Shown: positions 1 to 64,000 of the stretch, piece by piece | Position numbering within the stretch: the stretch's first letter is position 1 | How the letters are laid out: each line of letters starts with the position of its first letter | Assembly: GCA_964529225.1 (NCBI GenBank) | Contig: CAZGVX010000001.1 | Location: 74,020 to 138,019 of the forward strand | Source of the DNA: an uncultured Sphingobium sp. | GTDB taxonomy: Bacteria > Pseudomonadota > Alphaproteobacteria > Sphingomonadales > Sphingomonadaceae | DNA length: 64,000 nt | Direction of reading: 5' to 3' | Position numbers and translations under genes: made by a program | Notes under the pieces: generated by a model | Database searches by the model: none | Told to the model about the DNA's origin: nothing | What the model saw: the letters and a program-made list of their open reading frames with translations, nothing else

Positions 1-214
1 GGGTCAGCGCCGATTGGCTCAGTCCGTGGCCCTGACCAAGCCGCTCGAAAAAGAGCACTTCGCGCGTGTCCCGCTTGGTGCCTGCGTCGATACCGAAGAG
101 CCCCTCGGTTTGGTGGCCCATCCCCGCCAGTGTGTCGGCCAGCACCGCGCCATAGGTGGCGACGCCGGTGCCGTGCGGGATCGCGAGATTATAGCCGTCG
201 ATCCCGATCCGCAT
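1..214 (-). CDS. Glycosyltransferase family 4-like, N-terminal part (runs off window start)
   Basis: Not in ORF track; manual translation from ATG 214: MRIGIDGYNLAIPHGTGVATYG..., typical GT4 N-terminus; follows the Wza-type gene. Confidence 0.7.
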   Translation of the reverse strand, partial: MRIGIDGYNLAIPHGTGVATYGAVLADTLAGMGHQTEGLFGIDAGTKRDTREVLFFERLGQGHGLSQSALT

Positions 215-229
215 CGCCCGCCCGCAGAC

Positions 230-1432
230 CTACTGGGTCAGCACGCGCGCGGTGACGACCGGGCTGAACAGCTGGTTGAGGAGGGAGATGAACTTGCTTG
301 GAATGTTGCCCGCCGCATTGGCGAACACGATCACGTCCTTGTCGTGCATCGCGATGCGCTGGGCGAGGAAATAGCTGGCCGGATCAAGCATGTTGAGCCG
401 GTAGATGACCGGGCGCGGCTCTGCGGGGGTCGCCGGATCGTCCGCGACGGGTGCCTGCTCGTAGCGGAACAGGAAGATGCCGCTCGCATTGGCGCGCGCG
501 TCGGAGGGGCCGCCGGCCCTGGCGATGGCTTCGGCGAGTGACAGTTCGCTCGTCTCGAACGGCACCTGGGCGGCCTTGTCGGCGGCACCGAACACCGTGA
601 AGCTGCGCGGGCGGCGCAGGATCTCGATCCGGTCGCCCGGCACGACGCGGATGTTGCCGGCGTCCTCCGGCTTCAGATCGCCGAGGCGGATCGTCGCGAC
701 ACTCGTCCCGCGCGCGAGGCGCAGCTCCGCCTCATCGCTGGGCACGCTCGCGCCGCCCGCCAGTGTCACGATATCGAGCAGACGCTGCGGCACCGGGGGC
801 AGCCGGTAGCGGCCCGGCTGCGCCACCGCGCCGGAGACATAGGCGCTGTTGGCGAGGCTTTCCGCGATGGCGATGCTGACCTGCGGGCTTTGCGAATAGG
901 GCTTGAGGCGCGCCTGAAGGATGCCGGAGAGCAGTTCGGGCGTGAGCCCCGCCACTTCGAGGCGACCCACATAAGGCAGCGCGATGCGGCCGTCCTCGTC
1001 CACCTGAACGCTGATCTGCTGGCCGGTCGCGGTGGGCGTGCCGGGCGATGCGCCCGCCTGGGGCGCGGGCGGGCCGAACAGCGATATGCCGACCTCATAG
1101 ATCGCAACCGAGAGTGTGTCGCCGCGCCGAATGATGTCGCTCCGCTCCCTCGGGGTGGCGGCGGCGAGGGCGGTGAGGCGCTGCGCGGCGACCTGCGATT
1201 CGGGGCGCGGCGCGGGCAGCGTGTCCGGCGCGATGGCGACAACCGAAAAGCCAAGCTGGTTGGCGGACGACTGGGCAACACTCTCGATGCGGCTGGCGGT
1301 AGGGCCGTTGCTCGGCAGGCTCGCGCAGCCCGAGAGCAGGGCGACACCGATCGCGGTCAGGACGCGGTGGCTACCCCTCCCGTCCGGCTTGCAGATACGG
1401 CCTCTGTCGCCCTTGTGCCCGCTTGCTGTCAT
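230..1432 (-). CDS. Polysaccharide export outer-membrane lipoprotein (Wza/CtrA/BexD type)
   Basis: Lipobox LLSGC, Poly_export motif GDTLSVAIYE...VDEDGRIALPYVG, SLBB repeats; start taken at ATG 1432 (TTG 1450 possible). Confidence 0.85.
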   Translation of the reverse strand: MTASGHKGDRGRICKPDGRGSHRVLTAIGVALLSGCASLPSNGPTASRIESVAQSSANQLGFSVVAIAPDTLPAPRPESQVAAQRLTALAAATPRERSDIIRRGDTLSVAIYEVGISLFGPPAPQAGASPGTPTATGQQISVQVDEDGRIALPYVGRLEVAGLTPELLSGILQARLKPYSQSPQVSIAIAESLANSAYVSGAVAQPGRYRLPPVPQRLLDIVTLAGGASVPSDEAELRLARGTSVATIRLGDLKPEDAGNIRVVPGDRIEILRRPRSFTVFGAADKAAQVPFETSELSLAEAIARAGGPSDARANASGIFLFRYEQAPVADDPATPAEPRPVIYRLNMLDPASYFLAQRIAMHDKDVIVFANAAGNIPSKFISLLNQLFSPVVTARVLTQ

Positions 1433-1471
1433 TGCCAGGCTCTGTGCCAACTGGCTGCGCGGGGGGCAAGG

Positions 1472-2053
1472 TCAAAAGCGTGGCGGGCGCGCGCGGCGCG
1501 ATGCCAGGACGGCCGCAAGGTCCTCCGGCCGGTTGATATTATGGAGGCCGAGCGCGGCATCGTCGACCTGCACGGCCCCGCTGCGCGCAATCCAGCTCGC
1601 GAAGGATCGGTGCCCTGCGGCGAGATGCGCGTCGAGCAGGGGCGCGAGCTGCGCGGGCCACAGGCCGATGCTGCGCTGCCGCGCGAGAACGGATGGCGGA
1701 CGGGCCAGTCGTTCCACGAGATCGGCGGGCAGGGGGAGCACGTCGACCGGGACGGCGAGGACAAGATCGAATCCGCTCGCCAGCCCATGCGCGAGCGCGG
1801 CGTTCAGCCCGGCGAGCGGCCCGAGCCCGCCTTCCGGCCGATCCGCCAGCGATCGCAGGCCGTTCCAGTCCCGGCCACACAGGATGACGTCCGTCGTCTG
1901 CTGCTGCAGGGCGCTGTGCACATGTGCGATGACGGGCTGTCCGTCGATCAGCGCCAGCGCCTTGTCGGACCCGAAGCGACGCGCCCGCCCGCCAGCCATG
2001 ATCGCGCCGAGGACGCGGCGAGGGGCGTCAGCGTCAGAAATCGACGGCAACAC
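1472..2053 (-). CDS. mobA: Molybdenum cofactor guanylyltransferase
   Basis: MAGGRARRFGSDKA, GPLAG, PVDVLP, NINRPEDL motifs. Confidence 0.85.
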   Translation of the reverse strand: MLPSISDADAPRRVLGAIMAGGRARRFGSDKALALIDGQPVIAHVHSALQQQTTDVILCGRDWNGLRSLADRPEGGLGPLAGLNAALAHGLASGFDLVLAVPVDVLPLPADLVERLARPPSVLARQRSIGLWPAQLAPLLDAHLAAGHRSFASWIARSGAVQVDDAALGLHNINRPEDLAAVLASRRARPPRF

Positions 2054-2207
2054 CCTTCAGCTCCCAGTCGCCATAGCGGGTGGGGCTGAGTGCGCCGCCG
2101 GGATCGTGCGCGCGGTCGCGTTCGGTGCCAACCGGCTCGGGTTCAGGCACCGGCGGGCTCTTGGAGAGGTGCGCGGGCGGCTTTACATGGGGCGGTCGCT
2201 TGGCCAT
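2034..2207 (-). CDS. DUF1674 small protein (SDHAF4-like)
   Basis: C-terminal GGALSPTRYGDWELKGVAVDF signature; ATG 2207. Confidence 0.85.
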   Translation of the reverse strand: MAKRPPHVKPPAHLSKSPPVPEPEPVGTERDRAHDPGGALSPTRYGDWELKGVAVDF

Positions 2208-2257
2208 GGACCGGGATGTGGGGCGGCATCGCCGCGCCGTCAACAGCTTTGGATTGC

Positions 2258-3559
2258 ATGCCCCGCCCGACTCCCCGATCGCAGATGCCGCCCCGACCCG
2301 TCGACCCGCCCGGCGTGCCGACCCGCCGCGCGGCGCTGAAACTGCTCGATGCGGTGCTGCGGCGCGGACAGGCGCTGGAGGCGGCGCTCCATAACGCGAC
2401 GCAGGGTCTGGAGGGGCCGGACCGCGCCCTCGCCCATGCCATCGCCGCGGAAACGCTCCGGCGCCTGCCCGACCTCGATGCGCTGATCGACGGCATGACG
2501 CCGCGCGCGCTGCCCGAGGACGCCAAGGCGCGCATGGTGCTCAGGATCGCGCTGACGCAGATGCTGGTGCTGGGGACGCCCGCCCATGCGGCCATCGCCA
2601 CCGCGCTGCCGCTGGTCGACGGAGGCCCGCGCAAGCTCGTCCATGGCGTGATCGGCGCGCTCGACCGGGCGGCGGCGGGTCTGCCCGCGCGCATCGGTCT
2701 GCCGGGGCCGGTCGCGCTGCGCTGGCGGGCGGCGCATGGCGAGGCCATGGTCGATGCCGCTGCCGCGGCGCTGGCGAGCCGGGCGCCGCTCGATCTCACT
2801 TTCAAGGATGCGGCCGGGACCGCCGACTGGGCGGAGCGGCTCGGCGGCGTCAGTCTTGCGCCCGGCCATGTCCGGCTGCCAGCCGACAGCCCCGTTCCTG
2901 ACCTGCCGGGCTATGGCGATGGTGCCTGGTGGGTGCAGGATCTCGCGGCCTCCCTGCCCGCGCGGATGTTGGGTGCGGGCGGGGGCAGGGGCATCATCGA
3001 CGCCTGCGCGGCGCCTGGCGGCAAGACGATGCAGCTCGCCGCGCAGGGATGGCGCGTGACGGCGCTCGACCGCTCGCCCGCGCGGCTTGACCGCATGGCG
3101 ACCAATCTGGCGCGAACGGGGCTGTCGGCCGACCTTGTCGCGGCCGATGCGCTGGGCTGGATGCCGGAGACGCCCGTGGCGGCGGTGCTGCTCGACGCGC
3201 CCTGTTCGGCGACCGGCATATTTCGCCGCCATCCCGATGTGCTGCACCGGGTCGGCGAACGGCAGATCGCGGAACTGGCCGAGGCGCAGCGCGCACTGCT
3301 CGATCATGTCGCTGGCTGGATCGCGCCGGGCGGCCTGCTTGTCTACGCGACCTGTTCACTCGAAACAGCCGAGGGTGAGAACCAGATTGCGCGGTTCCTG
3401 AGCGACCATGGCGATTTCAATGTGATTTCGCCGCTGCCCGAGGCTCTCCCGGCAGGCATCTCGCCGAAACAGGAGGGCTGGATCAGGACTGGCCCCGCCG
3501 ATCTTGCCGGGGCTGGCGGCGTGGACGGCTTCTTCATCGCAATGCTTGGTCGTAATTAG
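2258..3559 (+). CDS. rsmB: RsmB/NOP (Sun) rRNA m5C methyltransferase with NusB-like N-domain
   Basis: WWVQD, DACAAPGGKT, LLDAPCSATG, VYATCS motifs; start 2258 or 2285. Confidence 0.85.
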   Translation: MPRPTPRSQMPPRPVDPPGVPTRRAALKLLDAVLRRGQALEAALHNATQGLEGPDRALAHAIAAETLRRLPDLDALIDGMTPRALPEDAKARMVLRIALTQMLVLGTPAHAAIATALPLVDGGPRKLVHGVIGALDRAAAGLPARIGLPGPVALRWRAAHGEAMVDAAAAALASRAPLDLTFKDAAGTADWAERLGGVSLAPGHVRLPADSPVPDLPGYGDGAWWVQDLAASLPARMLGAGGGRGIIDACAAPGGKTMQLAAQGWRVTALDRSPARLDRMATNLARTGLSADLVAADALGWMPETPVAAVLLDAPCSATGIFRRHPDVLHRVGERQIAELAEAQRALLDHVAGWIAPGGLLVYATCSLETAEGENQIARFLSDHGDFNVISPLPEALPAGISPKQEGWIRTGPADLAGAGGVDGFFIAMLGRN

Positions 3560-3643
3560 CGTCCTGTTTCTCGCGATTCATCCACAGCTTTATCCCCCGC
3601 GCCGTTGCGGCGATTTCGGGCAAAGGTTAATGCCGGAGCCCTC

Positions 3644-4303
3644 ATGACCGCCGTCCGCATTGCCCCTTCGATTCTTTCCGCCGATTTTGCGCGCCTGGGT
3701 GAGGAGGTGCGCGCGATCGACGAGGCGGGGTGCGACTGGGTGCATGTCGATGTGATGGATGGCCATTTCGTCCCCAACATCACCATCGGGCCGATGGTCG
3801 TGAAGGCAATTCGTCCGCACACCGCAAAGCCGCTCGATGTCCACCTCATGATCTCGCCGGTTGATGCCTATCTCGACGCCTTTGCCGAAGCGGGGGCGGA
3901 CATACTCTCGGTGCATCCCGAGGCCGGGCCGCATATCCACCGCTCCATCCAGCGCATCAAGGGGCTGGGCAAGCAGGCCGGCGTCGTGCTCAACCCCGGC
4001 ACGCCCGCCAAGATGCTCGACTATCTCATCGAGGAGGTCGACCTCGTGCTGGTGATGAGCGTCAATCCCGGCTTCGGCGGGCAGAGCTTCATCGAAAGCC
4101 AGCTGAAGAAGATCGAGGCAGTCCGCAAGATGATCGACAAGAGCGGCAGGCCGGTCGCGCTAGAGGTCGATGGCGGCGTCGATCATGCGAACGCGCCGCG
4201 CGTCATTGCTGCCGGTGCCGACGTGCTGGTCGCAGGCACCGCAACCTTCCGTGGCGGCCCGTCCGCCTATGCCGACAATATCAGGAGGCTCCGCGCCGCA
4301 TGA
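3644..4303 (+). CDS. rpe: Ribulose-phosphate 3-epimerase
   Basis: [37 protein letters not shown]. Confidence 0.97.
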
Positions 4304-6057
4304 GCAAGCCCGTCCGCCGACCCAAGCCCATCGCCGTCGACGATCCCGCGGAGGACGGCATCGAGCATGGCAAGCGGCTCATCCGCCTGACCGATGACAG
4401 GGGCCTTTCGCTCGCCGAGCGGCTGGCCAATGGCTTTTACCGGATGACATGGTCGACACCGCTCCATGCGATGCGGCTCAAGGGCAAATATCCGCTGAAG
4501 CTGCTTGCGGTGCCGGAGGACGAGATTTTCGGTGACGCGCGCGCCGGCAAGGCGATCCGGGCGGGCTACTTCCTGTTCCGGGGCGTCAAGCAGCCGATCG
4601 AGTCGCTCGACTTCGCCAGGGTGGAGCAGAATCGTGACTTTCAGGACTATGTGCACAGCTTTTGCTGGCTGCGTGACCTGGCGTCGTCCGGGCCTCGCGA
4701 TCAGCTCGCGCCGGTGGCCGAGAATCTCATGCGCGGCTGGCTCGGTGCCCATGCCGAAACGCCGACCGAGCCTGCCTGGGCGGCCGATAACGCCGCCTGG
4801 CGCATCCTGTTCTGGACGAGCTATTCGCCGCTGATCCTGTCGAGCGGCGACCTTGTCTACCGCTCGCTGGTGCTGAACTGCATTGCGCGCACGGCCCGTC
4901 ATCTGGACCGGAGCGCCGACAAGGCGATGCTCGGGCTGCCGCGCATTGTCGCGTGGACGGGCGTGGTCGCCGCGTCGCTGCTGCTGCCGGGTGGCGAACC
5001 CCGCCAGATTTTCGGGGAGGCAGGCCTCAAGCGGGCGCTCGAGGGCGGTGTCTATTCGGACGGCGGGCTCGTTTCGCGTTCGCTCTTGGAGCAGGCAAAG
5101 GCGATCCAGGCACTCGCGATGCTCCGTTCGGTCTACACCTGCCGCCGGGAGGACATGCCGGTCTGGCTCGGCCAGTCGCTCGAGCGGATGGTGGCGGCGC
5201 TGCTCGGCCTCGTCCTGGGCGACGGCAGCCTCGGCAGCTGGCAGGGTGGCGCGCCGCTCGATCCCGATTATCTGCGCTCCATCGTCCACATGTCGCAGGT
5301 GCGCACCCGGCCGCTGCGGCAGGCGCGCGACTGGGGCTATCAGCGCCTCGTCGCGGGGCAGACCACGTTGATCGTGGATTCGGCACCGCCGCCGGTCGCG
5401 CGGCTGGCCTATGCCGGGTGCGCTTCGACCGGCGCGATCGAGCTGTCCGACGGGCCGACGCGGCTCATCGTGAACTGCGGTGGCGCGGCGCTTGTCGGCG
5501 CGGCGATCAGTGCAGACCTTGCGCGCGGCCTGCGAACGACAGCGGCGCATTCGACGCTCGTGCTGGCCGACACCAACTCGACCGCCATCATGGGTGACGG
5601 CGCGCTCGGCAAGGGTGTTGCGGAGGTTGAGCTGGACCGGCAGGAGATCGAGCAGGGCAGCCGGCTTGAGATCGCGCATGACGGCTATGCGCGTCGGCTA
5701 GGCTTCCGCCATCGCCGCATCCTGCTGCTGGGCAGCGACGGCCGGGATCTGCGCGGCGAGGATGTGCTGATCCCGGCGGGCGGGCGGCGCAAGCCCAATC
5801 GCTATCCCTTCGCGCTGCGCTTTCACCTCGGTCCGGATGTCGAGCCGGTGTTGACCGCCGACGGCTTGGGCGCGGTCCTGCGCCTGGCCGATGGCGCGTT
5901 GTGGCAATTTCGCGCCGGCGAGGGCACGCTGGAGGTCGAGGAAAGCCTCTGGGTCGGCCCGGACGGCCGGCCGCATCCGACGCGGCAGCTTGTGCTGACG
6001 AGCACCGCGACGACGGGCGGCGCCAGCGTCGGCTGGATTTTCAAACGTTCGGGCTGA
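4300..6057 (+). CDS. Heparinase II/III family protein
   Basis: 585 aa, [10 protein letters not shown] and HDGY motifs; overlaps rpe stop (ATGA). Confidence 0.75.
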
Positions 6058-6067
6058 GAGGGCAACG

Positions 6068-7660
6068 ATGCCAGATATGATCATTCGCCGGGCGCTCCTG
6101 TCGGTGTCCGACAAGACCGGCATTGTCGATTTCGCGCGCCAGCTTAACGCGCGCGGCGTCGAACTCGTCTCGACCGGGGGCACCGCAAAGGCGATCCGGG
6201 AGGCGGACCTGCCCGTCCGCGACATCGCCGACCTGACCGGTTTTCCGGAGATGATGGACGGGCGCGTCAAGACGCTTCACCCGGTGGTCCATGGCGGCCT
6301 CCTGGCCGTGCGCGACGACGAGGCGCACCTCGCCGCAATGGCCGCGCACGGCATCGGCGCGATCGACCTCGTCGCGGTCAATCTCTATCCGTTCGTGGAA
6401 ACCTGGCAGCGTGGCGCCGCGCGTCCCGACATGATCGAGAATATCGACATCGGCGGGCCCTCGATGGTCCGGTCCGCGGCCAAGAATCATGACAGCGTCG
6501 TCATCCTGACCGATCCGGCCGATTACGACCGCGCGATCGCCGAAATGGCGGCGAGCGGGGGCGCGACGAGTCTCGGCTTCCGCCGTGAACTGGCCGCCAA
6601 GGCCTTCGCCGCGACCGCCGCCTATGATTCCGCGATCAGTCTGTGGTTCTCGACGGTCGACCAGCCGACCAAATTCCCGGCCACCCGCACGATGACGTCG
6701 CGGCTGGTCACGACGCTGCGTTATGGCGAAAACCCGCATCAGGACGCGGCGCTGTATGTCCCGGCAGGGCCGCATGCGAGCGGTATCGGTCAGGCGATCC
6801 AGGTGCAGGGCAAGGAACTCAGCTACAACAATCTGAACGACGCCAACGCGGCGCTGGAACTGTGCGCCGAATTTCGCGACGGGCCGCCGACCGTGGTCAT
6901 CGTCAAGCACGCCAATCCTTGCGGCGTCGCCAGCGCCGATAGCTTGATCGAGGCTTATACAGCAGCCCTGCAATGCGACAGCGTCTCCGCCTTTGGCGGG
7001 ATCATCGCCTGCAACCGTCCGCTTGATGGGCCGACCGCCGAGGCGATGAGCGGCATCTTCACGGAGGTGGTGGTGGCACCCGGGGCTGACGAAGCGGCAA
7101 GAGCTGTGTTTGCCGCCAAGAAAAACCTGCGCCTGCTGCTGCTGGAGGGCGGACTGCCCGATCCGGCCCGGCCCGGTCTGACCATGACGCTGATCGCGGG
7201 CGGCGCGCTCGTGCAGGACCGCGATAACGGGCAGGTGACGCGCGACATGCTGAAGGTCGTGACCAGGCGCGCGCCCAGCGATGCCGAACTTGCCGACTGC
7301 CTGTTCGCCTGGACGGTTGCCAAGCACGTGAAATCCAACGCCATCGTCTACGCGAAAGACGGCGCGACGGCGGGCATTGGCGCCGGTCAGATGAACCGCC
7401 GCGATTCCAGCCGCATCGCCGCCGCCAAGGCACAGGAAGCGGCCGAAACCCATGGCTGGCCGGCGCCGCGCACGGTGGGCAGCGCGGTCGCCTCGGATGC
7501 CTTCTTTCCGTTCGCCGACGGTTTGATGGCGGCTGTGGAGGCGGGCGCTACCGCCGTGATCCAGCCCGGCGGGTCGATCCGCGACGCGGATGTGATCGCG
7601 GCTGCGGACGAGGCGGGCCTTGCCATGCTTTTCACCGGCATGCGCCATTTCCGGCATTGA
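6068..7660 (+). CDS. purH: Bifunctional AICAR transformylase/IMP cyclohydrolase
   Basis: [51 protein letters not shown] end. Confidence 0.98.
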
Positions 7661-7745
7661 TGGTTTCGTGACGTTTCCGGTTTGACCGCGGTACCGCAAT
7701 CGCGTTACGGTCAGGGGCTTTTCGGGCCAAGGGGATGGATTTCGC

Positions 7746-8483
7746 GTGATCAGCACGGGTCTGACCGAGATGGCCGAAGCGCAGACGGTTCTCGCGCTAC
7801 GGGACCGGACAATGGCCGCCTTTCACGCGCTCGGCTTCGCCCACGCCTATTTTCTTGCCCCCGTCACGGTCGACGCGCGCTTCGGGCGGGTCATGGCCAA
7901 TGTCGGCTTTCCGGAGTCGTGGGCGGCCGACTATGCCACGCATCTGCGCCAGGTCGACCCGATGCCGGAACTCGGGCTCCGCCTGTTCCGCGCGTTCCGC
8001 TGGAGCGAGGTGGCGACGCTCACGACATTGACCGATGAGCAGGCGCGCTTCATGGCCGGGCTCATGGCGATGGAGGGCGGCGACGGCGTCGCGGTTCCCA
8101 CGTTCGGACCTGGCGGGCGCGCAGGCTTCGTCGCGGTGGGCGGGGCCGAGACCGCCGAAGCCCGCAACGCGCCGGATGTCGCGCTCCTCCGCGCGGCGGG
8201 CCAGATGTCGTACCTGCGCTATTGCGAACTCATCACGCCGCATCAGGAGGGGGGCAAGCCCCTGTCGCAGCGCGAGCTCGACGTGCTCTACTGGATGGCG
8301 CAGGGCAAGAGCAATTCCGTGATTGCCGAATTGCTTGACCTCTCCGCAGGCACGGTGGACGCCTATGTCAGGCGCATCTTCGCCAAGCTTGGCGTCAATG
8401 ATCGCACTTCGGCCGTCTCCAGCGCCGTGGCGCGCGGAGACATCTATCTCGGCTATTATCGCGAGACGTCCGAGGAAGCCTGA
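7746..8483 (+). CDS. LuxR-family regulator with autoinducer-binding domain (LuxR solo 1)
   Basis: W-x3-Y...DP...W...G pocket residues and C-terminal LSQRELDVLYWMAQGKS HTH; alternative start ATG 7770. Confidence 0.85.
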   Translation: MISTGLTEMAEAQTVLALRDRTMAAFHALGFAHAYFLAPVTVDARFGRVMANVGFPESWAADYATHLRQVDPMPELGLRLFRAFRWSEVATLTTLTDEQARFMAGLMAMEGGDGVAVPTFGPGGRAGFVAVGGAETAEARNAPDVALLRAAGQMSYLRYCELITPHQEGGKPLSQRELDVLYWMAQGKSNSVIAELLDLSAGTVDAYVRRIFAKLGVNDRTSAVSSAVARGDIYLGYYRETSEEA

Positions 8484-8498
8484 CGGGGATTGGGCGCC

Positions 8499-9395
8499 TC
8501 AGCCTGCGGTCAGCGCGGGCCGATGCCGACCGACGCAGTCTATGAGCCAGTCGGTGAATGTGCGGACGCGGGCGAGATTGGCGGTGTCTCGATGCCGCAC
8601 CAGCCAGAAGCCGCGCACGATCCGGCGGTCTGGCAGCACCCGCACCACCGCCGGGTCGGCATCGCCGATGAAGCAGGGCAGCACGCCCAGGCCAGCGCCG
8701 GCCGAGACGAGCCGTTGCTGGGCGTTGATGCTGGACGACCTGAGCGTCGCCTTAAGGCCGGGTGTGATCTCGTCGAGATAGCCCAGCTCCGGCGCATAGA
8801 GGAGATCGGGTATGTAGCCGACCATCCGATGCCCATGCGTGAGGTCGGCCGGGCGCTCCGGTGTGCCCGCCTGCGCCAGATAGGCGGGGCTGGCATAGAG
8901 GCAGAGCGCATAGTCCGACAATTTCCGGGCGATCAACGGCCCGGCCTTTGGGCGGGAGAGCGTGACGGCGAGGTCCGCCTCCCGCTTGGACGGGCTGAGG
9001 ATGCCGCTGTTCGCGACGAGGTCGACGGTCAATGCGGGGTTCGCCTTGGCGAAGTCCGGCAGATGGCGGGCGAGAAACCAGCTGCCGAACCCTTCCGACA
9101 CGCTGATCCGCAAGGTGCCCGAAAGGCCGGCGCCCGCATGATCGCCCTCGACGATCGCGCTGGCCGCGAGGTTCATGGCCTCGACCCGCGCGAGCAGAGC
9201 CTCGCCCGCTTCGGTCAGAACCTGGCCCTCGCGCGTCTGCTCGAACAATGTCGCGCCGAGTCGCCGCTCCAGTCGCCGGAGGCGCCGCCCCATCGTTGTC
9301 GGGTCGACATGCATGACCTGCGCGGCGCGGGCGAGTTGCCCGGCGCGGGCTATGGCGAGAAACGCCTGATAATCGCTCCAGTCGGTAAGCTGCAT
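8499..9395 (-). CDS. LysR-family regulator, divergent from mmsA
   Basis: N-terminal HTH DWSDYQAFLAIARAGQLARAA; start ATG 9395. Confidence 0.92.
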   Translation of the reverse strand: MQLTDWSDYQAFLAIARAGQLARAAQVMHVDPTTMGRRLRRLERRLGATLFEQTREGQVLTEAGEALLARVEAMNLAASAIVEGDHAGAGLSGTLRISVSEGFGSWFLARHLPDFAKANPALTVDLVANSGILSPSKREADLAVTLSRPKAGPLIARKLSDYALCLYASPAYLAQAGTPERPADLTHGHRMVGYIPDLLYAPELGYLDEITPGLKATLRSSSINAQQRLVSAGAGLGVLPCFIGDADPAVVRVLPDRRIVRGFWLVRHRDTANLARVRTFTDWLIDCVGRHRPALTAG

Positions 9396-9436
9396 ATATG
9401 CAGGCCATGGTGGCAACATTGCACATTGCCTGCAAT
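9390..9436. promoter_or_regulatory. Palindromes in lysR/mmsA divergent region (CTGCATATATGCAG over lysR start; ATTGCA-N7-TGCAAT)
   Basis: 14-bp perfect palindrome 9390-9403; 6-bp arms 9418-9423 and 9431-9436; candidate LysR sites. Confidence 0.5.
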
Positions 9437-9483
9437 ATGGAATCGGTGCATTTCAGCCGGAAATCTGGAGAGGACGGTCTGTC

Positions 9484-10983
9484 ATGCGCCTTGTCGATCA
9501 TTTCATTGCCGGTGGCTCCGGCGGCGCGACGGCATCGCGCACGGCCCGGATTTTCGATCCCAACAATGGCGGCGTTCAGGCCGAGGTGGCCCTGGGCGAC
9601 GCGGCGGTGCTGGAACGCGCGGTGCAGGCGGCACTTGCCGCGCAGCCGGCCTGGGCGGCGACCAATCCCCAGAAGCGCGCGCGGGTGATGTTCGAGTTCA
9701 AGCGGCTGGTCGAGGCCAATATGGAGGAGCTGGCGCATCTGCTCTCCTCCGAACATGGCAAGGTCATCGCCGACGCAAAAGGCGACATTCAGCGCGGCCT
9801 TGACGTGGTCGAATTCGCATGCGGCGTGCCGCATGTGCTGAAGGGCGAATATACGCAAGGGGCGGGGCCGGGCATCGACGTCTATTCGATGCGGCAGCCC
9901 ATCGGCATCGGCGCTGGCATCACGCCGTTCAACTTCCCGGCGATGATCCCGCTGTGGATGTCGGCTGTGGCGATCGCGTGCGGTAATGCTTTCATCATCA
10001 AGCCGTCCGAGCGCGACCCCTCCGTGCCGGTGCGCCTGGCCGAGCTGTTCCTGGAGGCGGGTCTGCCGGAGGGCGTCTGCCAGGTCGTGCATGGCGACAA
10101 GGAAATGGTCGATGCCATTCTCGATCACCCGGCCATCGGTGCCGTGAGCTTCGTCGGCTCCTCCGATATCGCGCATTATGTCTACAGTCGCGGCGTTGCG
10201 GCGGGCAAGCGCGTGCAGGCGATGGGCGGCGCCAAGAATCACGGGATCGTCATGCCGGATGCCGATCTCGACCAGGTGGTGAACGATCTCGCCGGCGCGG
10301 CCTTCGGTTCGGCGGGCGAACGCTGCATGGCGCTGCCGGTGGTGGTGCCGGTGGGCGAGGATACCGCCGAGCGCCTTCGGGCCAAGCTCGTGCCCGCCAT
10401 CGAGGCGCTGCGCGTCGGCGTGTCCACCGACCCGGAGGCGCATTACGGCCCGGTCGTCACGGCCGAGCACAAGGCCAAGGTCGAGGGCTGGATTGCCCGC
10501 TGCGTCGAGGAAGGCGGTGAGCTGGTCATCGACGGGCGCGGCTTCACGCTGCAGGGGCATGAGCAGGGCTTTTTCGTCGGCCCGACCCTCATCGACCATG
10601 TCACGGCGGACATGGACAGCTATCATAACGAGATTTTCGGCCCCGTGCTGCAAATCGTGCGCGCGCCGGATTTCGAAACGGCGCTCAGCCTGCCGAGCAA
10701 GCATCAATATGGCAATGGCGTCGCGCTCTTCACCCGCAACGGCCATGCCGCACGCGAGTTCGCTGCGCGGGTCAATGTCGGCATGGTGGGCATAAACGTG
10801 CCGATCCCGGTGCCGGTGGCCTATCACAGCTTCGGTGGCTGGAAGCGGTCGGCGTTCGGCGACACCAACCAGCACGGCATGGAAGGCGTCAAGTTCTGGA
10901 CGAAGGTCAAGACCGTGACTCAGCGTTGGCCGGACGGATCGCCGGACGGCGGCAACGCATTCGTCATTCCCACCATGGCATGA
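9484..10983 (+). CDS. mmsA: CoA-acylating methylmalonate-semialdehyde dehydrogenase
   Basis: ITPFNFPAMIP, KPSERDP, GGAKNH, AGERCMA, EIFGPV. Confidence 0.95.
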   Translation: MRLVDHFIAGGSGGATASRTARIFDPNNGGVQAEVALGDAAVLERAVQAALAAQPAWAATNPQKRARVMFEFKRLVEANMEELAHLLSSEHGKVIADAKGDIQRGLDVVEFACGVPHVLKGEYTQGAGPGIDVYSMRQPIGIGAGITPFNFPAMIPLWMSAVAIACGNAFIIKPSERDPSVPVRLAELFLEAGLPEGVCQVVHGDKEMVDAILDHPAIGAVSFVGSSDIAHYVYSRGVAAGKRVQAMGGAKNHGIVMPDADLDQVVNDLAGAAFGSAGERCMALPVVVPVGEDTAERLRAKLVPAIEALRVGVSTDPEAHYGPVVTAEHKAKVEGWIARCVEEGGELVIDGRGFTLQGHEQGFFVGPTLIDHVTADMDSYHNEIFGPVLQIVRAPDFETALSLPSKHQYGNGVALFTRNGHAAREFAARVNVGMVGINVPIPVPVAYHSFGGWKRSAFGDTNQHGMEGVKFWTKVKTVTQRWPDGSPDGGNAFVIPTMA

Positions 10984-10987
10984 GCCG

Positions 10988-12133
10988 ATGACCGGCCAGT
11001 TCGCGCTCAGCGAGGATCAGCTCGCCATCCAGGAGATGGCGCGACGCTTCACCGCCGATGCGATCACGCCCCATGCGGCCCGGTGGGACGAGGATCATCT
11101 CTTCCCCCGCGAGACGGTGAAGGCGGCGTGCGATCTCGGTTTCGGCGGCATCTATGTGCGCGAGGAGTCGGGCGGGATCGGCCTCGGGCGGCTTGAGGCG
11201 GCGCTCATCATGGAGGCCATGGCCTATGGCTGCCCTTCGACCAGTGCCTTCATCTCCATTCACAACATGGCGGCGTGGATGATCGACCGCTATGGTTCCG
11301 ATGCCACAAGAGCGGCCTATCTCCCCGACCTGATCGCTGGCAAGCGGCTGGCGTCCTACTGCCTTACCGAAGCCGCTGCCGGGTCGGACGCGGCCAGCCT
11401 CAAGACGCGCGCGGTGCGGGACGGCGATGACTATGTTGTGACCGGCGCCAAGCAGTTCATCTCGGGTGGCGGCGAGAATGAGGTCTATGTCGTCATGGTC
11501 CGCACTGGCGAGGATGGCCCCAAGGGCATCAGCACGCTTGTGATCGAGAAGGCCATGGCCGGCGTTTCCTTCGGCGCGCAGGAGCGCAAGCTCGGCTGGC
11601 ATTCCCAGCCGACCGCGCAGGTCAATTTCGACGGCGTGCGGGTGCCGGTCGCGAACCGGCTGGGCGATGAGGGCGAGGGGTTCCGGATCGCCATGGCCGG
11701 CCTCGACGGCGGGCGGCTCAATATCGGCGCCTGCTCGCTGGGCGGGGCGCAGCGGTGCCTCGATGACGCCATCGCCTATGTGAAGGATCGCAGGCAGTTC
11801 GGACAGGCGATCGCCGACTTCCAGAATACGCAGTTCACCCTCGCCGACATGGCGACAGAGCTGGAGGCTGCGCGGGCGCTCCTGTATCTCGCCGCGGTCA
11901 AGGTGACGGACGACGCGCCCGACAAGACGCGGTTTGCGGCCATGGCCAAGCGGCTCGCCACCGACACGGGATCGACGATCGTCGACCGGGCGCTGCAACT
12001 GCATGGCGGTTACGGCTATCTGATGGATTATCCGGTCGAACGCTTCTGGCGGGATCTGCGGGTTCACCGGATTCTAGAGGGCACCAATGAGGTGATGCGC
12101 ATGATCGTCGGACGGGACCTGCTGCGGCCATGA
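10988..12133 (+). CDS. Acyl-CoA dehydrogenase (isobutyryl-CoA dehydrogenase-like)
   Basis: YCLTEAAAGSDA, RQFGQAI, LQLHGGYGY, ILEGTNEVM; valine-cluster context. Confidence 0.88.
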   Translation: MTGQFALSEDQLAIQEMARRFTADAITPHAARWDEDHLFPRETVKAACDLGFGGIYVREESGGIGLGRLEAALIMEAMAYGCPSTSAFISIHNMAAWMIDRYGSDATRAAYLPDLIAGKRLASYCLTEAAAGSDAASLKTRAVRDGDDYVVTGAKQFISGGGENEVYVVMVRTGEDGPKGISTLVIEKAMAGVSFGAQERKLGWHSQPTAQVNFDGVRVPVANRLGDEGEGFRIAMAGLDGGRLNIGACSLGGAQRCLDDAIAYVKDRRQFGQAIADFQNTQFTLADMATELEAARALLYLAAVKVTDDAPDKTRFAAMAKRLATDTGSTIVDRALQLHGGYGYLMDYPVERFWRDLRVHRILEGTNEVMRMIVGRDLLRP

Positions 12134-13203
12134 GCGAGCAGGAGGTCGTCATCCGCCGGGAGGGGCGCGCCGGTTTCCTCTCGCTCAACCGGCCCAGGGC
12201 GATCCACGCATTGACCCTCGGCATGGTCGAGGCGATGACGGCGGCGCTGCTCCAGTGGCGCGACGATCCCTCGGTCGAGTTGGTCATCATCGACCATGCG
12301 CCTGCGTCGGATGGCGATCCAAAGCTCTCGCGGGGCTTCTGCTCGGGCGGCGACATCAATCTGCTCCGCAAGTCGGCAATGGAAGACGGCGGGCGCATGG
12401 GGCGGCGCTTCTTTTTCGAAGAATATCGGCTCAATCACCTTCTCTTCACCTACGCCAAGCCGGTCGTCGCCTTCATGGACGGGATCACCATGGGCGGCGG
12501 CGTAGGGATTTCCCAGCCCGCTCGCTATCGGGTGGCGACGCCGGGCACGCGCTTTGCGATGCCGGAGACGGGCATCGGCCTGTTTCCCGATGTCGGCGGA
12601 GGCTGGTATCTGTCGCGTCTCAAGGGTCGCCTCGGGCAGTATCTGGCGCTGACCGGCGCCCGGCTCGACGGCACCGAATGTCTTTGGGCGGGGCTTGCGA
12701 CCGACTATCTGCCGGTCGAGGCGCTGGCGGAGGCCAAGCGGCAGATGGCGCAAGAGCCGGGGCAGATCGCCACTATCCTGCGCGCGCTGGCCGCTGTGCC
12801 GCCGTCGCCAGCCATCGCCGGAGAGGCGGACGCTATCGCCCGGCTGTTCGCGAGCGACCGTTATGAGGATGTGCTTGCCGCGCTCGCGGGCGACGACGGC
12901 GCGTTCGCCGCGGCGACACGTGCCACCCTCGCCACCAAGAGCCCGCAGACCTGCAAAGTTGCCCTGCGTCAACTCCGCGAGAGCCGCGACTGCGCCGATT
13001 TCGCCGCCAACATGGCGATGGAATACCGCATCGCCAGCCGGGTCCTCCTGCGCCCCGATTTCACGGAGGGCGTGCGCGCGGTCATCGTCGACAAGGACAA
13101 TGCGCCGATCTGGAATCCCGCCACGCCGGAGGGCGTGACCAATGCCATGTTGGACGCTATTTTCGCGCCTCTCCCCGACGATGAGGAATGGACATCATTA
13201 TGA
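12130..13203 (+). CDS. 3-hydroxyisobutyryl-CoA hydrolase-like crotonase
   Basis: [39 protein letters not shown]. Confidence 0.88.
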
Positions 13204-13982
13204 CCTACGAAACGATCCTGACGGAACAGACGGGCGCCGTCACTGTCATCACGCTCAATCGGCCGAGCGCGCTCAACGCGCTCAACTCGCAGGTGCTTGA
13301 TGATCTGATCGACGCGTTCGCCGCCTATGAGGCGGATGCGACCCAGCGTTGCGCGATTTTGACCGGCGCGGGCGAGAAGGCATTCGCGGCTGGTGCGGAC
13401 ATCAAGGAAATGGCCGAAAAGCCTGCTGCCGACTTCTATGCGTCGGACTTTTTCTCGAAATGGACGAGCCACATCGTCCATGCGGTGCGCAAGCCCTGGA
13501 TCGCGGCGGTCAATGGCTTTGCCCTTGGCGGCGGCTGCGAGCTGGCGATGATGGCGGACTTCATCCTTGCCTCCGACAACGCCAGGTTCGGTCAGCCAGA
13601 GGTCAAGCTGGGCGTGGCACCGGGCATGGGCGGCTCGCAGCGGCTTGCCCGGGCGGTGGGCAAGGCCAAGGCGATGGAGATGTGCCTCACCGGCCGGATG
13701 ATGGACGCTGCCGAGGCCGAGCGCAGCGGCCTCGTCGCGCGTGTCGTGCCCCTTGCCGACCTGATGACCGAGGCGATGAAGTCGGCCGAGGCGATCGCGG
13801 CGATGCCGCCGCTCGCGGTCATCGCCAACAAGGAGATGGTCAACATCGCCTTCGAAACGACGCTGGAGCAGGGGTTGCTGTTCGAGCGGCGCCTGTTCCA
13901 GGTGCTGACCGCCACCGAGGACAAGGCGGAAGGCATGGCCGCGTTCGTCGAAAAGCGTGCCGGGATTTGGAAGGGACGATAA
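13200..13982 (+). CDS. Enoyl-CoA hydratase
   Basis: [27 protein letters not shown]; ATG 13200 overlaps upstream stop. Confidence 0.92.
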
Positions 13983-13987
13983 AGGCC

Positions 13988-14857
13988 ATGAAGATCGCGT
14001 TCATCGGGCTGGGCAACATGGGGGGCGGCATGGCCGCCAATCTCGCGAAGGCGGGGCATATTGTCCACGCTTTCGACCTGTCCGCCGAAGCCCTCGCGCG
14101 CGCCGGTGAGCATGGCTGCGCGACATTTTCCTCGGCCGGGGAGGCGGTGACCGGGGTGGACGCGGTTGTTTCGATGCTGCCGAGCGGGGCGATTGTCGAC
14201 AGCGTCTATGCCGCTGACGTCATCGGCAAGGCGCCAGCGGGCGCCCTGCTGATGGACTGCTCGACCATCGACGTGGCCACCGCGCGCAAGGTCGCGCAGG
14301 CGGCGACGGCGGCGGGCTACGCGATGGTCGACGCGCCGGTGTCGGGTGGTATCGCGGCGGCCAATGGTGGCACGCTCACCTTCATGGTCGGCGGGACCGG
14401 GGAGGCGTTCGACCGGGCGGAACCGATCCTCGCCGCGATGGGCAAGGCCGTGATCCACGCGGGCGCGAGCGGCGCGGGCCAGGCGGCCAAGATTTGCAAC
14501 AACATGATCCTGGGCGCGACGATGGCGGCCACCTGTGAGGCGTTCCGCCTCGCCGAGCGGCTCGGCCTCGATCTTCAGATCTTCTATGATATTTCCTCCA
14601 GGGCATCCGGCCAGAGCTGGTCGATGACGAGCTACTGCCCGGTGCCCGGCGTCGGTCCCGCCAGCCCGGCGGACAATGGCTATCAGGGCGGCTTTGCGAC
14701 GGCGCTGATGCTCAAGGACATGCGTCTCGCGCTTGGGGCCGCCAAGGAGGCGGGCAGCGCGGTGCCGATGGCTGAACGCGCCGAGGCGCTATATGGCGCG
14801 ATGGCTGACGCTGGTCAGGGCAGTCTCGACTTCTCCGCGATCATCAAGACATTCTGA
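13988..14857 (+). CDS. mmsB: 3-hydroxyisobutyrate dehydrogenase
   Basis: MKIAFIGLGNMGGGMA, DAPVSGG, KICNNM; start ATG 13988. Confidence 0.93.
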   Translation: MKIAFIGLGNMGGGMAANLAKAGHIVHAFDLSAEALARAGEHGCATFSSAGEAVTGVDAVVSMLPSGAIVDSVYAADVIGKAPAGALLMDCSTIDVATARKVAQAATAAGYAMVDAPVSGGIAAANGGTLTFMVGGTGEAFDRAEPILAAMGKAVIHAGASGAGQAAKICNNMILGATMAATCEAFRLAERLGLDLQIFYDISSRASGQSWSMTSYCPVPGVGPASPADNGYQGGFATALMLKDMRLALGAAKEAGSAVPMAERAEALYGAMADAGQGSLDFSAIIKTF

Positions 14858-14888
14858 TTGCCGGTGCGTTGGGCGCTGTCCACACCGC

Positions 14889-14904
14889 CTAGTCTATCTG
14901 ACAG
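14889..14904 (+). promoter_or_regulatory. lux-box-like site CTAGTCTATCTGACAG
   Basis: CTR-N10-YAG core, 23 bp before -10-like TAGTAA (14928) upstream of the first island operon. Confidence 0.55.
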
Positions 14905-14977
14905 TCCCTGCGCCCGCTGCTCGCCGGTAGTAATGATGCGGTAAGCTGCGCGAATGCGGCCGATGCGGGAGGGTGGG

Positions 14978-15610
14978 ATGATTCGTCACGTCGTGATGAT
15001 AAAGTTCAAGAAGGACGCCGATCCCGCCAAGATCGACCTTTTCCTGGAGGAAGTCAAAAAACTTCCGCATCTCAACAGGGAAATCCGCGATTACAGCCAC
15101 GGCCTGTGCGTGAAGACGCGCTATCACAGCGGCGACTTCGACTTCGCGAACTGTTGCGATATCGACAGTTATGAGGCGATGGATCGGTACATGTCGCACT
15201 GGGGCCATCTGCGTATGACCCCCTATCTGCCTGATATTCTTGAGAACATGATCTCCTTCGACTGGGAGATCGACTATCGCGGGCCGGAATTCGACGAGGC
15301 GGAGGCGGCGCAGGAGGCCGAGAAGGAGAAGGTGCGCGTCCTTCCGGTCCATAGCGATCCGGCCAAGGCCTATGTCCCGGAAATCCGGGGTCAGGGCCGG
15401 GCCCGCGCCGTGGAAATGCTCGCGGCTGTGGGACTTGCGCTGAGCGAGGACGAGGACGAAATCATCGGCTCGGTCTGGGCGCCGGATCGCATCATGTTCG
15501 TCACGCCAGAGGTCGGCAGCGAAGTGGCCAAGGGCACCCGCGTCAAGATCGGGATCACCGGCGACTGGCTGACGGGGCCGGCCGTGCCCGACGTGGCGAC
15601 GGCCTGGTGA
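14978..15610 (+). CDS. Dabb (stress-responsive A/B barrel) domain fused to a C-terminal PASTA-like domain
   Basis: MIRHVVMIKFK...Y..H..H = Dabb; YVPEIRGQGRARAVEMLAAVGL...PEVGSEVAKGTRVKIGI fits PASTA pattern. Confidence 0.65.
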   Translation: MIRHVVMIKFKKDADPAKIDLFLEEVKKLPHLNREIRDYSHGLCVKTRYHSGDFDFANCCDIDSYEAMDRYMSHWGHLRMTPYLPDILENMISFDWEIDYRGPEFDEAEAAQEAEKEKVRVLPVHSDPAKAYVPEIRGQGRARAVEMLAAVGLALSEDEDEIIGSVWAPDRIMFVTPEVGSEVAKGTRVKIGITGDWLTGPAVPDVATAW

Positions 15611-15642
15611 CACGAATCGACTGACATAAGGAGAGACGGGAC

Positions 15643-15939
15643 ATGATCATCATCGCGGGCCAACTGAAGACCGATCCTTCCCTCGTGGAGAACCTCGCCG
15701 GGGCGCTGCGCGCCAATATTCCGGCAACGCTGCAGGAGGATGGCTGCCTGTCCTATCACTTCGCGCTGGACAGCCGCGAGGATGGCACCGTCCTCGTCTA
15801 CGAGCGGTGGCGCGATCAGGCGGCGCTCGACGCGCATCTGGCGCAGCCGGGCATCGCGGCGTTTCTCGGGCAATGGGCCGACAAGGTCGAACTGGGCGTG
15901 CGCATTTTCGACGCGGATAACGAACGCGGATTCGGCTGA
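15643..15939 (+). CDS. Antibiotic-biosynthesis/quinol monooxygenase (ABM) family protein
   Basis: EDGCLSYHF, VYERWRDQAALDAHL; RBS AAGGAG. Confidence 0.85.
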   Translation: MIIIAGQLKTDPSLVENLAGALRANIPATLQEDGCLSYHFALDSREDGTVLVYERWRDQAALDAHLAQPGIAAFLGQWADKVELGVRIFDADNERGFG

Positions 15940-15979
15940 GCCGTCAGACGAAGCTGTCAGGACAGGAAGGGTGAGAGCC

Positions 15980-17035
15980 ATGATGAACCGTCGGATCGTG
16001 CTGGCTTCGCGCCCTCATGGCATTCCCGTCGCCGAAAATTTCACGGTGGAAGATGTGCCCGTTCCCGAACTGGCCGAGGGCGAGGCGCTGCTCGAAAATC
16101 GCCTGTTCGCGATCGACCCGGCCATCCGGGGGATGCTGGACGATGTGAAGAGCTATCTGCCGCCGGTCGCCATAGGCGGACTGATCCCCGCCATGGTTCT
16201 GGGCCGGGTGGTGAAATCCCGCAATCCCGACTTCAGGGAAGGAGACTGGGGCCGGGGGTTCATGGGCTGGGAAGCCTATTCCGTCCTCAATCCGGCCAAT
16301 TTCGCGTTCGAGAAGGTCCGGGTGTCCGATGATCTGCCGCTGAGCGTCTATATGGGGGCGGTCGGCTGGTCGGGCATCACGGCTTATGTGGGGCTCAAGC
16401 GTTATGGCGAGATGCAGGCAGGCGACGACGTGCTCGTCAGCGCGGCCGCCGGCGCTGTCGGCAGCGTTGCCGGGCAGGTTGCCAGACTGTCAGGCTGCCG
16501 GGTGATCGGGACGGTGGGATCGCCGGAAAAGGCGCGAATCGTCACCGACATGCTCGGGATGGATGGCGCGATCAACTATCGCGCCACAGACGATCTCGAC
16601 GGCGAGATCGCGCGTCATTTTCCGGACGGCATCAGCCTCTATTTCGACAATGTCGGCGGCGCCACGCTGGATGCCGTGCTGCCGCGGATGAAGGCTTTCG
16701 GCTGCATTTCCGTATGCGGCATGATTGCCAACTATAATCATCAGACCGATCCCTATCGGTTGCGTAACATCTGGCAGGTGCTGGTCAACCGGATCACGAT
16801 GCGGGGGTTCCTCGCCTATGAGGCCGCCGACATGGTGCACGAGGCGGAGGATGCGCTGGCGGCGTGGGTCCGGTCCGGCGAGCTGATTGCGACCGAGAAT
16901 ATGTCGACCGGGCTTGACTCGGCGCCGGGTGCTTTCATCCGGCTGATGTCCGGCGAGACAACAGGCAAGACCCTCGTGCGGATCAATGACGCGGTGTCAA
17001 CGCTGGAAGGCTGGAAGCCCGATGTCCGTGCCTGA
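15980..17035 (+). CDS. NADP-dependent oxidoreductase (prostaglandin/alkenal-enone reductase family) 1
   Basis: NRRIVLASRP, VSAAAGAVGSVAGQ, YFDNVGG, CGMIANYN; start 15980. Confidence 0.9.
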   Translation: MMNRRIVLASRPHGIPVAENFTVEDVPVPELAEGEALLENRLFAIDPAIRGMLDDVKSYLPPVAIGGLIPAMVLGRVVKSRNPDFREGDWGRGFMGWEAYSVLNPANFAFEKVRVSDDLPLSVYMGAVGWSGITAYVGLKRYGEMQAGDDVLVSAAAGAVGSVAGQVARLSGCRVIGTVGSPEKARIVTDMLGMDGAINYRATDDLDGEIARHFPDGISLYFDNVGGATLDAVLPRMKAFGCISVCGMIANYNHQTDPYRLRNIWQVLVNRITMRGFLAYEAADMVHEAEDALAAWVRSGELIATENMSTGLDSAPGAFIRLMSGETTGKTLVRINDAVSTLEGWKPDVRA

Positions 17036-17531
17036 TGTCGATGCGCTTGACATACTGAGTGCTAAGATTCGGCTGGGCGAACTCGTGGCGGAATATGGCA
17101 GGTTGATCGACTGGCTTGACTGGGATCGGCTGGATGACGTGTTCTGGCCGGACGCGCAGTTCGATTTCGGGATGTTCAAGGGCGATCTGGCTGCATACCG
17201 GACCTTTGTGAGGGACTTGGAGGAGGGCTATGCCCGTCGCCTCCACATGTTCGCCATGCCGAGCATCCGCATTGCCGGGGACAGGGCACAGATTGACGCT
17301 GGCTCTGTGATTTTGTGCCGCACCGCCGAGCCTTTTCCCGGTATCGACAACCACTTCTGGGGGCGCTATCTCTTCACGGCCCTCCGGCGGGGTGGGTTCT
17401 GGCGTCTCTCGACGCTGACCTATGTTCTTAACCTGATCGATCTTCGGGCGCGGACAACCGATGATCGTGGCGGGCCGATGCATCTAGGCGAGGGCCTATC
17501 ACCTTATCACCCATTGGCAGGGACTTTCTAA
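17022..17531 (+). CDS. SnoaL-like/NTF2 family protein
   Basis: YGRLIDWLDWDRLDDVFWPDA, GRY...GFWR pattern. Confidence 0.75.
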   Translation: MSVPDVDALDILSAKIRLGELVAEYGRLIDWLDWDRLDDVFWPDAQFDFGMFKGDLAAYRTFVRDLEEGYARRLHMFAMPSIRIAGDRAQIDAGSVILCRTAEPFPGIDNHFWGRYLFTALRRGGFWRLSTLTYVLNLIDLRARTTDDRGGPMHLGEGLSPYHPLAGTF

Positions 17532-17583
17532 TGATCGGCTTGATGTGGATGGACCGGGTAGTCTCGTGAGCGAAGGTGTAGGC

Positions 17584-18759
17584 ATGGAGCGCGCGCTTGA
17601 GATCGCGGCGCGCGTCGAGGCGTTTGTCCGCGATGTGGTCATTCCCTATGAGCGCGATCCGCGCCGCGACCATCACGGCGGTCCGCTCGACGACATGGTC
17701 ATGGAGATGCGGGAGAAGGCGCGCGCTGCCGGTGTGCTGACCCCGCACGTGCTGCCGGATGGATCGCACCTGAGCCAGCGCGAGACAGCCGTTGTGCTCA
17801 TCCGCTCGGGCCTTTCGCCGCTCGGCCCGCTTGCCTGCAACACCATGGCACCCGATGAAGGCAACATGTATCTGCTTGGCAAGGTTGGCTCGGCGGACCT
17901 CAAGGCGCGGTTCCTGTCACCGCTCGTCGAAGGCCGCAAGCGATCCGCCTTTTTCATGACCGAGCCAGCGGAACTGGGCGGGGCGGGCTCCGACCCGTCG
18001 ATGATGATCACCACCTGTCGTCGCGACGGCAATCACTGGATCGTCAACGGCAGGAAGGCCTTCATCACCGGCGCCGAGGGCGCTGGTGTCGGGATCGTCA
18101 TGGCCAAATCCGAGGAGGCGGACAGCAAGGACGGCGCCTGCATGTTCCTCGTCGATCTGCCCGATCCGGCGATCCGCATCGACCATGTGCCCAATACCAT
18201 CGACAGCTCCATGCCCGGCGGCCACGCCACCGTGACCATCGACAATCTGCGAATCCCCGCCGATCAGATGCTGGGCGAGGCGGGCGAAGGGTTCAAATAT
18301 GCTCAGGTGCGGCTGAGCCCCGCCCGCCTGTCGCACTGCATGCGCTGGCTGGGTTGCTGCATCCGCGCCCAGGAGATCGCATCGGACTATGCCAATCGCC
18401 GCATGGCGTTCGGCAAGCAGCTGATTGACCATGAGGGTGTCGGGTTCATGCTCGCGGAAAACATGATCGAGCTGAAGCAGGCTGAACTGATGATCGACTG
18501 GTGCGCGGGGGTTCTCGACACGGGATCGCTCGGCACGGTGGAAAGCTCGATGGCCAAGGTCGCGGTGTCTGAGGCCCTGATGCGCATCGCCGACCGCTGC
18601 GTTCAGGTGATGGGTGGCACCGGCGTCACGGACAAGACAGTGGTCGAGCAGATCTTCCGCGAAGTGCGCGCGTTCCGCATCTATGACGGTCCTACCGAGG
18701 TTCACAAATGGAGCCTCGCCAAGAAGATCAAGCGCGAATGGAAGGCGACGCAAGGGTGA
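17584..18759 (+). CDS. Acyl-CoA dehydrogenase (ACAD10/11-LvaC-like)
   Basis: APDEGNM, FFMTEP..GAGSDP, RLSPARLSHCMR, FRIYDGPTEVH. Confidence 0.85.
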   Translation: MERALEIAARVEAFVRDVVIPYERDPRRDHHGGPLDDMVMEMREKARAAGVLTPHVLPDGSHLSQRETAVVLIRSGLSPLGPLACNTMAPDEGNMYLLGKVGSADLKARFLSPLVEGRKRSAFFMTEPAELGGAGSDPSMMITTCRRDGNHWIVNGRKAFITGAEGAGVGIVMAKSEEADSKDGACMFLVDLPDPAIRIDHVPNTIDSSMPGGHATVTIDNLRIPADQMLGEAGEGFKYAQVRLSPARLSHCMRWLGCCIRAQEIASDYANRRMAFGKQLIDHEGVGFMLAENMIELKQAELMIDWCAGVLDTGSLGTVESSMAKVAVSEALMRIADRCVQVMGGTGVTDKTVVEQIFREVRAFRIYDGPTEVHKWSLAKKIKREWKATQG

Positions 18760-19826
18760 GCGTCGACGCCGCCACCAATGCCGGGACAACGGCGGTGCGC
18801 GACGGGCACCGCTTTGACGAGGCCCGGCTGCATGCCTGGATGGCGGCCAATGTCGATGGCTTCGCGGGACCGATGACGGTCGAGCAGTTCAAGGGTGGGC
18901 AGTCCAATCCGACCTACAAGCTCATCACGCCTGAACGCAGCTATGTGCTGCGGCGCAAGCCGCCCGGCGAGACGCTGAAGGGCGCTCATGCGGTCGATCG
19001 CGAGGCGCAGGTGCTGACTGCCCTTGGCGGGGCGGGCTTTCCGGTCGCGCACGTTTATGGCCTGTGCGTCGACGAAGGCGTCATCGGCAGCATGTTCTAC
19101 GTCATGGCGATGGTGGAGGGGCGGATTTTCTGGGATGCGGCTCTCCCCGACGTCGCCAGGGACGAGCGCGCCGCCTACTGGTGGGCGATGAACGGGACGA
19201 TGGCGGCGCTGCACCGGCTCGATCCGGAGGCTATCGGGCTTGGCGATTATGGCCGGCCGGGCAACTACTTCGAACGGCAGATCGCGCGTTGGTCCGGGCA
19301 ATATCTGGCTGACGACGCGGCCGGGCCGGAACCGGGCATGGACCGGCTCATCGCATGGCTGCCGACCGCCATTCCACCGGGCGATGAAAGCCGGGTTGTG
19401 CATGGCGATTTCCGTATCGACAACATGATCTTTCATCCCACCGAACCGCGCATCCTCGCGGTGCTTGACTGGGAGCTGTCGACGTTGGGACATCCGCTGT
19501 CGGACTTCGCCTATCATGCGATGATGTATCGCATGCCGCCGGACATCGTCGCTGGCCTGGGCGGTGCTGACCCGGTCGCGCTCGGCATTCCGGACGAGGA
19601 CAGCTATCGCGCCGCCTATTGCGAGGCGGTGGGACGACCGCCGATGCCGGATGCCGACTACGCCTTTTACCTGACATTCAACTTCTTCCGCCTCGCGGCG
19701 ATCTTCCACGGTATCAAGGGTCGGGTGATCCGGGGGACCGCCGCGTCCGCCCATGCGCGCGAACGCGCCGAAAAGCTGCCCCAACTGGTCGCGCTCGCGC
19801 TTCGCACGATGGAAGGCTGCCGGTAA
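18756..19826 (+). CDS. APH-family phosphotransferase (ACAD10/11 kinase-LvaA-like)
   Basis: FKGGQSNPTY, VHGDFRIDN, VLDWELS; GTG overlaps ACAD stop. Confidence 0.88.
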   Translation: MSVDAATNAGTTAVRDGHRFDEARLHAWMAANVDGFAGPMTVEQFKGGQSNPTYKLITPERSYVLRRKPPGETLKGAHAVDREAQVLTALGGAGFPVAHVYGLCVDEGVIGSMFYVMAMVEGRIFWDAALPDVARDERAAYWWAMNGTMAALHRLDPEAIGLGDYGRPGNYFERQIARWSGQYLADDAAGPEPGMDRLIAWLPTAIPPGDESRVVHGDFRIDNMIFHPTEPRILAVLDWELSTLGHPLSDFAYHAMMYRMPPDIVAGLGGADPVALGIPDEDSYRAAYCEAVGRPPMPDADYAFYLTFNFFRLAAIFHGIKGRVIRGTAASAHARERAEKLPQLVALALRTMEGCR

Positions 19827-19837
19827 AGGCGCTGCGC

Positions 19838-20800
19838 ATGAAGGCCGCTTTCTATACGGAAAATGGCGGACCCGAGGTGTTGCGCTACGGCGATATGCCC
19901 GATCCGACGGTTGCTGCCGATGGCGTGCTCATCCGTGTCGAGGCCATCAGCATCGAGGGTGGGGACCTGCTCAACCGCCTCCACACACCTGTCCGCCAGT
20001 CGCCGTTCGTGCCGGGCTATCAGGCGGCCGGGACCGTCGAGGCGGTCGGGTCTGCCGTGACCCGTTTCAAGGCCGGCGACCGGGTGGTCGGCTTCAACTG
20101 GAACGGCAGCCATGCCGCGCTGTTCGCTGTTGCCGAGCATCACGCCTATGCCATCCCTGACGATCTCGAGACGGCCGCTGCGGCCACCGTGCCGGTTGCG
20201 TTCGGCACGGCCAGCGACTGCCTGTTCGAGTTCGCTCGCATGATGCCGGGTGAAACCGTGCTGGTGCAGGGTGCGGCGGGCGGGGTCGGCCTGGCGGCGG
20301 TGCAGCTTGCCGTGCAGGCGGGCGCGACGGTGATCGGGACGGCTTCAGGCGGGGAGCGGCTGGACCGACTTGCGGCCTATGGGATGCACCATGGCATTGA
20401 CCATCGCGCCGAGGACATCGCTGCACGCTGCCGGACGATTACCGGCGGCAGGGGCGCGGACATCATTCTCGATATGGCCGGGGGTCTGGCGGTCGGGGCT
20501 CTGATCGACGCGGCGCGCCCCCGCGCGCGCTATGCGGTCGTGGGGGCGGCCACCGGCACGTTGCCGCACTTCGATTTCTTTCCCCTCATCCGCAAGAGCC
20601 TGACGGTATTCGGCATTTCCTTCGGCCGCGACATGCATACCGCGCGTGCGCGCCTGCTGATCGACAGCCTGATGCGGCGGATGGCGGAGGGGCGGATCGT
20701 CATGCCGATCGACCGCGAGTTTCCTCTCTCGGAAGTGCGGGCCGCCCATGAGCATGTCGCGGACGGCCATCCCTTTGGCCGGGTGCTGATGCGCCCCTGA
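19838..20800 (+). CDS. NADPH:quinone oxidoreductase-like MDR
   Basis: GGPEVL, LVQGAAGGVGLAAVQ, GRVLMRP end. Confidence 0.88.
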   Translation: MKAAFYTENGGPEVLRYGDMPDPTVAADGVLIRVEAISIEGGDLLNRLHTPVRQSPFVPGYQAAGTVEAVGSAVTRFKAGDRVVGFNWNGSHAALFAVAEHHAYAIPDDLETAAAATVPVAFGTASDCLFEFARMMPGETVLVQGAAGGVGLAAVQLAVQAGATVIGTASGGERLDRLAAYGMHHGIDHRAEDIAARCRTITGGRGADIILDMAGGLAVGALIDAARPRARYAVVGAATGTLPHFDFFPLIRKSLTVFGISFGRDMHTARARLLIDSLMRRMAEGRIVMPIDREFPLSEVRAAHEHVADGHPFGRVLMRP

Positions 20801-20809
20801 CCGGGGCGT

Positions 20810-22240
20810 TCAGGCGAACAGCGCCTCCGGCTCCTCGATCAGCGCCTTGAAGGTGGCGAGGAAGGCCGCGCCGGCTGCTCCGTCGATCGCGCGGTGATCG
20901 ACCGACAATGTAAAGGACATGCGGCTTTCGAAGGCCATGTCGCCTTCGGACGTTTCGACCGGCTGACGCATCACGGCGCCGACCGCCAGAATGGCGCCCT
21001 GTGGCGGGTTGATGATCGCATCGAAACTCTCGATGCCCATCATCCCCAGATTGGAGACGGAGAAGGTGCCGCCTGCCATGTCCTCCATGCCGAGCCGACC
21101 GGCCATTGCCTTGTCGATGAGCGCGCGGCTGGCCATGGCGAGCTGGTCGATGCGCATAAGGTCCGCCTGGCGGACGACCGGCGTGACGAGCCCCTTGGGG
21201 CTGGCGACGGCAATCGCGATATCGGCATGCGGAAACTGGTGAACCTCCTGGCCGTGAACCTGAACATTCACATCCGGATGGCGCGCCAGCGCCACTGCCG
21301 CCGCCCTGACCACATAGTCGTTGATCGTGGCCTTGCAGCCAAGCACCAGATTGGCCGTTCTGCGCAGCGCCATCAGTGCATCGACACGCGCCGAGATGCG
21401 CAGGTAGAAATGCGGTATGTCCTGCTTCGCACTGGTCAGCCGCTGGGCAACGACTTTGCGGATGCGGTCGAAGGGGACGATGGTCGGCCGGTTCTCGCCG
21501 GGGATGAAGTCCGGCGTCCCGAAAGCGCCCGGCCCGGCGACCCTGGTGGGGACGAGCGCCAGCACGTCGTTTTTGGAAATGCGTCCGCGCGGGCCTGTCC
21601 CGGCGACACCTGCCAGATTGACGCCATGCAGCGCCGCGATCCGCCGGGCGAGCGGCGAGGCGAAGATGGCGGTGTCGTCCGGCTGCATCTGGGCGACGCC
21701 GCGCAGCGCGGGCCGGGCGACTGGACGAAGCGCCTGGTCGACATCCTGATAGGTGATGCGTCCGCCTCGACCCGAACCGACGATGTCACTGATGTCGACA
21801 CCTTCCTGCTCGGCGAGCTTCAGCGCCTCCGGGCTGATCGGGCGGTTGGTGACGATTTTCGTCGGCGCTTTGGCGGGCGCGGCTGGCGCGGGCTCAGCGA
21901 CCGCGGCGGGCGCGTCGGTTCGCTTGGCAGCGACCTGCGTGTCGGCGGGCTTGAACCCGGCTATGAATGCGTCGATTTCGCCTGCATCCGTGCCGGGGGC
22001 GGCGAACACGCCGATCAAGGCGCCTACCGGCTGCGGCTCACCGCCGCCGGGGACGAGGATACGGGCCATCTCCGCATCAAATTCGGCCTCGACCTCATTG
22101 GTGATCTTGTCGGTTTCGATGAGGCACAGAAGCTGACCGCGCTTGAAGGTCTCGCCTTGCCGCACCATCCATTCCGCGACGGTGCCCTCGGTCATCTCGA
22201 TACCCCATTTGGGCATGCAGAACGGGCGTATGTCGGCCAT
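20810..22240 (-). CDS. acoC: 2-oxo-acid/acetoin dehydrogenase E2 (dihydrolipoamide acyltransferase)
   Basis: MPKWG...ETDK lipoyl domain, two PSBD repeats, catalytic DHRAIDG. Confidence 0.85.
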   Translation of the reverse strand: MADIRPFCMPKWGIEMTEGTVAEWMVRQGETFKRGQLLCLIETDKITNEVEAEFDAEMARILVPGGGEPQPVGALIGVFAAPGTDAGEIDAFIAGFKPADTQVAAKRTDAPAAVAEPAPAAPAKAPTKIVTNRPISPEALKLAEQEGVDISDIVGSGRGGRITYQDVDQALRPVARPALRGVAQMQPDDTAIFASPLARRIAALHGVNLAGVAGTGPRGRISKNDVLALVPTRVAGPGAFGTPDFIPGENRPTIVPFDRIRKVVAQRLTSAKQDIPHFYLRISARVDALMALRRTANLVLGCKATINDYVVRAAAVALARHPDVNVQVHGQEVHQFPHADIAIAVASPKGLVTPVVRQADLMRIDQLAMASRALIDKAMAGRLGMEDMAGGTFSVSNLGMMGIESFDAIINPPQGAILAVGAVMRQPVETSEGDMAFESRMSFTLSVDHRAIDGAAGAAFLATFKALIEEPEALFA

Positions 22241-22251
22241 CTTGCCCTCCC

Positions 22252-23262
22252 TCAGCGCCAGGCGAGGAGCTTGCGCACCGCCGCCTCGATCTTTTCCGCC
22301 GACGGGAGATAGGCGCTCTCCAGCTCGCGGGCGAAGGGGATGGGCGTGTGCGGCGGCGTGACCGCCTCCGGCGGTGCCTTGAGGCTGGCGAATGCCTTGT
22401 TCGCGACGAGCGCGCAAATGTCGGCGGCAAGGCCGCAGCGCGGCGGCGCTTCATCAACGATCAGGAACCGGCCGGTCACTTCGACCGAGTCGAGGATTGC
22501 CTCCTCGTCCAGCGGGCTTGTGGTGCGCAGGTCGATGACATCGCAGCCTATGCCTTCGCCCGCCAGCTTGTCCGCCACCGCCTCGCAGAAGCCCAGCAGC
22601 AGGCCGGAGGAGACGATGGTGACGTCCTCACCCGCGCGCGACAGGCGTGCGTGACCGAACGGCACCATATGCTCGCCGTCGGGCACGTCGCCTTTCATGC
22701 CATAGAGCGCCTTGTGCTCAAGGAAGATGACCGGATCGTCGTCGCGGATCGCCTGCCTGAGCAGGCCCGCGACATCGGCGGGCGTCGAGGGCATCACGAC
22801 CTTGAGGCCGGGCATGCCGGTCAGTATCTGGTGCACCGACTGGCTATGCTGCGCGGCGGCGTTGTAGCCGGCGCCATAGGCCATGCGAATGACGGCGGGG
22901 CATTTCGATTTGCCGCCGAACATGTAACGGAACTTGGCCGTCTGGTTCCAGATCTGGTCAAGCGAAACGCCGATGAAGTCCGCGAACATGAGTTCCGCGA
23001 TCGGGCGTTTGCCCGCGAGCGCAAGGCCGCCAGCCGCGCCGATGATCGCGCTTTCCGAAATCGGCGTGTCGATCACACGGTCCTTGCCGAACTTGCTGAA
23101 CAGGCCGGTCGAGGTCGACCAGATGCCGCCGATGGCTTCCGGGCCGCCAGCTGTCCCCATCCCGCCCACCACGTCCTCGCCCAGCACGACGACATCGGGA
23201 TCGCGCTCCATCTCGGCGGCGATCGTCGAAAGGACCGCTTCGCGATACATCATGCTTGCCAT
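22252..23262 (-). CDS. acoB: TPP-dependent acetoin dehydrogenase-like E1 beta
   Basis: RVIDTPISESAIIG, AAQHSQ, FLEHKALY, IDLRT. Confidence 0.85.
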   Translation of the reverse strand: MASMMYREAVLSTIAAEMERDPDVVVLGEDVVGGMGTAGGPEAIGGIWSTSTGLFSKFGKDRVIDTPISESAIIGAAGGLALAGKRPIAELMFADFIGVSLDQIWNQTAKFRYMFGGKSKCPAVIRMAYGAGYNAAAQHSQSVHQILTGMPGLKVVMPSTPADVAGLLRQAIRDDDPVIFLEHKALYGMKGDVPDGEHMVPFGHARLSRAGEDVTIVSSGLLLGFCEAVADKLAGEGIGCDVIDLRTTSPLDEEAILDSVEVTGRFLIVDEAPPRCGLAADICALVANKAFASLKAPPEAVTPPHTPIPFARELESAYLPSAEKIEAAVRKLLAWR

Positions 23263-23279
23263 TGTCCGCGATCCTTTCG

Positions 23280-24266
23280 TCAGTAGCTGATGTAGACGTC
23301 GGCAAGGACGTCCTCGGCCGTTGGCCGTTCGGCGGCGCGTGCCGCGTCGACTGCGCTTTCGATGGCGGCCAGCACCTCGGCGTCGAGCGCGTCGAGATCG
23401 GCGTCGGTTAGCAGTGCGGCGCCGGTCACGCTCGCGCGGAATTTCTTGAGGCAATCGCGGGTTTCGCGGATGCGGTCGAGCTCGCCGGGGCCGCGATAGC
23501 GTTGCGGATCGCCCTCGAAATGACCGAAGAAGCGTTCGGTGTCATATTCTACCGCCGCCGGGCCGTTGCCGGCACGCACATAGTCGAGCACGTCGCGCAT
23601 CGTTTCGTGCACGGCAAAGAAGTCGGTGCCGTCGGCCCGCCAGACCTTCATGCCGAAGGCTTCGGCGCGGCTGGCGATATCCTTGTTTGTGCCAACCGCA
23701 TACTCGACGCCGGTATGTTCGGAATAATGGTTATTCTCGAACACGAAGATGCAGGGCGCACCGGTCACGACCGCGAAGTTCATTGCCTCGAACGTGGTGC
23801 CCTGGTTGCAGGCGCCGTCTCCTGAAAAGGCGATGGACACCTTCAGCTTGCCGTCTGCATCCGGGCCGTCGAGCTTGGCCGCCAGCGCCGCACCCACCGC
23901 AATGGGTGCGCCCGCGCCGACGATGCCGTTCGCGCCGAGCATGCCGACATCGGTATCGGCGATGTGCATGGAGCCACCCTTGCCTTTGCAGAGGCCCTCC
24001 CGGCTGCCCCATATTTCCTTCATCATGGCGTTCACGTCGCAGCCCTTGGCGAGGCAATGGCCGTGGCCGCGATGCGTGGAGATGATCTTGTCGGCGGACG
24101 AGAGATGCTCGCACACGCCGACCGCGACGGCTTCCTGCCCGCAGTACAGATGCGTGAAGCCGGCAATCTCGCCGGTCTGGATCTCGACATGGAGGCGCTC
24201 CTCGAATTCGCGGATCACCTTCATCTGCCGATATGCTCGCAAGAGCGCCTCGCGGCTCAGCTGCAT
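23280..24266 (-). CDS. acoA: TPP-dependent acetoin dehydrogenase-like E1 alpha
   Basis: HLYCGQEA, THRGHGH, GSMH, GDGA...ENN, GHFEGD. Confidence 0.85.
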   Translation of the reverse strand: MQLSREALLRAYRQMKVIREFEERLHVEIQTGEIAGFTHLYCGQEAVAVGVCEHLSSADKIISTHRGHGHCLAKGCDVNAMMKEIWGSREGLCKGKGGSMHIADTDVGMLGANGIVGAGAPIAVGAALAAKLDGPDADGKLKVSIAFSGDGACNQGTTFEAMNFAVVTGAPCIFVFENNHYSEHTGVEYAVGTNKDIASRAEAFGMKVWRADGTDFFAVHETMRDVLDYVRAGNGPAAVEYDTERFFGHFEGDPQRYRGPGELDRIRETRDCLKKFRASVTGAALLTDADLDALDAEVLAAIESAVDAARAAERPTAEDVLADVYISY

Positions 24267-24285
24267 CGTCTCTCTCCGTTATGTG

Positions 24286-25494
24286 TCACAGGCCAAGCAC
24301 AGACTTGGCGATGATGTTTGCCTGCACCTCGTTTGTCCCGCCGAATATGGTCCAGGCCCGGCTGTTAAGATATCGTGGCGCTGCAAGCTGCGCGGCGCGG
24401 CTGCCGACCGGGGCGGGGGCATTGTCGCCGTAGAAAGGCCGCACGTCGCTCAGCTGAAGCCCGGCAGGACCATGGAGATCGACCGCAAGCAGGTCGATCT
24501 CCTGCCGCAGGTTGGAAGCGAGCAGCTTTGTGAGGGATGTCTGGGGACCGGGCTCGCGCCCCTGCGCCACATCGGCGAGGATCTTGAGCTCGATCATCTC
24601 GAGCGCCTGCGCGGAAAGGCGCGCCCTGGCGATCCGTCGCCGCCACTGCGCATCGTTCGCCATCACGCCGCCCCGGCCGTCGCCGAGCGTCGTGGCCGCC
24701 TCATCGAGCCGATCGAGATCCGCGCCGAGCTTGGGCGCATGGCATGAACCACCCCGCTCGTTTTCAAGGAGGAACTTCGCGATTTTCCACCCATCGCCTT
24801 CCTCGCCCACGCGATCCGATGCCGGCACCACAACATTTTCAAGGAAAACCTGATTGACCTCATGATCGCCCGCCATGGTCAGGATCGGGCGGACGGAGAT
24901 GCCGGGCTGCGCCATGTCGACGAGGAAAAAGCTGATCCCGGCCTGCTTGCGCCCTGTCGTGTCAGTGCGCGCGAGGCAGAACATACGGTTGGCGTGGTGG
25001 GCGTGGGTGGTCCAGATTTTCGAGCCGTTGAGGATATAATTGTCGCCGTCCCGCACCGCGCGGCAACCCAGTGAGGCAAGATCGGACCCGCTGCCCGGTT
25101 CCGAAAAGCCCTGGCACCAATAGTCCTCGCCCGACAGGATGCGGGGAAGATAGTGGCTTTTCTGGTTATCGGTTCCGAAGGTATAGATCACTGGCGCAAC
25201 GAGCTTAAGGCTGAGCACGGTGAGGTTCGGCGCCCCGGCCAGCGCACATTCCTTCTCGAAAATGTAACGCTGCACCGGCGTCCAGCCAGTCCCGCCATGT
25301 TCGGCGGGCCATTGATAGCCTAGCCAGCCCTTCGCGTTCAGGACCGCGTTCCAGGTCTGTCCTATATCCGGTTCTACAAAGACGGACGGCGTTGCGGCCG
25401 CGCCCTCGCGCACGGCGTCCGGCAGGGATGCGGCCAGAAATGCGCGAACATCTTCGCGAAAGGCGCTATCTTCGGGTGAGAGATCAATATCCAT
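24286..25494 (-). CDS. Acyl-CoA dehydrogenase, large subunit of heteromeric (PimC-like) type
   Basis: WCQGFSEPGSGSDLASL, NQVFL, TIFGGTNEVQ. Confidence 0.85.
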   Translation of the reverse strand: MDIDLSPEDSAFREDVRAFLAASLPDAVREGAAATPSVFVEPDIGQTWNAVLNAKGWLGYQWPAEHGGTGWTPVQRYIFEKECALAGAPNLTVLSLKLVAPVIYTFGTDNQKSHYLPRILSGEDYWCQGFSEPGSGSDLASLGCRAVRDGDNYILNGSKIWTTHAHHANRMFCLARTDTTGRKQAGISFFLVDMAQPGISVRPILTMAGDHEVNQVFLENVVVPASDRVGEEGDGWKIAKFLLENERGGSCHAPKLGADLDRLDEAATTLGDGRGGVMANDAQWRRRIARARLSAQALEMIELKILADVAQGREPGPQTSLTKLLASNLRQEIDLLAVDLHGPAGLQLSDVRPFYGDNAPAPVGSRAAQLAAPRYLNSRAWTIFGGTNEVQANIIAKSVLGL

Positions 25495-26639
25495 CAGCGT
25501 TCCAGAATGGTCACGGCGGAGACACCGGGCGCGCCATAGACATGGCTGTAGGCGGTCTTGGGATCGCCCGGCACCTGGCGTGCGCCGCCGCGCCCGCGCA
25601 GTTGCACGACATTTTCATAGACCTGTCGCAGGCCCGAGGCGCCGATCGGCTCGCCGCAGGCGAGGCAGCCGCCATCCGTGTTGACGGGCAGCGCGCCGCC
25701 GATCTCGGTCAGCCCCTCGGCGAGCCATCGCTCCTGCTCACCGTCGCGGCAAAAGCCGTTCTCGGCCATGTGCATCACTTCGGCGCCCGCTTCGGTATCC
25801 TGGAGCTGAGCCACGGCAATATCCTCCGGCCCGATGCCCGCGAGGCGGAACGCATCGGTCGAGGCGATGTTGGTCGCGGACCCGCCGCGCTGAATGTCGA
25901 TGGCCGGCGCAAATACCTCGAACGAGCCGGGCGGCCGGGTGCGCATGGTGGCGGCCTTGAGCCGGATGATCGGGCCGCCAAGTTCGCGCGTCTTTTTTTC
26001 GCTCGCGAGTATCAGGGCGACGCCCCCCTCGGCGGGCGAGCAGAACATGAACTTGCTGTAGGGGTCGCTTACCATCGGCCCGTCCAGGATTTCGTCCAGC
26101 GGCACCGGCGCGCGACGCCAGGCATGGGGTGCATGGACCGCGTTGCGAAAGGCTTTCTCCGCCACCCGGCCGAGGGTCGTCCGGCTGATGCCATGCTCAT
26201 GCATATAGCGCGTGATCTTGCAGGCGAAGAATTGGGTCGTGATCATGTAGCCCGCTTCCCCATACCATTCGGGAAGGCCATATTCGGATGGCAGCGCATT
26301 GAAGGCGCCGCGCGGATGCTTGTCGAAGCCGACGGCCAGACCGATGTCATATTCGCCCGACTTGATCGCCATCTGCGTGGAAAACAGCGCCGAGCCGCCA
26401 GCCGCGCAGCCGTTGCGCACGTTGATGAACTGGATGCCGGTAAGACCGAGCCGCTCGACCATCGTGTCGGGATTGCCGGCGGCATCCGATGCGCCATAGG
26501 CGAACTGGACGTCGCTCCATTCGATCCCGGCGTCGGCGAGCGCCTCGCGCACCGCATAGACGCCCTGTTCGACGCCGGAACGCCCGTCGGTTCTGCCAAA
26601 GGGGTGGATGCCCGCCCCGATGATGCACACATCGCTCAT
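25494..26639 (-). CDS. SCP-x-type thiolase-like protein with atypical active-site motifs
   Basis: NGCAAGG retained; QDTE and GEP replace HDCF and GHP. Confidence 0.8.
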   Translation of the reverse strand: MSDVCIIGAGIHPFGRTDGRSGVEQGVYAVREALADAGIEWSDVQFAYGASDAAGNPDTMVERLGLTGIQFINVRNGCAAGGSALFSTQMAIKSGEYDIGLAVGFDKHPRGAFNALPSEYGLPEWYGEAGYMITTQFFACKITRYMHEHGISRTTLGRVAEKAFRNAVHAPHAWRRAPVPLDEILDGPMVSDPYSKFMFCSPAEGGVALILASEKKTRELGGPIIRLKAATMRTRPPGSFEVFAPAIDIQRGGSATNIASTDAFRLAGIGPEDIAVAQLQDTEAGAEVMHMAENGFCRDGEQERWLAEGLTEIGGALPVNTDGGCLACGEPIGASGLRQVYENVVQLRGRGGARQVPGDPKTAYSHVYGAPGVSAVTILER

Positions 26640-27031
26640 CGCGCGCTGCTCCCCGGTCGAAAGGCGTGGATCAGGACGGGTTCCGCCGCTTGCGGATCAA
26701 GCGGCACCTGCGTCAGCGCGAGCGGCATGCCGATCCTGATCTGGTCGAAGGCGACATCAACCAGCCGCCCCTCGACGATGGTTTCACCCGGCAGCTCGAC
26801 ATAGCCGACAGCCCAGGGCTGAAAGGCCTCCGGTCCGGCATAGGGTGGCGATTTGGGGCGATACCGCTGGACAGTCCAGGACCATAGCGTCCCTTCCCGC
26901 CCGAGCGGCCAGGGTTCATAGTCCGCGCTGTCCGGGCATGGAAAGACGATGCGGCCGCTCGCGCGATCCCGACCCCCGATGAGGCGGACCGGATCGTCAT
27001 TCGTGAACAGCCCTTGGGCAATCGCCTGCAT
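26636..27031 (-). CDS. DUF35/OB-fold thiolase partner
   Basis: GTLWSWTV...VGYVELP OB-fold; coupled to thiolase; start ATG 27031. Confidence 0.8.
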   Translation of the reverse strand: MQAIAQGLFTNDDPVRLIGGRDRASGRIVFPCPDSADYEPWPLGREGTLWSWTVQRYRPKSPPYAGPEAFQPWAVGYVELPGETIVEGRLVDVAFDQIRIGMPLALTQVPLDPQAAEPVLIHAFRPGSSAR

Positions 27032-27102
27032 CAAGTTCCCTCGCCCTGTCGCCGAGTCCGTTATCAGCGTTCCTGATACGCCGCGTCGATCCAGCTTTCC
27101 GA

Positions 27103-27135
27103 CTCTGCAAAACGCTAGGGTAGTCTTTGCAACAG
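27103..27135. promoter_or_regulatory. Pair of lux-box-like sites (27103-27118 minus CTAGCGTTTTGCAGAG; 27120-27135 plus GTAGTCTTTGCAACAG)
   Basis: Divergent promoter; first box 24 bp from minus-strand TATCAG (27078-27073). Confidence 0.45.
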
Positions 27136-27171
27136 TTTCTGACACTCTGCCGGCAACGGACGGGAGAGGTT

Positions 27172-28791
27172 ATGGACGGGGCGTGGGACTATATCATCGT
27201 CGGCGCAGGGTCGGCGGGTTGCGTTCTCGCCGAGCGGCTGAGCGCGGACGGAAGGTGCCGGGTGCTGCTGCTCGAGGCCGGTGGCGCTAACGAGAGCTTC
27301 TGGGTAACCCTCCCCAAGGGCGTCGCCAAGGTTGTGACCAACCCGGCCCACATCTGGGCCTACACGGTGTCCCAGCCGCGCACGGCCAACAGCAGTCAGC
27401 AGGAAATATGGATCCGGGGCAAAGGGCTGGGCGGTTCTTCGGCGGTCAACGGCATGATCTGGAACCGGGGCGAACCGGCGGACTATGACGGGTGGGAAGC
27501 AGCCGGCGCGACCGGCTGGAACGCCGGGACGATGAAGCAGGCCTATCTGGAGCTTGAGGATCATGCGGCCGGTCCCGGCGAGATGCGGGGCGCTGGCGGG
27601 CTGGTTCATGTCGACCCCGCCATTTACCGCTATCCCCTTGCCGAGCGGATGATTGAATCCGGCGCAGCGATCGGCCTTGCACCCGTGGACGATCTCAACG
27701 CCAGCGCCGGGCCTCGCGTCGGCCTCTACAGCCACAATATCCGCAAGGGTCGGCGGGAAAGCGCGGCCCGGACGTATCTCGCCGCCGCGCGTGGCCGCGC
27801 GAACCTGCGCGTCGTGACCGGCGCGCTCGCTGAGCGCATCGTGATCGAGGGGCGCAAGGTTGTCGCGGTCGAGGCGACCGTTGATGGCGCGCCACGACGC
27901 TTCGATTGCGCCGGGGAAGTTATTGTCTCGGCGGGCGCGATGGAAAGTCCCCTCCTGCTCCAGCGGTCGGGCATCGGCGATACTGAGCGCCTGATCGCCG
28001 CTGGCGTTGAGCCGGTGCACCATTCGCCGGACGTCGGCGAGCGGATGGTCGAGCATCTGTCCTTTTCCATGCCGCACCGGCTGGAGCGGGGACGGGGCAC
28101 CCACCGCAATTTCTTCGGCATTGGCGCCGCGCTCGCCATGGCGCGCTATCTCGTCTTTCGCGATGGCATCATGGCGACAGGGCCATTCGAAGTGGGTGGT
28201 TTCTGCAACGTCCATCACCCCGATGGACGCACCGACGCACAACTCTATCTCGGTGGCTACACCTTTGCCGTCGGCGACGACAATGATCCCGTGCCGCTCG
28301 ACAAGATCGACCCGCGCCCCGGCATCACCATCTACGGCTCGCTGCTGCGCCTGACCAGCGAAGCCTCGGTCCGTATCGCGGGGCCATCCTCGGCCGACGC
28401 GCCTGTCATCCTGCCCAACTGGCTCAGCACCGACCATGACCGGCAGTCCGCGATCAAGCTCGTCCGGACGATGCGCCGGTTCATGGCAGCGCCGCCGCTG
28501 CGCGACATGGTGGGACAGGAAGTCATCCCCGGGAGCGATGTCCGGTCGGACGAGGCAGTGCTCGCCGCCTTTCGTCGCCTGTCGAGCTGCGGCCTCCATG
28601 CCATCCGGTCCTGCCGTATGGGCACCGATGCCCGCGCCGTTGTCGATCCGCGCCTGAAGGTCAACGGGATCGAGGGTCTGCGCGTGGCCGACTGCTCGGT
28701 CATTCCTGCGCATGTGACCGCGAATACCAATGCTCCGGCCATGGCGATCGGTCTGCGCGGGGCCGAGATGATCCGGGCCGACCGGCGATGA
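27172..28791 (+). CDS. GMC oxidoreductase (alcohol/choline dehydrogenase-like)
   Basis: DYIIVGAGSAG, RGKGLGGSSAVNGM, H..SCRMG, LRVADCS, NTNAP. Confidence 0.9.
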   Translation: MDGAWDYIIVGAGSAGCVLAERLSADGRCRVLLLEAGGANESFWVTLPKGVAKVVTNPAHIWAYTVSQPRTANSSQQEIWIRGKGLGGSSAVNGMIWNRGEPADYDGWEAAGATGWNAGTMKQAYLELEDHAAGPGEMRGAGGLVHVDPAIYRYPLAERMIESGAAIGLAPVDDLNASAGPRVGLYSHNIRKGRRESAARTYLAAARGRANLRVVTGALAERIVIEGRKVVAVEATVDGAPRRFDCAGEVIVSAGAMESPLLLQRSGIGDTERLIAAGVEPVHHSPDVGERMVEHLSFSMPHRLERGRGTHRNFFGIGAALAMARYLVFRDGIMATGPFEVGGFCNVHHPDGRTDAQLYLGGYTFAVGDDNDPVPLDKIDPRPGITIYGSLLRLTSEASVRIAGPSSADAPVILPNWLSTDHDRQSAIKLVRTMRRFMAAPPLRDMVGQEVIPGSDVRSDEAVLAAFRRLSSCGLHAIRSCRMGTDARAVVDPRLKVNGIEGLRVADCSVIPAHVTANTNAPAMAIGLRGAEMIRADRR

Positions 28792-28810
28792 CTCGCCCGG
28801 CCCGGAGATG

Positions 28811-29581
28811 TCAGCGATGCAGCGAGATATAGCCTAGCTGCGCCGCCTTGAACACGGTCTGGCTGCGGTTGACGGCGTTCAGCTTGAGCGAGGCGTTGTG
28901 AATGTGAAAGCGGACCGTCGCGCGGCTGCGGGCCATGATCATGCTGATCTCGAGGTCGGTCTTGCCGACGGCGGCCCAGCGGAGGCACTCCACTTCGCGC
29001 TTTGACAGGCGGTTTTCGGGCGGCAGCGCCTGAACCGACCCGGTGACATGGACATAGGTCGCGATGAACACCTGCGCATAGACGCCCAGCGCATCGCCAT
29101 GCTCCGCGAACGGTTCGGCAAGGTCGGTCAGCTCGGGACTGAGGGGGTTGAAGCTGACCACGCCAATCTGGCCAAACGGCAGATGGATCGGCACGACAAT
29201 CGCCGCCGGGGTCATCGCGCGGGCTTCGAAGTTGGTTAGGTCGATCGAGTCGAGATAGGGGCTCGGCTGGCGTGTGTGGAAGCCGTTGGCATTCACCCAG
29301 AATGGCTGGCTTTCGAAACGGCAAGCCGATGTGATCGGCGAATCCAGCGCGATGCGGCTATTGCGCCACCACACCCGTTCCTCAGTCCACCCGAATACAT
29401 CGCGCGCAAGCGGGTTGCCGTCCGCATCCACCGGGGTGCGCTTGTCAGCGATGTCGTGAGCGGGCGCGGCTCGAAAGCCGCAGTCCATGGCTATCTCGTG
29501 CAGCGCCTCCGCCGCCTTTCGCACGTCATCAGGTTTGTTAACCCGGACGGCGTCGATCCGCTCCTGCAAAATGACAGCCAC
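28811..29581 (-). CDS. LuxR-family regulator with degenerate autoinducer-binding domain (LuxR solo 2)
   Basis: LSKREVECLRWAAVGKT HTH; N-domain WW...DSPI...PFW; GTG 29581 preceded by GAGAGGG. Confidence 0.85.
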   Translation of the reverse strand: MAVILQERIDAVRVNKPDDVRKAAEALHEIAMDCGFRAAPAHDIADKRTPVDADGNPLARDVFGWTEERVWWRNSRIALDSPITSACRFESQPFWVNANGFHTRQPSPYLDSIDLTNFEARAMTPAAIVVPIHLPFGQIGVVSFNPLSPELTDLAEPFAEHGDALGVYAQVFIATYVHVTGSVQALPPENRLSKREVECLRWAAVGKTDLEISMIMARSRATVRFHIHNASLKLNAVNRSQTVFKAAQLGYISLHR

Positions 29582-29640
29582 GTAGACCCTCTCATTCTTG
29601 GAGCCCCGTTTATCGCAGGGTTCTATATCGAACAATGCTT

Positions 29641-29683
29641 TGCCCCAAAAGATCAGTTCGTTCCGGCCTGATATTTTGGGCAG
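29641..29683. promoter_or_regulatory. Head-to-head twin lux-box-like sites at luxR2/ACAD divergent promoter
   Basis: 29641-29656 minus CTGATCTTTTGGGGCA; 29668-29683 plus CTGATATTTTGGGCAG; together a 13-bp-arm inverted repeat. Confidence 0.65.
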
Positions 29684-29743
29684 CATCATCGCCTCGCCGA
29701 AGCTGATACCGACTGGGACCAAACCGGCGATGGGAGAGCATAG

Positions 29744-30874
29744 TTGAATTTCGACCTTAGCCAAGACGAGCAGATGCTGAAGGCGCTGGCTGAGCGGTTC
29801 GTCACGGAGCAATATGATCTCGACCGGCGCACCGCCTATCTGCGCCATCCCAGCGGCTTCTCGCCGGAAAACTGGCGTCTGCTTGGGGAACTGGGATTGA
29901 TCGCCGCAATGTTCGACGAGGCGGCTGGGGGGCTGGACCTCGACGGGACGGGCATCGCCATCGTTTTCGAGGCGCTGGGTCGCGGCCTGGCGGTCGAGCC
30001 CCTCGTGGAAAATGTGGTGCTGGCAGGCCGTCTTTTCGCCGCCAGCGCGCGCGACGATCTGCGGGCCGCATGGCTTGGCGACCTTGTCACCGGCAGTCGG
30101 CGCATCGCGCTCGCTCATGCCGAAGCCGGGTCGCGTGACGGGGCGACCTGGGTCAGCGCGCGCGCGGTGTCGTCGGATGGCGGCTTCCGCCTGGATGGCG
30201 CCAAGGCCTATGTTCCGGCCGGGGCTGAGGTTGACGGCTATATCGTCAGCGCGCGCGATAGTGGCGCGCCACAGGATTCGACCGGGCTTGGCCTCTACTT
30301 CGTCCCGGCCGACGCGCGCGGCGTCAGCAGCGAAGCCTGGCGGATGGCGGATGGCTCCGCTGCGGCGTCGGTCACGTTCGAGAACGTCGCGCTTCCTGCC
30401 GATCACAGGCTGGACGGCGGGCTGGAGGCAATCGAAAACGCCCAGACACTTGCCAATCTGGCGCGCGCCGCCGAGGCGATCGGCATTATGGAGCGTCTGT
30501 TCGCCGAGACCCAGGACTATCTGCGCACCCGCGAACAGTTCGGCGCGCCGCTTGCCAGCTTTCAGGCGATCCAGCACCGCATGGTCGCACAATATGCCGC
30601 GCTGGAGCAGGCGCGCGCGCTGCTGAATCTGGCGATGGTATCGCATGCCCAGCCCGGTTTCACTCCGGCGGTGCAGGGCGTGCGGGCCTTTGTTGCGGAT
30701 GCGTCCGTCACACTCGGGCACGAAATGATCCAGTTTCATGGCGGCATGGGCGTGACGGACGAACTGTCGGTCGGCCATGGCCACAAGCGCCTGCTTGTGC
30801 TTTCACGCTGGCCGGACGGGCCGGACGCGGCGCTGGACCGCTATGCCGGGGTCGTCCCGCGGGTTCAGATTTAG
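29744..30874 (+). CDS. Acyl-CoA dehydrogenase, small subunit of heteromeric (PimD-like) type
   Basis: REQFGAPLASFQAIQHR, QFHGGMG; TTG start after GGGAGAG. Confidence 0.82.
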   Translation: MNFDLSQDEQMLKALAERFVTEQYDLDRRTAYLRHPSGFSPENWRLLGELGLIAAMFDEAAGGLDLDGTGIAIVFEALGRGLAVEPLVENVVLAGRLFAASARDDLRAAWLGDLVTGSRRIALAHAEAGSRDGATWVSARAVSSDGGFRLDGAKAYVPAGAEVDGYIVSARDSGAPQDSTGLGLYFVPADARGVSSEAWRMADGSAAASVTFENVALPADHRLDGGLEAIENAQTLANLARAAEAIGIMERLFAETQDYLRTREQFGAPLASFQAIQHRMVAQYAALEQARALLNLAMVSHAQPGFTPAVQGVRAFVADASVTLGHEMIQFHGGMGVTDELSVGHGHKRLLVLSRWPDGPDAALDRYAGVVPRVQI

Positions 30875-31629
30875 AGCGACGATCCGCCGTCGAGCACAAA
30901 TTCCGCGCCAGTCGCAAAACCGCTCTCGTCGCTGGCGAGATACAGGCACAGCGCCGCCACTTCCTCAGGCCGGCCAAGTCGCCCGACGGGATGGCCCGCC
31001 ACCCATTCGGCATAGAGTGCGTCCGGATCGTTCGACTGGGCCAGCACCTTGTCGAGGATCGGCGTGTGGATGACGCCAGGGTGCACACTGTTGCAGCGGA
31101 TGCCGTATCGCTCACGCGCATAGTGGAGCGCGATGGATTTGGTCATGTGCGTCACGCCCGCCTTGGCGGCATTATAGGCGGCGAGATAGTGGCGCGCGCG
31201 AATGCTCGCCATGGAGGCGATATTGATCACCGATCCGCCCGTCCGCTTCATCAGCGGAACGACATGCTTGCAGCCGAGGAAGACGCCGAGAAGGTCGACG
31301 TCGATCTCGTGCCGGAAAGCGTCGAGCGTCAGATCCTCTACCGATCCGATCGTGGTGATGCCCGCGCAGTTCACGAGAATGTCGAGGCTGCCCAGCCGGT
31401 TTTCGGCCAGCTCGAAGGCCGCAATCCACTGATCCTCTCGCGTGACGTCCAGCGGGACAAAGGCCGCGCGCTCGCCGATCTCCGCCGCCAGGCCGCTCCC
31501 TCGAGGCTCGTCGAGGTCGGCGAGCAGGACGGTGCCGCCTTCGGCTGCGAACCGCCGCGCGATCGCCTCGCCCAGACCGGATGCAGCCCCGGTAATCAGC
31601 GCCGACTTGCCCGCAATCCGTTCCGCCAT
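30871..31629 (-). CDS. SDR, hydroxysteroid/cyclic-alcohol dehydrogenase-like
   Basis: TGAASGLG, NCAG, YNAAK, NSVHPG. Confidence 0.88.
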   Translation of the reverse strand: MAERIAGKSALITGAASGLGEAIARRFAAEGGTVLLADLDEPRGSGLAAEIGERAAFVPLDVTREDQWIAAFELAENRLGSLDILVNCAGITTIGSVEDLTLDAFRHEIDVDLLGVFLGCKHVVPLMKRTGGSVINIASMASIRARHYLAAYNAAKAGVTHMTKSIALHYARERYGIRCNSVHPGVIHTPILDKVLAQSNDPDALYAEWVAGHPVGRLGRPEEVAALCLYLASDESGFATGAEFVLDGGSSL

Positions 31630-31640
31630 GGCATCCTGCT

Positions 31641-33290
31641 TCAGTGGTTGGAGATATGCTGTCCGAGATGCCGCCCGGCGATATAGCCAAAGGTCATGCC
31701 CGGACCGAGGGTGCCGCCCGCGCCGCCATAGGCTTCGCCAAGGACAGCCGACATCACGTTACCCGCCGCGTAGAGGCCGGGGATCGGGTTGCCCGCCCAG
31801 TCCAGCACCTGCGCGTCGCCATTGGTTTTGGGACCACCCGCTGTGCCGAGCGCGCCCGACTCCATCCTGACCGCATAAAAGGGCGCCCGGTCAATCACGC
31901 CCAGCGTGCGATAGGGCGGATCGAAATCGGGATCGCCCCACATGTAGAAGTTGTCATATGTATTGTCGCCGCGATTGAAGTCGTCGTCATGCCCCTTGCG
32001 AACCATGTCGTTGAAACGCGCGACGGTAGCGGTCAGCCCTGCAGGGTCGATGCCGGCGATCCCGGCGAGTTCCTCCAGCGTCGCCCCCTGCATCATGTAG
32101 GAGGGGATCGGCGCACCCGGCGGCGAGGTGAATGTGGGGTATTTGTCCTTGTAGCGTTGGTCGATGATCAGCCAGTAAGGCAGATTGGCATAGCTGTGCG
32201 TGCCGGCATCGAACGCGACGATCGCCTTGCCCATCGCATTGTAGTTCGCCGCCTCGTTCACGAACCGCTTGCCTGCGCGGTTCACGAGGATGGCGCCCGG
32301 CCGCGCACGCTCGTCCGAACCGAGCATATAGTTGGGCTTCGCGCCGCGCTGCGGCTTCATCTCCAGCACGCTCTGCTGCCAGAAGGCGTTCTGCATGTTG
32401 CCAAGCTGCGCGCCCGCCTCGATCGCCATGATGAGGCCGTCGCCCTCATTCTCCGGCACGCTGACCGGGCCGGTGAGGGGGCCGCGCACGAAAGTCTGGA
32501 CGAGCTTTTCGTTCCATTCGAACCCGCCGGTAGCGATCACAACGCCCCGGCGGGCGCGGACGCGAAAGTCCTTGCCGTCCGCATCCTCGGCGACCACGCC
32601 GATCACCCGGTCGCCATCCTTGACGAGCTTGCGCGCGCGCTTCTCGAATTCGACGGGGATATCGCGCTCGATCACCGCAAGAAACAGCGCCCCTACCAGC
32701 GCCTGCCCCAGGCCACGATAGTCTCCTGCCTCGCGCTCTGCCAGGGTGGTCTCGTCCAGCGAGCGGCTGACCGCCTCAACCAGGCTGCCGCGCAGGGGAT
32801 AGGCCATCTTGCTCGGGTTGACGCGGTTCGCCCATTTGCCCAGTCGATCGAAGGAGAAAGCGTCATTGTCGAGCGAGCGCCCGCCATCGGGCTTCGCGCC
32901 CGGCATGTAGGGCTGATAGTCCGGGAAATCCTTCCAGGCGTGGAGGCGCACCGGCGTCCGGTCCGCCAGATAGCGGATCAGTTCCGGGCCGTTTTCCATG
33001 AATGCGCCCAGCGTCTCCGGGTCGAGCTGTTCCGGCGCGCAGGCGTCCAGATAGGTGACGATGTCCTCGTCGGAATCGGCGATGCCAGCCTCGATCTGAT
33101 GATGATTGCCGGGTATCCAGAGCATGCCGCCGGACATCGCGGTGGTGCCGCCCACCATCCCCGTTTTTTCGAGGATCACGACATCCGTTGCGCCGAAATC
33201 ATGTGCGGCGATCGCGGCGGTCATCGCCGCCCCCCCGGAGCCAAGAATGACAACGTCGACCTCGCGGTGCCAGGTAATGTCCTCGTTCAT
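31641..33290 (-). CDS. FAD-dependent 3-ketosteroid-delta1-dehydrogenase (KstD)-family protein
   Basis: GSGGAAM, GGTTAMSGGMLWIP, FPDY, RFVNE..Y, GLYAAGN, YGGAGGTLG. Confidence 0.8.
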   Translation of the reverse strand: MNEDITWHREVDVVILGSGGAAMTAAIAAHDFGATDVVILEKTGMVGGTTAMSGGMLWIPGNHHQIEAGIADSDEDIVTYLDACAPEQLDPETLGAFMENGPELIRYLADRTPVRLHAWKDFPDYQPYMPGAKPDGGRSLDNDAFSFDRLGKWANRVNPSKMAYPLRGSLVEAVSRSLDETTLAEREAGDYRGLGQALVGALFLAVIERDIPVEFEKRARKLVKDGDRVIGVVAEDADGKDFRVRARRGVVIATGGFEWNEKLVQTFVRGPLTGPVSVPENEGDGLIMAIEAGAQLGNMQNAFWQQSVLEMKPQRGAKPNYMLGSDERARPGAILVNRAGKRFVNEAANYNAMGKAIVAFDAGTHSYANLPYWLIIDQRYKDKYPTFTSPPGAPIPSYMMQGATLEELAGIAGIDPAGLTATVARFNDMVRKGHDDDFNRGDNTYDNFYMWGDPDFDPPYRTLGVIDRAPFYAVRMESGALGTAGGPKTNGDAQVLDWAGNPIPGLYAAGNVMSAVLGEAYGGAGGTLGPGMTFGYIAGRHLGQHISNH

Positions 33291-33378
33291 CAGTTCATCT
33301 CCACTAACGGCGCCTCTGGTGCGGGCGCTCGATGCTATTGTGCGTCTGTCCACACCGCCCAGGGCGGCGCGAACGGTT

Positions 33379-33801
33379 TCAGCCCTCGACGGGGATCAGG
33401 AAGTCCATGGTATAGCGTTCCGCCTTCCAGCCGTCCGCGGTGCGCACCACGTCGAAATAGTAGCGGCCGTGCACGGTGATGCCGCCACCTTCCTTGAACC
33501 GGCCCATGCCGATCACATAGGCGCGCATGGTTGCGCGGTCCCCGGCATAGGCAGTCACGGCGAAATTGGTGAGATAGTGGGCGTGGTGCGCCATGCCCGC
33601 AAACACGCCGGCGAAGAACTCCCGGATGCCGTCATGTCCCCTGACGCGCGGATAGTTGATGCCGCTCAGGTCGAAATCGGCATCCTCGGTGAACAGGGCG
33701 CAGATGCCGTCGATGTCGTGCAGGCTGTCGACCGCATGCGCATAGGCGATCAGCAGATCCTGGATCGCCAGGCGGTCCTCGATCGGGCAGGTGGTGGTCA
33801 T
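33379..33801 (-). CDS. SnoaL-like/NTF2 family protein
   Basis: DRLAIQDL..YAHAVD...LFTEDA, HHAH, GRY...DGWK. Confidence 0.85.
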   Translation of the reverse strand: MTTTCPIEDRLAIQDLLIAYAHAVDSLHDIDGICALFTEDADFDLSGINYPRVRGHDGIREFFAGVFAGMAHHAHYLTNFAVTAYAGDRATMRAYVIGMGRFKEGGGITVHGRYYFDVVRTADGWKAERYTMDFLIPVEG

Positions 33802-34376
33802 GCGGCTGTCTCCGCGAATAGCAGGCGAACGGGGTCGGTCTTGCCGTCCCAGTCCTTGGCGCTTTCGGCGATCAGCCGGAATGCCGCCGTCTGGACGGGG
33901 TTTTCCTCCACAATCTCGATCATGCAGCCAAGCGCGGGCGACGTGTCGATATAGCAGAAGCGCATGTCGCCGAACCGGCCGTCGACGGCGCTTGCAAAGC
34001 CCTGATCGAGATAGCGTTGGCGCGTCGCGTCATATTCGCCCGTGTAGATGCAGAAGTGATGGAAGCCGGTGCGCCCTTTCGCGATGGTGTCACGATAGGC
34101 GCTGGGGCTGTCGCAATGCTGCTGGATCAGTTCGATCTGGGTGCCGCCCGACTGAGCGATCGCCACCGAGAAATCGAGCCCGTCGACCGGCGTCCCGCGA
34201 TATTGCGCCTCCGCTAGGCGAATATGCGGGACGAGGAAGAACGGCCCGATCCCGGTCGTCTTGGCCCAGGTCCGTGCGGCGGCCTCCACGTCGTCGACAA
34301 GGAAGGCCGCCTGCATCACATGGGGTCCGACCACGCCGGGCGTGACAGCGATGGGGCTGGACCCGTTCGGTGTCAT
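33798..34376 (-). CDS. VOC (glyoxalase/epimerase) family protein
   Basis: MQAAFLVDDVE, QIELIQQ, GFHH, MIEIVE; ATG 34376 overlaps upstream stop. Confidence 0.8.
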   Translation of the reverse strand: MTPNGSSPIAVTPGVVGPHVMQAAFLVDDVEAAARTWAKTTGIGPFFLVPHIRLAEAQYRGTPVDGLDFSVAIAQSGGTQIELIQQHCDSPSAYRDTIAKGRTGFHHFCIYTGEYDATRQRYLDQGFASAVDGRFGDMRFCYIDTSPALGCMIEIVEENPVQTAAFRLIAESAKDWDGKTDPVRLLFAETAA

Positions 34377-35692
34377 GGCTGCCCGCAGACCATGTCGTTG
34401 AGCAGCTCGTGGAACCGCTGCACGCGCTTTTCCTGATTGGGCAGGAGGCAGCCCCGGAATCCGCGCGAATTGAGGCCCTGTTGCTGGGTGGTCCCGATCG
34501 ACAGATCCTGATCGGCGACGAAGCCCAGCGAAACGCCGTCGCCATAGCGGCTGTGCCGCTGGATCGCATCCTGCCGGAACGGCGCCTTGCCGACGGGCGT
34601 CTCGATTTCCGTCATGCCCTTGACCGGCGGGTAGAGGCACCAATGCTGGAACACGCACTTTTCGGGGTCGGTCGGATGCGGCTCGGTGCGCAGAATCTGG
34701 CATTGCTCCGGCGACATGGTGAGGGTGAGGTTGGGGAAGAGCGTGCAGTGGAAATAGTCGACGAGCTGCTGGTCGCTCATCTGGCTGTAATCATAGCCGC
34801 GCTCGGGACCGAGGCGCCGCTTCGCCTCGATCACGGCCTGGCGGATTTCGCCGGTCCGGCCGCGATATTGCTTGGGGTCGATGCCCCATGCCTCGGCCGC
34901 TTCGTAGAGGCCCGGCGGGACGTCGCCGCTCTCATAGTCCTTGCGGGTTGTCGCCTGATGCCCGACCATCCACATGCTGTTGTGGCCGGACGGATACATC
35001 TCGAACAGGGTCGACGGCAGACCGTCATTGATAAAGGTCGACAGCTCCGGGTGGATTGTCGGCAGATGATAGCTCTCGTTGAAGTTGTCGCGGATGATCT
35101 TCCAGTTGAAGTCGCAGTCAGCCGACAGGTTCAGCACACGCACCCAGTTGTCGAGCCTGTAACCCGCAAGACGCTCCGGGAAGGGGGCGAGCCAGTCATG
35201 CAGCGGCGCGACATCGTCGTCCATGCACCAGAAGACGAACGGTCCCCAGATGTCGCAGCGCAGCTCGCTCAGCTTGACCTTGCCGCACGGATTGCCGCCG
35301 GAGAAGTCGTCCGGGTCCTGCACATGGACCAGCGTGCCGTCCGGGTCGAACTGCCAGCCATGATAGCCGCAGGTGATGCGCGGCGTCGATCCGGCATCGC
35401 CCAGGACGAGCCGATTGCCGCGATGCGGGCAGCTATTGTAGAATGCCTTGATAGACCCGTCGCCCTGACGGACCATGATGACCGATTCCTTGGCGAAATT
35501 GTGCCGGATGAAGTCGCCCTCTTCCTCGAGATCGGCGACAAGGCCGCCCAGGTGCCACACCTTCGGCCAAAGACACTTCAGTTCGCGATCCATCCACTCG
35601 CGGCTGATGTAGCGGTCGGCGGTGATCGTGTCGCCGCGCACGGGGGGATCATATTCCTTGGAGTAGCGGGAGAGCATTGGTTCAGCGGTCAT
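34373..35692 (-). CDS. Rieske non-heme iron oxygenase alpha subunit 1
   Basis: CPHR...CGYHGW; NWK..DNFNESYH..IH; DQD. Confidence 0.92.
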   Translation of the reverse strand: MTAEPMLSRYSKEYDPPVRGDTITADRYISREWMDRELKCLWPKVWHLGGLVADLEEEGDFIRHNFAKESVIMVRQGDGSIKAFYNSCPHRGNRLVLGDAGSTPRITCGYHGWQFDPDGTLVHVQDPDDFSGGNPCGKVKLSELRCDIWGPFVFWCMDDDVAPLHDWLAPFPERLAGYRLDNWVRVLNLSADCDFNWKIIRDNFNESYHLPTIHPELSTFINDGLPSTLFEMYPSGHNSMWMVGHQATTRKDYESGDVPPGLYEAAEAWGIDPKQYRGRTGEIRQAVIEAKRRLGPERGYDYSQMSDQQLVDYFHCTLFPNLTLTMSPEQCQILRTEPHPTDPEKCVFQHWCLYPPVKGMTEIETPVGKAPFRQDAIQRHSRYGDGVSLGFVADQDLSIGTTQQQGLNSRGFRGCLLPNQEKRVQRFHELLNDMVCGQP

Positions 35693-36246
35693 GGGTCTGT
35701 CCTCTCGAAAAGCGCCATCGGCGGCCAGTCGCGCCGCTGGCTGAAGTCTTCGCCACCGCGCCCTGCCCGGTTGGTCTGCGGGTTGGCGGCGAAAAAGCTG
35801 TGGTCGGCGCGCTCCTCGCGAACCCAGTCAGTGATAAGTTTGCGGCGGACGATCCGCCACTCGCCATTGAGACAGGCATAATCGTCGACATAGCGGCCCG
35901 CGATGAACAGGTCGCGCGGGTGGCCGTCGGCATCGCGCACGCCATGCCATGCCTGAAAATAGCATTCGCCGCTCGCGCTGTCCCCGTTCACCGCCAGGCG
36001 GATCTGCCCGAGCAGGTGCTGGGTGCCCTCCATTCCGGCCAGCAGGCTCTGCGCCTCGCGCACGAACGTGTCGGCATCGCCCTGGATGATGCCGGCGTCG
36101 ACCCATGCGCCGTCGTGAAAGGCGCTGCGCTGGAGGGCAGGGTCAAGCCGATCCAGGCCGCTGAGATAGCGGCAGACGGCGTCATGGATGTCGCGCCGCG
36201 CCGCAAGATCGCGGATTTCGGCCTCAAGGTCGCGCGGGACGGTCAT
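35689..36246 (-). CDS. SnoaL-like/NTF2 family protein
   Basis: Y..GLDRLD....AFHDGA, TQHLLG, GRYVD...WRI. Confidence 0.85.
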   Translation of the reverse strand: MTVPRDLEAEIRDLAARRDIHDAVCRYLSGLDRLDPALQRSAFHDGAWVDAGIIQGDADTFVREAQSLLAGMEGTQHLLGQIRLAVNGDSASGECYFQAWHGVRDADGHPRDLFIAGRYVDDYACLNGEWRIVRRKLITDWVREERADHSFFAANPQTNRAGRGGEDFSQRRDWPPMALFERTDP

Positions 36247-36980
36247 GCCACCGTCTCGCCATTGTCGATGGTGATGGTGCTGCCGGTGATATGGCGCCCG
36301 TCATCGCAGGCGAGGTAGAGCACCATGTTGGCGATGTCGATCGGCTGCCCCATGCCGAAGGCGTTGGTCTGGGCACGGCCAGGGTCATCCTCCGCGAGTT
36401 CAGCAACCGCCTGCGCCGTCATCGGCGTTGCGATCCCTCCCGGTGCGATGGCATTGCACCGGATCGCATAGCCCTGCTCCCGGCAGTGGATCGCGATCGA
36501 CCGCGTCATGCCGATGATGCCCGCTTTCGCCGCGCTATAGGCGGGGATGGCGCTGATGCCCATGAGGCCGGCGATCGAGGCCATGTTGATGATCGACCCA
36601 CCGCCGCCCTTGGTCATGTGCGGAATGGTGACATGACAGCCGAGGAACGTGCCGTCGAGCATCACGTCGACCTGCAGCTTGTAGTCGGCGTAGCGCATCG
36701 CCTCGATATTGGCGAAGCGGACCAGACCCGCATTGTTGACGAGCGTGTCCAGCCGTCCGAACCTGTCCATCGTCTCCGTCACCACCTGCGTCCAGGCGGC
36801 CTCGTCACGAACGTCGTGATGGAGATAGACGCAGCCGGGGATGGAGGCAGCGACCTCGGCGCCGAGTGCGTCCTGCACATCGGTGATGACCACTGTCGCG
36901 CCTTCCGCGGCGAGCACGCGGGCGTCCTCCGCGCCCAGTCCCGACGCACCGCCTGTAATCAGGGCGACCTTGCCGCTCAT
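36243..36980 (-). CDS. SDR, 3-beta-HSD-like
   Basis: TGGASGLG, NNAG, YSAAK; start ATG 36980 (TTG 36989 possible). Confidence 0.88.
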   Translation of the reverse strand: MSGKVALITGGASGLGAEDARVLAAEGATVVITDVQDALGAEVAASIPGCVYLHHDVRDEAAWTQVVTETMDRFGRLDTLVNNAGLVRFANIEAMRYADYKLQVDVMLDGTFLGCHVTIPHMTKGGGGSIINMASIAGLMGISAIPAYSAAKAGIIGMTRSIAIHCREQGYAIRCNAIAPGGIATPMTAQAVAELAEDDPGRAQTNAFGMGQPIDIANMVLYLACDDGRHITGSTITIDNGETVA

Positions 36981-37000
36981 CTTGTTCAAACTCGTTCTCC

Positions 37001-37411
37001 TTACTGCGTTTCGAGACGGGTGACCCCGTCCGGGAAGATGAGCCACTGCTGTGCGCGGCAGGACCAGAAGTGGGTAGTCGGGGCGAAATCGGCGGTTTCG
37101 TCGAACGTTCCTGCCTTTATGAAGATGTGCCCCGCCTCGCGCGCGGCTGGCGTGTCGGTAACGAGCGGCGACCCGCAGGACGGGCAGAAGTGCCGGAAGA
37201 CGGGGTTGCCGGTCTCGCTGCGGTCCTCGAACAGCCGCATGTCGCCCGCCACCCGGAGACTGTCGCGCGGCAGCATGGCCACCACCGAAAGGGCCGAGCC
37301 GGACTGTTTCTGGCAATTGCGGCAATGACACACCACCAGCGCGAGCGGCGGCCATGGCGCGTCGTAGCGCACCGCGCCGCACAGACATCCGCCCGAGCGC
37401 GTCTGCGTCAT
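37001..37411 (-). CDS. GFA/CENP-V family protein
   Basis: GGCLCGAVRY, CHCRNCQK, FCPSCGS zinc ligands. Confidence 0.88.
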   Translation of the reverse strand: MTQTRSGGCLCGAVRYDAPWPPLALVVCHCRNCQKQSGSALSVVAMLPRDSLRVAGDMRLFEDRSETGNPVFRHFCPSCGSPLVTDTPAAREAGHIFIKAGTFDETADFAPTTHFWSCRAQQWLIFPDGVTRLETQ

Positions 37412-38625
37412 TGGTGCCACTCCAGCTCCAGCCGGGAGACTTGCGGAACGATGCCGGGTGCGATCGTCGTGTCGGCCGAGGGTGCAACCCGGAAGTCGGG
37501 GATGCGCTTCAGCCATTCCTCGAGCGTGATCGCGACTTCGGCCCGCGCCAGTTCCTGACCGGGGCACATATGCGGCCCGCTCCCGAAGGCCGAATGGCGC
37601 GCGCCCTTGCGGTCGAAGGCCACCGCCAGCGGATCGGTGTTGATGCCGGGATCGAGGCCGTGAACCTGCGTCGGGATGCAGATGAGCTCGCCGGCCTTGA
37701 GCGCAAGGCCGTGGAACAGCATGTCCTCTCGCACGGTGCGCGCGATGGTGACGAGGCCGAAGCGCCGGAACAGTTCGTTCGTCGCCGCCATCACCGCGCT
37801 GTGGTCCATCGCCGCGAGGGCGCGGCGCGTGTCGTCGTGACGGGCGAGGTGCAGCAATGTGAAACCGAGGAAATTGACCACGGTATCGACCCCGGCGATC
37901 AGCACCTGGGTTACCAGCGCGAGCGCCTCCTCATGGTTCAACACCCGGCCGAACGTCTCGCTGCTGACAAGATGGCTGATGAGATCGTCGCCGGGCCGGG
38001 CGCGGCGCTCGGCCACGATCGGGTCCAGATAGTCGTAGAATGCCCGTTTGGCCGCGTCGAACGGCATCGGCGGGTTCGGGCGGGTCATGCATTCGGCCCA
38101 CGCGCGGATTTTGTCGGCATCCTCCATCGGGATCGCGACCAGCGACATGAAGATGCGGATCGGAAAGATGCGCGCATATTCATGCGTGAAGTCGCAATGG
38201 CCGCGATCGGCGAACGTGTCGATCAGTTCGGCGGCTGTTTCGCGGATGCGGGCGTGCATCCGGCGAATGTGCCCCAGCGACATGCCGTCGTTCAGGAGCT
38301 TGCGATAGGGCCGGTGTTCCGGCGGGTCCACGGTGGTGGGGATGAGGCCATGCTGGGCGCCGACCGACTTCGGGATCACGATGATCTTGTTGGAAAAGCG
38401 TTCATGGTCGGACTGGACCTCGGTGAGCACGCTGCCGGACAGGGCTATCCAGTGGCCCTCGTTGCGCGGCGTCCACACGATTGCCGGCGATCGCTCCTGG
38501 AGCGCGCGCCAGGCGCCGTGAAAATCCTCTGTCTGACCCGGGAGGGCATAGATGTCGATGTCCACGACTACCGCTTGCGGGACGTGGGGCGGGATCACCG
38601 CAGCTGGGGGTGGTGCCGAGGTCAT
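37408..38625 (-). CDS. Cytochrome P450, CYP101 family (CYP101B1-like)
   Basis: WTPRNEGHWIA, DPPEH, AGVDTVVNFL, ELFR, FGSGPHMCPG heme motif; subfamily from recalled sequence similarity. Confidence 0.88.
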   Translation of the reverse strand: MTSAPPPAAVIPPHVPQAVVVDIDIYALPGQTEDFHGAWRALQERSPAIVWTPRNEGHWIALSGSVLTEVQSDHERFSNKIIVIPKSVGAQHGLIPTTVDPPEHRPYRKLLNDGMSLGHIRRMHARIRETAAELIDTFADRGHCDFTHEYARIFPIRIFMSLVAIPMEDADKIRAWAECMTRPNPPMPFDAAKRAFYDYLDPIVAERRARPGDDLISHLVSSETFGRVLNHEEALALVTQVLIAGVDTVVNFLGFTLLHLARHDDTRRALAAMDHSAVMAATNELFRRFGLVTIARTVREDMLFHGLALKAGELICIPTQVHGLDPGINTDPLAVAFDRKGARHSAFGSGPHMCPGQELARAEVAITLEEWLKRIPDFRVAPSADTTIAPGIVPQVSRLELEWHQ

Positions 38626-39674
38626 GGCTTGCTCCAATGCGCATAGACAGGGTCGTTCCGGCCGAAGCAGCCGCGCGTCGTCAGGCTGGCGTAAAAGCCA
38701 TCGCTCTGGAAGGTGGACGGCTGGGTGGAGGTCCAGTCGCACACGAAGACACGGCTCGCGATCCGCCACGTCCCCACGCGCCTCTCGTAGCGGTCGATGT
38801 AACGGCCGCCCGTCAACGTCTCCTGCCCGGCGCCCCGCGTGTGGGCCAGCACATAGACCTCGCCCACGCCATGATCGCCGGACAGTTCGATCCATTCATT
38901 CGCAACAGAATGGAAGCAGGCGTCCAGATTGGTGGAGACATAGGCGGCAATACCCTGCGCGAAGGCGGGGGCCGGGCCATTGATGACGCCCGAAATAACC
39001 GTCGCGTCTTCCCAGAACAGGGAGGCGAGGAGTTCGGCATCGGCGCGGTCGACCCCCCGGCAGTAGCCGCTGAGCAGGGTGCGGATGGCATCGCGCGAAA
39101 GGGCGGCGTCGAGCACTTCGGCTTCCGGTGGCATGATCTCGGCCCTTTTCAGGTGGCGGGTGGCAGCATGATGCAGGGTCAGCAGGGCGCGTCCCGCATC
39201 GCTGGCACCCTTGGCGCCGGAGGGAACAAAATGCGCTGACTGGACCGGAGGGTCGGCACGAATAGCATCGCCGCGCCGGTTGATGTTGGCGTCCAGCACA
39301 TATTGGCGATGGGCAATGCGCCATGCACCGTCCTTTCGGACGAAGCGGTCGAGGTAGCGACCAAAGACGAGGCGCTGGAGGCCTGGCTCCTCGACATAGG
39401 CGACAACATAGGATTCGGCGACAGCGGTGCCGTTGCGGCACCGCACCCAGCCGACCGATGTGCGGTGATGCGTCGGGGGTGCGGTCTTCTGGGCGCTGGC
39501 GAGCATCTGCACCAGTTCGGTCGCCGGGCCCGAAAAGAAGCCATAATCGACCGACGCATCGGCATGGTAGGCGGCGGCGAGCAGATTGGCGTCGCCCCGG
39601 TCGACGCCGCGACTATGGATTGCGAGCACATCGGCAATCTCGCTCCGGGCGATGAAATGCGCTGTGCTACCCAT
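38622..39674 (-). CDS. Tandem double SnoaL/NTF2-domain protein
   Basis: Two repeats: HSRGVDRGDA...GRYLDRF and YCRGVDRADA...GRYIDRY in one ORF. Confidence 0.8.
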   Translation of the reverse strand: MGSTAHFIARSEIADVLAIHSRGVDRGDANLLAAAYHADASVDYGFFSGPATELVQMLASAQKTAPPTHHRTSVGWVRCRNGTAVAESYVVAYVEEPGLQRLVFGRYLDRFVRKDGAWRIAHRQYVLDANINRRGDAIRADPPVQSAHFVPSGAKGASDAGRALLTLHHAATRHLKRAEIMPPEAEVLDAALSRDAIRTLLSGYCRGVDRADAELLASLFWEDATVISGVINGPAPAFAQGIAAYVSTNLDACFHSVANEWIELSGDHGVGEVYVLAHTRGAGQETLTGGRYIDRYERRVGTWRIASRVFVCDWTSTQPSTFQSDGFYASLTTRGCFGRNDPVYAHWSKP

Positions 39675-39686
39675 GGCTCCTCTCCG

Positions 39687-39726
39687 CGGCAGCGCCGTCG
39701 CCCCGATGTGGAGCGAGGCGCCACCG
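39687..39726 (-). other. Imperfect stem-loop between TBDR1 and next gene
   Basis: gcgccgtcgcccc / ggagcgaggcgc arms; no U-tract. Confidence 0.3.
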
Positions 39727-39733
39727 TCTCTGA

Positions 39734-42043
39734 TTAAAAATTATACTGAACGGACACGCCGGTCTGCCTCGGCGGTGCGTAGCCGACGAGGCCCATATAG
39801 CCTGGCGAATCGTAAACCGTTGAAATATAGCGTTGGTCAAACAGGTTCTTGGCCCAAAGCCCGATCGAATAGCGGTTGTCCGGGCCGTAATAGGTAAGCG
39901 TCATGTCGATGAGATAGGTGGGCTGGACCTGAGACCGGGGCGTATCCAGAATGGCAGTGTAAAACTTGCTGTCGGTATACATCCACGCGGCATCGGTGAC
40001 GAGCTTGCCGCCGGTCGCGAGCGGAATGCTGAGGTTGAAGCCAGCCGTCGCCTGCCATTCCGGCGCGTTCTGCAACCTGTAGCCAGCCAGCTCGATGGTG
40101 GTCGCGGAGACCGGGTCGAAATAGGGGAACGCCTTGTATTTGGCATCGAGATACGCGACCGAGCCGCGCAGCGTCAGCCCTTCGGCAGGCACGAACTGCG
40201 TCTCGAACTCGGCGCCCTTGATGGTCGATCGCGCCGCGTTGAGGATGCGGTTGCCCTGCACGTTGGTCGTCGAGTCAAAGTAGATCAGTGCGACCTGCAT
40301 GTCCCGATAGTTGGTGTGGAACAGGGCCAGATTGGTGCGCAGGTGCCGATCGAACCAGTCGGCCTTCACGCCAACTTCGATCGTGTCCACCTTCTCGGGG
40401 TTGAACGGCGTGTCGCCATCCTGCGCAACGCCGATACGGCCGGTATAGCCGCCGGACTTGAACCCTCGCGCCCAGCTTGCGTAGATCAGCCGATTGGGTC
40501 CGAACGTGTAGTCCGCCCCGATTTTCCAGCCGACATTGTCCCAGCTCGTGCGTCCGCCGACGTCCAGATCGTGCGGGCCGGTGCGCAGGTCGCGAGGGTT
40601 GCCGTTGAGGTCTGCCTGCACCACCGCCCAGTTGGCGTTGGTCAGTGCGGGCGCGTTGAAGCCTGTGTCGAGGGTGGAGCGCGCGTCGATACGGTCATGC
40701 GTGAAGCGGATGCCGCCCGACAGTTTCAGCGCATCGGTCACCCGGACATAGGTCTGAAGGAACGCCGACGCGGACTCCGTCTCCTGATCCTGCATGTTGA
40801 ACTGGTCAAGGCCGGGCAGAGCGAAGTCCAGATGATACATCTGATAGTGATCGAAATTGGTCTTCATGTAGAAGACGCCAGCGACGCCGGAGATGGTGTC
40901 GCCCAGCTCGAAGCTCGAACGCAGTTCCTGACTGAACTGCCAGCCGTGCGTTTCGCGACGAGTGGCATTGTTGGTCTTGGCCGTGCCATCCTGATCGGTG
41001 TATTCGAACAGGTGAAAATGCTTGTAGCCGGTGATCGACGTGATGTCGCCGAGCGCGGTATTCCTGAGCTCGACGGTGCCGGTAAAGAACCGGGTCACCA
41101 TGTTGGATATGTCGGGCACTTCATTGTTGCCAGAGAGATAATCTTCCGGCGCCGCACAGCGTTTGCCCGCGGTGGCGCAGGGGCTGACATACATGGGCAG
41201 TCGGGCACCGTTGTAGAAGGTTCCTGCCGGAACATAGTTGGCCTCGCCGGGCAGCCCGCCGTTGACGACGATCGGGGCGCCGTTGCGCGCATCCACAAAC
41301 TCCGCCTGAAGTGTTACCTTGAGGTCGGCTGCGGGCGTCAGCAAGAGTTGCACGCGCCCTGCGTTGATATTCTTGCGGCCCATGTCCTGACCGTTGAAGG
41401 TGTTCGTCACCCAGCCGTCGCGCTGGGTATGGATGCCGGCTACACGAAATGACGCGAGCCCCTCCTTCAGCGGAACCTCGATCGCGCCGGTGATGTCTGC
41501 ACGGTGCCACTCACCAAGCGTGCCCTTGATATATCCGCCGAATTCGCCGGTCGGCTGTCTGTTGACGACGTTGACGACGCCGCCGGTCGTGTTTGCACCG
41601 AACAGCGTGCCCTGAGGACCGCGCAGGATTTCAACGCGGTCGATGTCATAGGTGTCGAGGAGCGCGCCCATCGAAAAGAATTGCGGCACGCCGTCGACGA
41701 CGATGGAAACGGTGTTGCCAGCATAGGGGTCCGGCTCGATCACGCCGATGCCGCGAATCGTGAACACCGCATTGTTCGGTGTGTTGGCAAAATTGTCGAT
41801 CTGCACATTTGGCACGCTGCCCTGGAGCGATTGCAGCGATGTAGCCTGGAGCGCGCCGATCTGGTCGCCGCCGATCGCGGTGACGGAAATGGGCACCGAC
41901 TGGACGTTCTCCGAACGCTTCTGCGCGGTCACGATCACGTCGGCGATGCCACCATCCGGCATCGCCTCCTGCGCTTGGACCTGACCGCACAAGGCGATCG
42001 TCAGCGCGAGCAACGCGCAGCTATCCCGAAATCCAAAGATCAT
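39734..42043 (-). CDS. TonB-dependent receptor 1
   Basis: Signal peptide, VIVTAQKR, EILRGPQGTLFG plug, C-terminal F. Confidence 0.95.
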   Translation of the reverse strand: MIFGFRDSCALLALTIALCGQVQAQEAMPDGGIADVIVTAQKRSENVQSVPISVTAIGGDQIGALQATSLQSLQGSVPNVQIDNFANTPNNAVFTIRGIGVIEPDPYAGNTVSIVVDGVPQFFSMGALLDTYDIDRVEILRGPQGTLFGANTTGGVVNVVNRQPTGEFGGYIKGTLGEWHRADITGAIEVPLKEGLASFRVAGIHTQRDGWVTNTFNGQDMGRKNINAGRVQLLLTPAADLKVTLQAEFVDARNGAPIVVNGGLPGEANYVPAGTFYNGARLPMYVSPCATAGKRCAAPEDYLSGNNEVPDISNMVTRFFTGTVELRNTALGDITSITGYKHFHLFEYTDQDGTAKTNNATRRETHGWQFSQELRSSFELGDTISGVAGVFYMKTNFDHYQMYHLDFALPGLDQFNMQDQETESASAFLQTYVRVTDALKLSGGIRFTHDRIDARSTLDTGFNAPALTNANWAVVQADLNGNPRDLRTGPHDLDVGGRTSWDNVGWKIGADYTFGPNRLIYASWARGFKSGGYTGRIGVAQDGDTPFNPEKVDTIEVGVKADWFDRHLRTNLALFHTNYRDMQVALIYFDSTTNVQGNRILNAARSTIKGAEFETQFVPAEGLTLRGSVAYLDAKYKAFPYFDPVSATTIELAGYRLQNAPEWQATAGFNLSIPLATGGKLVTDAAWMYTDSKFYTAILDTPRSQVQPTYLIDMTLTYYGPDNRYSIGLWAKNLFDQRYISTVYDSPGYMGLVGYAPPRQTGVSVQYNF

Positions 42044-42101
42044 GCCTTGTCCCCTCTCCCACGAGCGCGCCAGATGCGCCCGTCACAGTGCTGCCACGCT
42101 C

Positions 42102-42176
42102 TTGTCAGATAGACCGGCGCCGCTGCCGGTTTTATCGCTGCGGTGGCAGTTGCCGGGTAGCTCCTCTTTTGGCTAG
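42102..42176. promoter_or_regulatory. Two lux-box-like sites in TBDR1/tetR divergent region
   Basis: 42102-42117 minus CCGGTCTATCTGACAA (12 bp identical to 14892-14903); 42161-42176 plus CTCCTCTTTTGGCTAG. Confidence 0.45.
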
Positions 42177-42209
42177 GCTCGGGCTGTCGCCAACCTCTGT
42201 GAAGACTAT

Positions 42210-42890
42210 GTGCATTCGATGACGATTGAATCCATGAGGGGGCGGGCGCTTTCGGCCTTGCGCGCCGACCATGATGCCGAAGCGCCGGAGCGGTGGCAGC
42301 AGCGCAAAAGCGCTCAGACCCGGCTGCGCCTGATCGAGACGGCAATCGACCAGCTTGTCGAGCAGGGCTATGCGAAACTCTCTGCGGCAGCGATCGCCGA
42401 GCGGTGCGGCGTTTCGCGCGGCGCGATGCACCATCATTTCGCCACCCGCATGGACCTCGTGGCCGCGGCGATAGAACATATTTTTTATCAGCGTATGCGC
42501 CGCTATCTCGATGACTATGCCGATGCGCTCCAGCAGCCGGGCGAGAAGCATGTGGTGGAGATCGCCAGCGAGCTGCATTGGCAGTCGGTGCACAGCCGTG
42601 AGTATGCAGCCTATGTCGAACTCGCCATGGCCGCGCGGACCGACGCGGAACTGGCCGCGCAGTTCCTGCCGCAGGCGCGGCGCTACGACGATGTCTGGTT
42701 CGCCGAGATGACGCGCGCCTTCCCGGAGTGGCAGGCGCGCTGGGACGGGTTTCGGCTCGCGAACGATCTCACCATCGCGACGCACATGGGCATGCTCATC
42801 ATCGAGCCGACCCTGGGTGACAAGGCCCGGCTCGACCGCCTGCGCGAGATTGTGATACGAACGGTCGAATCCCTGCTTCAGAACGACTAA
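42210..42890 (+). CDS. TetR/AcrR family regulator
   Basis: LIETAI..L.EQGY...IAERCGVSRGAMHHHF; start 42210 or 42219. Confidence 0.92.
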   Translation: MHSMTIESMRGRALSALRADHDAEAPERWQQRKSAQTRLRLIETAIDQLVEQGYAKLSAAAIAERCGVSRGAMHHHFATRMDLVAAAIEHIFYQRMRRYLDDYADALQQPGEKHVVEIASELHWQSVHSREYAAYVELAMAARTDAELAAQFLPQARRYDDVWFAEMTRAFPEWQARWDGFRLANDLTIATHMGMLIIEPTLGDKARLDRLREIVIRTVESLLQND

Positions 42891-42913
42891 AAGAGGTGAG
42901 GGTGCCTGTTTTT

Positions 42914-42959
42914 CTGGCCTTTGTGCCAGTTTGATTTTGCCGGGCGGAACCTGAAGACT
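42914..42959 (+). promoter_or_regulatory. lux-box-like CTGGCCTTTGTGCCAG followed by TTGATT-N17-AAGACT promoter
   Basis: Box 42914-42929; -35 42931-42936; -10 42954-42959. Confidence 0.55.
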
Positions 42960-42987
42960 GTGCTCGTCAAACGATCAGGAGAGGATC

Positions 42988-44328
42988 ATGACGGAGCATG
43001 TTCCGCCGCCGCCCATGAGCGGCCGCGACTTCGCGAATTTGCGCGGCGACGCCATCACAGGTGAACGTTACTATTCGCCAGCGTTCGCGCAGCGCGAGTG
43101 GGATGGACTGTGGACGCGGATATGGCACGTTGCCGGCCGAACAGCGGAGATACCGGATCAGGGCGATTACCTCGTTCACAATTTCATGAAGGAATCGGTG
43201 ATCTGCATCCGTCAGGCCGACGGGTCGGTTCGCGCCTTCTACAACAGCTGCCGTCACCGTGGCATGCGGATGGTGAACGAGAGTTCGTCCGCCGACAGTA
43301 TCGCCTGCCCCTATCATGGCTGGCGCTATGGCCCTGATGGCGTGCTCATCCACGCACAGGACCGCGAAGACTTTCCGCAGGGAGATCCGTGCGGAAAGCT
43401 GAGCCTCAAGGAGCTGCGTTGCGACGTCTGGGGCGGCTTTGTCTGGTACACAATGGCCGAGGACGGGCCGAGCCTTGCCGAGTTCCTCGCGCCCATGCCG
43501 GATGTCTATCGCAACTATCCGATGGATACGGCAATCCGCGTCGCCTGGTATCGCATCGCGCTCAACGCCAACTGGAAGTTCGTCACCGACAATTTCAGCG
43601 AAAGCTATCATACCCGCACAGCGCATCCGCAGGTGCCGCCATGGATCGACCAGGATGTCGATACCGCGCGTCACGAGATGTGGCCCGCCGGTCATGGCCG
43701 GACGGTGCAGCCCATGCGCCCGTCGCTGTCGGATCGCCTGCCCGACCATCTGCCGCATCCCTACAAGATGATCCTCCGGGCGTGGGACATCGACCCGGAC
43801 AGCTATGACTCCTATGAAGACATGGCGATGCAGGGCTGGCTCGATCTCAAGGCTGCCAAGCGCCGCCTGTGGAAGGAGCGCGGCTACCTCCACTATGAGC
43901 ACATGAATGACGAGGAGCTGACCGACAGTCCCCACACCGTCATCTTCCCCAACGTCACGATCAGCTTCCTGCCGGACAACCTCATCTTCTTTCGTTCGGA
44001 GCCGCACCCGGACGATCCTGAAAAATGCTTTTTCGATCTGTGGTGCATGGCCTTCCCGGTCGAGGGGCAGAAAGAGGTCGAATCGATCATGGCGGGCGTG
44101 CGGCCGCTGAAGGAAGTCGCGGCCTGCGAACATCGTGATTTCGACGGCGGTCGCGGCATACCCGAACTGGCGGGTCAGATCGTCTATCAGGATATGGAAC
44201 TGGCCGAAGGGATGCAGGCGGGGATGCATTCACGTGGTTACGCCGATGCCTATCTACCCGCGCAGGAAACGCGCGTGCGGTTTTTTCATGAAGTGCTCAA
44301 CGACTGGCTCGAAGGAAGGAAGCCCTGA
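42988..44328 (+). CDS. Rieske oxygenase alpha subunit 2
   Basis: CRHR...CPYHGW; DNFSESYH..AH; YQD. Confidence 0.92.
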   Translation: MTEHVPPPPMSGRDFANLRGDAITGERYYSPAFAQREWDGLWTRIWHVAGRTAEIPDQGDYLVHNFMKESVICIRQADGSVRAFYNSCRHRGMRMVNESSSADSIACPYHGWRYGPDGVLIHAQDREDFPQGDPCGKLSLKELRCDVWGGFVWYTMAEDGPSLAEFLAPMPDVYRNYPMDTAIRVAWYRIALNANWKFVTDNFSESYHTRTAHPQVPPWIDQDVDTARHEMWPAGHGRTVQPMRPSLSDRLPDHLPHPYKMILRAWDIDPDSYDSYEDMAMQGWLDLKAAKRRLWKERGYLHYEHMNDEELTDSPHTVIFPNVTISFLPDNLIFFRSEPHPDDPEKCFFDLWCMAFPVEGQKEVESIMAGVRPLKEVAACEHRDFDGGRGIPELAGQIVYQDMELAEGMQAGMHSRGYADAYLPAQETRVRFFHEVLNDWLEGRKP

Positions 44329-45014
44329 TGGCGACGGTAGCGATTACAGGAGCAGGGCGGGGCATCGGCCTCGAACTGGCGCGGCAGCATCTGGCGGCGG
44401 GCGACCGTGTGTTCGCGTTGGCGCGCGATCCGGCTGGCGCCGATGCGGTCAACGCGCTGTCCGCCGGTTCCGATGGGCGTCTGACGGTTCACGCCATGGA
44501 CGTTGCCGACGATGCCTCGGTGCGATCCGGCGCCGCGTCGACCGGCGATGGACCGGTCGACATTCTCTATAATGTTGCGGGCGTCACCGGCCCGGTCGCC
44601 AACGAGCTTGAGGGCGCGGACTGGGAGGGCTGGGCCGACGCCTTCAATATAATGGTGATGGGGCCGCTGCGTGTGCTTCAGGCATTTCTGCCCCGGCTCG
44701 GCGCCGGGTCGAAGGTCATCAATTTCTCCAGCCAGCTCGCCGCCTCCACCTGGCCCTATGGCGGCTATTACGCCTATGGCGCGGCCAAGGCGGGGCTCAA
44801 CCGGATGATGCGGTCGGTCGCGATCGACCTCAGGGAGCGCGGTATCGTCGTCGGGCTGGTCCACCCCGGCTGGGTGCAGACCGACATGGGCGGCGCTGGT
44901 GCCGACATCACGCCGGAAGACAGTGCAAGCAGCATAAGAAAGCTCGCAGCCGAATGGACACTCGAACGGTCCGGCGACTTCTACAAGTGGAATGGCGAGC
45001 CGCACCCCTGGTAA
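44328..45014 (+). CDS. SDR (CsgA/C-factor-like)
   Basis: TGAGRGIG, YGAAK, HPGWVQTDMGG. Confidence 0.88.
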   Translation: MATVAITGAGRGIGLELARQHLAAGDRVFALARDPAGADAVNALSAGSDGRLTVHAMDVADDASVRSGAASTGDGPVDILYNVAGVTGPVANELEGADWEGWADAFNIMVMGPLRVLQAFLPRLGAGSKVINFSSQLAASTWPYGGYYAYGAAKAGLNRMMRSVAIDLRERGIVVGLVHPGWVQTDMGGAGADITPEDSASSIRKLAAEWTLERSGDFYKWNGEPHPW

Positions 45015-45030
45015 GAAAGGCCGATTGATC

Positions 45031-45474
45031 ATGGCATTTACGGGACCCATCGAGGATCGCGTCGCGATCCGGGAGCTCATGGACACGCACGCGCACGGCG
45101 TCATGATGCGCGATGCGGACATTTGGGGCGCGATCTGGGCGGAGGATGCCTATTGGGCGCTGCCGGAATATCCCGACCTCGGCGGTTACGACGGCAAAGC
45201 GGCGATCGTGGCCGCATGGACCCAATCAATGCAGCATTACGGCCTCGACAATATGACGAGGCCGATGATTTACTTCATGCAGCCGGGCGCCATCGAGGTA
45301 ACGGGGGACTCAGCCAGCGCGGTTGCCTATACCATCGAGATTTACGACGATCCCGCATCCGGCAAGCGCGTCTACAACAATGGCCGCTATGACGATGAAC
45401 TGCGCCGGATCGACGGGCGCTGGCTGTTCACCCGGCGCGAATATCGCATCGTCCACGCCCGCTTCGAGGGATAG
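45031..45474 (+). CDS. SnoaL-like/NTF2 family protein
   Basis: EDRVAIREL...WAEDA, GRYDD...GRWLF. Confidence 0.85.
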   Translation: MAFTGPIEDRVAIRELMDTHAHGVMMRDADIWGAIWAEDAYWALPEYPDLGGYDGKAAIVAAWTQSMQHYGLDNMTRPMIYFMQPGAIEVTGDSASAVAYTIEIYDDPASGKRVYNNGRYDDELRRIDGRWLFTRREYRIVHARFEG

Positions 45475-45504
45475 AGCGGTTTCCGGATTGCTCGGAAACC
45501 GCTC
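45474..45504. terminator. Hairpin between convergent genes
   Basis: Perfect 12-bp stem GAGCGGTTTCCG / CGGAAACCGCTC, 7-nt loop. Confidence 0.65.
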
Positions 45505-45510
45505 CAAGCG

Positions 45511-45870
45511 TCAGACGGGCGGCGGCAACGATGAGGCGTGGGCCTCAACGGTGAAGGTGCGGTTGCGCGCGCGGTCGAAAAGCTGCTCCTCGTCGGCGAC
45601 GATCCGGGCCATGGTGGTCGGCTCGGCAATGGCGGCGAAGCAGGCGTCCATCCGCGCCTGATCGGGGAAGTCGATCTCCATCACCACGTCATAGTCGATG
45701 TCGCGGTCGAAGCCGTCGGTGGGATGGAGGAAGCGCCGGATGTAGCGCGTCGCGTAACCGCCAAGGACCTCCTCGCCGATCCGGCGATGATGCGTTTCGT
45801 AATAGCTTATGAAGTCGGCCTTGCTCATGCCGGACCGTCGCTTGAGCAGTGTGACGAGCGTGATGGTCAT
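45511..45870 (-). CDS. EthD-domain protein
   Basis: LLKRRSGMSKADFISYYETHH, DYDVVMEIDF, DEEQLFDR. Confidence 0.82.
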   Translation of the reverse strand: MTITLVTLLKRRSGMSKADFISYYETHHRRIGEEVLGGYATRYIRRFLHPTDGFDRDIDYDVVMEIDFPDQARMDACFAAIAEPTTMARIVADEEQLFDRARNRTFTVEAHASSLPPPV

Positions 45871-46658
45871 GCCAGCGTCTCCATCCAGCGCCGTGTCGCC
45901 TCGGCGGTCACGCGGGCACGTTCGCAGGGATCGGGATAGCCTTCGCGCAGCGCCTTCGAGCGCAGCTCTATGCTGAGCGGAATGCCCGCAGGCAGGGCGC
46001 GATAGAGGGAGGCGAGCGGCAGGGCGCCCGCGCCGCACTGCTCGCGAAGGTCGACGGCGTCGATGATGACGGCGCCGAAGTCGCTCGGGTCGGGGCGTTC
46101 GGCGGGTGCGTCGCAGAACTGCGCATAGGGCAGGAGCGTGGGGTCGACGTCTGCGATCGCGTGGATGCTGCTGCCCGAGCGGTCGACATGGATGGGGTCG
46201 ACGAGCAGGGCGCGCAGCGGATGGCCAACCGCATCGAGGATCGCGAGCGCGGCGTCGAGATCCTTGACCTCGGTGAAGACGCCGAATTCCAGCGCGATCC
46301 TCATGCCGCAGCCTTCCGCATGGCGGCACAGCGCCGACAGTTCGGCGATGGTGGTGGCCGCGTCGATGTGGGAGGAGACGCACAGGGCATTGGCCGCGCC
46401 GAGCTGGGCGCCGATGTCGATCATGCGCCGATGATCGTCGAGCGCATTGTCCGGGCGTAGCCAGGCGACCTCGACATCCAGAACCGGGAGGCCGGTGTCC
46501 GCGAGCGCGGCGCGCACCTCCCGCAGCATCGGCGCTGACCAGCTGCCAGGCTCGATCCACAGGCCGACAGCGTCGAACCCGCCCGCCGCTGCGGCGCGAA
46601 CCGTCTCGACCGGGCCAAATTCGGGCACGACGCCGGATGCGAGCGATAGTGCGTTCAT
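45867..46658 (-). CDS. Sugar-phosphate isomerase/epimerase-like TIM barrel
   Basis: AGFDAVGL, IALEF, LVDPIHVDR, QFCDA, G.GALPL, SIE. Confidence 0.8.
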   Translation of the reverse strand: MNALSLASGVVPEFGPVETVRAAAAGGFDAVGLWIEPGSWSAPMLREVRAALADTGLPVLDVEVAWLRPDNALDDHRRMIDIGAQLGAANALCVSSHIDAATTIAELSALCRHAEGCGMRIALEFGVFTEVKDLDAALAILDAVGHPLRALLVDPIHVDRSGSSIHAIADVDPTLLPYAQFCDAPAERPDPSDFGAVIIDAVDLREQCGAGALPLASLYRALPAGIPLSIELRSKALREGYPDPCERARVTAEATRRWMETLA

Positions 46659-46668
46659 TGCCCAGCCC

Positions 46669-47847
46669 TCAGAGGAACGGCTTGGGCGCCGAGGGGTCGT
46701 CCTCCAGATACCAGTTCAGCCACTCGTGAAAATACTGGTTGCCGCGCTCGTTGCGGCCGAAAGTCACCTCGTCATGGGCGCCGCTTTCAAGGCCCTTCTG
46801 CACTTCGAGGCCGATGAGATAGTCCTCCTCATAGGTCACGTCGCGGAAGAATGTGATCATCGCCTCCACCTTGGCCTTGTCCTCCTCGTCGCGGATCGGT
46901 TCGCGGCGGAGGTAGTTCAGGACGGTGCGGTTGGTCCCCGGCGTTGGCCCGGGAAACAGTTGGGCGATCTGGGTGATTTCGGGCGCGATGAACGTCGACA
47001 CGTTGGGGAAGAAGATGCGGACGAAATCATAGCCGTTATTTTCCTGCGCGCCCCATTCGCCGCGCGGCAGCGGGCGAAGCGCCTCGGCGATCCGGCGCTG
47101 GGGGAAGCCGATGCGGAAATTTGGGCCGAACCCTTCGAAGTGCATCCGGTTGGACGGTGTGCGCGGTGCGATCGTCTCGGGATGGAGCGAGGCGAAATGA
47201 TAGCCCTCCAGATAGCCGTCAAACGCGATCTTCCAGTTCGCGCCTTCGATCACGCGCGCGCCGAGATAGCTCCAGTTGGCGAAGTCGAGCGCCTCGAAAT
47301 CCTCCAGAAAGCCCTGGAAATAATCGTCCAGATCCATCGGCGCATTGGGGGTCAGGCAGACGAAGATCATGCCCGCCCGCTCCTCGCACGGCAGTTGCGC
47401 GAGGCCGTAACCGGCCTTGTCGACCTCGCCGAAACTGCTCGCTTCGGCGATGCCGATCAGCTTGCCGTCCGCGCCATAGGTCCAGCCATGATATTTGCAG
47501 GTAAACCGGGGACAGTTCCCATGGCCTTCGCTCGCAACCGGTGCGGCGCGGTGGGAGCACACGTTGAGGAAGGCGCGCACCTTGCCCGCCTTGTCGCGGG
47601 TGATGAGCACCGGCAGCCCGACTGCGTCCATCGCCTTGTAGTCGCCCGGATTTGGCATTTCGGCGGTGAAGGCGAGCATCAGTGGCACGCGCTTGAACAC
47701 AAGCTCTATCTCGGCGCGCCACTGGTCCTTGTCGGTGTAGCTTTCGGTGGGAACGGTCATCGTCCCCTTGCCGGCGAACGTGCGATTATTCTCGACATAG
47801 TCGAGCATCACCTCGGCTGCATTGCCAATCTGTTCAACCCGGTCCAC
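46669..47847 (-). CDS. Rieske oxygenase alpha subunit 3
   Basis: CSHR...CKYHGW; DGYLEGYH..LH; GTG 47847 after AGAGGAGAG (ORF track start 47871). Confidence 0.92.
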   Translation of the reverse strand: MDRVEQIGNAAEVMLDYVENNRTFAGKGTMTVPTESYTDKDQWRAEIELVFKRVPLMLAFTAEMPNPGDYKAMDAVGLPVLITRDKAGKVRAFLNVCSHRAAPVASEGHGNCPRFTCKYHGWTYGADGKLIGIAEASSFGEVDKAGYGLAQLPCEERAGMIFVCLTPNAPMDLDDYFQGFLEDFEALDFANWSYLGARVIEGANWKIAFDGYLEGYHFASLHPETIAPRTPSNRMHFEGFGPNFRIGFPQRRIAEALRPLPRGEWGAQENNGYDFVRIFFPNVSTFIAPEITQIAQLFPGPTPGTNRTVLNYLRREPIRDEEDKAKVEAMITFFRDVTYEEDYLIGLEVQKGLESGAHDEVTFGRNERGNQYFHEWLNWYLEDDPSAPKPFL

Positions 47848-47904
47848 GGCACTCTCCTCTGAACTTTGCATCGCATCTGGTCACAAGGGCTTGCGGGCGG
47901 CAAG

Positions 47905-47941
47905 CTGCCACAGAGGATAGGTGGCCTCGCATTTTGGCCAA
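47905..47941. promoter_or_regulatory. Head-to-head lux-box-like pair in Rieske3/CoA-ligase divergent region
   Basis: 47905-47920 minus CTATCCTCTGTGGCAG; 47926-47941 plus CTCGCATTTTGGCCAA; overlaps palindrome GGCCAATTGGCC 47936-47947. Confidence 0.5.
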
Positions 47942-47988
47942 TTGGCCTGGGCGGGCGCGCGGACCAGAACGGCGGAATGGAGAGGTCT

Positions 47989-49599
47989 ATGGCACCCTGG
48001 GACTGGCTGGAGACGCCCGCGCCGCACCAGCGCGGCTTCGCGCAAGCGGGCCTGTGGGACGAGCGCACAATTGCCGATCAGGCGATCATGCTCGCCAGCC
48101 AGGAGCCGGATGTGACGCTCTATCTGGACGGATCGACGCGGATGACGCGGGGTGATCTGGTTGCCGATGCCGAAGCTCTGGCGGCGGCGCTTCACGCACG
48201 CGGCCTTCGCCCCGGCGACGTCGTCGGCTTCCAGATGCCGAACTGGCATGAGGCTGCGGTCGTGAACCTGGCCGCCGCGATGGCGGGCCTCGTCGTCAAC
48301 CCGATCGTCCCGATATACCGCGATCACGAGGTGACGCTGATGCTGCGCGATTGCGGCGCGCGCGCCCTGTTTGTCGCGGCGCGCTTCCGCAACTATGATT
48401 TCGCGGGGATGGCAGCCCGCATCCGCAGGGATCTGCCCCAGCTTGCTCATGTCTTCACCGTGCGCGGCGCAGGGGAAGACGATTTTGCGGCGCTGATCGC
48501 GGAGGGCAGGGGCAGGGTGTTCAGCCGGCCCAACGTCGATCCGCTTGGCGTCAAGATGGTTCTCTACACCTCCGGCACCACGGGTCGGCCCAAGGGCGTC
48601 CTGCACAGCCATGTCACGATCCAGCGCATCCTGAGCGAGAGCGCGCGGCACTGGCGGCTGGCCCCGGGCGAGGGGACGCTGATGCCATCGCCAGTCACGC
48701 ACATCTCCGGCTATGCCAATGGCCTGGAGGCGCCGATCATCTGCCGGGTCTTCTCGGTATTGATGGAAAGTTGGGACGCGGCGAGCGCGCTGGCGCTGAT
48801 CGACCGCCACAGCCTCGTGGGCACGGTTGCGGCGACGCCTTTTCTCGTCGAGCTGGCGGCAGCCGCTCGTGCGGCAGGCAATGGCCTGCCGGCTTTCCGC
48901 TTCTTTGCGTGCGGGGGCGCGGCCGTGCCTGCCGACCTCATCCCGTCCGCCAATGCCGCGTTCGACCATTGCCGCGCCTTTCGCGTGTTCGGCGCGTCGG
49001 AGGTGCCGCTCGTCACCTTCGGCTGGCCGGATGATGAGCGGCTGGCCGCAACGACCGACGGCCAGATCGTCGATTATGACGTGCGGATTGTCGACGGCGA
49101 CGAGCGCGACGTGCCGGACGGGCAGGAGGGCGAGATACTGGCGCGTGGGCCGGGCATGATGATCGGCTATGCGGACGCGGCGCAGACGGCGGAGGCGATC
49201 ACGTCCGACGGTTATTTCCGTACCGGCGACCTCGGCGTGCGGACGACGGACGGGGCGCTGACCATCACGGGCCGCAAGAAAGACCTCATCATCCGGGGCG
49301 GCGAGAATATCTCCGCCAAGGAGATAGAGGATGTGCTCCATCTCCATCCCGGCGTGGCCGAGGCGGCCGTTGTCGCCATGCCGCACGAACGGCTGGGCGA
49401 GGGCGTGTGCGCCTTTGTCATCGTGCGCGGCGATCCGCCCGACGCGGGCACGCTGGCGGCACATGTTGCGGCAAGCGGTCTTGCCCGGCAGAAAATCCCG
49501 GAACGCTTCGAATTCGTCCCGGAGTTTCCACGCACGGCCTCGGGCAAGGTCCGAAAGGATATGCTGCGCGACCGGATCAGGCAACTGCTCTCGGCCTGA
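47989..49599 (+). CDS. AMP-dependent acyl-CoA synthetase (cyclohexanecarboxylate-CoA ligase-like)
   Basis: YTSGTTGRPKG, FGASE, FRTGDLG, GRKKDLIIRGGENI, TASGK. Confidence 0.88.
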   Translation: MAPWDWLETPAPHQRGFAQAGLWDERTIADQAIMLASQEPDVTLYLDGSTRMTRGDLVADAEALAAALHARGLRPGDVVGFQMPNWHEAAVVNLAAAMAGLVVNPIVPIYRDHEVTLMLRDCGARALFVAARFRNYDFAGMAARIRRDLPQLAHVFTVRGAGEDDFAALIAEGRGRVFSRPNVDPLGVKMVLYTSGTTGRPKGVLHSHVTIQRILSESARHWRLAPGEGTLMPSPVTHISGYANGLEAPIICRVFSVLMESWDAASALALIDRHSLVGTVAATPFLVELAAAARAAGNGLPAFRFFACGGAAVPADLIPSANAAFDHCRAFRVFGASEVPLVTFGWPDDERLAATTDGQIVDYDVRIVDGDERDVPDGQEGEILARGPGMMIGYADAAQTAEAITSDGYFRTGDLGVRTTDGALTITGRKKDLIIRGGENISAKEIEDVLHLHPGVAEAAVVAMPHERLGEGVCAFVIVRGDPPDAGTLAAHVAASGLARQKIPERFEFVPEFPRTASGKVRKDMLRDRIRQLLSA

Positions 49600-49631
49600 G
49601 TGGGGCCGAAGCACGTATTGCCGCGCCCCAC
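49600..49631. terminator. Possible hairpin between convergent genes
   Basis: GTGGGGC...GCCCCAC arms. Confidence 0.3.
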
Positions 49632-49632
49632 G

Positions 49633-49971
49633 TCAGAGGGCGGCGGCGACCCCGATCAGCGCGCAGGCGGCGCTCAGCACGCCGATGCGCGCCCAGCTCG
49701 CCTGCTCGCCAAGGAACGTGACAGCCACCACGATCGTGGCAAGCGGCACCAGCGCCGCAAGGATCGGCATGACCAGCGACAGCGCCATGCCCCGCCGGAT
49801 CGCATCGGCGAGAAAGTAGAAGGAGACCACATAGATACCGAGGCAGGCGGCGGTCCAGACCGGATCGCGAAAGCCATTGGTCCTGACCAGCAGGGATGCG
49901 GCGCCGACCTGGGTGATGACGACGATCCCGATGGTCAGGATCAGGCGGAGCGAGAGCGCGCCAGCCATCAT
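49633..49971 (-). CDS. SMR/DMT-fold small membrane protein
   Basis: 112 aa, four hydrophobic segments, TNGF and Y..SF motifs align to EmrE; coupled to upstream SDR. Confidence 0.7.
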   Translation of the reverse strand: MMAGALSLRLILTIGIVVITQVGAASLLVRTNGFRDPVWTAACLGIYVVSFYFLADAIRRGMALSLVMPILAALVPLATIVVAVTFLGEQASWARIGVLSAACALIGVAAAL

Positions 49972-50777
49972 GCCGTCTCGCTCGCCCGGGCGACGCTTGC
50001 GGCGATTTCCGCCTTGCTGGGGTTGCGGCGCAGCGTCAGCCCCCCGTTTACCTGGAGATTTTCGCCGGTCATGAAGCATTCGTCGCTGGCAAGAAAGACG
50101 GCCGCCGCGGCGATGTCCTCGGCCGTGCCCCACCGGCCTAGCGGGTATCCGGGCCGGAATGCCTCGAACAGGCCGGGCACCGTCTTTGCGTCCGCCGTCA
50201 TGGGCGTGTCGGTGAGACCCGGCGAGATCGAATTGGCGCGAATACCCTCGGCGCCGAACTCATTGGCGATACAGCGGATGACATGGTCGATGCCCGCCTT
50301 CGTGCCCATATAGGCCGCGTGGTCTTCCAGCATGATCGTCGCCGTTGCGGAACTGATCGTGAGCAGCGACCCGCCGCGACCGCCGCGCGAGCGCGCCATC
50401 TTGCGCACCATCGCCTGAAAGAAGTGGAACGGGCCGATGAACTGGAGCGCGGTCATCTGGACCAGATCGTCATGATCCGTGTCGAGAAAGGGCTTGAGCA
50501 GACCCCAGCCACTTGCGTTCAGGGCAATGTCGATGCCGCCCAGCCGTTCGGCCGCCGCATCGGCCAGGGCGTCGACGCTTGCCTGATCGGTGAGGTCGCA
50601 GGCGTGCCAGGTGCAGCCATTCTGCCCGGCATAGTCGGCGAGGACATCCGCCTTGCGGCCCGACACCAGCACCTGCGCGCCCTCGTCGAGAAAACGGCGC
50701 GCGATGCACTGCCCCATATTGCCGGGGCTCGACGCGCCGATGATGATCGCGCGCTTGCCATCCAGTCGGCCCATCAT
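49968..50777 (-). CDS. SDR
   Basis: IGASSPGNMG, YMGTK, NSISPG. Confidence 0.87.
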   Translation of the reverse strand: MMGRLDGKRAIIIGASSPGNMGQCIARRFLDEGAQVLVSGRKADVLADYAGQNGCTWHACDLTDQASVDALADAAAERLGGIDIALNASGWGLLKPFLDTDHDDLVQMTALQFIGPFHFFQAMVRKMARSRGGRGGSLLTISSATATIMLEDHAAYMGTKAGIDHVIRCIANEFGAEGIRANSISPGLTDTPMTADAKTVPGLFEAFRPGYPLGRWGTAEDIAAAAVFLASDECFMTGENLQVNGGLTLRRNPSKAEIAASVARASETA

Positions 50778-50832
50778 TCTCTCCCCTTGTGGTCTGACGC
50801 TTTTGCTATCACGGGCCAGCATCGTGCATTTC

Positions 50833-50848
50833 CTGTCCAAAAGGGCAG
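50833..50848. promoter_or_regulatory. lux-box-like site CTGTCCAAAAGGGCAG
   Basis: Near-palindromic; 24 bp from minus-strand TAGCAA (50808-50803); between divergent SDRs. Confidence 0.6.
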
Positions 50849-50910
50849 TGGCTGGTGAGGGGGCCGGGCGGCACACATGGCTCAGAGCTGCGCGAACCGG
50901 GAGAGAATGC

Positions 50911-51672
50911 ATGGATTTGGGGCTGAGGGGCAAGAAGGTCATTCTGACCGGGGGCAGCCGCGGAATCGGGCGCGCAACGGCGGAGCTGTTCGCGGCGGAA
51001 GGTGCGGATATCGCCTTCTGCTCGCGCAACGCGGCGCAGGTTGCGGAGGCCGCAGCGGTGATGGCGGCGCATGGCGGCACTGTGATCGGTGAACCGTTCG
51101 ACATGGAAGCGGGGCACGATGCCTATCGCGCGTGGCTTGCCGCGGCGGCTGAAAAGCTCGGCGGCTGCGACATCTTCGTGCCGATGATCTCCACATCGGG
51201 CGCGGGGGCGACCGGCGACTGGCACAAGACGCTCGACTTCGACATCATGGGCGCGGTCATCGGCGTCGAGGTGCTGGAGACGCACCTTGAAAAGTCGGAT
51301 TGCGGATCGGTGGTCATCACCGCGTCGACGGCGGGCCTGGAAACGTTCATCGTCCCGCAGGGCTATAATGCGCTGAAGGGCGCGCTGATCGTCTATGCCG
51401 GGCAGCTCAGCCAGGCGCTCGGCCCCAAAGGCATCCGCGTCAATTGCGTCTCGCCCGGCCCGATCAAGTTCGCTGGCGGCAATTGGGAGGCTATTGAAGG
51501 CGTCATGCCGGAGCTTTATCACGCCACAGAGGCCGGTTTCGCGCTCGGGCGCTGGGGCGGGCCGGACGAAGTGGCGCGCGGCATTGTCTTTTTGGCGAGC
51601 CCGGCGTCCTCCTACACCACGGGGACCAACCTTGTCATCGACGGGGGCTACACCAAGCGCGTCCAGTTCTGA
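50911..51672 (+). CDS. SDR
   Basis: TGGSRGIG, YNALK, NCVSPG. Confidence 0.88.
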   Translation: MDLGLRGKKVILTGGSRGIGRATAELFAAEGADIAFCSRNAAQVAEAAAVMAAHGGTVIGEPFDMEAGHDAYRAWLAAAAEKLGGCDIFVPMISTSGAGATGDWHKTLDFDIMGAVIGVEVLETHLEKSDCGSVVITASTAGLETFIVPQGYNALKGALIVYAGQLSQALGPKGIRVNCVSPGPIKFAGGNWEAIEGVMPELYHATEAGFALGRWGGPDEVARGIVFLASPASSYTTGTNLVIDGGYTKRVQF

Positions 51673-51688
51673 CCGGGAGATCGCGGCC

Positions 51689-52183
51689 ATGGGTATCGGT
51701 GTTCAGGGCGTTCATCATATCGGCATCTCCGTGCCGGATCTCGCGAGGGCGCGGGCCTTTTTCGTCGATCTGCTGGGCGGCGTGGAGGAGGTCGCGCCGC
51801 TGAGCTGGCGCGATAATCCCTTCATCGACGCAGTCGTCGGCCTCAAGGACAGCGCCGCCGATCAGTTCATGTGCCGCCTCGGCAATACGCATATCGAGGT
51901 TTTCGAATTTCATCAGCCGCGCTCCGATCCGCAGGAGCCGGACCGGGGCGTCAATCGCTTCGGCTACACCCATTTCGCGCTGCAGGTGGATGACATCGCC
52001 GCGTGTCACGCGCGCCTGGTCGAGGCGGGCATCCGGGTGCACACGCCGCCCGATCTTTCGACGATCACCGTCGATGCCGACGGCCGCAAGCACGGCTATA
52101 GCGCGACCTATTGCCGGGACTGGTTCGGCAATGTTTTCGAAATCATGGAAATCCATGACACGGACGAGATCAAGCGGGTCTGA
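51689..52183 (+). CDS. VOC (glyoxalase) family protein
   Basis: HHIGISVPDL, IEVFEF, HFALQVDDI, GNVFEIME. Confidence 0.85.
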   Translation: MGIGVQGVHHIGISVPDLARARAFFVDLLGGVEEVAPLSWRDNPFIDAVVGLKDSAADQFMCRLGNTHIEVFEFHQPRSDPQEPDRGVNRFGYTHFALQVDDIAACHARLVEAGIRVHTPPDLSTITVDADGRKHGYSATYCRDWFGNVFEIMEIHDTDEIKRV

Positions 52184-52223
52184 TCCCCGCGTTGCCGCGG
52201 TGCGCTGTCATTTCTCACACCGC

Positions 52224-52239
52224 CTAGCCTAAACCATAG
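52224..52239. promoter_or_regulatory. lux-box-like site (minus CTATGGTTTAGGCTAG)
   Basis: CTR-N10-YAG core upstream of Rieske 4. Confidence 0.5.
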
Positions 52240-52274
52240 GGGGCCTTTCCCTCTCTCCTTGATCCTGGTCAAAT

Positions 52275-52300
52275 AAAATCCGGCAGCGATGCCGGATTTT
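52275..52300. other. Perfect 11-bp inverted repeat AAAATCCGGCA-GCGA-TGCCGGATTTT (terminator or operator)
   Basis: Directly read; 38 nt before Rieske 4 start. Confidence 0.6.
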
Positions 52301-52338
52301 GGCGCGAAGACAGGACAGGACAGGAGAGGGAGATTCAC

Positions 52339-53754
52339 GTGGCCGAGCATGATCCGGCAATCCGTCATCGTGTGGCGCGCTGCCCCGGCGCTGGCTGGGA
52401 AGACATTTTGGCGACCGACGATATTGCCCCACCCGCCTTCATGGCCAAGGAGCAATACCGCTATCTGGGCTCCGCGCCAATCGACGCTGGGCGCTACTAC
52501 GATCCTGCGTTCTTTCGCGCCGAGATCGAAAAGATGTGGCCAAACGTCTGGCAATTCGCCGCGCGCGAGGAGGATTTGCCGGAACCGGGCGACTATGTGA
52601 CCTATGACAATGCGGGGCGATCCTATCTGCTCGTGCGTCAGGCCGACGGCGCCATCAAGGCGTTTCACAATGTCTGCCTGCATCGCGGTCGCAAGCTGAA
52701 GACCGATTGCGGTAGCGCCGAGCAGTTCGTGTGCCCGTTTCACGGCTTTTCCTGGAACGGTGACGGGACAATCAATAACATTCCCTGCCGTTGGGACTTT
52801 GGCCATCTGAGCGACGAAATGCTGAACCTGCCGGAGGCGACTGTCGCCCGCTGGGGTGGCTACATCTTCGTGCGGGATAATGCCGAGGGACCGACGATCG
52901 AGGACTATCTCGCGCCGCTCCCGGCCTTTTTCACGCGCTGGCGCCACGAGGACTGCGTCACGGTCGCCTGGGTCGGCAAGGTGGTGAAGGCCAACTGGAA
53001 GATCACCATGGAAGCGTTCATGGAGAGCTATCACGCTTACGTGACCCATCCCCAGCTCATGCCGTTTACCGGCGACGCCAATGCCGCCTATCATGTGCTC
53101 GGCGAGCATGTGAACGTGAACTATACCCCGTTCGGGGTAATGTCGCCGCATGTCACGCGGCATGACCTCCCACAGCAATGGATCGTCGACGAGTTCGTCC
53201 AGTATAACGGGCGCTCTGCGGACAATTATGACCCCGAGAAGGATAGTTATAACATTAAGGTCGGGGCGGGCCTGACCGCGCGGCAGGCGCTTGGCCGCGC
53301 CATGCGCGAGACGTCCAGCCGGACATTTGGCGGCGATTACTCGCAGGTGTCCGAGGCGGAACTGCTCGACGCGCTGGTTTATAACGTGTTCCCCAATTTT
53401 GCACCGTGGGGCGGCTTTATGCCGAACATTGTTTACCGCTGGCGGCCATGGCCGGATCAGGACCATTGCCTGATGGAAGTGCGCGTCCTCGCGCGCGTGC
53501 CGGAAGGCCAGCCGCGTCCAGCTGGCGTGCCGATCCACATGCTGAGCGAGGCCGAGAACTGGGCCGACGCGCCGGAGCTTGGCGTGCTCGGCGCGGTCGT
53601 CGATCAGGACATGAGCAACATGGAGCTGACGCACGAGGGCTTGAAGCTTTCCAAAAATCAACGGGTGGAACTGGGGGACTATCAGGAAGTGCGTATCCGC
53701 CACTTCCACCAGACACTCGACCATTACCTCCAGACAGAGGATGCCCGCGCATGA
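52339..53754 (+). CDS. Rieske oxygenase alpha subunit 4
   Basis: CLHR...CPFHGF; EAFMESYH..TH; DQD. Confidence 0.92.
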   Translation: MAEHDPAIRHRVARCPGAGWEDILATDDIAPPAFMAKEQYRYLGSAPIDAGRYYDPAFFRAEIEKMWPNVWQFAAREEDLPEPGDYVTYDNAGRSYLLVRQADGAIKAFHNVCLHRGRKLKTDCGSAEQFVCPFHGFSWNGDGTINNIPCRWDFGHLSDEMLNLPEATVARWGGYIFVRDNAEGPTIEDYLAPLPAFFTRWRHEDCVTVAWVGKVVKANWKITMEAFMESYHAYVTHPQLMPFTGDANAAYHVLGEHVNVNYTPFGVMSPHVTRHDLPQQWIVDEFVQYNGRSADNYDPEKDSYNIKVGAGLTARQALGRAMRETSSRTFGGDYSQVSEAELLDALVYNVFPNFAPWGGFMPNIVYRWRPWPDQDHCLMEVRVLARVPEGQPRPAGVPIHMLSEAENWADAPELGVLGAVVDQDMSNMELTHEGLKLSKNQRVELGDYQEVRIRHFHQTLDHYLQTEDARA

Positions 53755-54935
53755 CCGACCTTTACAGAACCTATGGCGACGTCGCCGAACGGATGCTGCA
53801 TTTCGTGGAAACGCGAACGACGGATCAGGCGCCGGACGTGATGCGGGTGCCAGTCGCAGACTATCTCGACCCCGCCCGCTGGCAGCGCGAAATGGACCTG
53901 ATCTTCAGACGCCTGCCGCTGATGCTGGCGCTGACCATTGAGCTGCCCAAGCCCAACGACTACAAGGCGATGGACGTGTCGGGCCTGCCCGTGCTCATCA
54001 CGCGGGCAAAGGATGGCAAGGCCCGCGCTTTCCTCAATGTGTGCAAGCATCGCGCGATGCAGTTGACCGACAAGGGTCGAGGCAACTGCGCGGCCTTCTC
54101 CTGCCCCTATCACGGCTGGACATACGCCAATGACGGCCATCTGGTCGGTATCGCCGAAGCGGGCACGTTCGGGGCGGTCGACAAGGCGACGCTGAATCTG
54201 ACGGAGCTGCCCTGTGACGAGGCGGCCGGTATGATCTTTGTCATCCTGACGCCCGGCCTTGCTATCAATGCGGTCGCGTGGCTCGATGGCATGTATGAGG
54301 ATTTCGCCGCGCTAAAGCTGGAGAACTGGTATTTCCACAAACAGCGCACGATGGTCGGCGCGAACTGGAAAGTCGCTTACGACGGCTATCTGGAGGGCTA
54401 TCACTTTCAGGCTGCCCATACCAACACCGTCGCGACGCGCAGTCCCTCCAATCGGGCGAGTTACGAGGGTTTCGGCCCGCACATCCGGCTAGGCTTTCCG
54501 CAAAACTCGATCGCGCGCCTGCTGGATTTGCCGCGTGAAGAATGGGGCCTACAGGAAAATCGCGGCTATGACTTCATCCGCATGCTGTTTCCGAACTTCA
54601 GCTTCTTTCTCGCGCCGGAAATGGGCCAGCTCGCGCAGCTCTTTCCGGGACCGAAGCCGGATCAGAACGTCACGGTGATGAATTACATCTTCCCGACCAA
54701 GCCGGACACCGACGAAGCCTTGGAGACGCTCGACAAAATGTGCGACTTCTTCTTCGACGTCGTGGAGGAAGAAGACTATGGGCTTGGCCTCAAGGTCCAG
54801 AACGGTCTCGAATCCGGCGCCATGACGGACCAGCTGTTCGGTCGCAACGAACCGGGCAATCAGTTCTTCCACAAGTGGATCGCTTATTATCTCGATGAGA
54901 GCGGCCAGACGCCCCGACCCGTCATGAAGGGCTGA
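53751..54935 (+). CDS. Rieske oxygenase alpha subunit 5 (paralog of subunit 3)
   Basis: CKHR...CPYHGW; DGYLEGYH..AH; ATG 53751. Confidence 0.92.
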   Translation: MTDLYRTYGDVAERMLHFVETRTTDQAPDVMRVPVADYLDPARWQREMDLIFRRLPLMLALTIELPKPNDYKAMDVSGLPVLITRAKDGKARAFLNVCKHRAMQLTDKGRGNCAAFSCPYHGWTYANDGHLVGIAEAGTFGAVDKATLNLTELPCDEAAGMIFVILTPGLAINAVAWLDGMYEDFAALKLENWYFHKQRTMVGANWKVAYDGYLEGYHFQAAHTNTVATRSPSNRASYEGFGPHIRLGFPQNSIARLLDLPREEWGLQENRGYDFIRMLFPNFSFFLAPEMGQLAQLFPGPKPDQNVTVMNYIFPTKPDTDEALETLDKMCDFFFDVVEEEDYGLGLKVQNGLESGAMTDQLFGRNEPGNQFFHKWIAYYLDESGQTPRPVMKG

Positions 54936-55050
54936 GACGAGGTGGCGCGCCGTCCGCCCGCAGGCGTTCCGCCACCGCGGCGCCGATGCCGGATGCCGCT
55001 CCCGTGGCAATGGCGCGTCTGCCGGTCAGGCGCCCACTGGCCATGATCAT
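54922..55050 (-). pseudogene. Truncated SDR: only first ~35 codons remain
   Basis: MIMASGRLTGRRAIATGAASGIGAAVAERLRADGA, then unrelated codons and stop; ATGA-coupled to upstream reductase. Confidence 0.75.
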
Positions 55051-56063
55051 GCGATTCTGAGGACGAGTTTGCCCGTGTTCGCGCCGGAGAAAAGGCGCAT
55101 GAACGCCGGATAGGCGTTTTCCAGCCCGTCCTGCACATCCTCGTCGATGCGCAGGCGCCCCTCGGCGATCCAGCCGGCGACCGCCGCGCCGCCTTCGGCA
55201 AAGCGTGGAACATAGTCGGCGATGAGAAATCCCGTCATCGTCGCCCGCTTTACCAGCACCTGCCACAGGTTGCGCGCGCCCAGTTTTTCGGGCGCATTAT
55301 ATTCGCTGATGAGACCGCACAGAATGATACGCGCCCGCATGGCGAGGTTCATCAGCTCCGCGTCGAATACCGCGCCGCCGACATTTTCGAAGATGACATC
55401 AGCGCCGCCCGGCGCCGCCGCCCGGATCTCCTCCGCCAATGCGGCCTGCGACTTGCCCTTGTAGTCGATGGCCGCATCGAAACCATAGTCTGCGACCAGC
55501 CTGCGGCATTTTTCCGCACCGCCTGCGATGCCGATCACGCGGCAGCCCTTGATCTTGCCAATCTGGCCGACCACCGACCCGACCGCGCCCGCCGCGCCGG
55601 AGACGAGCAGCGTCTCGCCAGGCTGCGGCCTGCCGACCTCCAGCAGGCCAAAATAGGCGGTGAGGCCGACCGCGCCCATGGCCGACAGATAGCGGGACGG
55701 CGAGTCGACGAGGCCTATGTCAATCGGGCTGGTGAAGCCGCCGGGAACGGCAACCGAGTAATCCTCCAGCGCGTTGAGGCCGAGCACCCACTGGCCGGGC
55801 TGGAAATCGGGATTGTCGGAGCTGTGCACCACGCCCACCGTTGTTGCGCGGACGGGTTCTCCGAGCGGTATGGGCGGCATGTAGCTGGGCGCATCGTCCA
55901 TCCAGCCGCGCTGCGCCGGATCGAGCGAGGCATAGTGGTTGCGGATCACGAAACCGCCCGCCGGGGGTTCGGGAACCGCGTCGTCCACCAGTGCGAAGTC
56001 GTCGGGGACGGGCGTGCCGATCGGGCGGCGGACCAGCAGGAAGCGGCGGTTCAGTGCGCTCAT
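55047..56063 (-). CDS. NADP-dependent oxidoreductase (enone reductase family) 2
   Basis: YASLDPAQRGWM, VSGAAGAVGSVVGQ, FENVGG. Confidence 0.9.
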   Translation of the reverse strand: MSALNRRFLLVRRPIGTPVPDDFALVDDAVPEPPAGGFVIRNHYASLDPAQRGWMDDAPSYMPPIPLGEPVRATTVGVVHSSDNPDFQPGQWVLGLNALEDYSVAVPGGFTSPIDIGLVDSPSRYLSAMGAVGLTAYFGLLEVGRPQPGETLLVSGAAGAVGSVVGQIGKIKGCRVIGIAGGAEKCRRLVADYGFDAAIDYKGKSQAALAEEIRAAAPGGADVIFENVGGAVFDAELMNLAMRARIILCGLISEYNAPEKLGARNLWQVLVKRATMTGFLIADYVPRFAEGGAAVAGWIAEGRLRIDEDVQDGLENAYPAFMRLFSGANTGKLVLRIA

Positions 56064-57070
56064 GACTGCACCCGCACAATGGTCTTGCCGATATTGCCCC
56101 CGCGCAGCATCCGCGCATAGGCGGTCAGTACATTTTCCAGCCCGGCCGTTTCGTCGAACCGCATCGTCAGTTTCTCCTCGTCAAGCCACGCCTTGAGCTG
56201 CCGCTGCAGCTCCGGGCCACGTTCCAGAAAGTCCGGAATGAAAAAGCCTTGCACACGCAGCCGCCGCATCAGGATCTGATCGAACCGCGCGGGGCCGGGC
56301 ATCGGCTGGCCACTGTCATAGCCCGCAACGAGCCCGCAGATCGCGATCCGGCCATAGTGCGCCATGTTCGGCAGCATGGCATCGAGCAGCGGTCCGCCGA
56401 CATTGTCGAAATAGACGTTCACGCCGCCGCCGATCGTCGCCAGCCGCGCGGCGACATCCTCGCCCCGATAGTCGATGGCCATCTCGACGCCGAGGGCGTC
56501 GCGCAGATAGGCGCACTTTTCCGGTCCGCCCGCGATTCCGATGACGCGGGCACCGAGGTTGCGGCCGATCTGGCATGCAAGGCTGCCGGTCGCTCCGGCC
56601 GCTGCGGATACGGCGAGCCACTCGCCGGGCTTGACCGCACCCACCTCCGCGACGCCCACCAGCGCCGTCCAGCCGTTCATCCCCAGCGCGCCGAAATGCT
56701 GTCGGACGTCAGCGACGCTTTCATCGACGACCGCTAGACCTGACAGGTCGGGCAGCATCGTCGAATAGTCCGCCCATTGGCCGAAGCCTCGCACGAGCGT
56801 CCCGGTTTCGAACCGGGGATCGCGGCTTTCGACGATGCGGCCCAGCGCCAGCCCGACCATCTTCGATCCAAGAGGCAGCGGCGGCTGATAACCGTCGGTG
56901 CGCGGGGTCATCCACATGCGCGTGCCAGCGTCCATGGAGAGCCAGTCCGCCTTGACCCGGACCTCGCCAGGGTCGAGCGGCGGCATGTCCTCTTCGCACA
57001 GGCTCAACGAGTCAGCAAAATCGTTGCCGACAGGGTGAGCGTCAAGCCGCCAGAATCGGTTTATGGGCAT
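56060..57070 (-). CDS. NADP-dependent oxidoreductase (enone reductase family) 3
   Basis: LSMDAGTRMWM, VSAAAGATG, YFDNVGG. Confidence 0.9.
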   Translation of the reverse strand: MPINRFWRLDAHPVGNDFADSLSLCEEDMPPLDPGEVRVKADWLSMDAGTRMWMTPRTDGYQPPLPLGSKMVGLALGRIVESRDPRFETGTLVRGFGQWADYSTMLPDLSGLAVVDESVADVRQHFGALGMNGWTALVGVAEVGAVKPGEWLAVSAAAGATGSLACQIGRNLGARVIGIAGGPEKCAYLRDALGVEMAIDYRGEDVAARLATIGGGVNVYFDNVGGPLLDAMLPNMAHYGRIAICGLVAGYDSGQPMPGPARFDQILMRRLRVQGFFIPDFLERGPELQRQLKAWLDEEKLTMRFDETAGLENVLTAYARMLRGGNIGKTIVRVQS

Positions 57071-57133
57071 GCGCTCCTATTCCTGTATCTGCGCCATATC
57101 CTCTGACAACACCAGCAGCGCCAGCGTCAGGCG

Positions 57134-57173
57134 GAAAAAGGGCTGCCCGCCCCGGGATGACCGGGGCGGGCAG
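57134..57173 (-). terminator. Terminator-like hairpin after TBDR2
   Basis: 13-bp perfect stem 57143-57155/57161-57173, then CCCTTTTT on minus strand. Confidence 0.65.
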
Positions 57174-57197
57174 GGATATGGCAGGTGCCGTTCAGCG

Positions 57198-59507
57198 TCA
57201 GAACTCGAGCTGCAGTTCAACGCCCCAGGTGCGGTTCGGGATACGGTCGCTGAACCAGAACGGGCCGGCATAGCTCGACCGGACGATGCGACCGCCGCCA
57301 TGGAAGGCGTCGTTGATGAAGGCCGAGATCTTGTATTCCTTCAGCGTGGCCATCCGGCCCGAGAAGGTGATCGAGGCGTCGACGGACGTGTGTGCAGGAA
57401 TGATCTCGCGACCCAGACCCTGCGGATCCTTGCTGGACTCCGTCACATATTTGTCGACGAATTTGATATTCGATCCAAGGACGAGCTGTTTGTCGTTGCC
57501 CAGATCGAACGTGTAATCACCGCCGAAACTGGCATTCCACTCCGGTGCGTAACGCAGCTGCTTGTCCGCGCTGACATCGTTGCCGCTGCCGTCGATGAAC
57601 TCCAGATACTTCGCCTCGAGATAGCCGGCCGAACCGAACAGATGCAGTTCCGGGATCGGACGGATTTGCGTTTCCAGTTCGACACCCCTGAACCGGGCCT
57701 TGCCGGCATTTTCGACGAAGGTGATCGTCGAACTCGGCAGCACGGGGTTGGACCGGATCTGGTCCTCCTGCTTGTTCTTGTAGTCGGTCTGGAACACCGT
57801 GACGTTCACGATTGCCCGGTTGTCCCAGAACTTGGTGCGCAGGCCCAGTTCATAGCTGTCCACCTGCTCCGGGTCATAGGGGCCGATGGTGTCGGGCGTG
57901 GAGCCGGGGCGACCGTTCCAGCCGCCCGAGCGAAAGCCGCGCGACCACGAGACATAGGCCATGATGTCTTCGGCGAGGGTCTGGTCGATCGACACGCGCG
58001 GCGTGAAACGGCTGAACGAAAGGCTCGGGTTGGCGCAGGGCTCGTAAGCGGAGGTGGGATCAGGGCAGAAATAGGGGCCGCCCTCCGCGACGGTGACCGC
58101 TGGCTTGTCGACGTGAAAGTCCTTGGTCTCATGGGTATAGCGCCCGCCGACCGTCAGCCGGGTGGTGGGCGTGATCTTCCAGTAGGTTTCGGCGAAGGCC
58201 GCATAGGACTTGACCTTCTGGCCGGCGCTGAAGGTGTCCACCCGGTTGGCGGGATCGCGATTGGCGTCCGCGACATATACGTCCTGACTGTCAAGCGAAT
58301 AGGTCGACTGGAAATAGTAAACGCCGGCAACAAAGTTGAACATGCCGTCAAACTCGGTGTCTATCCGCAGTTCCTGGCTGAACTGGCTGCCATGCAGGTA
58401 GCGGACCGGGTGAAAGAAGGGCGTGTTCGGTGCAATTGCGTCACCGATGTTGTCGATATCGAGCGCGTCCTGATTTTCCATGTAGCCCGTGACCGACGAA
58501 ATATTGAAGTTATCGCCCTTGTATTTCATGTTGAGCGTCACGTTGTCCGCATCGAGCGGGGCATAAAAGGGGCGGCCCCCGAACGATGCGCGAAAGCCGC
58601 TCGATTCATACTCGTCCTTGTGCGCGGAATAGCAGAGGCCGACATCGCAGGCGAGCTCACCCGGCACAGACTCATTGACCGGGTTCGGATAATGTGAGCG
58701 GTCGCGCAGATGCTCGTAGGTCACGAGGGCCTCGAAAGACTCGCTGGGCGTGAACAGCAGGCTTCCCTGAATGTCGAGCCGCTCGAGGCCGGGCTCGGCG
58801 TCGCCTGTGGTCGCGTCATAGGTGAAGCTGTTGCTGTTGATCGAGAAAATGCCGATCTTTGCGGCGAGCACGTTGGCGATGATCGGCGCGTTGAAAATGC
58901 CCTTGTAATCATTGCGACCATAGGAACCCGCCGTGACGGAAAATTTCGCGCCGAGTTCGCCGGTCGGCCGCGCGCGCTTGATATTTATGATGCCGCCAAC
59001 GGTGTTGCGTCCGAACAGCGTGCCCTGAGGCCCGCGCAGCACTTCAATCGACTCCACGTCAAACAGATCCACAAGGGCGCCGGTGTTGGACGCAAGGAAC
59101 ACGCCGTCGATCGACGTGGCGACAGCGGGCTCGAAAGACCGTTCGATATCGGCAAAGCTGATGCCGCGGATGGAGGCCGACAGGGTCGCACCCGAATATT
59201 GCACTTGGCCGAGCTGGACGTTGGGGATATATTTGGCGACCGACCGGACATCGGGCACGAACCGGCTTTCAAGCGCGGCCCCGCTGATCGCTGAAACCGC
59301 AACGGGCACGCTCTGCACGTCTTCCGTGCGCTGGCGGGCGGTCACCGTGATCTCCTCGATGCCGACCGGGGTGTCTGCGGTGTCGGCGGGCGCTTCGTCG
59401 GCCAAGGCTGGACCGGCCCACAGGCAAGTTGCGGCCAGAGCCGAGAGCTTAAGGCCGTGGAAGCGCCGCGACCGGGCGGCAAGGCGTTTGTCTGTTGTGT
59501 AGCTCAT
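57198..59507 (-). CDS. TonB-dependent receptor 2
   Basis: EEITVTARQR, EVLRGPQGTLFG, C-terminal F; start ATG 59507. Confidence 0.95.
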   Translation of the reverse strand: MSYTTDKRLAARSRRFHGLKLSALAATCLWAGPALADEAPADTADTPVGIEEITVTARQRTEDVQSVPVAVSAISGAALESRFVPDVRSVAKYIPNVQLGQVQYSGATLSASIRGISFADIERSFEPAVATSIDGVFLASNTGALVDLFDVESIEVLRGPQGTLFGRNTVGGIINIKRARPTGELGAKFSVTAGSYGRNDYKGIFNAPIIANVLAAKIGIFSINSNSFTYDATTGDAEPGLERLDIQGSLLFTPSESFEALVTYEHLRDRSHYPNPVNESVPGELACDVGLCYSAHKDEYESSGFRASFGGRPFYAPLDADNVTLNMKYKGDNFNISSVTGYMENQDALDIDNIGDAIAPNTPFFHPVRYLHGSQFSQELRIDTEFDGMFNFVAGVYYFQSTYSLDSQDVYVADANRDPANRVDTFSAGQKVKSYAAFAETYWKITPTTRLTVGGRYTHETKDFHVDKPAVTVAEGGPYFCPDPTSAYEPCANPSLSFSRFTPRVSIDQTLAEDIMAYVSWSRGFRSGGWNGRPGSTPDTIGPYDPEQVDSYELGLRTKFWDNRAIVNVTVFQTDYKNKQEDQIRSNPVLPSSTITFVENAGKARFRGVELETQIRPIPELHLFGSAGYLEAKYLEFIDGSGNDVSADKQLRYAPEWNASFGGDYTFDLGNDKQLVLGSNIKFVDKYVTESSKDPQGLGREIIPAHTSVDASITFSGRMATLKEYKISAFINDAFHGGGRIVRSSYAGPFWFSDRIPNRTWGVELQLEF

Positions 59508-59716
59508 TTCGATGCCCCTCTCACAAGTGAAGACCCCGCGGCCGCGGCGCGCGGGATTTCTGGGGATCGGGTCGGCCAGTCTCATGCAGTGGCCACGCAC
59601 AAGGCCAGGCTGCAAAGCCTGCTTTGCGGCATCTGGTCCGATAACCTCTCCCGACAGATGATTTATAAATCGTGAGCAGCGCGAGGAACTGCGACAATGA
59701 CCAGAGCGCCGAAAGG

Positions 59717-59732
59717 CTATCCTTTTTGATAG
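59717..59732. promoter_or_regulatory. lux-box-like site CTATCCTTTTTGATAG
   Basis: CTATC-N6-GATAG palindrome in TBDR2/TBDR3 intergenic region. Confidence 0.5.
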
Positions 59733-59829
59733 GGTCGGATGCATTGGCTTTACCGTCTTGCTCGACTTGGCACAGACAACTGTGCTCCGAGTGCAACAGT
59801 TTCTCCCGATATTGGCGCAACGGTGACCG

Positions 59830-59876
59830 ACCTGTAACTTAGTGCAGTTCGGCGCGTGCAGGACTTCGCTCATGAT
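59830..59876 (+). promoter_or_regulatory. lux-box-like ACCTGTAACTTAGTGCAGTT plus -10-like CATGAT upstream of TBDR3
   Basis: 14/20 match to V. fischeri lux box ACCTGTAGGATCGTACAGGT; core 23 bp before 59871. Confidence 0.6.
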
Positions 59877-59921
59877 CGTTGCACTTAAATCGCGGGAACG
59901 TCCGCTTTTAGGGGAGGTATT

Positions 59922-62267
59922 ATGGCAACGTTTCGTGCGCGGGTGGCTCTCGCATGTGTTCTTTCCACGTCCTTGACCGGCTGGGCCATGCCCGCCTGGG
60001 CGCAGGATGTCTCGTCAGGCACGGAGCAGGTCGCGGCTGAGGATTTCGGCGCGATCATCGTGACGGCTCGTCGCCGTTCGGAAACGCTCCAGTCGACCCC
60101 GGTCGCGATCACTGCGGTGAATACGGCTATGCTGGAGGCCAAGGCGGCCGTTAACATCGGCGATCTGCAGGGCGCGGCGCCGGGCCTGCTCATCACGCAG
60201 CAGAATTCGGGCGCGCAGGCGGCCAACATCTCGATCCGTGGCCTGACCTATGCCGACATCGAGAAGTCGCAGACGCCGACCGTCGGCGTCGTCGTCGACG
60301 GCGTGACGATCGGCACCAACACCGGCCAGCTGCAGGACGCATTCGACATCGAGCAGCTCGAAGTGCTGCGCGGCCCGCAGGGCACCCTCTTTGGCGCCAA
60401 CACGATCGGCGGCGTCATCAGCATCACGCGCACCAAGCCAACCAAAGACCCCGGCCTCAAGGCGGAGTTCAGCTATGGCCGGTGGAACACGTGGGCTGGC
60501 AAGGCGGTCGCCAACTATGGCGATGGCGAGAACTGGGGCGTCAAGCTGTTCTATTTCCACAATGAAACCGATGGTTTCTATCACAACGCGACACGCGACG
60601 TGAGCTCGGGCTGGAGCAAGGGCGACACCTATGGCGCCAGCTTCCTGTTCACGCCGGTCGGCACTGACCTCGAGATGCAGTTCACGATCGAGAATGTCGT
60701 GCAGAGCTTTGACCCTGTCGTGAGCAATATTGCGAACAGCACGGAGGTGTTCTGCGCCTTCGAGCCGGCGAATGAGTGCAACCGCAACACCACGACCGAT
60801 CTTTACACCGTTTTTCAGGACGAGGCGTCCAGTCACTATCACGCTCCTGACGCCACGCTTCAGTTGAACTATGATCTTGGTGCGGTGAAGCTGACGTCGA
60901 TCACTGGCTGGCGCCACAGCCGCGAGGAACAGACCCAGGATTTCGATGGTTCATCGACCGATCTTTATTATGTTGATCGTCGTCAGCATTACACGCAGTG
61001 GAGCCAGGAGCTGCGTGCGTCGGGTGATTTGATCGAGGGGCTCGACTACGTTTTGGGCGCCTACTACTTCCATTCCGAATATGATCTGACACAATGGTCG
61101 CGCGTGTTCGGCTTTGATCCGACCACTCCGCCCACGCTGTTTGACACCAACTCCCAGCATGTCGAGGGCAAGACCGAAAGCTATGCCTTCTTCGGAGATT
61201 TCAACTGGGCGGTTGTCGACAAGGTGCGCGTGTCCTTCGGTGGCCGCTTCAGCCACGACAACAAGCAGCTGTCCAATGCCTTCGCCGGTGGCAATCTGAT
61301 TGATCCCGCCGATGTGACAGCAAACCAGTTCGTCCCCGTGGGTTCGGGCAAGGCCAATTTCAGCAAATTCTCGCCCAAGGCCGGTATTGACTACCGCCCG
61401 ACCGACAACATGATGTTCTACGCGAGCTGGTCACGCGGCTATCGCTCGGGCGGGTTCAGCCCGCGCGCGGCGACCGCCGATACGGCCAGCACACCGTTCC
61501 AGCCGGAAACCGTCGACTCCTATGAGATCGGTGCCAAGCTTGCGACCGCCGATCGCCGGCTGGAGGTCAACATCGCCGGCTATGTGTCCGACTACAAGAA
61601 CATGCAGCAGAACCTGACGGTGCCCGGCGGTCCGACCGGCAACCAGACGATCACCGGCAACGTGCCGGGCGGCGCGATCATCAAGGGCATCGAGGTGGAC
61701 GGCACGTTCCGGGTCACGCCGCAATTGCGGATCACGGCCTCGGGCGCCTACATGGACTCGCACTTCCGCGATTTCGTGACCTGCGGCGCCTACGCTGCCG
61801 GGGCGGTCGCGACCAACAGTTGCGGCGCCGGACTGGTCCCGTTCGACTATTCGGCGAACAATCTCATCTACGCGCCAAAGTTCACCAGCTCGCTGAGCGC
61901 GGACTATTCGGTCCCGACCAGTTTCGGCAAGGTGAGCGCCAATGTCGGCTGGCGGCATATCAGCCCGTATGACGAGCAGCTGTCCGCCGCCTCTCTGACC
62001 ACCACGACCAACGGCGCCGGGGAGGTTACCGCGGTGACGGTGAACGGCAACGATCCGCGCGTTCGCACCACGACGCAGGATCTGGTGGACGCAAGTGTCA
62101 CCGTCGACTTTACGCTGGGCAATACCGATGCCTATTTCCGCGTATTCGGGCGTAATCTCACCAATGAAAAGACGACCACGCACGCCTTTACCGTCGCGGG
62201 TCTCTGGTCGTTCGGCATGGCGCTCGAGCCGCGCACCTATGGCGCGACGATCGGCATCAAGCTCTAA
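59922..62267 (+). CDS. TonB-dependent receptor 3
   Basis: Signal peptide, IIVTARRR, EVLRGPQGTLFG; RBS GGGGAGG. Confidence 0.95.
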   Translation: MATFRARVALACVLSTSLTGWAMPAWAQDVSSGTEQVAAEDFGAIIVTARRRSETLQSTPVAITAVNTAMLEAKAAVNIGDLQGAAPGLLITQQNSGAQAANISIRGLTYADIEKSQTPTVGVVVDGVTIGTNTGQLQDAFDIEQLEVLRGPQGTLFGANTIGGVISITRTKPTKDPGLKAEFSYGRWNTWAGKAVANYGDGENWGVKLFYFHNETDGFYHNATRDVSSGWSKGDTYGASFLFTPVGTDLEMQFTIENVVQSFDPVVSNIANSTEVFCAFEPANECNRNTTTDLYTVFQDEASSHYHAPDATLQLNYDLGAVKLTSITGWRHSREEQTQDFDGSSTDLYYVDRRQHYTQWSQELRASGDLIEGLDYVLGAYYFHSEYDLTQWSRVFGFDPTTPPTLFDTNSQHVEGKTESYAFFGDFNWAVVDKVRVSFGGRFSHDNKQLSNAFAGGNLIDPADVTANQFVPVGSGKANFSKFSPKAGIDYRPTDNMMFYASWSRGYRSGGFSPRAATADTASTPFQPETVDSYEIGAKLATADRRLEVNIAGYVSDYKNMQQNLTVPGGPTGNQTITGNVPGGAIIKGIEVDGTFRVTPQLRITASGAYMDSHFRDFVTCGAYAAGAVATNSCGAGLVPFDYSANNLIYAPKFTSSLSADYSVPTSFGKVSANVGWRHISPYDEQLSAASLTTTTNGAGEVTAVTVNGNDPRVRTTTQDLVDASVTVDFTLGNTDAYFRVFGRNLTNEKTTTHAFTVAGLWSFGMALEPRTYGATIGIKL

Positions 62268-62287
62268 CGGATCCCGATGGGTTCGCA

Positions 62288-62321
62288 GGGGACGCCTGAT
62301 CGCGGGCGTCCCCACTTTTTT
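62288..62321 (+). terminator. Rho-independent terminator after TBDR3
   Basis: GGGGACGCC / GGCGTCCCC stem followed by ACTTTTTT. Confidence 0.7.
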
Positions 62322-62335
62322 GGAAGGGAAAGTAC

Positions 62336-63100
62336 ATGGCAAGACTGTCCGGCAAAATTGCCCTGGTGACTGGCGCAGCTTCGGTGCCGGGGCTTGGCAG
62401 CGCAACCGCCTTTCGCTTCGCCGAGGAAGGCGCAACGCTCCTCGTCACCGACCTTGACGGCGCTGGCGCCGAACGGATTGCCGCCGATATTCGCGCCAAG
62501 GGCGGCGCCGCCACCGCCATGGCGCATGACGTGACCGATACCGCGCAATGGGACGCGGTGTTCTCGGCGCTGAAGGCCGCGCACGGGCGGCTCGACGTGA
62601 TCGTCAACAATGCCGGTATCGCAATTCTGCGTGCCTATGCCGATTTTTCCGATGCGGACTGGATCAGGCAGAACGATGTCAATCTCCACAGCGTCCATTA
62701 TGGCACGCAGCGTGCCGTCAGGCTGATGCGCGAAGTGGGAGACGGCGGGTCGATCATCAACATCTCGTCGGTCGCGGGGATGATCGGTGTGCAGGGCTGT
62801 GCGGCCTATGCCGCAGCCAAGGGCGGTGTGCGCCTGTTCTCCAAGGCGGTTGCGCTCGAGTGTGCGCGCGAAAGAATCCGCGTCAACAGCGTCCATCCGG
62901 GCATGATCATGACCAATATGCAGAAGGTCGCGCTGGAGGACAATCCGGCGATCTACCAGCAGCTTTCCGACGCGATCCCGATGGGCTATTTCGGCGATCC
63001 GGTCGACATCGCGAACATGAACCTGTTCCTGGCGTCGGACGAAAGCCGCTATATCACCGGGTCGGAATTCGTCGTCGACGGCGGGCTCATCACCCAGTAG
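62336..63100 (+). CDS. SDR, 3-beta-HSD-like
   Basis: TGAASVPGLG, NNAG, YAAAK, NSVHPG. Confidence 0.88.
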   Translation: MARLSGKIALVTGAASVPGLGSATAFRFAEEGATLLVTDLDGAGAERIAADIRAKGGAATAMAHDVTDTAQWDAVFSALKAAHGRLDVIVNNAGIAILRAYADFSDADWIRQNDVNLHSVHYGTQRAVRLMREVGDGGSIINISSVAGMIGVQGCAAYAAAKGGVRLFSKAVALECARERIRVNSVHPGMIMTNMQKVALEDNPAIYQQLSDAIPMGYFGDPVDIANMNLFLASDESRYITGSEFVVDGGLITQ

Positions 63101-63893
63101 CCCGCGCCGTCCAGCGGATCGCGTTTTCCACCAGCCGGCGATAATGCGGGTTGGCATAGGTATCGGGGCCGTCGCCCGGCTGAAGGTAAACGAGGCGGCT
63201 CTCACGCACCTGCCTCGCCCAGCCAATGAGGTTGCTGCCGGGTGGGTGATGCCATCCGTCCCGGCAGTGCATACGCCCCTTGACGGCCAACTCGGCTGAC
63301 CAGAATTGCTCGGCGACGAAAGGCGCGCCCGATCGGAGCAGCGGTGTCACCTCCGCCTCGAAGATCTGTGCCAGATACAGCTCGTCGGTCAGCGTGAAGC
63401 GCGGCGGCAGGCCCGCCGTCACGGGATGGTCCGCCACCACCGACACCTCATGCGTCACATCATGGCGATAGCCGCTGTCGGGCACGTCGGTTCCGCGCAC
63501 GCGGCCAGGACGATAGAGGAACTGGCCACCAAGCCATTCGTGATAGGCTCCCCAGGCGGGCCAGCCCGCCAGGGCGTGATGCAGGGCGACGATGCCGGTG
63601 CCGTTCGCCAGCAGCGCCTCGAACCCTTCCATGAGGGCAGGGGCGGGATCGAGAAAGGCCGGGGCGTCGCCCTCAGCCTCGAAATCGAGGCCAGGCATGT
63701 CGTAGAGCACCAGCACGTCGAACCCGTGCATGCCCTCCGGGTTCATCAGGCGTGCCGCCGCCGGCTGATCGACCATGGTCGCGGCGATGCCGTCCATCGC
63801 CTGAAATATCCCGTCGAAGGCGGTGCGGTCGAACGGGTGGCCGCGCACCGCTACAAGGCACTGGATCGGCGCATGGTGGCGGATGATCGGCAT
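63090..63893 (-). CDS. ThuA-like (class I glutamine amidotransferase fold) protein
   Basis: RGHPFDR, FDVLVLYD, GIVALHHA, DELY, YLQPGD. Confidence 0.72.
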   Translation of the reverse strand: MPIIRHHAPIQCLVAVRGHPFDRTAFDGIFQAMDGIAATMVDQPAAARLMNPEGMHGFDVLVLYDMPGLDFEAEGDAPAFLDPAPALMEGFEALLANGTGIVALHHALAGWPAWGAYHEWLGGQFLYRPGRVRGTDVPDSGYRHDVTHEVSVVADHPVTAGLPPRFTLTDELYLAQIFEAEVTPLLRSGAPFVAEQFWSAELAVKGRMHCRDGWHHPPGSNLIGWARQVRESRLVYLQPGDGPDTYANPHYRRLVENAIRWTARATG

Positions 63894-63913
63894 GGCACGC
63901 GAACTCCGGCTGC

Positions 63914-64000
63914 TCAGATGCCCTTGGGCGCGTGTTGCCGGTGGATGTTGCGGAACGTCCTGCTGCTGAAATACCAGCGCCCCTCGATCTTTACGCAGGT
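63914..64000 (-). CDS. C-terminus of a probable SnoaL/NTF2 protein (begins beyond window)
   Basis: Manual translation TCVKIEGRWYFSSRTFRNIHRQHAPKGI-stop. Confidence 0.55.
   Translation of the reverse strand, partial: TCVKIEGRWYFSSRTFRNIHRQHAPKGI

Follow-up and report, generated by a model that had tools for sequence, protein, structure and literature searches.

What controls the catabolic gene island that carries a lux-box-like sequence before operon after operon? The island lies in a 64,000-nt stretch of DNA (the window) from an uncultured Sphingobium sp., an organism known from metagenomes only. A preliminary description had listed 12 such 16-mers as intergenic sites at operon starts and proposed that one LuxR solo switches on the genes behind them. 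All 12 were found in the window at the coordinates and on the strands listed, and our own gene map places every one between genes. Their consensus is CTA/G-N-C/G-C-TTT-T/C-N3-C/T-AG, a sequence of the lux-box form CT-N12-AG with dyad-symmetric outer triplets (CTA...TAG, CTG...CAG). The box is imperfect as a palindrome, and it departs from the usual lux box in having a T-rich centre and a strict orientation.

Three analyses addressed whether the motif is real. Leave-one-region-out matrix scans over 19 intergenic regions gave p <= 0.03 in all nine site-bearing regions (p <= 0.006 in eight) and p > 0.06 in each of the 10 others. When 19 intergenic regions were given to an OOPS-type motif finder blind to the earlier list, it returned the same 16-mer in the same register, with a log-likelihood above that of 100 of 100 dinucleotide-shuffled sets (z = 5.0-5.6). 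An independent matrix, built from 24 unique boxes exclusively from other genomes, scored at least 12 at eight intergenic positions (59717, 27103, 14889, 52224, 50833, 42914, 29668 and 47905) and at only one coding position (58012), with intergenic DNA making up 5.6% of the window. By this matrix four of the listed sites are weak: 42161, 47926, 29641 (reverse strand) and 59832. Bare CT-N12-AG was uninformative, matching 22 intergenic positions where length alone predicts 9.7; the signal is CTA/CTG...TAG/CAG combined with the T-rich centre. The scans, the blind motif finder and the independent matrix each exclude a chance origin. The motif is genuine, a conserved cis-element that takes the form of a lux box.

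From 14.9 to 62 kb, each of the nine intergenic regions that hold a promoter has a box, so that "almost every promoter", as previously worded, is if anything an understatement. Large gaps without a box contain small genes or separate convergent genes. The first 14 kb are indeed free of boxes, yet this absence has little power because the intergenic regions there total less than 300 bp. At the left end of the island, CTAGTCTATCTGACAG (14889-14904, +; independent matrix 15.7; leave-one-out p = 0.005) lies upstream of the Dabb...QOR operon (14978-20800, +). The box CTAGCGTTTTGCAGAG (27103-27118, -; independent matrix 20.8), an identical 16-mer of which occurs on plasmid pNL2 of Novosphingobium aromaticivorans, precedes the DUF35-thiolase-ACAD-E1a-E1b-E2 operon (27031 down to 20810, -), with a candidate -10 TATCAG at 27078-27073 (-). 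Back-to-back with it is a weak extra candidate of low confidence, GTAGTCTTTGCAACAG (27120-27135, +; independent matrix 9.4), facing a GMC oxidoreductase gene whose start we revised to the ATG at 27172, 44.5 nt from the candidate's centre. Weak box CTGATCTTTTGGGGCA (29641-29656, -; independent matrix < 8) faces the luxR-2 gene, raising possible autoregulation; it has no counterpart at a score of at least 10 in close orthologs. Beside it, CTGATATTTTGGGCAG (29668-29683, +) lies upstream of an ACAD gene (29744-30874, +), with a candidate extended -10 TGA-TACCGA (hexamer 29707-29712, +).

Further along, the extra candidate CCGGTCTATCTGACAA (42102-42117, -; score 8.6 with the matrix of the earlier sites) faces a TonB-dependent receptor operon (42043 down to 30871, -) and has the exact 12-nt core GTCTATCTGACA in common with the 14889 box. 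A gene for a TetR-family regulator (42210-42890, +; TetR_N E = 1e-12) has a box on either side: upstream, CTCCTCTTTTGGCTAG (42161-42176, +; independent matrix 9.7), with positional counterparts CTGGCGGTTTTGTCAG in locus L081 and CTCATCCTTTTGTCAG in pNL2, and downstream, CTGGCCTTTGTGCCAG (42914-42929, +; independent matrix 14.1; leave-one-out p = 0.001), which precedes a Rieske-SDR-SnoaL operon (42988-45474) and has a candidate -10 AAGACT at 42954-42959 (+). Another conserved element, CTGCCGGTTTTAT, lies near this gene at 42123. Box CTATCCTCTGTGGCAG (47905-47920, -; independent matrix 13.2) faces a Rieske gene (47871 downward, -), with 41.5 nt between the centre of the box and the start codon, a distance suggestive of a leaderless transcript; weak box CTCGCATTTTGGCCAA (47926-47941, +; independent matrix 8.1) faces an acyl-CoA ligase gene (47977, +), its centre 43.5 nt from the ATG. 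Between divergent SDR genes lies CTGCCCTTTTGGACAG (50833-50848, -; independent matrix 14.3; leave-one-out p = 0.0005), with a candidate extended -10 TGA-TAGCAA (hexamer 50808-50803, -).

One box in the window does not fit its downstream gene in orientation: CTATGGTTTAGGCTAG (52224-52239, -; independent matrix 14.3) lies upstream of a Rieske pair (52339-54935, +), but its T-run is directed away from these genes. The strongest box of all, CTATCCTTTTTGATAG (59717-59732, +; independent matrix 24.3; leave-one-out p = 0.0005), lies between two divergent TonB-dependent receptor genes. Back-to-back with it, the weak extra candidate CTGGTCATTGTCGCAG (59689-59704, -; score 10.1, independent matrix 8.1) faces the receptor gene at 59507 (-), and weak box CTGTAACTTAGTGCAG (59832-59847, +; independent matrix < 8) stands 82 nt ahead of a receptor gene (59922), with a candidate -10 CATGAT (59871-59876, +) whose -10 score is the best of any in the window (p = 0.014). 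Candidates 27120, 42102 and 59689 are absent from the earlier list. Back-to-back pairs at divergent genes occur in three places (29641/29668, 47905/47926 and 59689/59717).

Conservation was assessed in 80 comparison loci, all chosen for containing the LuxR gene, so the association of box and LuxR is partly built in. Of 36 orthologous loci, 31 have a box before the DUF35-thiolase-ACAD-E1-E2 operon (31 forward, 0 reverse); before the ACAD gene that diverges from luxR the count is nine of nine, again in one orientation. In all 40 of these conserved promoters it is directed at the gene. Boxes recur in dozens of other species, including Steroidobacteraceae and Nevskiaceae MAGs (L026, L029, L045). 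Where LuxR paralogs sit among other genes, boxes were not clearly present. Among 39 unique orthologous promoters, the sole information peak downstream of the box is cATAgT at +24 to +29, and every ACAD-gene ortholog has TA 23-24 nt after the box. Since the conserved -10 begins after a 23-nt gap, the box reaches from about -51 to -36 and is centred near -43.5. Neither a sigma-70 -35 nor a -35/-10 pair was found in the box-bearing promoter regions. The -10 hexamers proposed earlier at 23-24 bp are weak and not significant when the window is taken alone (combined p = 0.07), but the orthologous promoters support them strongly. Taken together, the promoter sequences support assigning the box the position of a class II activator site, as had been suggested.

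In N. aromaticivorans, Saro_3549 is an 81%-identical LuxR-2 ortholog. The orthologous cluster on pNL2 holds eight box matches (score >= 11.8), all between annotated genes; matrix matches include 166574, 172054, 181525, 163063 and 145668, and the box at 144907 is directed away from the nearest downstream gene, as is the 52224 box. Saro_3549 binds DNA in vitro, the account in PMC12352068 giving 375 DAP-seq peaks without positions; the data are public (SRR32559713, GSE291618).

Which protein might read the box? Two regulators were found in the 14.9-64 kb island: the TetR-family protein and LuxR-2 (28811-29581, -), the latter being the island's only activator-type regulator. LuxR-2 combines a GerE helix-turn-helix (E = 5e-13) with a diverged ligand domain resembling that of quorum-sensing receptors. 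Its E196, L200 and G206 keep the spacing of TraR E178/L182/G188, and its recognition helix, TVRFHIHN, is common to QscR, SdiA, RhlR and LasR. Among 1739 homologs found, orthologs are 75-84% identical, and the helix-turn-helix is nearly invariant among homologs 50-84% identical overall. LuxR-2 orthologs directly adjoin both conserved box-bearing promoters, and gene and boxes are co-conserved from Sphingomonadales to the Steroidobacteraceae and Nevskiaceae MAGs.

The ligand domain has diverged in sequence. Its Autoind_bind (PF03472) score, 19.1 bits, is under the Pfam threshold of 23. Sequence matches to SdiA, QscR, RhlR, LasR and TraR begin no earlier than query residue 78, cover at most the C-terminal half and never include the N-terminal ~75 residues; the N-terminal 185 residues matched no PDB chain by sequence. 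The top Foldseek matches of the AlphaFold model (pLDDT 77) are nonetheless all full-length quorum-sensing receptors, among them TraR, QscR, LasR, SdiA and RhlR. The hallmark acyl-homoserine-lactone contact residues could not be aligned, and no luxI was seen beside the regulator in gene maps of orthologous loci. By this model LuxR-2 keeps the quorum-sensing-receptor fold, while its ligand domain has lost the detectable autoinducer-domain signature. LuxR solos have been surveyed with PF03472 at E < 1e-5 (PMC4288048), and such surveys would overlook LuxR-2.

Most likely, the 16-bp box is the docking site of LuxR-2. Bound at about -51 to -36, a LuxR-2 dimer would stand in for the missing -35 element and recruit RNA polymerase to weak, -10-only promoters, much as LuxR, TraR and LasR do at class II promoters. 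About 15 transcription units would be induced together, for three TonB-dependent outer-membrane receptors, five Rieske oxygenases, a P450, a KstD-like flavoenzyme, SDRs, SnoaL-like proteins, acyl-CoA enzymes and an E1/E2 2-oxoacid dehydrogenase. With the fold kept and the autoinducer signature lost, the inducing compound is probably one that the pathway consumes or forms along the way, a substrate or intermediate, and not an acyl-homoserine lactone. We infer the binding, the activating role and the nature of the ligand alike, and hold the combined explanation (LuxR-2 operator, class II-type activation, pathway-derived inducer) with moderate confidence; the preliminary interpretation as a whole is partly supported. 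A repressor, too, could use a site that overlaps the -35 region.

Such a repressor could be the TetR-family protein 42210-42890, a candidate rival or second layer of control, which would block RNA polymerase from the -35 region until an inducer releases it. Its gene lies between two boxes, the upstream one conserved in L081 and pNL2, and TetR repressors of the KstR and EdcR type commonly govern steroid-type and other catabolic regulons (EdcR: PMC8700777). However, the promoters offer no sigma-70 -35 to occlude, strict orientation and a fixed 23-nt gap suit an activator replacing the -35, and CT-N12-AG fits the LuxR helix-turn-helix class. Moreover, among 40 loci with gene maps a homolog of this TetR lies within +/-10 kb only in L002, boxes adjoining LuxR orthologs regardless, and the element at 42123 is a better TetR operator candidate. 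We consider TetR control of the boxes quite unlikely.

Alternatively, a regulator encoded elsewhere, either a global one or a LuxR paralog, could bind the box, with LuxR-2 merely a member of the regulon. The genome is known only in part and LuxR-family paralogs are numerous in sphingomonads, but the boxes cluster in the island and, in one bacterial class after another, accompany the LuxR-2 ortholog; we consider this reading unlikely. The 7746-8483 protein, put forward earlier as a second candidate, is an unlikely one: its helix-turn-helix is only 31% identical, its recognition helix (GTVDAYVRR) lacks the TVxFHxxN signature, and no box lies near its gene, whose context is valine catabolism. Strict orientation, gene-directed in 40 of 40 promoters, and the constant 23-24-nt gap would also be accounted for if the box were part of the promoter itself, an upstream element that an alternative sigma factor recognises. 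Yet dyad-symmetric outer triplets are expected for a dimeric helix-turn-helix protein, the core lies farther from the -10 than in a -35/-10 pair, back-to-back pairs serve divergent genes, and no sigma factor gene was found in the island; this explanation is very improbable.

The island box, centred near -43, overlaps the -35 position, as do the sites of class II promoters that depend on LuxR or TraR. LuxR-2 further resembles LuxR, TraR, LasR, QscR, RhlR and SdiA in its two-domain architecture, its predicted fold (they are its best PDB matches), its GerE domain with the E-x3-L-x5-G hallmark and TVxFHxxN helix, and the form of its proposed target, CT-N12-AG being the definition of a lux box (PMC7432010, PMC4338825). 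Unlike these receptors, it has a ligand domain unrecognisable by sequence, no luxI seen alongside in orthologous loci, and, as proposed targets, about 15 operons for catabolism and uptake instead of social traits; unlike lux, tra and las boxes, the island's has a T-rich centre that is asymmetric and conserved, and its orientation is fixed.

Among regulators of catabolism, TeiR/TesR is a LuxR-type helix-turn-helix activator, but it is larger than LuxR-2 and confined to Comamonas. To our knowledge it lacks a quorum-sensing-receptor fold, and we know of no operator common to its targets and the island. In Comamonas testosteroni it is described as needed to induce several steroid-degradation operons (PMC6895838). 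Another member of the Sphingomonadales, Croceicoccus naphthovorans PQ-2, has lux boxes (NNCT-N12-AGNN) upstream of PAH catabolic genes, reported as proposed LuxR targets (PMC7432010); it uses a canonical LuxI/LuxR pair, acyl-homoserine lactones and few target promoters, whereas here a predicted solo, its ligand domain diverged, would serve a single island. KstR, KstR2 and EdcR share the repetition of one short operator before many operons of a large catabolic cluster, but are repressors with TetR-type palindromes overlapping functional promoters; the island's geometry and missing -35 point to LuxR-type activation. As LuxR-2 probably is, the plant-associated solos OryR, XccR, PsoR, NesR and PipR, and Photorhabdus PluR and PauR, are quorum-sensing-type receptors without a synthase; LuxR solos are described as having altered ligand-pocket residues and controlling neighbouring genes via a lux-type box (PMC4288048, PMC4338825). 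These non-AHL solos, however, still pass the autoinducer-domain model, their ligand domains being far less diverged than that of LuxR-2, and act on one or a few adjacent genes (such as pip or a peptide transporter), as against a proposed regulon that is a 45-kb catabolic island. We rate a putative diverged LuxR solo governing a catabolic island as a variant on the LuxR-solo theme.

Gene calling by GC3 bias and annotation with Pfam and NCBIfam placed housekeeping genes, a valine-catabolism operon (mmsA/mmsB), a LysR gene and the canonical LuxR-family gene LuxR-1 at 1–14.8 kb of the window (65% G+C), and a catabolic island at 14.9–64 kb. At 7746–9419, LuxR-1 lies beside the divergent LysR gene and the valine operon, mmsA-ACAD-ECH-ECH-mmsB. 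The oxidative enzymes of the island comprise five Rieske oxygenase alpha subunits, a P450, a KstD-like flavoprotein, a GMC oxidoreductase and many SDRs. They are accompanied by seven SnoaL-like proteins, several acyl-CoA dehydrogenases, an acyl-CoA ligase, three TonB-dependent receptors, a DUF35/thiolase-like pair and the E1a/E1b/E2 subunits of a 2-oxoacid dehydrogenase. NCBIfam similarities of the pathway, all below cut-off, point to 3-ketosteroid delta-1-dehydrogenase or 4-oxocyclohexanecarboxylate dehydrogenase, cyclohexanecarboxylate-CoA ligase and the pimeloyl-CoA dehydrogenase large subunit. The Chol11 bile-salt side-chain cluster gave no evident match; the terms Rieske and TonB appear in its paper, and DUF35, lipoamide, pyruvate dehydrogenase and regulator are absent. 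Within the island the only regulators are the LuxR-family protein LuxR-2 (28811–29581, minus strand) and a TetR (42210–42890). Of words sampled from the whole window, 94–100% are present in 13 biofilter metagenome runs from four studies, so the organism seems to be a recurrent biofilter sphingomonad; its sequence is also partly present in drinking-water, rock and estuary metagenomes, and all runs that carry it are DNA runs.

The preliminary description listed twelve 16-bp lux-box-like motifs, here called boxes and named by start position with rc or − for the minus strand: 14889, 27103rc, 29641rc, 29668, 42161, 42914, 47905rc, 47926, 50833rc, 52224rc, 59717 and 59832. All 12 are present as written, and all 12 are intergenic. 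The claim that they share a genuine motif withstood a leave-one-region-out test, in which the best match of each held-out region was judged against 2,000 dinucleotide-shuffled copies of the same region: p was ≤ 0.03 in all nine site-bearing regions and > 0.06 in all ten others. Motif discovery blind to the list recovered this 16-mer with its register unchanged: at n = 8 all 8 sites were listed ones, and at n = 10 so were 9 of the 10. All 100 shuffled data sets scored lower (z = 5.0 and 5.6). A matrix built independently from 24 unique boxes of other genomes gave eight intergenic matches and one coding match at score ≥ 12, in a window that is 5.6% intergenic DNA. Six of these eight (59717, 14889, 52224, 50833, 42914 and 47905) lie at promoters whose orthologs contributed no box to the matrix. 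Under this matrix, eight of the listed sites score ≥ 12; the other four (42161, 47926, 29641rc and 59832) are weak. Chance or a base-composition artefact is excluded by the shuffles, the leave-one-out scans and the independent matrix.

The dyad form CT-N12-AG, which defines the lux box (PMC7432010, PMC4338825), occurs in 10 of the 12 listed sites and in all 24 unique orthologous boxes, where CT and AG are invariant. We rejected this bare pattern as a sufficient criterion, its enrichment being just ~2-fold; the information resides in CTA/CTG...TAG/CAG and a T-rich centre.

Three large box-free gaps in the island contain no promoters. Two are filled by small genes that a 100-aa ORF filter had missed, which accounts for the absence of boxes there: an ABM-like monooxygenase ORF (15625–15936, plus strand; 104 codons, stop to stop) and a GFA-like ORF containing GGCLCG (about 37004–37400, minus strand). 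The third lies between convergent genes. Hence all nine promoter-bearing island regions carry at least one box. Weaker extra candidates (27120+, 42102−, 50794+ and 59689−) complete back-to-back pairs at divergent promoters. One of them, 42102−, is absent from the preliminary list and is oriented toward the TonB-receptor operon at 42043. A stretch of 12 identical nucleotides, GTCTATCTGACA, occurs both in the 14889 box (14892–14903) and in this candidate (42103–42114, minus strand). In the pairs 29641/29668, 47905/47926 and 59689/59717, the starts are 27, 21 and 28 bp apart, and the T-runs face outward, each toward its gene.

LuxR-2 has 1739 detectable homologs, including orthologs 75–84% identical in Novosphingobium, Sphingomonas, Tardibacter and Rhizorhabdus. 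Across 80 genomic loci around such homologs, the conserved neighbourhood consists of the luxR gene, a divergent ACAD gene, the DUF35 operon (DUF35-thiolase-ACAD-E1a-E1b-E2) and Rieske and SDR genes, and it persists in MAGs of Steroidobacteraceae and Nevskiaceae as well. In orthologous loci, the regulator's immediate neighbours are homologous to catabolic genes of the window (ACAD, DUF35, GMC). The motif had been proposed to mark a single regulon, and it is conserved along with this neighbourhood: a gene-directed box scoring ≥ 11 precedes the DUF35 operon in 31 of 36 loci, with none in the opposite orientation, and the divergent ACAD gene in 9 of 9. Paralogous LuxR loci in other gene contexts yielded no clear case of boxes following the regulator.

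Plasmid pNL2 (NC_009427.1) of Novosphingobium aromaticivorans DSM 12444 carries an orthologous cluster, whose LuxR ortholog SARO_RS18620 (Saro_3549) is 81% identical to LuxR-2. One 62-nt stretch of the window has an exact copy in pNL2. The independent matrix found eight matches on pNL2 (score ≥ 11.8), all eight between annotated genes and six upstream of a gene. These precede the ACAD gene (166574), the DUF35 operon (172054, a 16-mer identical to window box 27103), a Rieske gene (163063), two TonB-dependent receptor genes (181525 and 119691) and the TetR gene (145668). At 165359 no downstream gene follows in the box orientation. The box at 144907 has its T-run directed away from the nearest gene; together with window box 52224–52239, likewise directed away from its nearest downstream gene, it is an exception, among the well-scoring boxes, to the orientation kept at the 40 conserved orthologous promoters. 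In the pNL2 island (L082/L083, 112–187 kb), phaE/phaC-like genes intervene immediately downstream of luxR. The island is flanked by pectin and uronate utilisation genes and by a second Rieske-SDR-TonB-receptor-TetR module that carries the 119691 box as its own. A 2025 DAP-seq resource announcement covers 44 transcription factors of N. aromaticivorans, among them Saro_3549 with 375 peaks (GEO GSE291618, run SRR32559713), a further LuxR-family protein, Saro_3779, and TetR-family proteins, and gives neither peak positions nor motifs (PMC12352068). We found no mention of Saro_3549 or its neighbour genes in other literature.

We aligned 39 unique orthologous promoters on the box. The sole downstream information peak spans +24 to +29 and reads c-A-T-A-g-T, with position 25 being A or T only and position 29 mostly T. 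This cATAgT is the predicted −10 hexamer, 23 nt after the box. If the hexamer lies at −12 to −7, the box would span −51 to −36 and be centred at −43.5, or at −44.5 with a 24-nt gap. Relative to this putative −10, the site centre falls within about −41.5 to −44.5 and overlaps the −35 position, as for class II activators. Two scans of the box regions for sigma-70 −35/−10 pairs returned none apart from one marginal 8-of-12 match. The spacing between box and −10 had originally been proposed from the window; it recurs in the orthologous promoters, but the −10s of the window alone are too weak for statistical significance (p = 0.07), so the geometry rests on the orthologs. Reading these promoters as sigma-54 or ECF-sigma promoters was rejected because sequence and spacing do not fit. 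For 47926+, 47905− and 27120+, box centre and start codon are 41.5–44.5 nt apart (genes at 47977, 47871 and 27172). The predicted transcription start thus coincides with the start codon at all three, which suggests leaderless mRNAs. For the GMC oxidoreductase, the probable start is ATG 27172 (MDGAWDYIIVGAGSAG) and not TTG 27127. Conservation in the orthologous promoters extends past the 16-mer, with AAC before the box (−18 to −16) and aaGc-TT after it (+1 to +7), so the functional site is probably at least 20 bp, like the 20-bp lux box.

The C-terminal helix-turn-helix of LuxR-2 matches PF00196 (GerE, E = 5e-13) and is nearly invariant across homologs of 50–84% overall identity. In 27 homologs E196, L200 and G206 never vary; their +4/+6 spacing equals that of TraR E178, L182 and G188, which are on the published hallmark list in TraR numbering (PMC4288048). 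The recognition helix TVRFHIHN is combined with this E-x3-L-x5-G hallmark, and its pattern TVxFHxxN is common to QscR, SdiA, RhlR and LasR. LuxR-1 (7746–8483), which the preliminary description had also put forward for binding, has Autoind_bind (E = 3e-14) and GerE domains and reads GTVDAYVRR at the recognition-helix position. It is unlikely to bind the box, given this different helix, its 31% identity to LuxR-2 in the helix-turn-helix region and the lack of any box near it in the window intergenic scan.

With the autoinducer-binding domain model PF03472, LuxR-2 reaches 19.1 bits, below the Pfam gathering threshold of 23, and precomputed Pfam domains list PF00196 alone in 119 of 120 homologs. 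Residues 1–185 have no PDB match by sequence. hhalign aligned LuxR-2 with LuxR-1 solely from residue 127 on, and the first ~125 residues gave no reliable alignment to the canonical autoinducer domain. Among the six conserved ligand-pocket residues W57, Y61, D70, P71, W85 and G113, D70...W85 is resembled, by spacing alone, by LuxR-2 D80...W95 (+15), and position 80 varies across the family. The AlphaFold2 model of LuxR-2 has a mean pLDDT of 77.2, with low confidence at residues 68–79 and the C-terminal tail. Foldseek searches with it returned full-length TraR, QscR, LasR, SdiA, RhlR and CviR at ranks 1–32, and LasR chains containing the ligand domain only matched with target-normalised TM-scores of 0.50–0.63. 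In this model, the predicted ligand domain has the quorum-sensing receptor fold. Sphingomonad surveys required PF03472 at E < 1e-5 (PMC4288048) and so would not count the LuxR-2 clade. The part of the window genes scanned against Pfam contains no autoinducer-synthase domain.

The analysis demonstrates the motif, its enrichment, conservation and geometry, its co-conservation with the regulator gene, and the predicted fold of the regulator. The best-supported reading is that LuxR-2 is a box-binding class II-type activator of the island, in which we infer binding, the sign of regulation and the ligand. Other proteins could own the box. The island TetR has a box before its gene whose position is kept in one orthologous locus (L081) and on pNL2, but we consider it improbable as the box binder: the promoters lack a −35, the box has activator-type geometry, and, among 40 loci with a gene map, every box-bearing locus except L002 is without a homolog of this TetR within ±10 kb. 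A metagenome scan with the TetR protein found a single locus. A better candidate for the TetR site is a separate conserved element, CTGCCGGTTTTAT, which lies about 25–40 bp from the box, between the TetR and TonB-receptor genes, in three orthologous loci (window 42123–42135; L081 about 9905–9920; pNL2 about 145700); it may be a TetR operator or a degenerate box. Recognition by an unlinked regulator is unlikely, if slightly less so than recognition by TetR. The strict orientation of the box would suit a promoter element for an alternative sigma factor, but its dyad-symmetric outer triplets and its spacing speak against this reading, which we regard as very improbable.

Under the LuxR-2 reading, a LuxR-2 dimer would bind the box and, from about −43.5, switch on some 15 transcription units whose promoters have a −10 only. 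The ligand to which it responds would probably be something other than an acyl-homoserine lactone. More broadly, and at somewhat less than even chances, we propose that a large clade of LuxR receptors with a quorum-sensing fold, more than 1,700 sequences, has taken on a new role. It would have escaped notice so far because its ligand domain scores too low with the autoinducer-domain model, and it would now act as substrate-responsive master activator of an uptake and oxidation island of several operons, common to Sphingomonadales and some Gammaproteobacteria, including the lignin-conversion model N. aromaticivorans. What induces it would be a substrate or an intermediate of catabolism, perhaps an alicyclic, terpenoid or steroid-like acid, and not a cell-to-cell signal.

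If the assignment holds, it makes the question of what an 'orphan' quorum-sensing-type receptor responds to concrete and testable in one case, since the ligand of a protein that controls this pathway should be among the pathway's substrates. It would also supply an operator paired with its regulator, a map of the regulon and candidate transporter genes, all for a catabolic island that is uncharacterised, widespread in sphingomonads of drinking-water biofilters, soils and activated sludge, and present on pNL2 of the biotechnology strain DSM 12444. With the ligand in hand, the pair could be developed into a biosensor or used for inducible expression. The public Saro_3549 DAP-seq data set can test the assignment of the box to LuxR-2 immediately, and the pathway itself should indicate the ligand. 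A further consequence is that surveys of LuxR solos that rely on the autoinducer-domain model would overlook an entire clade.

We found no published description of a LuxR-2/box regulon in the literature. As proposed, the system works like LuxR, TraR and LasR, class II activators with a lux-type box, and it resembles LuxR solos for signals other than acyl-homoserine lactones. LuxR-2 shares the helix-turn-helix, the predicted fold and, in its putative box, the operator form of the quorum-sensing LuxR family but lacks a sequence-detectable autoinducer domain. Compared with known LuxR systems, its ligand domain is far more diverged, the island box is asymmetric and fixed in orientation, and the putative regulon extends over about 45 kb of uptake and catabolic genes.

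Follow-up and report, generated by a model that had tools for sequence, protein, structure and literature searches.

A conserved block of oxygenase, dehydrogenase and CoA-dependent genes in Sphingomonadales is a candidate catabolic supercluster for hydrophobic non-aromatic ring compounds

We analyzed a window of 64,000 nucleotides of DNA from an uncultured Sphingobium sp. by predicting genes with a codon model and searching each gene against Pfam. The gene calls and Pfam matches delineate a block of ~50 kb with uptake, oxygenase, dehydrogenase and CoA-dependent genes. A preliminary description of this DNA had placed the block at 14978 to 64000; its first gene begins at 14954, and at the other end it continues for 2054 bp on metagenome contigs of the same organism. 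This extension encodes a VOC protein, a Rieske ferredoxin (117 aa) and a SnoaL_4 protein upstream of a ThuA-domain gene (63090-63893, -), which closes the operon that these genes begin outside the window. No protein reached a curated NCBIfam cut-off, the marginal miss being an E1 beta subunit with a subfamily match of 320.6 bits against 321 (0.4 bits short), and therefore all functional names used here are family-level.

The left operon opens with the gene for a Dabb (stress-responsive A/B barrel; PF07876) protein (14954-15610, +), followed by genes for an ABM-type small monooxygenase-like protein (15643-15939, +; PF03992), a CurA/PTGR-type NADPH enone reductase (15971-17035, +; ADH_N_2 and ADH_zinc_N) and a SnoaL_4 (NTF2-like) protein (17022-17531, +; PF13577). 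An acyl-CoA dehydrogenase (ACAD; 17545-18759, +), whose closest NCBIfam model is cyclohexane-1-carbonyl-CoA dehydrogenase at a score far under the cut-off, is paired with an APH-family phosphotransferase (18738-19826, +; PF01636). This ACAD-kinase pair is kept in Sphingobium sp. TomTYG65 (79%), where the neighboring phosphotransferase is 68% identical, and it may represent a module of the 4-hydroxyacyl-CoA type. An MDR quinone-oxidoreductase-like reductase follows (19838-20800, +; ADH_N and ADH_zinc_N; NCBIfam PIG3 subfamily, under cut-off). On the opposite strand lie the E2 (20810-22240, -), E1 beta (22252-23262, -) and E1 alpha (23280-24266, -) genes of a PDH-like 2-oxoacid/acetoin-type dehydrogenase complex, a group that includes no E3 gene within 20810-24266. 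The top NCBIfam models for this complex are PDH-type, with two equivalog matches well under their cut-offs, and the E1 and E2 proteins are 70-86% identical to counterparts on plasmid pNL2 of N. aromaticivorans. Beyond this complex lie an ACAD resembling the PimC large subunit (24286-25494, -; pimC_large, 358 bits against 624), an SCP-x/lipid-transfer-type thiolase (25494-26639, -; Thiolase_C_1) and its DUF35 OB-fold partner (26636-27034, -; OB_ChsH2_C), the last two matching NCBIfam lipid-transfer protein models under cut-off.

The central region begins with a GMC flavin oxidoreductase of the choline/alcohol dehydrogenase-like type (27172-28791, +; GMC_oxred_N and GMC_oxred_C; choline dehydrogenase, 399 bits against 605) and a LuxR-type regulator (28811-29578, -) with a weak autoinducer-binding-like domain and a GerE HTH. 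The regulator is 81% identical to SARO_RS18620, which corresponds to Saro_3549 (PMC12352068). The adjacent ACAD resembles the PimD small subunit (29744-30874, +; pimD_small, 231 bits against 653), is 63% identical to SARO_RS18615 and is the probable partner of the PimC-like ACAD. After an SDR (30871-31629, -) comes a KstD-family FAD-dependent ring-ketone desaturase (31641-33290, -; FAD_binding_2) with PDB matches to 7p18 (2.8e-85) and 4c3x (1.7e-59). Its residues Y125, Y350, Y521 and G525 align with Y119, Y318, Y487 and G491 of KstD1, so that all four catalytic residues are present in the alignment, while the NCBIfam KstD and ChcC1 models both score far under cut-off. A SnoaL_4 protein (33379-33801, -) is 70% identical to SARO_RS18565; locus-tag arithmetic points to Saro_3538, the description carried by PDB entry 3B8L, as the probable ortholog in N. 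aromaticivorans. A small VOC/glyoxalase-fold protein (33798-34376, -; Glyoxalase_4) precedes a Rieske oxygenase alpha subunit (34373-35692, -), which served as the anchor gene for genome comparisons. Translationally coupled to the anchor gene is another SnoaL_4 gene (35689-36246, -), and beyond it are encoded an SDR (36243-36989, -; top NCBIfam model trans-4-hydroxycyclohexanecarboxylate dehydrogenase, 212 bits against 400), a GFA-family (glutathione-dependent formaldehyde-activating-like; PF04828) protein (37001-37411, -), a CYP101-family cytochrome P450 (37408-38625, -), a fusion of two SnoaL_4 domains with a marginal Ring_hydroxyl_B match (38622-39674, -) and the TonB-dependent receptor (TBDR) that opens the central operon (39734-42043, -; Plug and barrel), with a TetR regulator divergent from it (42219-42890, +). 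The P450 carries the heme motif FGSGPHMCPG and matches CYP101D1 (2e-113) and P450cam (about 1e-101) over its full length, its closest solved relatives being CYP101D1, D2 and D5.

In the right region, a Rieske alpha subunit (42988-44328, +), an SDR (44328-45014, +) and a SnoaL_4 protein (45025-45474, +) are followed by an EthD protein (45511-45870, -), a xylose-isomerase-like TIM barrel (45867-46658, -), the AF2 model of which (pLDDT 87) is closest to the 3-dehydroshikimate dehydratase domain of 5hmq, and a further Rieske alpha subunit (46669-47871, -). Divergent from the latter is an acyl-CoA ligase (47989-49599, +), with cyclohexanecarboxylate-CoA ligase as its top NCBIfam model (383 bits against 792). 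An SMR-type small transporter (49633-49971, -), two SDRs (49968-50777, -; 50911-51672, +) and a small VOC protein (51689-52183, +) lie ahead of two adjacent Rieske alpha subunits (52339-53754, +; 53751-54935, +). Two CurA/PTGR-type enone reductases, both again of the ADH_N_2 type (55047-56063, -; 56060-57070, -), two TBDRs (57198-59507, -, 769 aa in an independent gene call; 59922-62267, +) and an SDR (62336-63100, +) complete the region.

This inventory bears out most of the preliminary description, which had listed three TBDRs, five Rieske oxygenases, one P450, KstD-like and GMC flavoenzymes, three enone reductases, six SDRs, a CoA ligase, ACADs (of which the block has three), a thiolase/DUF35 pair (25494-27034) and acoABC-like genes, the last corresponding to the PDH-like E1 and E2 genes. 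Its seven SnoaL domains become six SnoaL_4 domains in five proteins within the window, with two more directly beyond the window end. It had overlooked the PimD-like ACAD, both small VOC proteins, the APH kinase, the TetR and LuxR regulators and the GFA, EthD, TIM-barrel, SMR, ThuA, Dabb and ABM genes.

Several features raise the question of whether the block serves one pathway. All five Rieske alpha subunits carry the CxH..CxxH and E[SG]YHx4H motifs, yet they are only 23-54% identical to one another, and the three TBDRs only 28-31%. Such divergence, together with at least two regulators, would be expected of a catabolic island in which several modules, independent of one another and equipped with separate receptors, oxygenases and dehydrogenases, act on different hydrophobic substrates and are held close by shared cofactors, electron carriers or genome dynamics. 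However, two exact promoter-region repeats connect separate operons: one ties the 14954 operon (CACACCGCCTAGTCTA, 73 nt upstream of the Dabb gene) to that of the Rieske gene at 52339 (CACACCGCCTAGCCTA at 52216), and the other (TGCAACAGTTTCT) occurs at 27128, before the GMC gene at 27172, and at 59792, before the operon of the TBDR gene at 59922. Moreover, a single CoA ligase and a single ferredoxin serve the entire block. The repeats were not conserved in the other genomes searched.

Relatives of the anchor Rieske protein are encoded by 359 species genomes. In Novosphingobium, Croceicoccus, Sphingomonas, Rhizorhabdus and Erythrobacter the genes of 20810-63100 again neighbor the anchor gene, although their order is shuffled, and the set is likewise rearranged in Sphingobium. 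In Sphingobium sp. TomTYG65 the entire set, including the left module (15971-19826), occupies one stretch of ~42 kb and adjoins the valine-catabolism genes that it also adjoins in the window. The set is clustered in many genera with its order shuffled, and the grouping therefore exceeds chance. Because a KstD ortholog lies beside the anchor in only 8 of 80 loci and the P450 in only 27 of 80, these two may be accessory. The varying gene order would also suit an island of independent modules, as would plasmid pNL2, where the block is divided between two places 47 kb apart and additional TBDR/PTGR/NTF2/VOC/SDR groups are present. The three receptors, the two regulators and the pNL2 split are as compatible with multiple substrates or pathways as with a single one. 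The modules nonetheless remain together across genera despite reshuffling, and we regard a collection of independent modules as unlikely. Pure-culture RNA-seq of related Novosphingobium strains shows transcription of homologs, with one contig covering both the SnoaL and the Rieske genes. We found no paper characterizing the cluster.

With regard to substrate, the enzyme-level evidence favors reactions of cyclohexane rings that bear hydroxyl or keto groups and are carried as acids or CoA esters. Cyclohexanecarboxylate-pathway enzymes are the closest curated models for the ligase, one ACAD, the flavoenzyme and several SDRs, all far under cut-off. The pairing of PimC-like and PimD-like ACADs and the Rieske ferredoxin adjoining the block also speak for an alicyclic pathway. 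In the SnoaL_4 protein at 35689-36246, Y27, D32 and H77 align with Y30, D35 and H83 of BaiE, and LinA, BaiE and scytalone-dehydratase-like proteins rank top in a Foldseek search with its model, the pLDDT of which is only 64. The SnoaL_4 proteins thus appear closer to ring eliminases (BaiE, LinA, scytalone dehydratase) than to oxygenase beta subunits, and elimination is a candidate function. The preliminary description had favored an alicyclic ketone, enone or acid over a simple aromatic; the KstD tetrad, the full-length CYP101 match, the CurA/PTGR-type reductases, the BaiE/LinA-like NTF2 proteins, the TIM barrel and the cyclohexanecarboxylate models partly support this at the level of compound class, whereas the compounds it named (ionone, abscisic acid, a steroid) gain no specific support. 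It had also recognized no ring-cleavage dioxygenase. Indeed, two-domain extradiol dioxygenases, meta-cleavage hydrolases and hydratase-aldolases are all absent from the block, and no Pfam scan of the window revealed aromatic lower-pathway genes; small VOC proteins are nevertheless present, which look like the glyoxalase/epimerase type (the profile of that at 33798-34376 matches 3gm5 with an E-value of 2e-15 and methylmalonyl-CoA epimerases with one of 0.01). The block is not a bph/nah-type aromatic pathway.

An upper pathway for plant aromatic oligomers or polyphenols (lignin-type dimers, lignans, diarylheptanoids or flavonoids) would account for part of this inventory. In sphingomonads, the upper pathways for lignin dimers often come without ring-cleavage genes, and products would be channeled to ring-cleavage pathways encoded elsewhere. 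The Rieske enzymes and P450 would then be O-demethylases or ring hydroxylases, consistent with PDB matches of the Rieske alpha subunits to those of aromatic dioxygenases and with the hydroxylation of flavonoids by CYP101D5 (PMC9655578). The Rieske matches are of low similarity, and carnitine monooxygenase is also among the closest relatives. The GFA-family gene adjoining that of the P450 would handle released formaldehyde, the CurA-type reductases, with curcumin reductase as top model (309 bits for 15971-17035 and 336 bits for those in 55047-57070, against 440), would reduce enones in side chains, with the NTF2 proteins in an LdpA-like role, NaLdpA and SpLdpA being among the structural neighbors of the pLDDT 64 model. 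Yet a KstD-type desaturase with an intact tetrad has no obvious role on aromatic rings, nor have the PDH-like complex, the PimCD-like ACADs, the thiolase-DUF35 pair or the ACAD-kinase pair; no Rieske beta subunit lies clearly above the Pfam threshold within the block, and papers on the lignin-dimer pathways of N. aromaticivorans list none of these loci. We consider such an upper pathway unlikely.

The KstD-family enzyme, the BaiE-like NTF2 proteins, the thiolase/DUF35 pair and the heteromeric-type ACADs could alternatively play an accessory role in the degradation of steroids or bile salts, for instance by modifying side chains or rings in the sphingomonad delta-4,6 pathway. Bile salts support growth of N. 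aromaticivorans (10.1101/2021.05.19.444901), its pNL2 holds both the homologous blocks and steroid-type genes, and the EthD protein shares its domain family with the steroid dehydratase Hsh3 (PMC12175502). However, the EthD protein and the Hsh3 homolog of N. aromaticivorans share no similarity, the steroid-type genes lie ~100 kb from the homologous blocks, the block contains neither HsaA/C/D-type genes nor amidases, and the known substrates of the CYP101 family are small terpenoids. Because the Rieske proteins, including the anchor, are not KshA-like and Hsa/Tes-type genes are absent, the steroid-like substrate suggested earlier is weakened. The block is neither the 9,10-seco steroid pathway nor the Chol11 bile-salt cluster, and a steroid role is very improbable.

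For a pathway acting on alicyclic compounds, we infer the steps and their sequence from enzyme families alone. Substrates would be imported by the three TBDRs and hydroxylated at ring or methyl carbons by the P450 and the five divergent Rieske oxygenases, supplied by the ferredoxin encoded just beyond the window end; the block encodes no oxygenase reductase. The GMC enzyme and SDRs would convert alcohols to carbonyls or acids, the SnoaL_4, EthD and TIM-barrel proteins may catalyze elimination or isomerization beside carbonyls, and the KstD-type flavoenzyme and CurA/PTGR reductases would set the enone state. Following thioester formation by the CoA ligase, C-C bonds would be cleaved without a ring-cleaving dioxygenase, by the PDH-like ThDP/lipoyl complex, the thiolase-DUF35 pair and the PimCD-like heteromeric ACAD, and the ACAD-kinase pair would process a 4-hydroxyacyl-CoA product, with the operons under TetR and LuxR-type regulators. 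We put at about even (a probability of roughly 0.5) that the block forms a single modular catabolic supercluster, conserved in Sphingomonadales, for the uptake and breakdown of a single family of hydrophobic ring compounds that are not aromatic. Its substrates most likely carry or acquire a carboxyl group, with alicyclic acids and ketones of the terpenoid or norisoprenoid type, such as an acid derived from terpenoid breakdown, as candidates.

The window has a G+C content of 60-70% and abounds in shadow open reading frames (ORFs). A codon model trained on its clearest genes yielded a tight tiling of 61 genes, and independent gene calls on metagenome contigs from the same organism concur over the stretches covered. 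Every gene from 10988 to the window end was included in a Pfam scan. Measured against these gene calls and domain assignments, the inventory in the preliminary description was right in all of its kinds of protein and almost right in its counts. It had left out two small VOC proteins, members of the GFA, EthD, xylose-isomerase-like TIM-barrel, SMR, ThuA, Dabb and ABM families, an APH-type kinase whose gene overlaps an ACAD gene, and a TetR regulator. At 28811-30784, a minus-strand ORF of 657 aa masks two genes (together 28811-30874), namely a LuxR-type regulator of 255 aa on the minus strand (28811-29578; 81% identical to Saro_3549 of Novosphingobium aromaticivorans) and a third, PimD-like ACAD on the plus strand (29744-30874; 63% identical to SARO_RS18615). 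GC3 is coding-like in both frames at 28811-30874, an easy trap for an ORF-based reading of high-GC DNA.

The catabolic block, a gene set of ~50 kb, starts with its left operon at 14954, and the left boundary near 14.9 kb is real, because the same junction between valine genes and left operon occurs in Sphingobium sp. TomTYG65. Upstream are housekeeping genes (a polysaccharide exporter gene, rsmB, rpe and purH, with a heparinase II/III-like protein encoded between rpe and purH at 4300-6057), an orphan regulator of the LuxR type (7746-8483), whose autoinducer-binding domain is clear and whose gene has no luxI-type neighbor, and a LysR-controlled valine-catabolism operon (9484-14857). This operon specifies a methylmalonate-semialdehyde-type aldehyde dehydrogenase, an ACAD, an ECH_2 protein of the 3-hydroxyisobutyryl-CoA hydrolase type, an enoyl-CoA hydratase and a 3-hydroxyisobutyrate dehydrogenase; its last two genes adjoin the cluster in TomTYG65 too, where the valine genes directly precede left-operon orthologs (kinase, ACAD and enone reductase), and the remaining set comes after these. 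G+C falls from ~0.70 among the housekeeping genes at the window start to 0.60-0.68 in the block, which is compatible with horizontal acquisition. On the right, the block had been taken to end at 64000, a limit that has to be moved: contigs from the same organism add 2054 bp of further cluster genes. The ThuA gene (63090-63893) is the last of an operon encoding a VOC protein (179 aa), a Rieske ferredoxin (117 aa, carrying CxH..CxxH), a SnoaL_4 protein and ThuA, past which lies a divergent SnoaL_2 gene. Besides this ferredoxin, no electron carrier was detected that could serve the five Rieske oxygenases of the block, and neither the block nor the vicinity of the ferredoxin contains a reductase gene. 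An equivalent small Rieske protein is also encoded on pNL2, a plasmid of N. aromaticivorans DSM 12444.

Relatives of the anchor Rieske gene, which encodes an oxygenase alpha subunit (34373-35692, minus strand), are found in 359 species-level genomes, a set that does not include the window's own organism. The best 80 of these relatives are 77-87% identical and come from Novosphingobium, Croceicoccus, Sphingomonas, Rhizorhabdus, Erythrobacter and further Sphingomonadales, and the window sequence is itself present in biofilter, drinking-water, rock and estuary metagenomes. Synteny favours treating the block as a unit: orthologs of genes that lie 10-25 kb from the anchor in the window recur in other genomes, reordered, within 10 kb of it. 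In Sphingomonas echinoides the order is SDR, TonB-dependent receptor (TBDR), enone reductase, three SDRs, CoA ligase, Rieske, Rieske, SnoaL, three SDRs, Rieske, regulator/ACAD, DUF35, thiolase and ACAD. The overlapping ACAD and APH-family kinase genes at 17545-19826 also occur as a pair in N. resinovorum, Blastomonas and Sphingobium TomTYG65.

Nearly every gene between 20810 and 63893 has a collinear ortholog on pNL2, with amino-acid identities of 55-86% (81% for the LuxR-type Saro_3549). The homologous regions of the plasmid, at ~72-96 kb and 143-178 kb (the second corresponding to about Saro_3527-3561 by tag arithmetic), are 47 kb apart, whereas the block in the window is undivided; pNL2 additionally carries alpha/beta hydrolases, more Rieske genes and a different FAD oxidoreductase that replaces the KstD ortholog, and its set has a megaplasmid location, unlike the window block with its housekeeping neighbors. 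The literature yielded no published function for these pNL2 regions. At 38-74 kb and 262-311 kb the plasmid holds further groups of TBDR, enone reductase, NTF2 (the fold of SnoaL_4 proteins), VOC, SDR and Rieske genes together with a separate steroid-type region, and the whole gives pNL2 the look of a plasmid devoted to hydrophobic ring compounds.

Two pairs of exact repeats connect promoter regions of different operons within the block. One, TGCAACAGTTTCT, occurs at 27128-27140 and 59792-59804, upstream of 27172 and 59922; the other, CACACCGCCTAG(Y)CTA, precedes 14954 and 52339, with the pair 14881-14896 / 52216-52231 reading CACACCGCCTAGYCTA. Each pair is embedded in a longer similar stretch, and the repeats may be regulator sites. 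Among 82 related loci they are not conserved, so that they provide local evidence only for co-regulation, and no perfect palindrome is shared between the intergenic regions. A homologous locus is covered by RNA-seq contigs of related Novosphingobium strains grown in pure culture, and one contig spans SnoaL and Rieske genes, a pair whose transcription was seen against the locus of N. resinovorum VKM B-1172 (8524-12311 of that locus). The RNA-seq contig of one strain omits ~570 bp at the junction of the Rieske and second SnoaL genes, an indication that the small VOC gene located there is missing from that strain. With the divided arrangement on pNL2 on one side and the recurrent neighborhoods of the anchor on the other, we regard it as rather unlikely that the block is an island of several independent modules and not one pathway.

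The flavoenzyme encoded at 31641-33290 matches 7p18 (2.8e-85) and, over residues 7-542, 4c3x (1.7e-59), as well as Pfam PF00890 (1.8e-76). In the 4c3x alignment, with a 20-residue tag allowed for, its Y125, Y350, Y521 and G525 align with Tyr119, Tyr318, Tyr487 and Gly491 of KstD1, the catalytic residues that Rohman et al. are said to have described in 2013. By its sequence the protein is a true member of the KstD family with all four catalytic residues in place; it scores below equivalog level, with 432 bits against a cut-off of 789 for the NCBIfam KstD model and 412 against 1000 for ChcC1. The P450 (37408-38625) is matched over its full length by CYP101D1 (2.3e-113), CYP101D2 (2.7e-112), CYP101D5 (2.2e-111) and P450cam (~1e-101) and contains the heme-thiolate motif FGSGPHMCPG. 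Known substrates of CYP101 enzymes are camphor and ionones and, for CYP101D5, flavonoids as well (PMC9655578). The five Rieske alpha subunits are 23-54% identical among themselves, and the solved structures closest to them, mainly over the N-terminal half, are carnitine monooxygenase and the alpha subunits of aromatic dioxygenases.

The presence of a KstD-family enzyme raises the prospect of an accessory role in steroid degradation, which we consider very unlikely. KshA is absent from the PDB matches of two window Rieske proteins, and a window Rieske protein matches a KshA-like protein of pNL2 with E = 0.005 in the Rieske domain only. None of the Pfam families of HsaAB/TesA, HsaC/TesB or HsaD/TesD is found in any gene of 14954-64000; Hsa/Tes-type families (flavin monooxygenase, extradiol dioxygenase and hydrolase) occur elsewhere on pNL2. 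The steroid-type genes of that plasmid are at 276-298 kb, far from both homologous regions, and include genes for a flavin monooxygenase, KshA-like Rieske proteins, a VOC protein of 306 aa and the Hsh3 homolog WP_011906908, to which the EthD protein of the window has no similarity. Comparison of the window with the KshA-like and Hsh3-like proteins of pNL2 and with the papers on Chol11, progesterone and Hsh3 produced family-level matches at most. A sphingomonad system of similar composition is cluster 2 for bile-salt side-chain degradation of Sphingobium sp. Chol11 (SclA, Scd4AB, the Rieske protein Nov2c228 and amidases), whose cleavage mechanism is also unexplained and which shares with the window a CoA ligase, a heteromeric ACAD, a Rieske protein, SDRs, a thiolase-superfamily pair and a TBDR. 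The Chol11 cluster is defined, however, by KshA-homologous Rieske proteins and amidases, and the window has neither; it is therefore a different system. Leads to tomatine and estrogen degradation, from plasmid matches in Sphingobium TomTYG65 and Novosphingobium ES2-1, were dropped: the corresponding papers omit this gene set.

An upper pathway for aromatic oligomers or polyphenols would also employ oxygenases of the kinds seen here, with aromatic dioxygenases among the structural matches of the Rieske proteins and flavonoids among the substrates of the P450 family. The ring-cleavage dioxygenase that the preliminary description had failed to recognise is not found by Pfam either, which detects no two-domain extradiol type and only single-module VOC proteins, and the scan of the block returned no meta-cleavage hydrolase, hydratase-aldolase or alpha/beta hydrolase. 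PF00866, the beta-subunit family, is the main family of no block gene; its single, marginal match (27.7 bits against a cut-off of 27) is in a double-NTF2 protein. We judge an aromatic upper pathway of this sort to be unlikely.

The NTF2 proteins bear on what follows oxygenation. In the family coupled to the anchor (35689-36246), the invariant residues Tyr27, Asp32 and His77 correspond in alignment to catalytic Tyr30, Asp35 and His83 of BaiE, the bile-acid 7-alpha-dehydratase, in a weak sequence match with E-values of only ~1e-3; by sequence, beta subunits and dehydratases are matched equally weakly. When a structural model (pLDDT 64) was ranked by fold, 4gb5 (function unassigned) came first, followed by LinA, BaiE and scytalone-dehydratase-like structures, with a Rieske beta subunit in 32nd place, a ranking from a model of this confidence that does not support a reading of the SnoaL proteins as Rieske beta subunits. 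LinA, BaiE and scytalone dehydratase all take water or HCl from six-membered alicyclic rings. Among the fold matches is a structure labelled Saro_3538 (PDB 3B8L), without assigned function, and, judging by locus-tag arithmetic, the NTF2 protein at 33379-33801 probably has its ortholog in Saro_3538. For the TIM-barrel protein (model pLDDT 87), the closest structure is the 3-dehydroshikimate dehydratase domain of 5hmq, which we take to be QuiC1, followed by inosose and ketose isomerases or epimerases. The small VOC proteins (single-module, 164-192 aa) are closest to a glyoxalase-like structure and, weakly, to methylmalonyl-CoA epimerases.

By their NCBIfam matches, the three ADH_N_2 reductases are closest to curcumin reductase and leukotriene B4 12-hydroxydehydrogenase. 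The ACADs at 24286-25494 and 29744-30874 are closest to pimeloyl-CoA dehydrogenase, the first to its large and the second to its small subunit, and may thus form a heteromeric enzyme. The ACAD-kinase pair at 17545-19826 is presumably akin to the systems that process 4-hydroxyacyl-CoAs in bacteria (Lva) and mammals (ACAD10/11). Genes previously called acoABC-like do not bear out that label: the best NCBIfam models for the E1ab/E2 proteins are PDH-type, and AcoC reaches 92 bits against 307 in the lipoyl part only. Both PDH-type equivalog matches are well below cut-off, and "PDH-like E1ab/E2 without E3" would be the safer name than AcoABC. No protein reaches a curated NCBIfam cut-off; E1 beta comes closest, its subfamily match (320.6 bits against 321) falling 0.4 bits short.

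The nearest NCBIfam models for five window proteins come from two routes for cyclohexanecarboxylate. In the Chc route, the substrate is aromatised by a P450 hydroxylase, the dehydrogenase ChcB1 and the KstD-like desaturases ChcC1/ChcC2; the Ali/Bad route is CoA-dependent. Cyclohexanecarboxylate models are nearest for the CoA ligase, the ACAD at 17545 and the SDR at 36243, second-best after KstD for the flavoenzyme, and listed at lower rank for two further SDRs. With scores that reach at most about half of the curated cut-offs, the window proteins are not orthologs of the Chc or Ali/Bad enzymes. What the systems have in common is a logic and its enzyme families, namely P450 hydroxylation, SDR oxidation, KstD-type cyclohexane desaturation, a CoA ligase and ACADs; beyond these, the window has five Rieske oxygenases, the NTF2/EthD/TIM-barrel proteins, enone reductases, the PDH-like complex and TBDRs. 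The central operon, which starts with the receptor at 39734-42043 (minus strand), encodes in order the receptor, a double NTF2 protein, the P450, GFA, SDR, NTF2, Rieske, VOC and NTF2 proteins, the KstD-type enzyme and an SDR, an order in which we see a parallel to the Chc pathway with its "hydroxylate, oxidise, desaturate" logic.

With the camphor (cam) pathway and CYP101 enzymes, whose substrate is a small bicyclic or monocyclic terpenoid ketone, the window shares a CYP101-family P450, an MDR/SDR dehydrogenase and a CoA ligase, but it has no putidaredoxin or reductase. The Pfam scan found no amidase in the block. Nor did the block contain a Baeyer-Villiger or luciferase-like monooxygenase; ring opening must differ from that of the cam pathway. 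By description, the window's combination of CoA ligase, Rieske oxygenase, SCP-x-type thiolase and DUF35 protein is also that of the dit (abietane diterpenoid) and ipf (ibuprofen) clusters; the Rieske dioxygenases of those two are of the alpha/beta type and act on an aromatic ring, and dit has an extradiol dioxygenase as well.

The sequence shows that the enzyme families are there, with key residues preserved, and that the genes stay grouped; from these observations we infer every step of a pathway, the order of the steps and the substrate. TBDRs would import the substrate, the P450 and the ferredoxin-fed Rieske enzymes would insert oxygen, and the GMC enzyme and SDRs would oxidise the resulting alcohols. 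NTF2, EthD and TIM-barrel proteins may then eliminate or isomerise, the KstD-type enzyme and enone reductases could tune the enone state, and the CoA ligase would make the CoA ester. The PDH-like complex and the thiolase-DUF35 pair would break carbon-carbon bonds, ahead of steps resembling beta-oxidation. We put the probability that the substrate belongs to a family of alicyclic acids or ketones (terpenoid, norisoprenoid or naphthenic-type) at about 0.5. A bolder and speculative proposal, which we think unlikely to hold, is that the block represents a widespread, undescribed means of opening substituted alicyclic rings without ring-cleaving dioxygenases or Baeyer-Villiger enzymes. Several orphan hydroxylases of the Rieske and P450 types, together with SDRs and with eliminases (NTF2, EthD and TIM-barrel proteins), would build an alpha-ketol or beta-dicarbonyl on the ring, which the PDH-like ThDP/lipoyl complex and the thiolase-DUF35 pair would cleave directly to CoA thioesters; substrates might include carboxyl-rich alicyclic compounds derived from terpenoids or carotenoids, which are common in fresh water and soil.

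No paper characterising this gene set was found in the literature, and a match of its homologs to an already characterised pathway, which would have spoken against the original proposal, was found neither there nor among the NCBIfam models, whose cut-offs are unmet. The sole direct mention is that of the LuxR-type ortholog Saro_3549 in a DAP-seq survey (PMC12352068), whose public run for this regulator is SRR32559713; a search for Saro_35xx and Saro_37xx tags returned nothing beyond this entry. The literature on ABA, ionone, geosmin and MIB offered no gene-level work. Public RNA-seq of Novosphingobium sp. P6W (PRJNA529223) includes ABA, fructose and starvation conditions, and no P6W record is among the matches of the anchor Rieske in the plasmid collection.

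All of the enzyme families were already known; what they form is an orphan supercluster for catabolism, worth experimental effort because it is so broadly conserved and has five orphan Rieske oxygenases. N. aromaticivorans DSM 12444, which has the orthologs and can be manipulated genetically, allows a direct test. Knowing the substrate would annotate thousands of database proteins now labelled "hypothetical", "SnoaL-like" or "ring-hydroxylating dioxygenase subunit alpha", could yield new C-H-activating biocatalysts, and could account for how plant-signal compounds, or terpenoid compounds of taste and odour, are removed. Much recalcitrant organic matter in water, soil, plant roots and drinking-water filters is consumed by sphingomonads, and a set of ~50 kb with at least five Rieske oxygenases, conserved as a group in hundreds of species, would represent a large share of carbon turnover.
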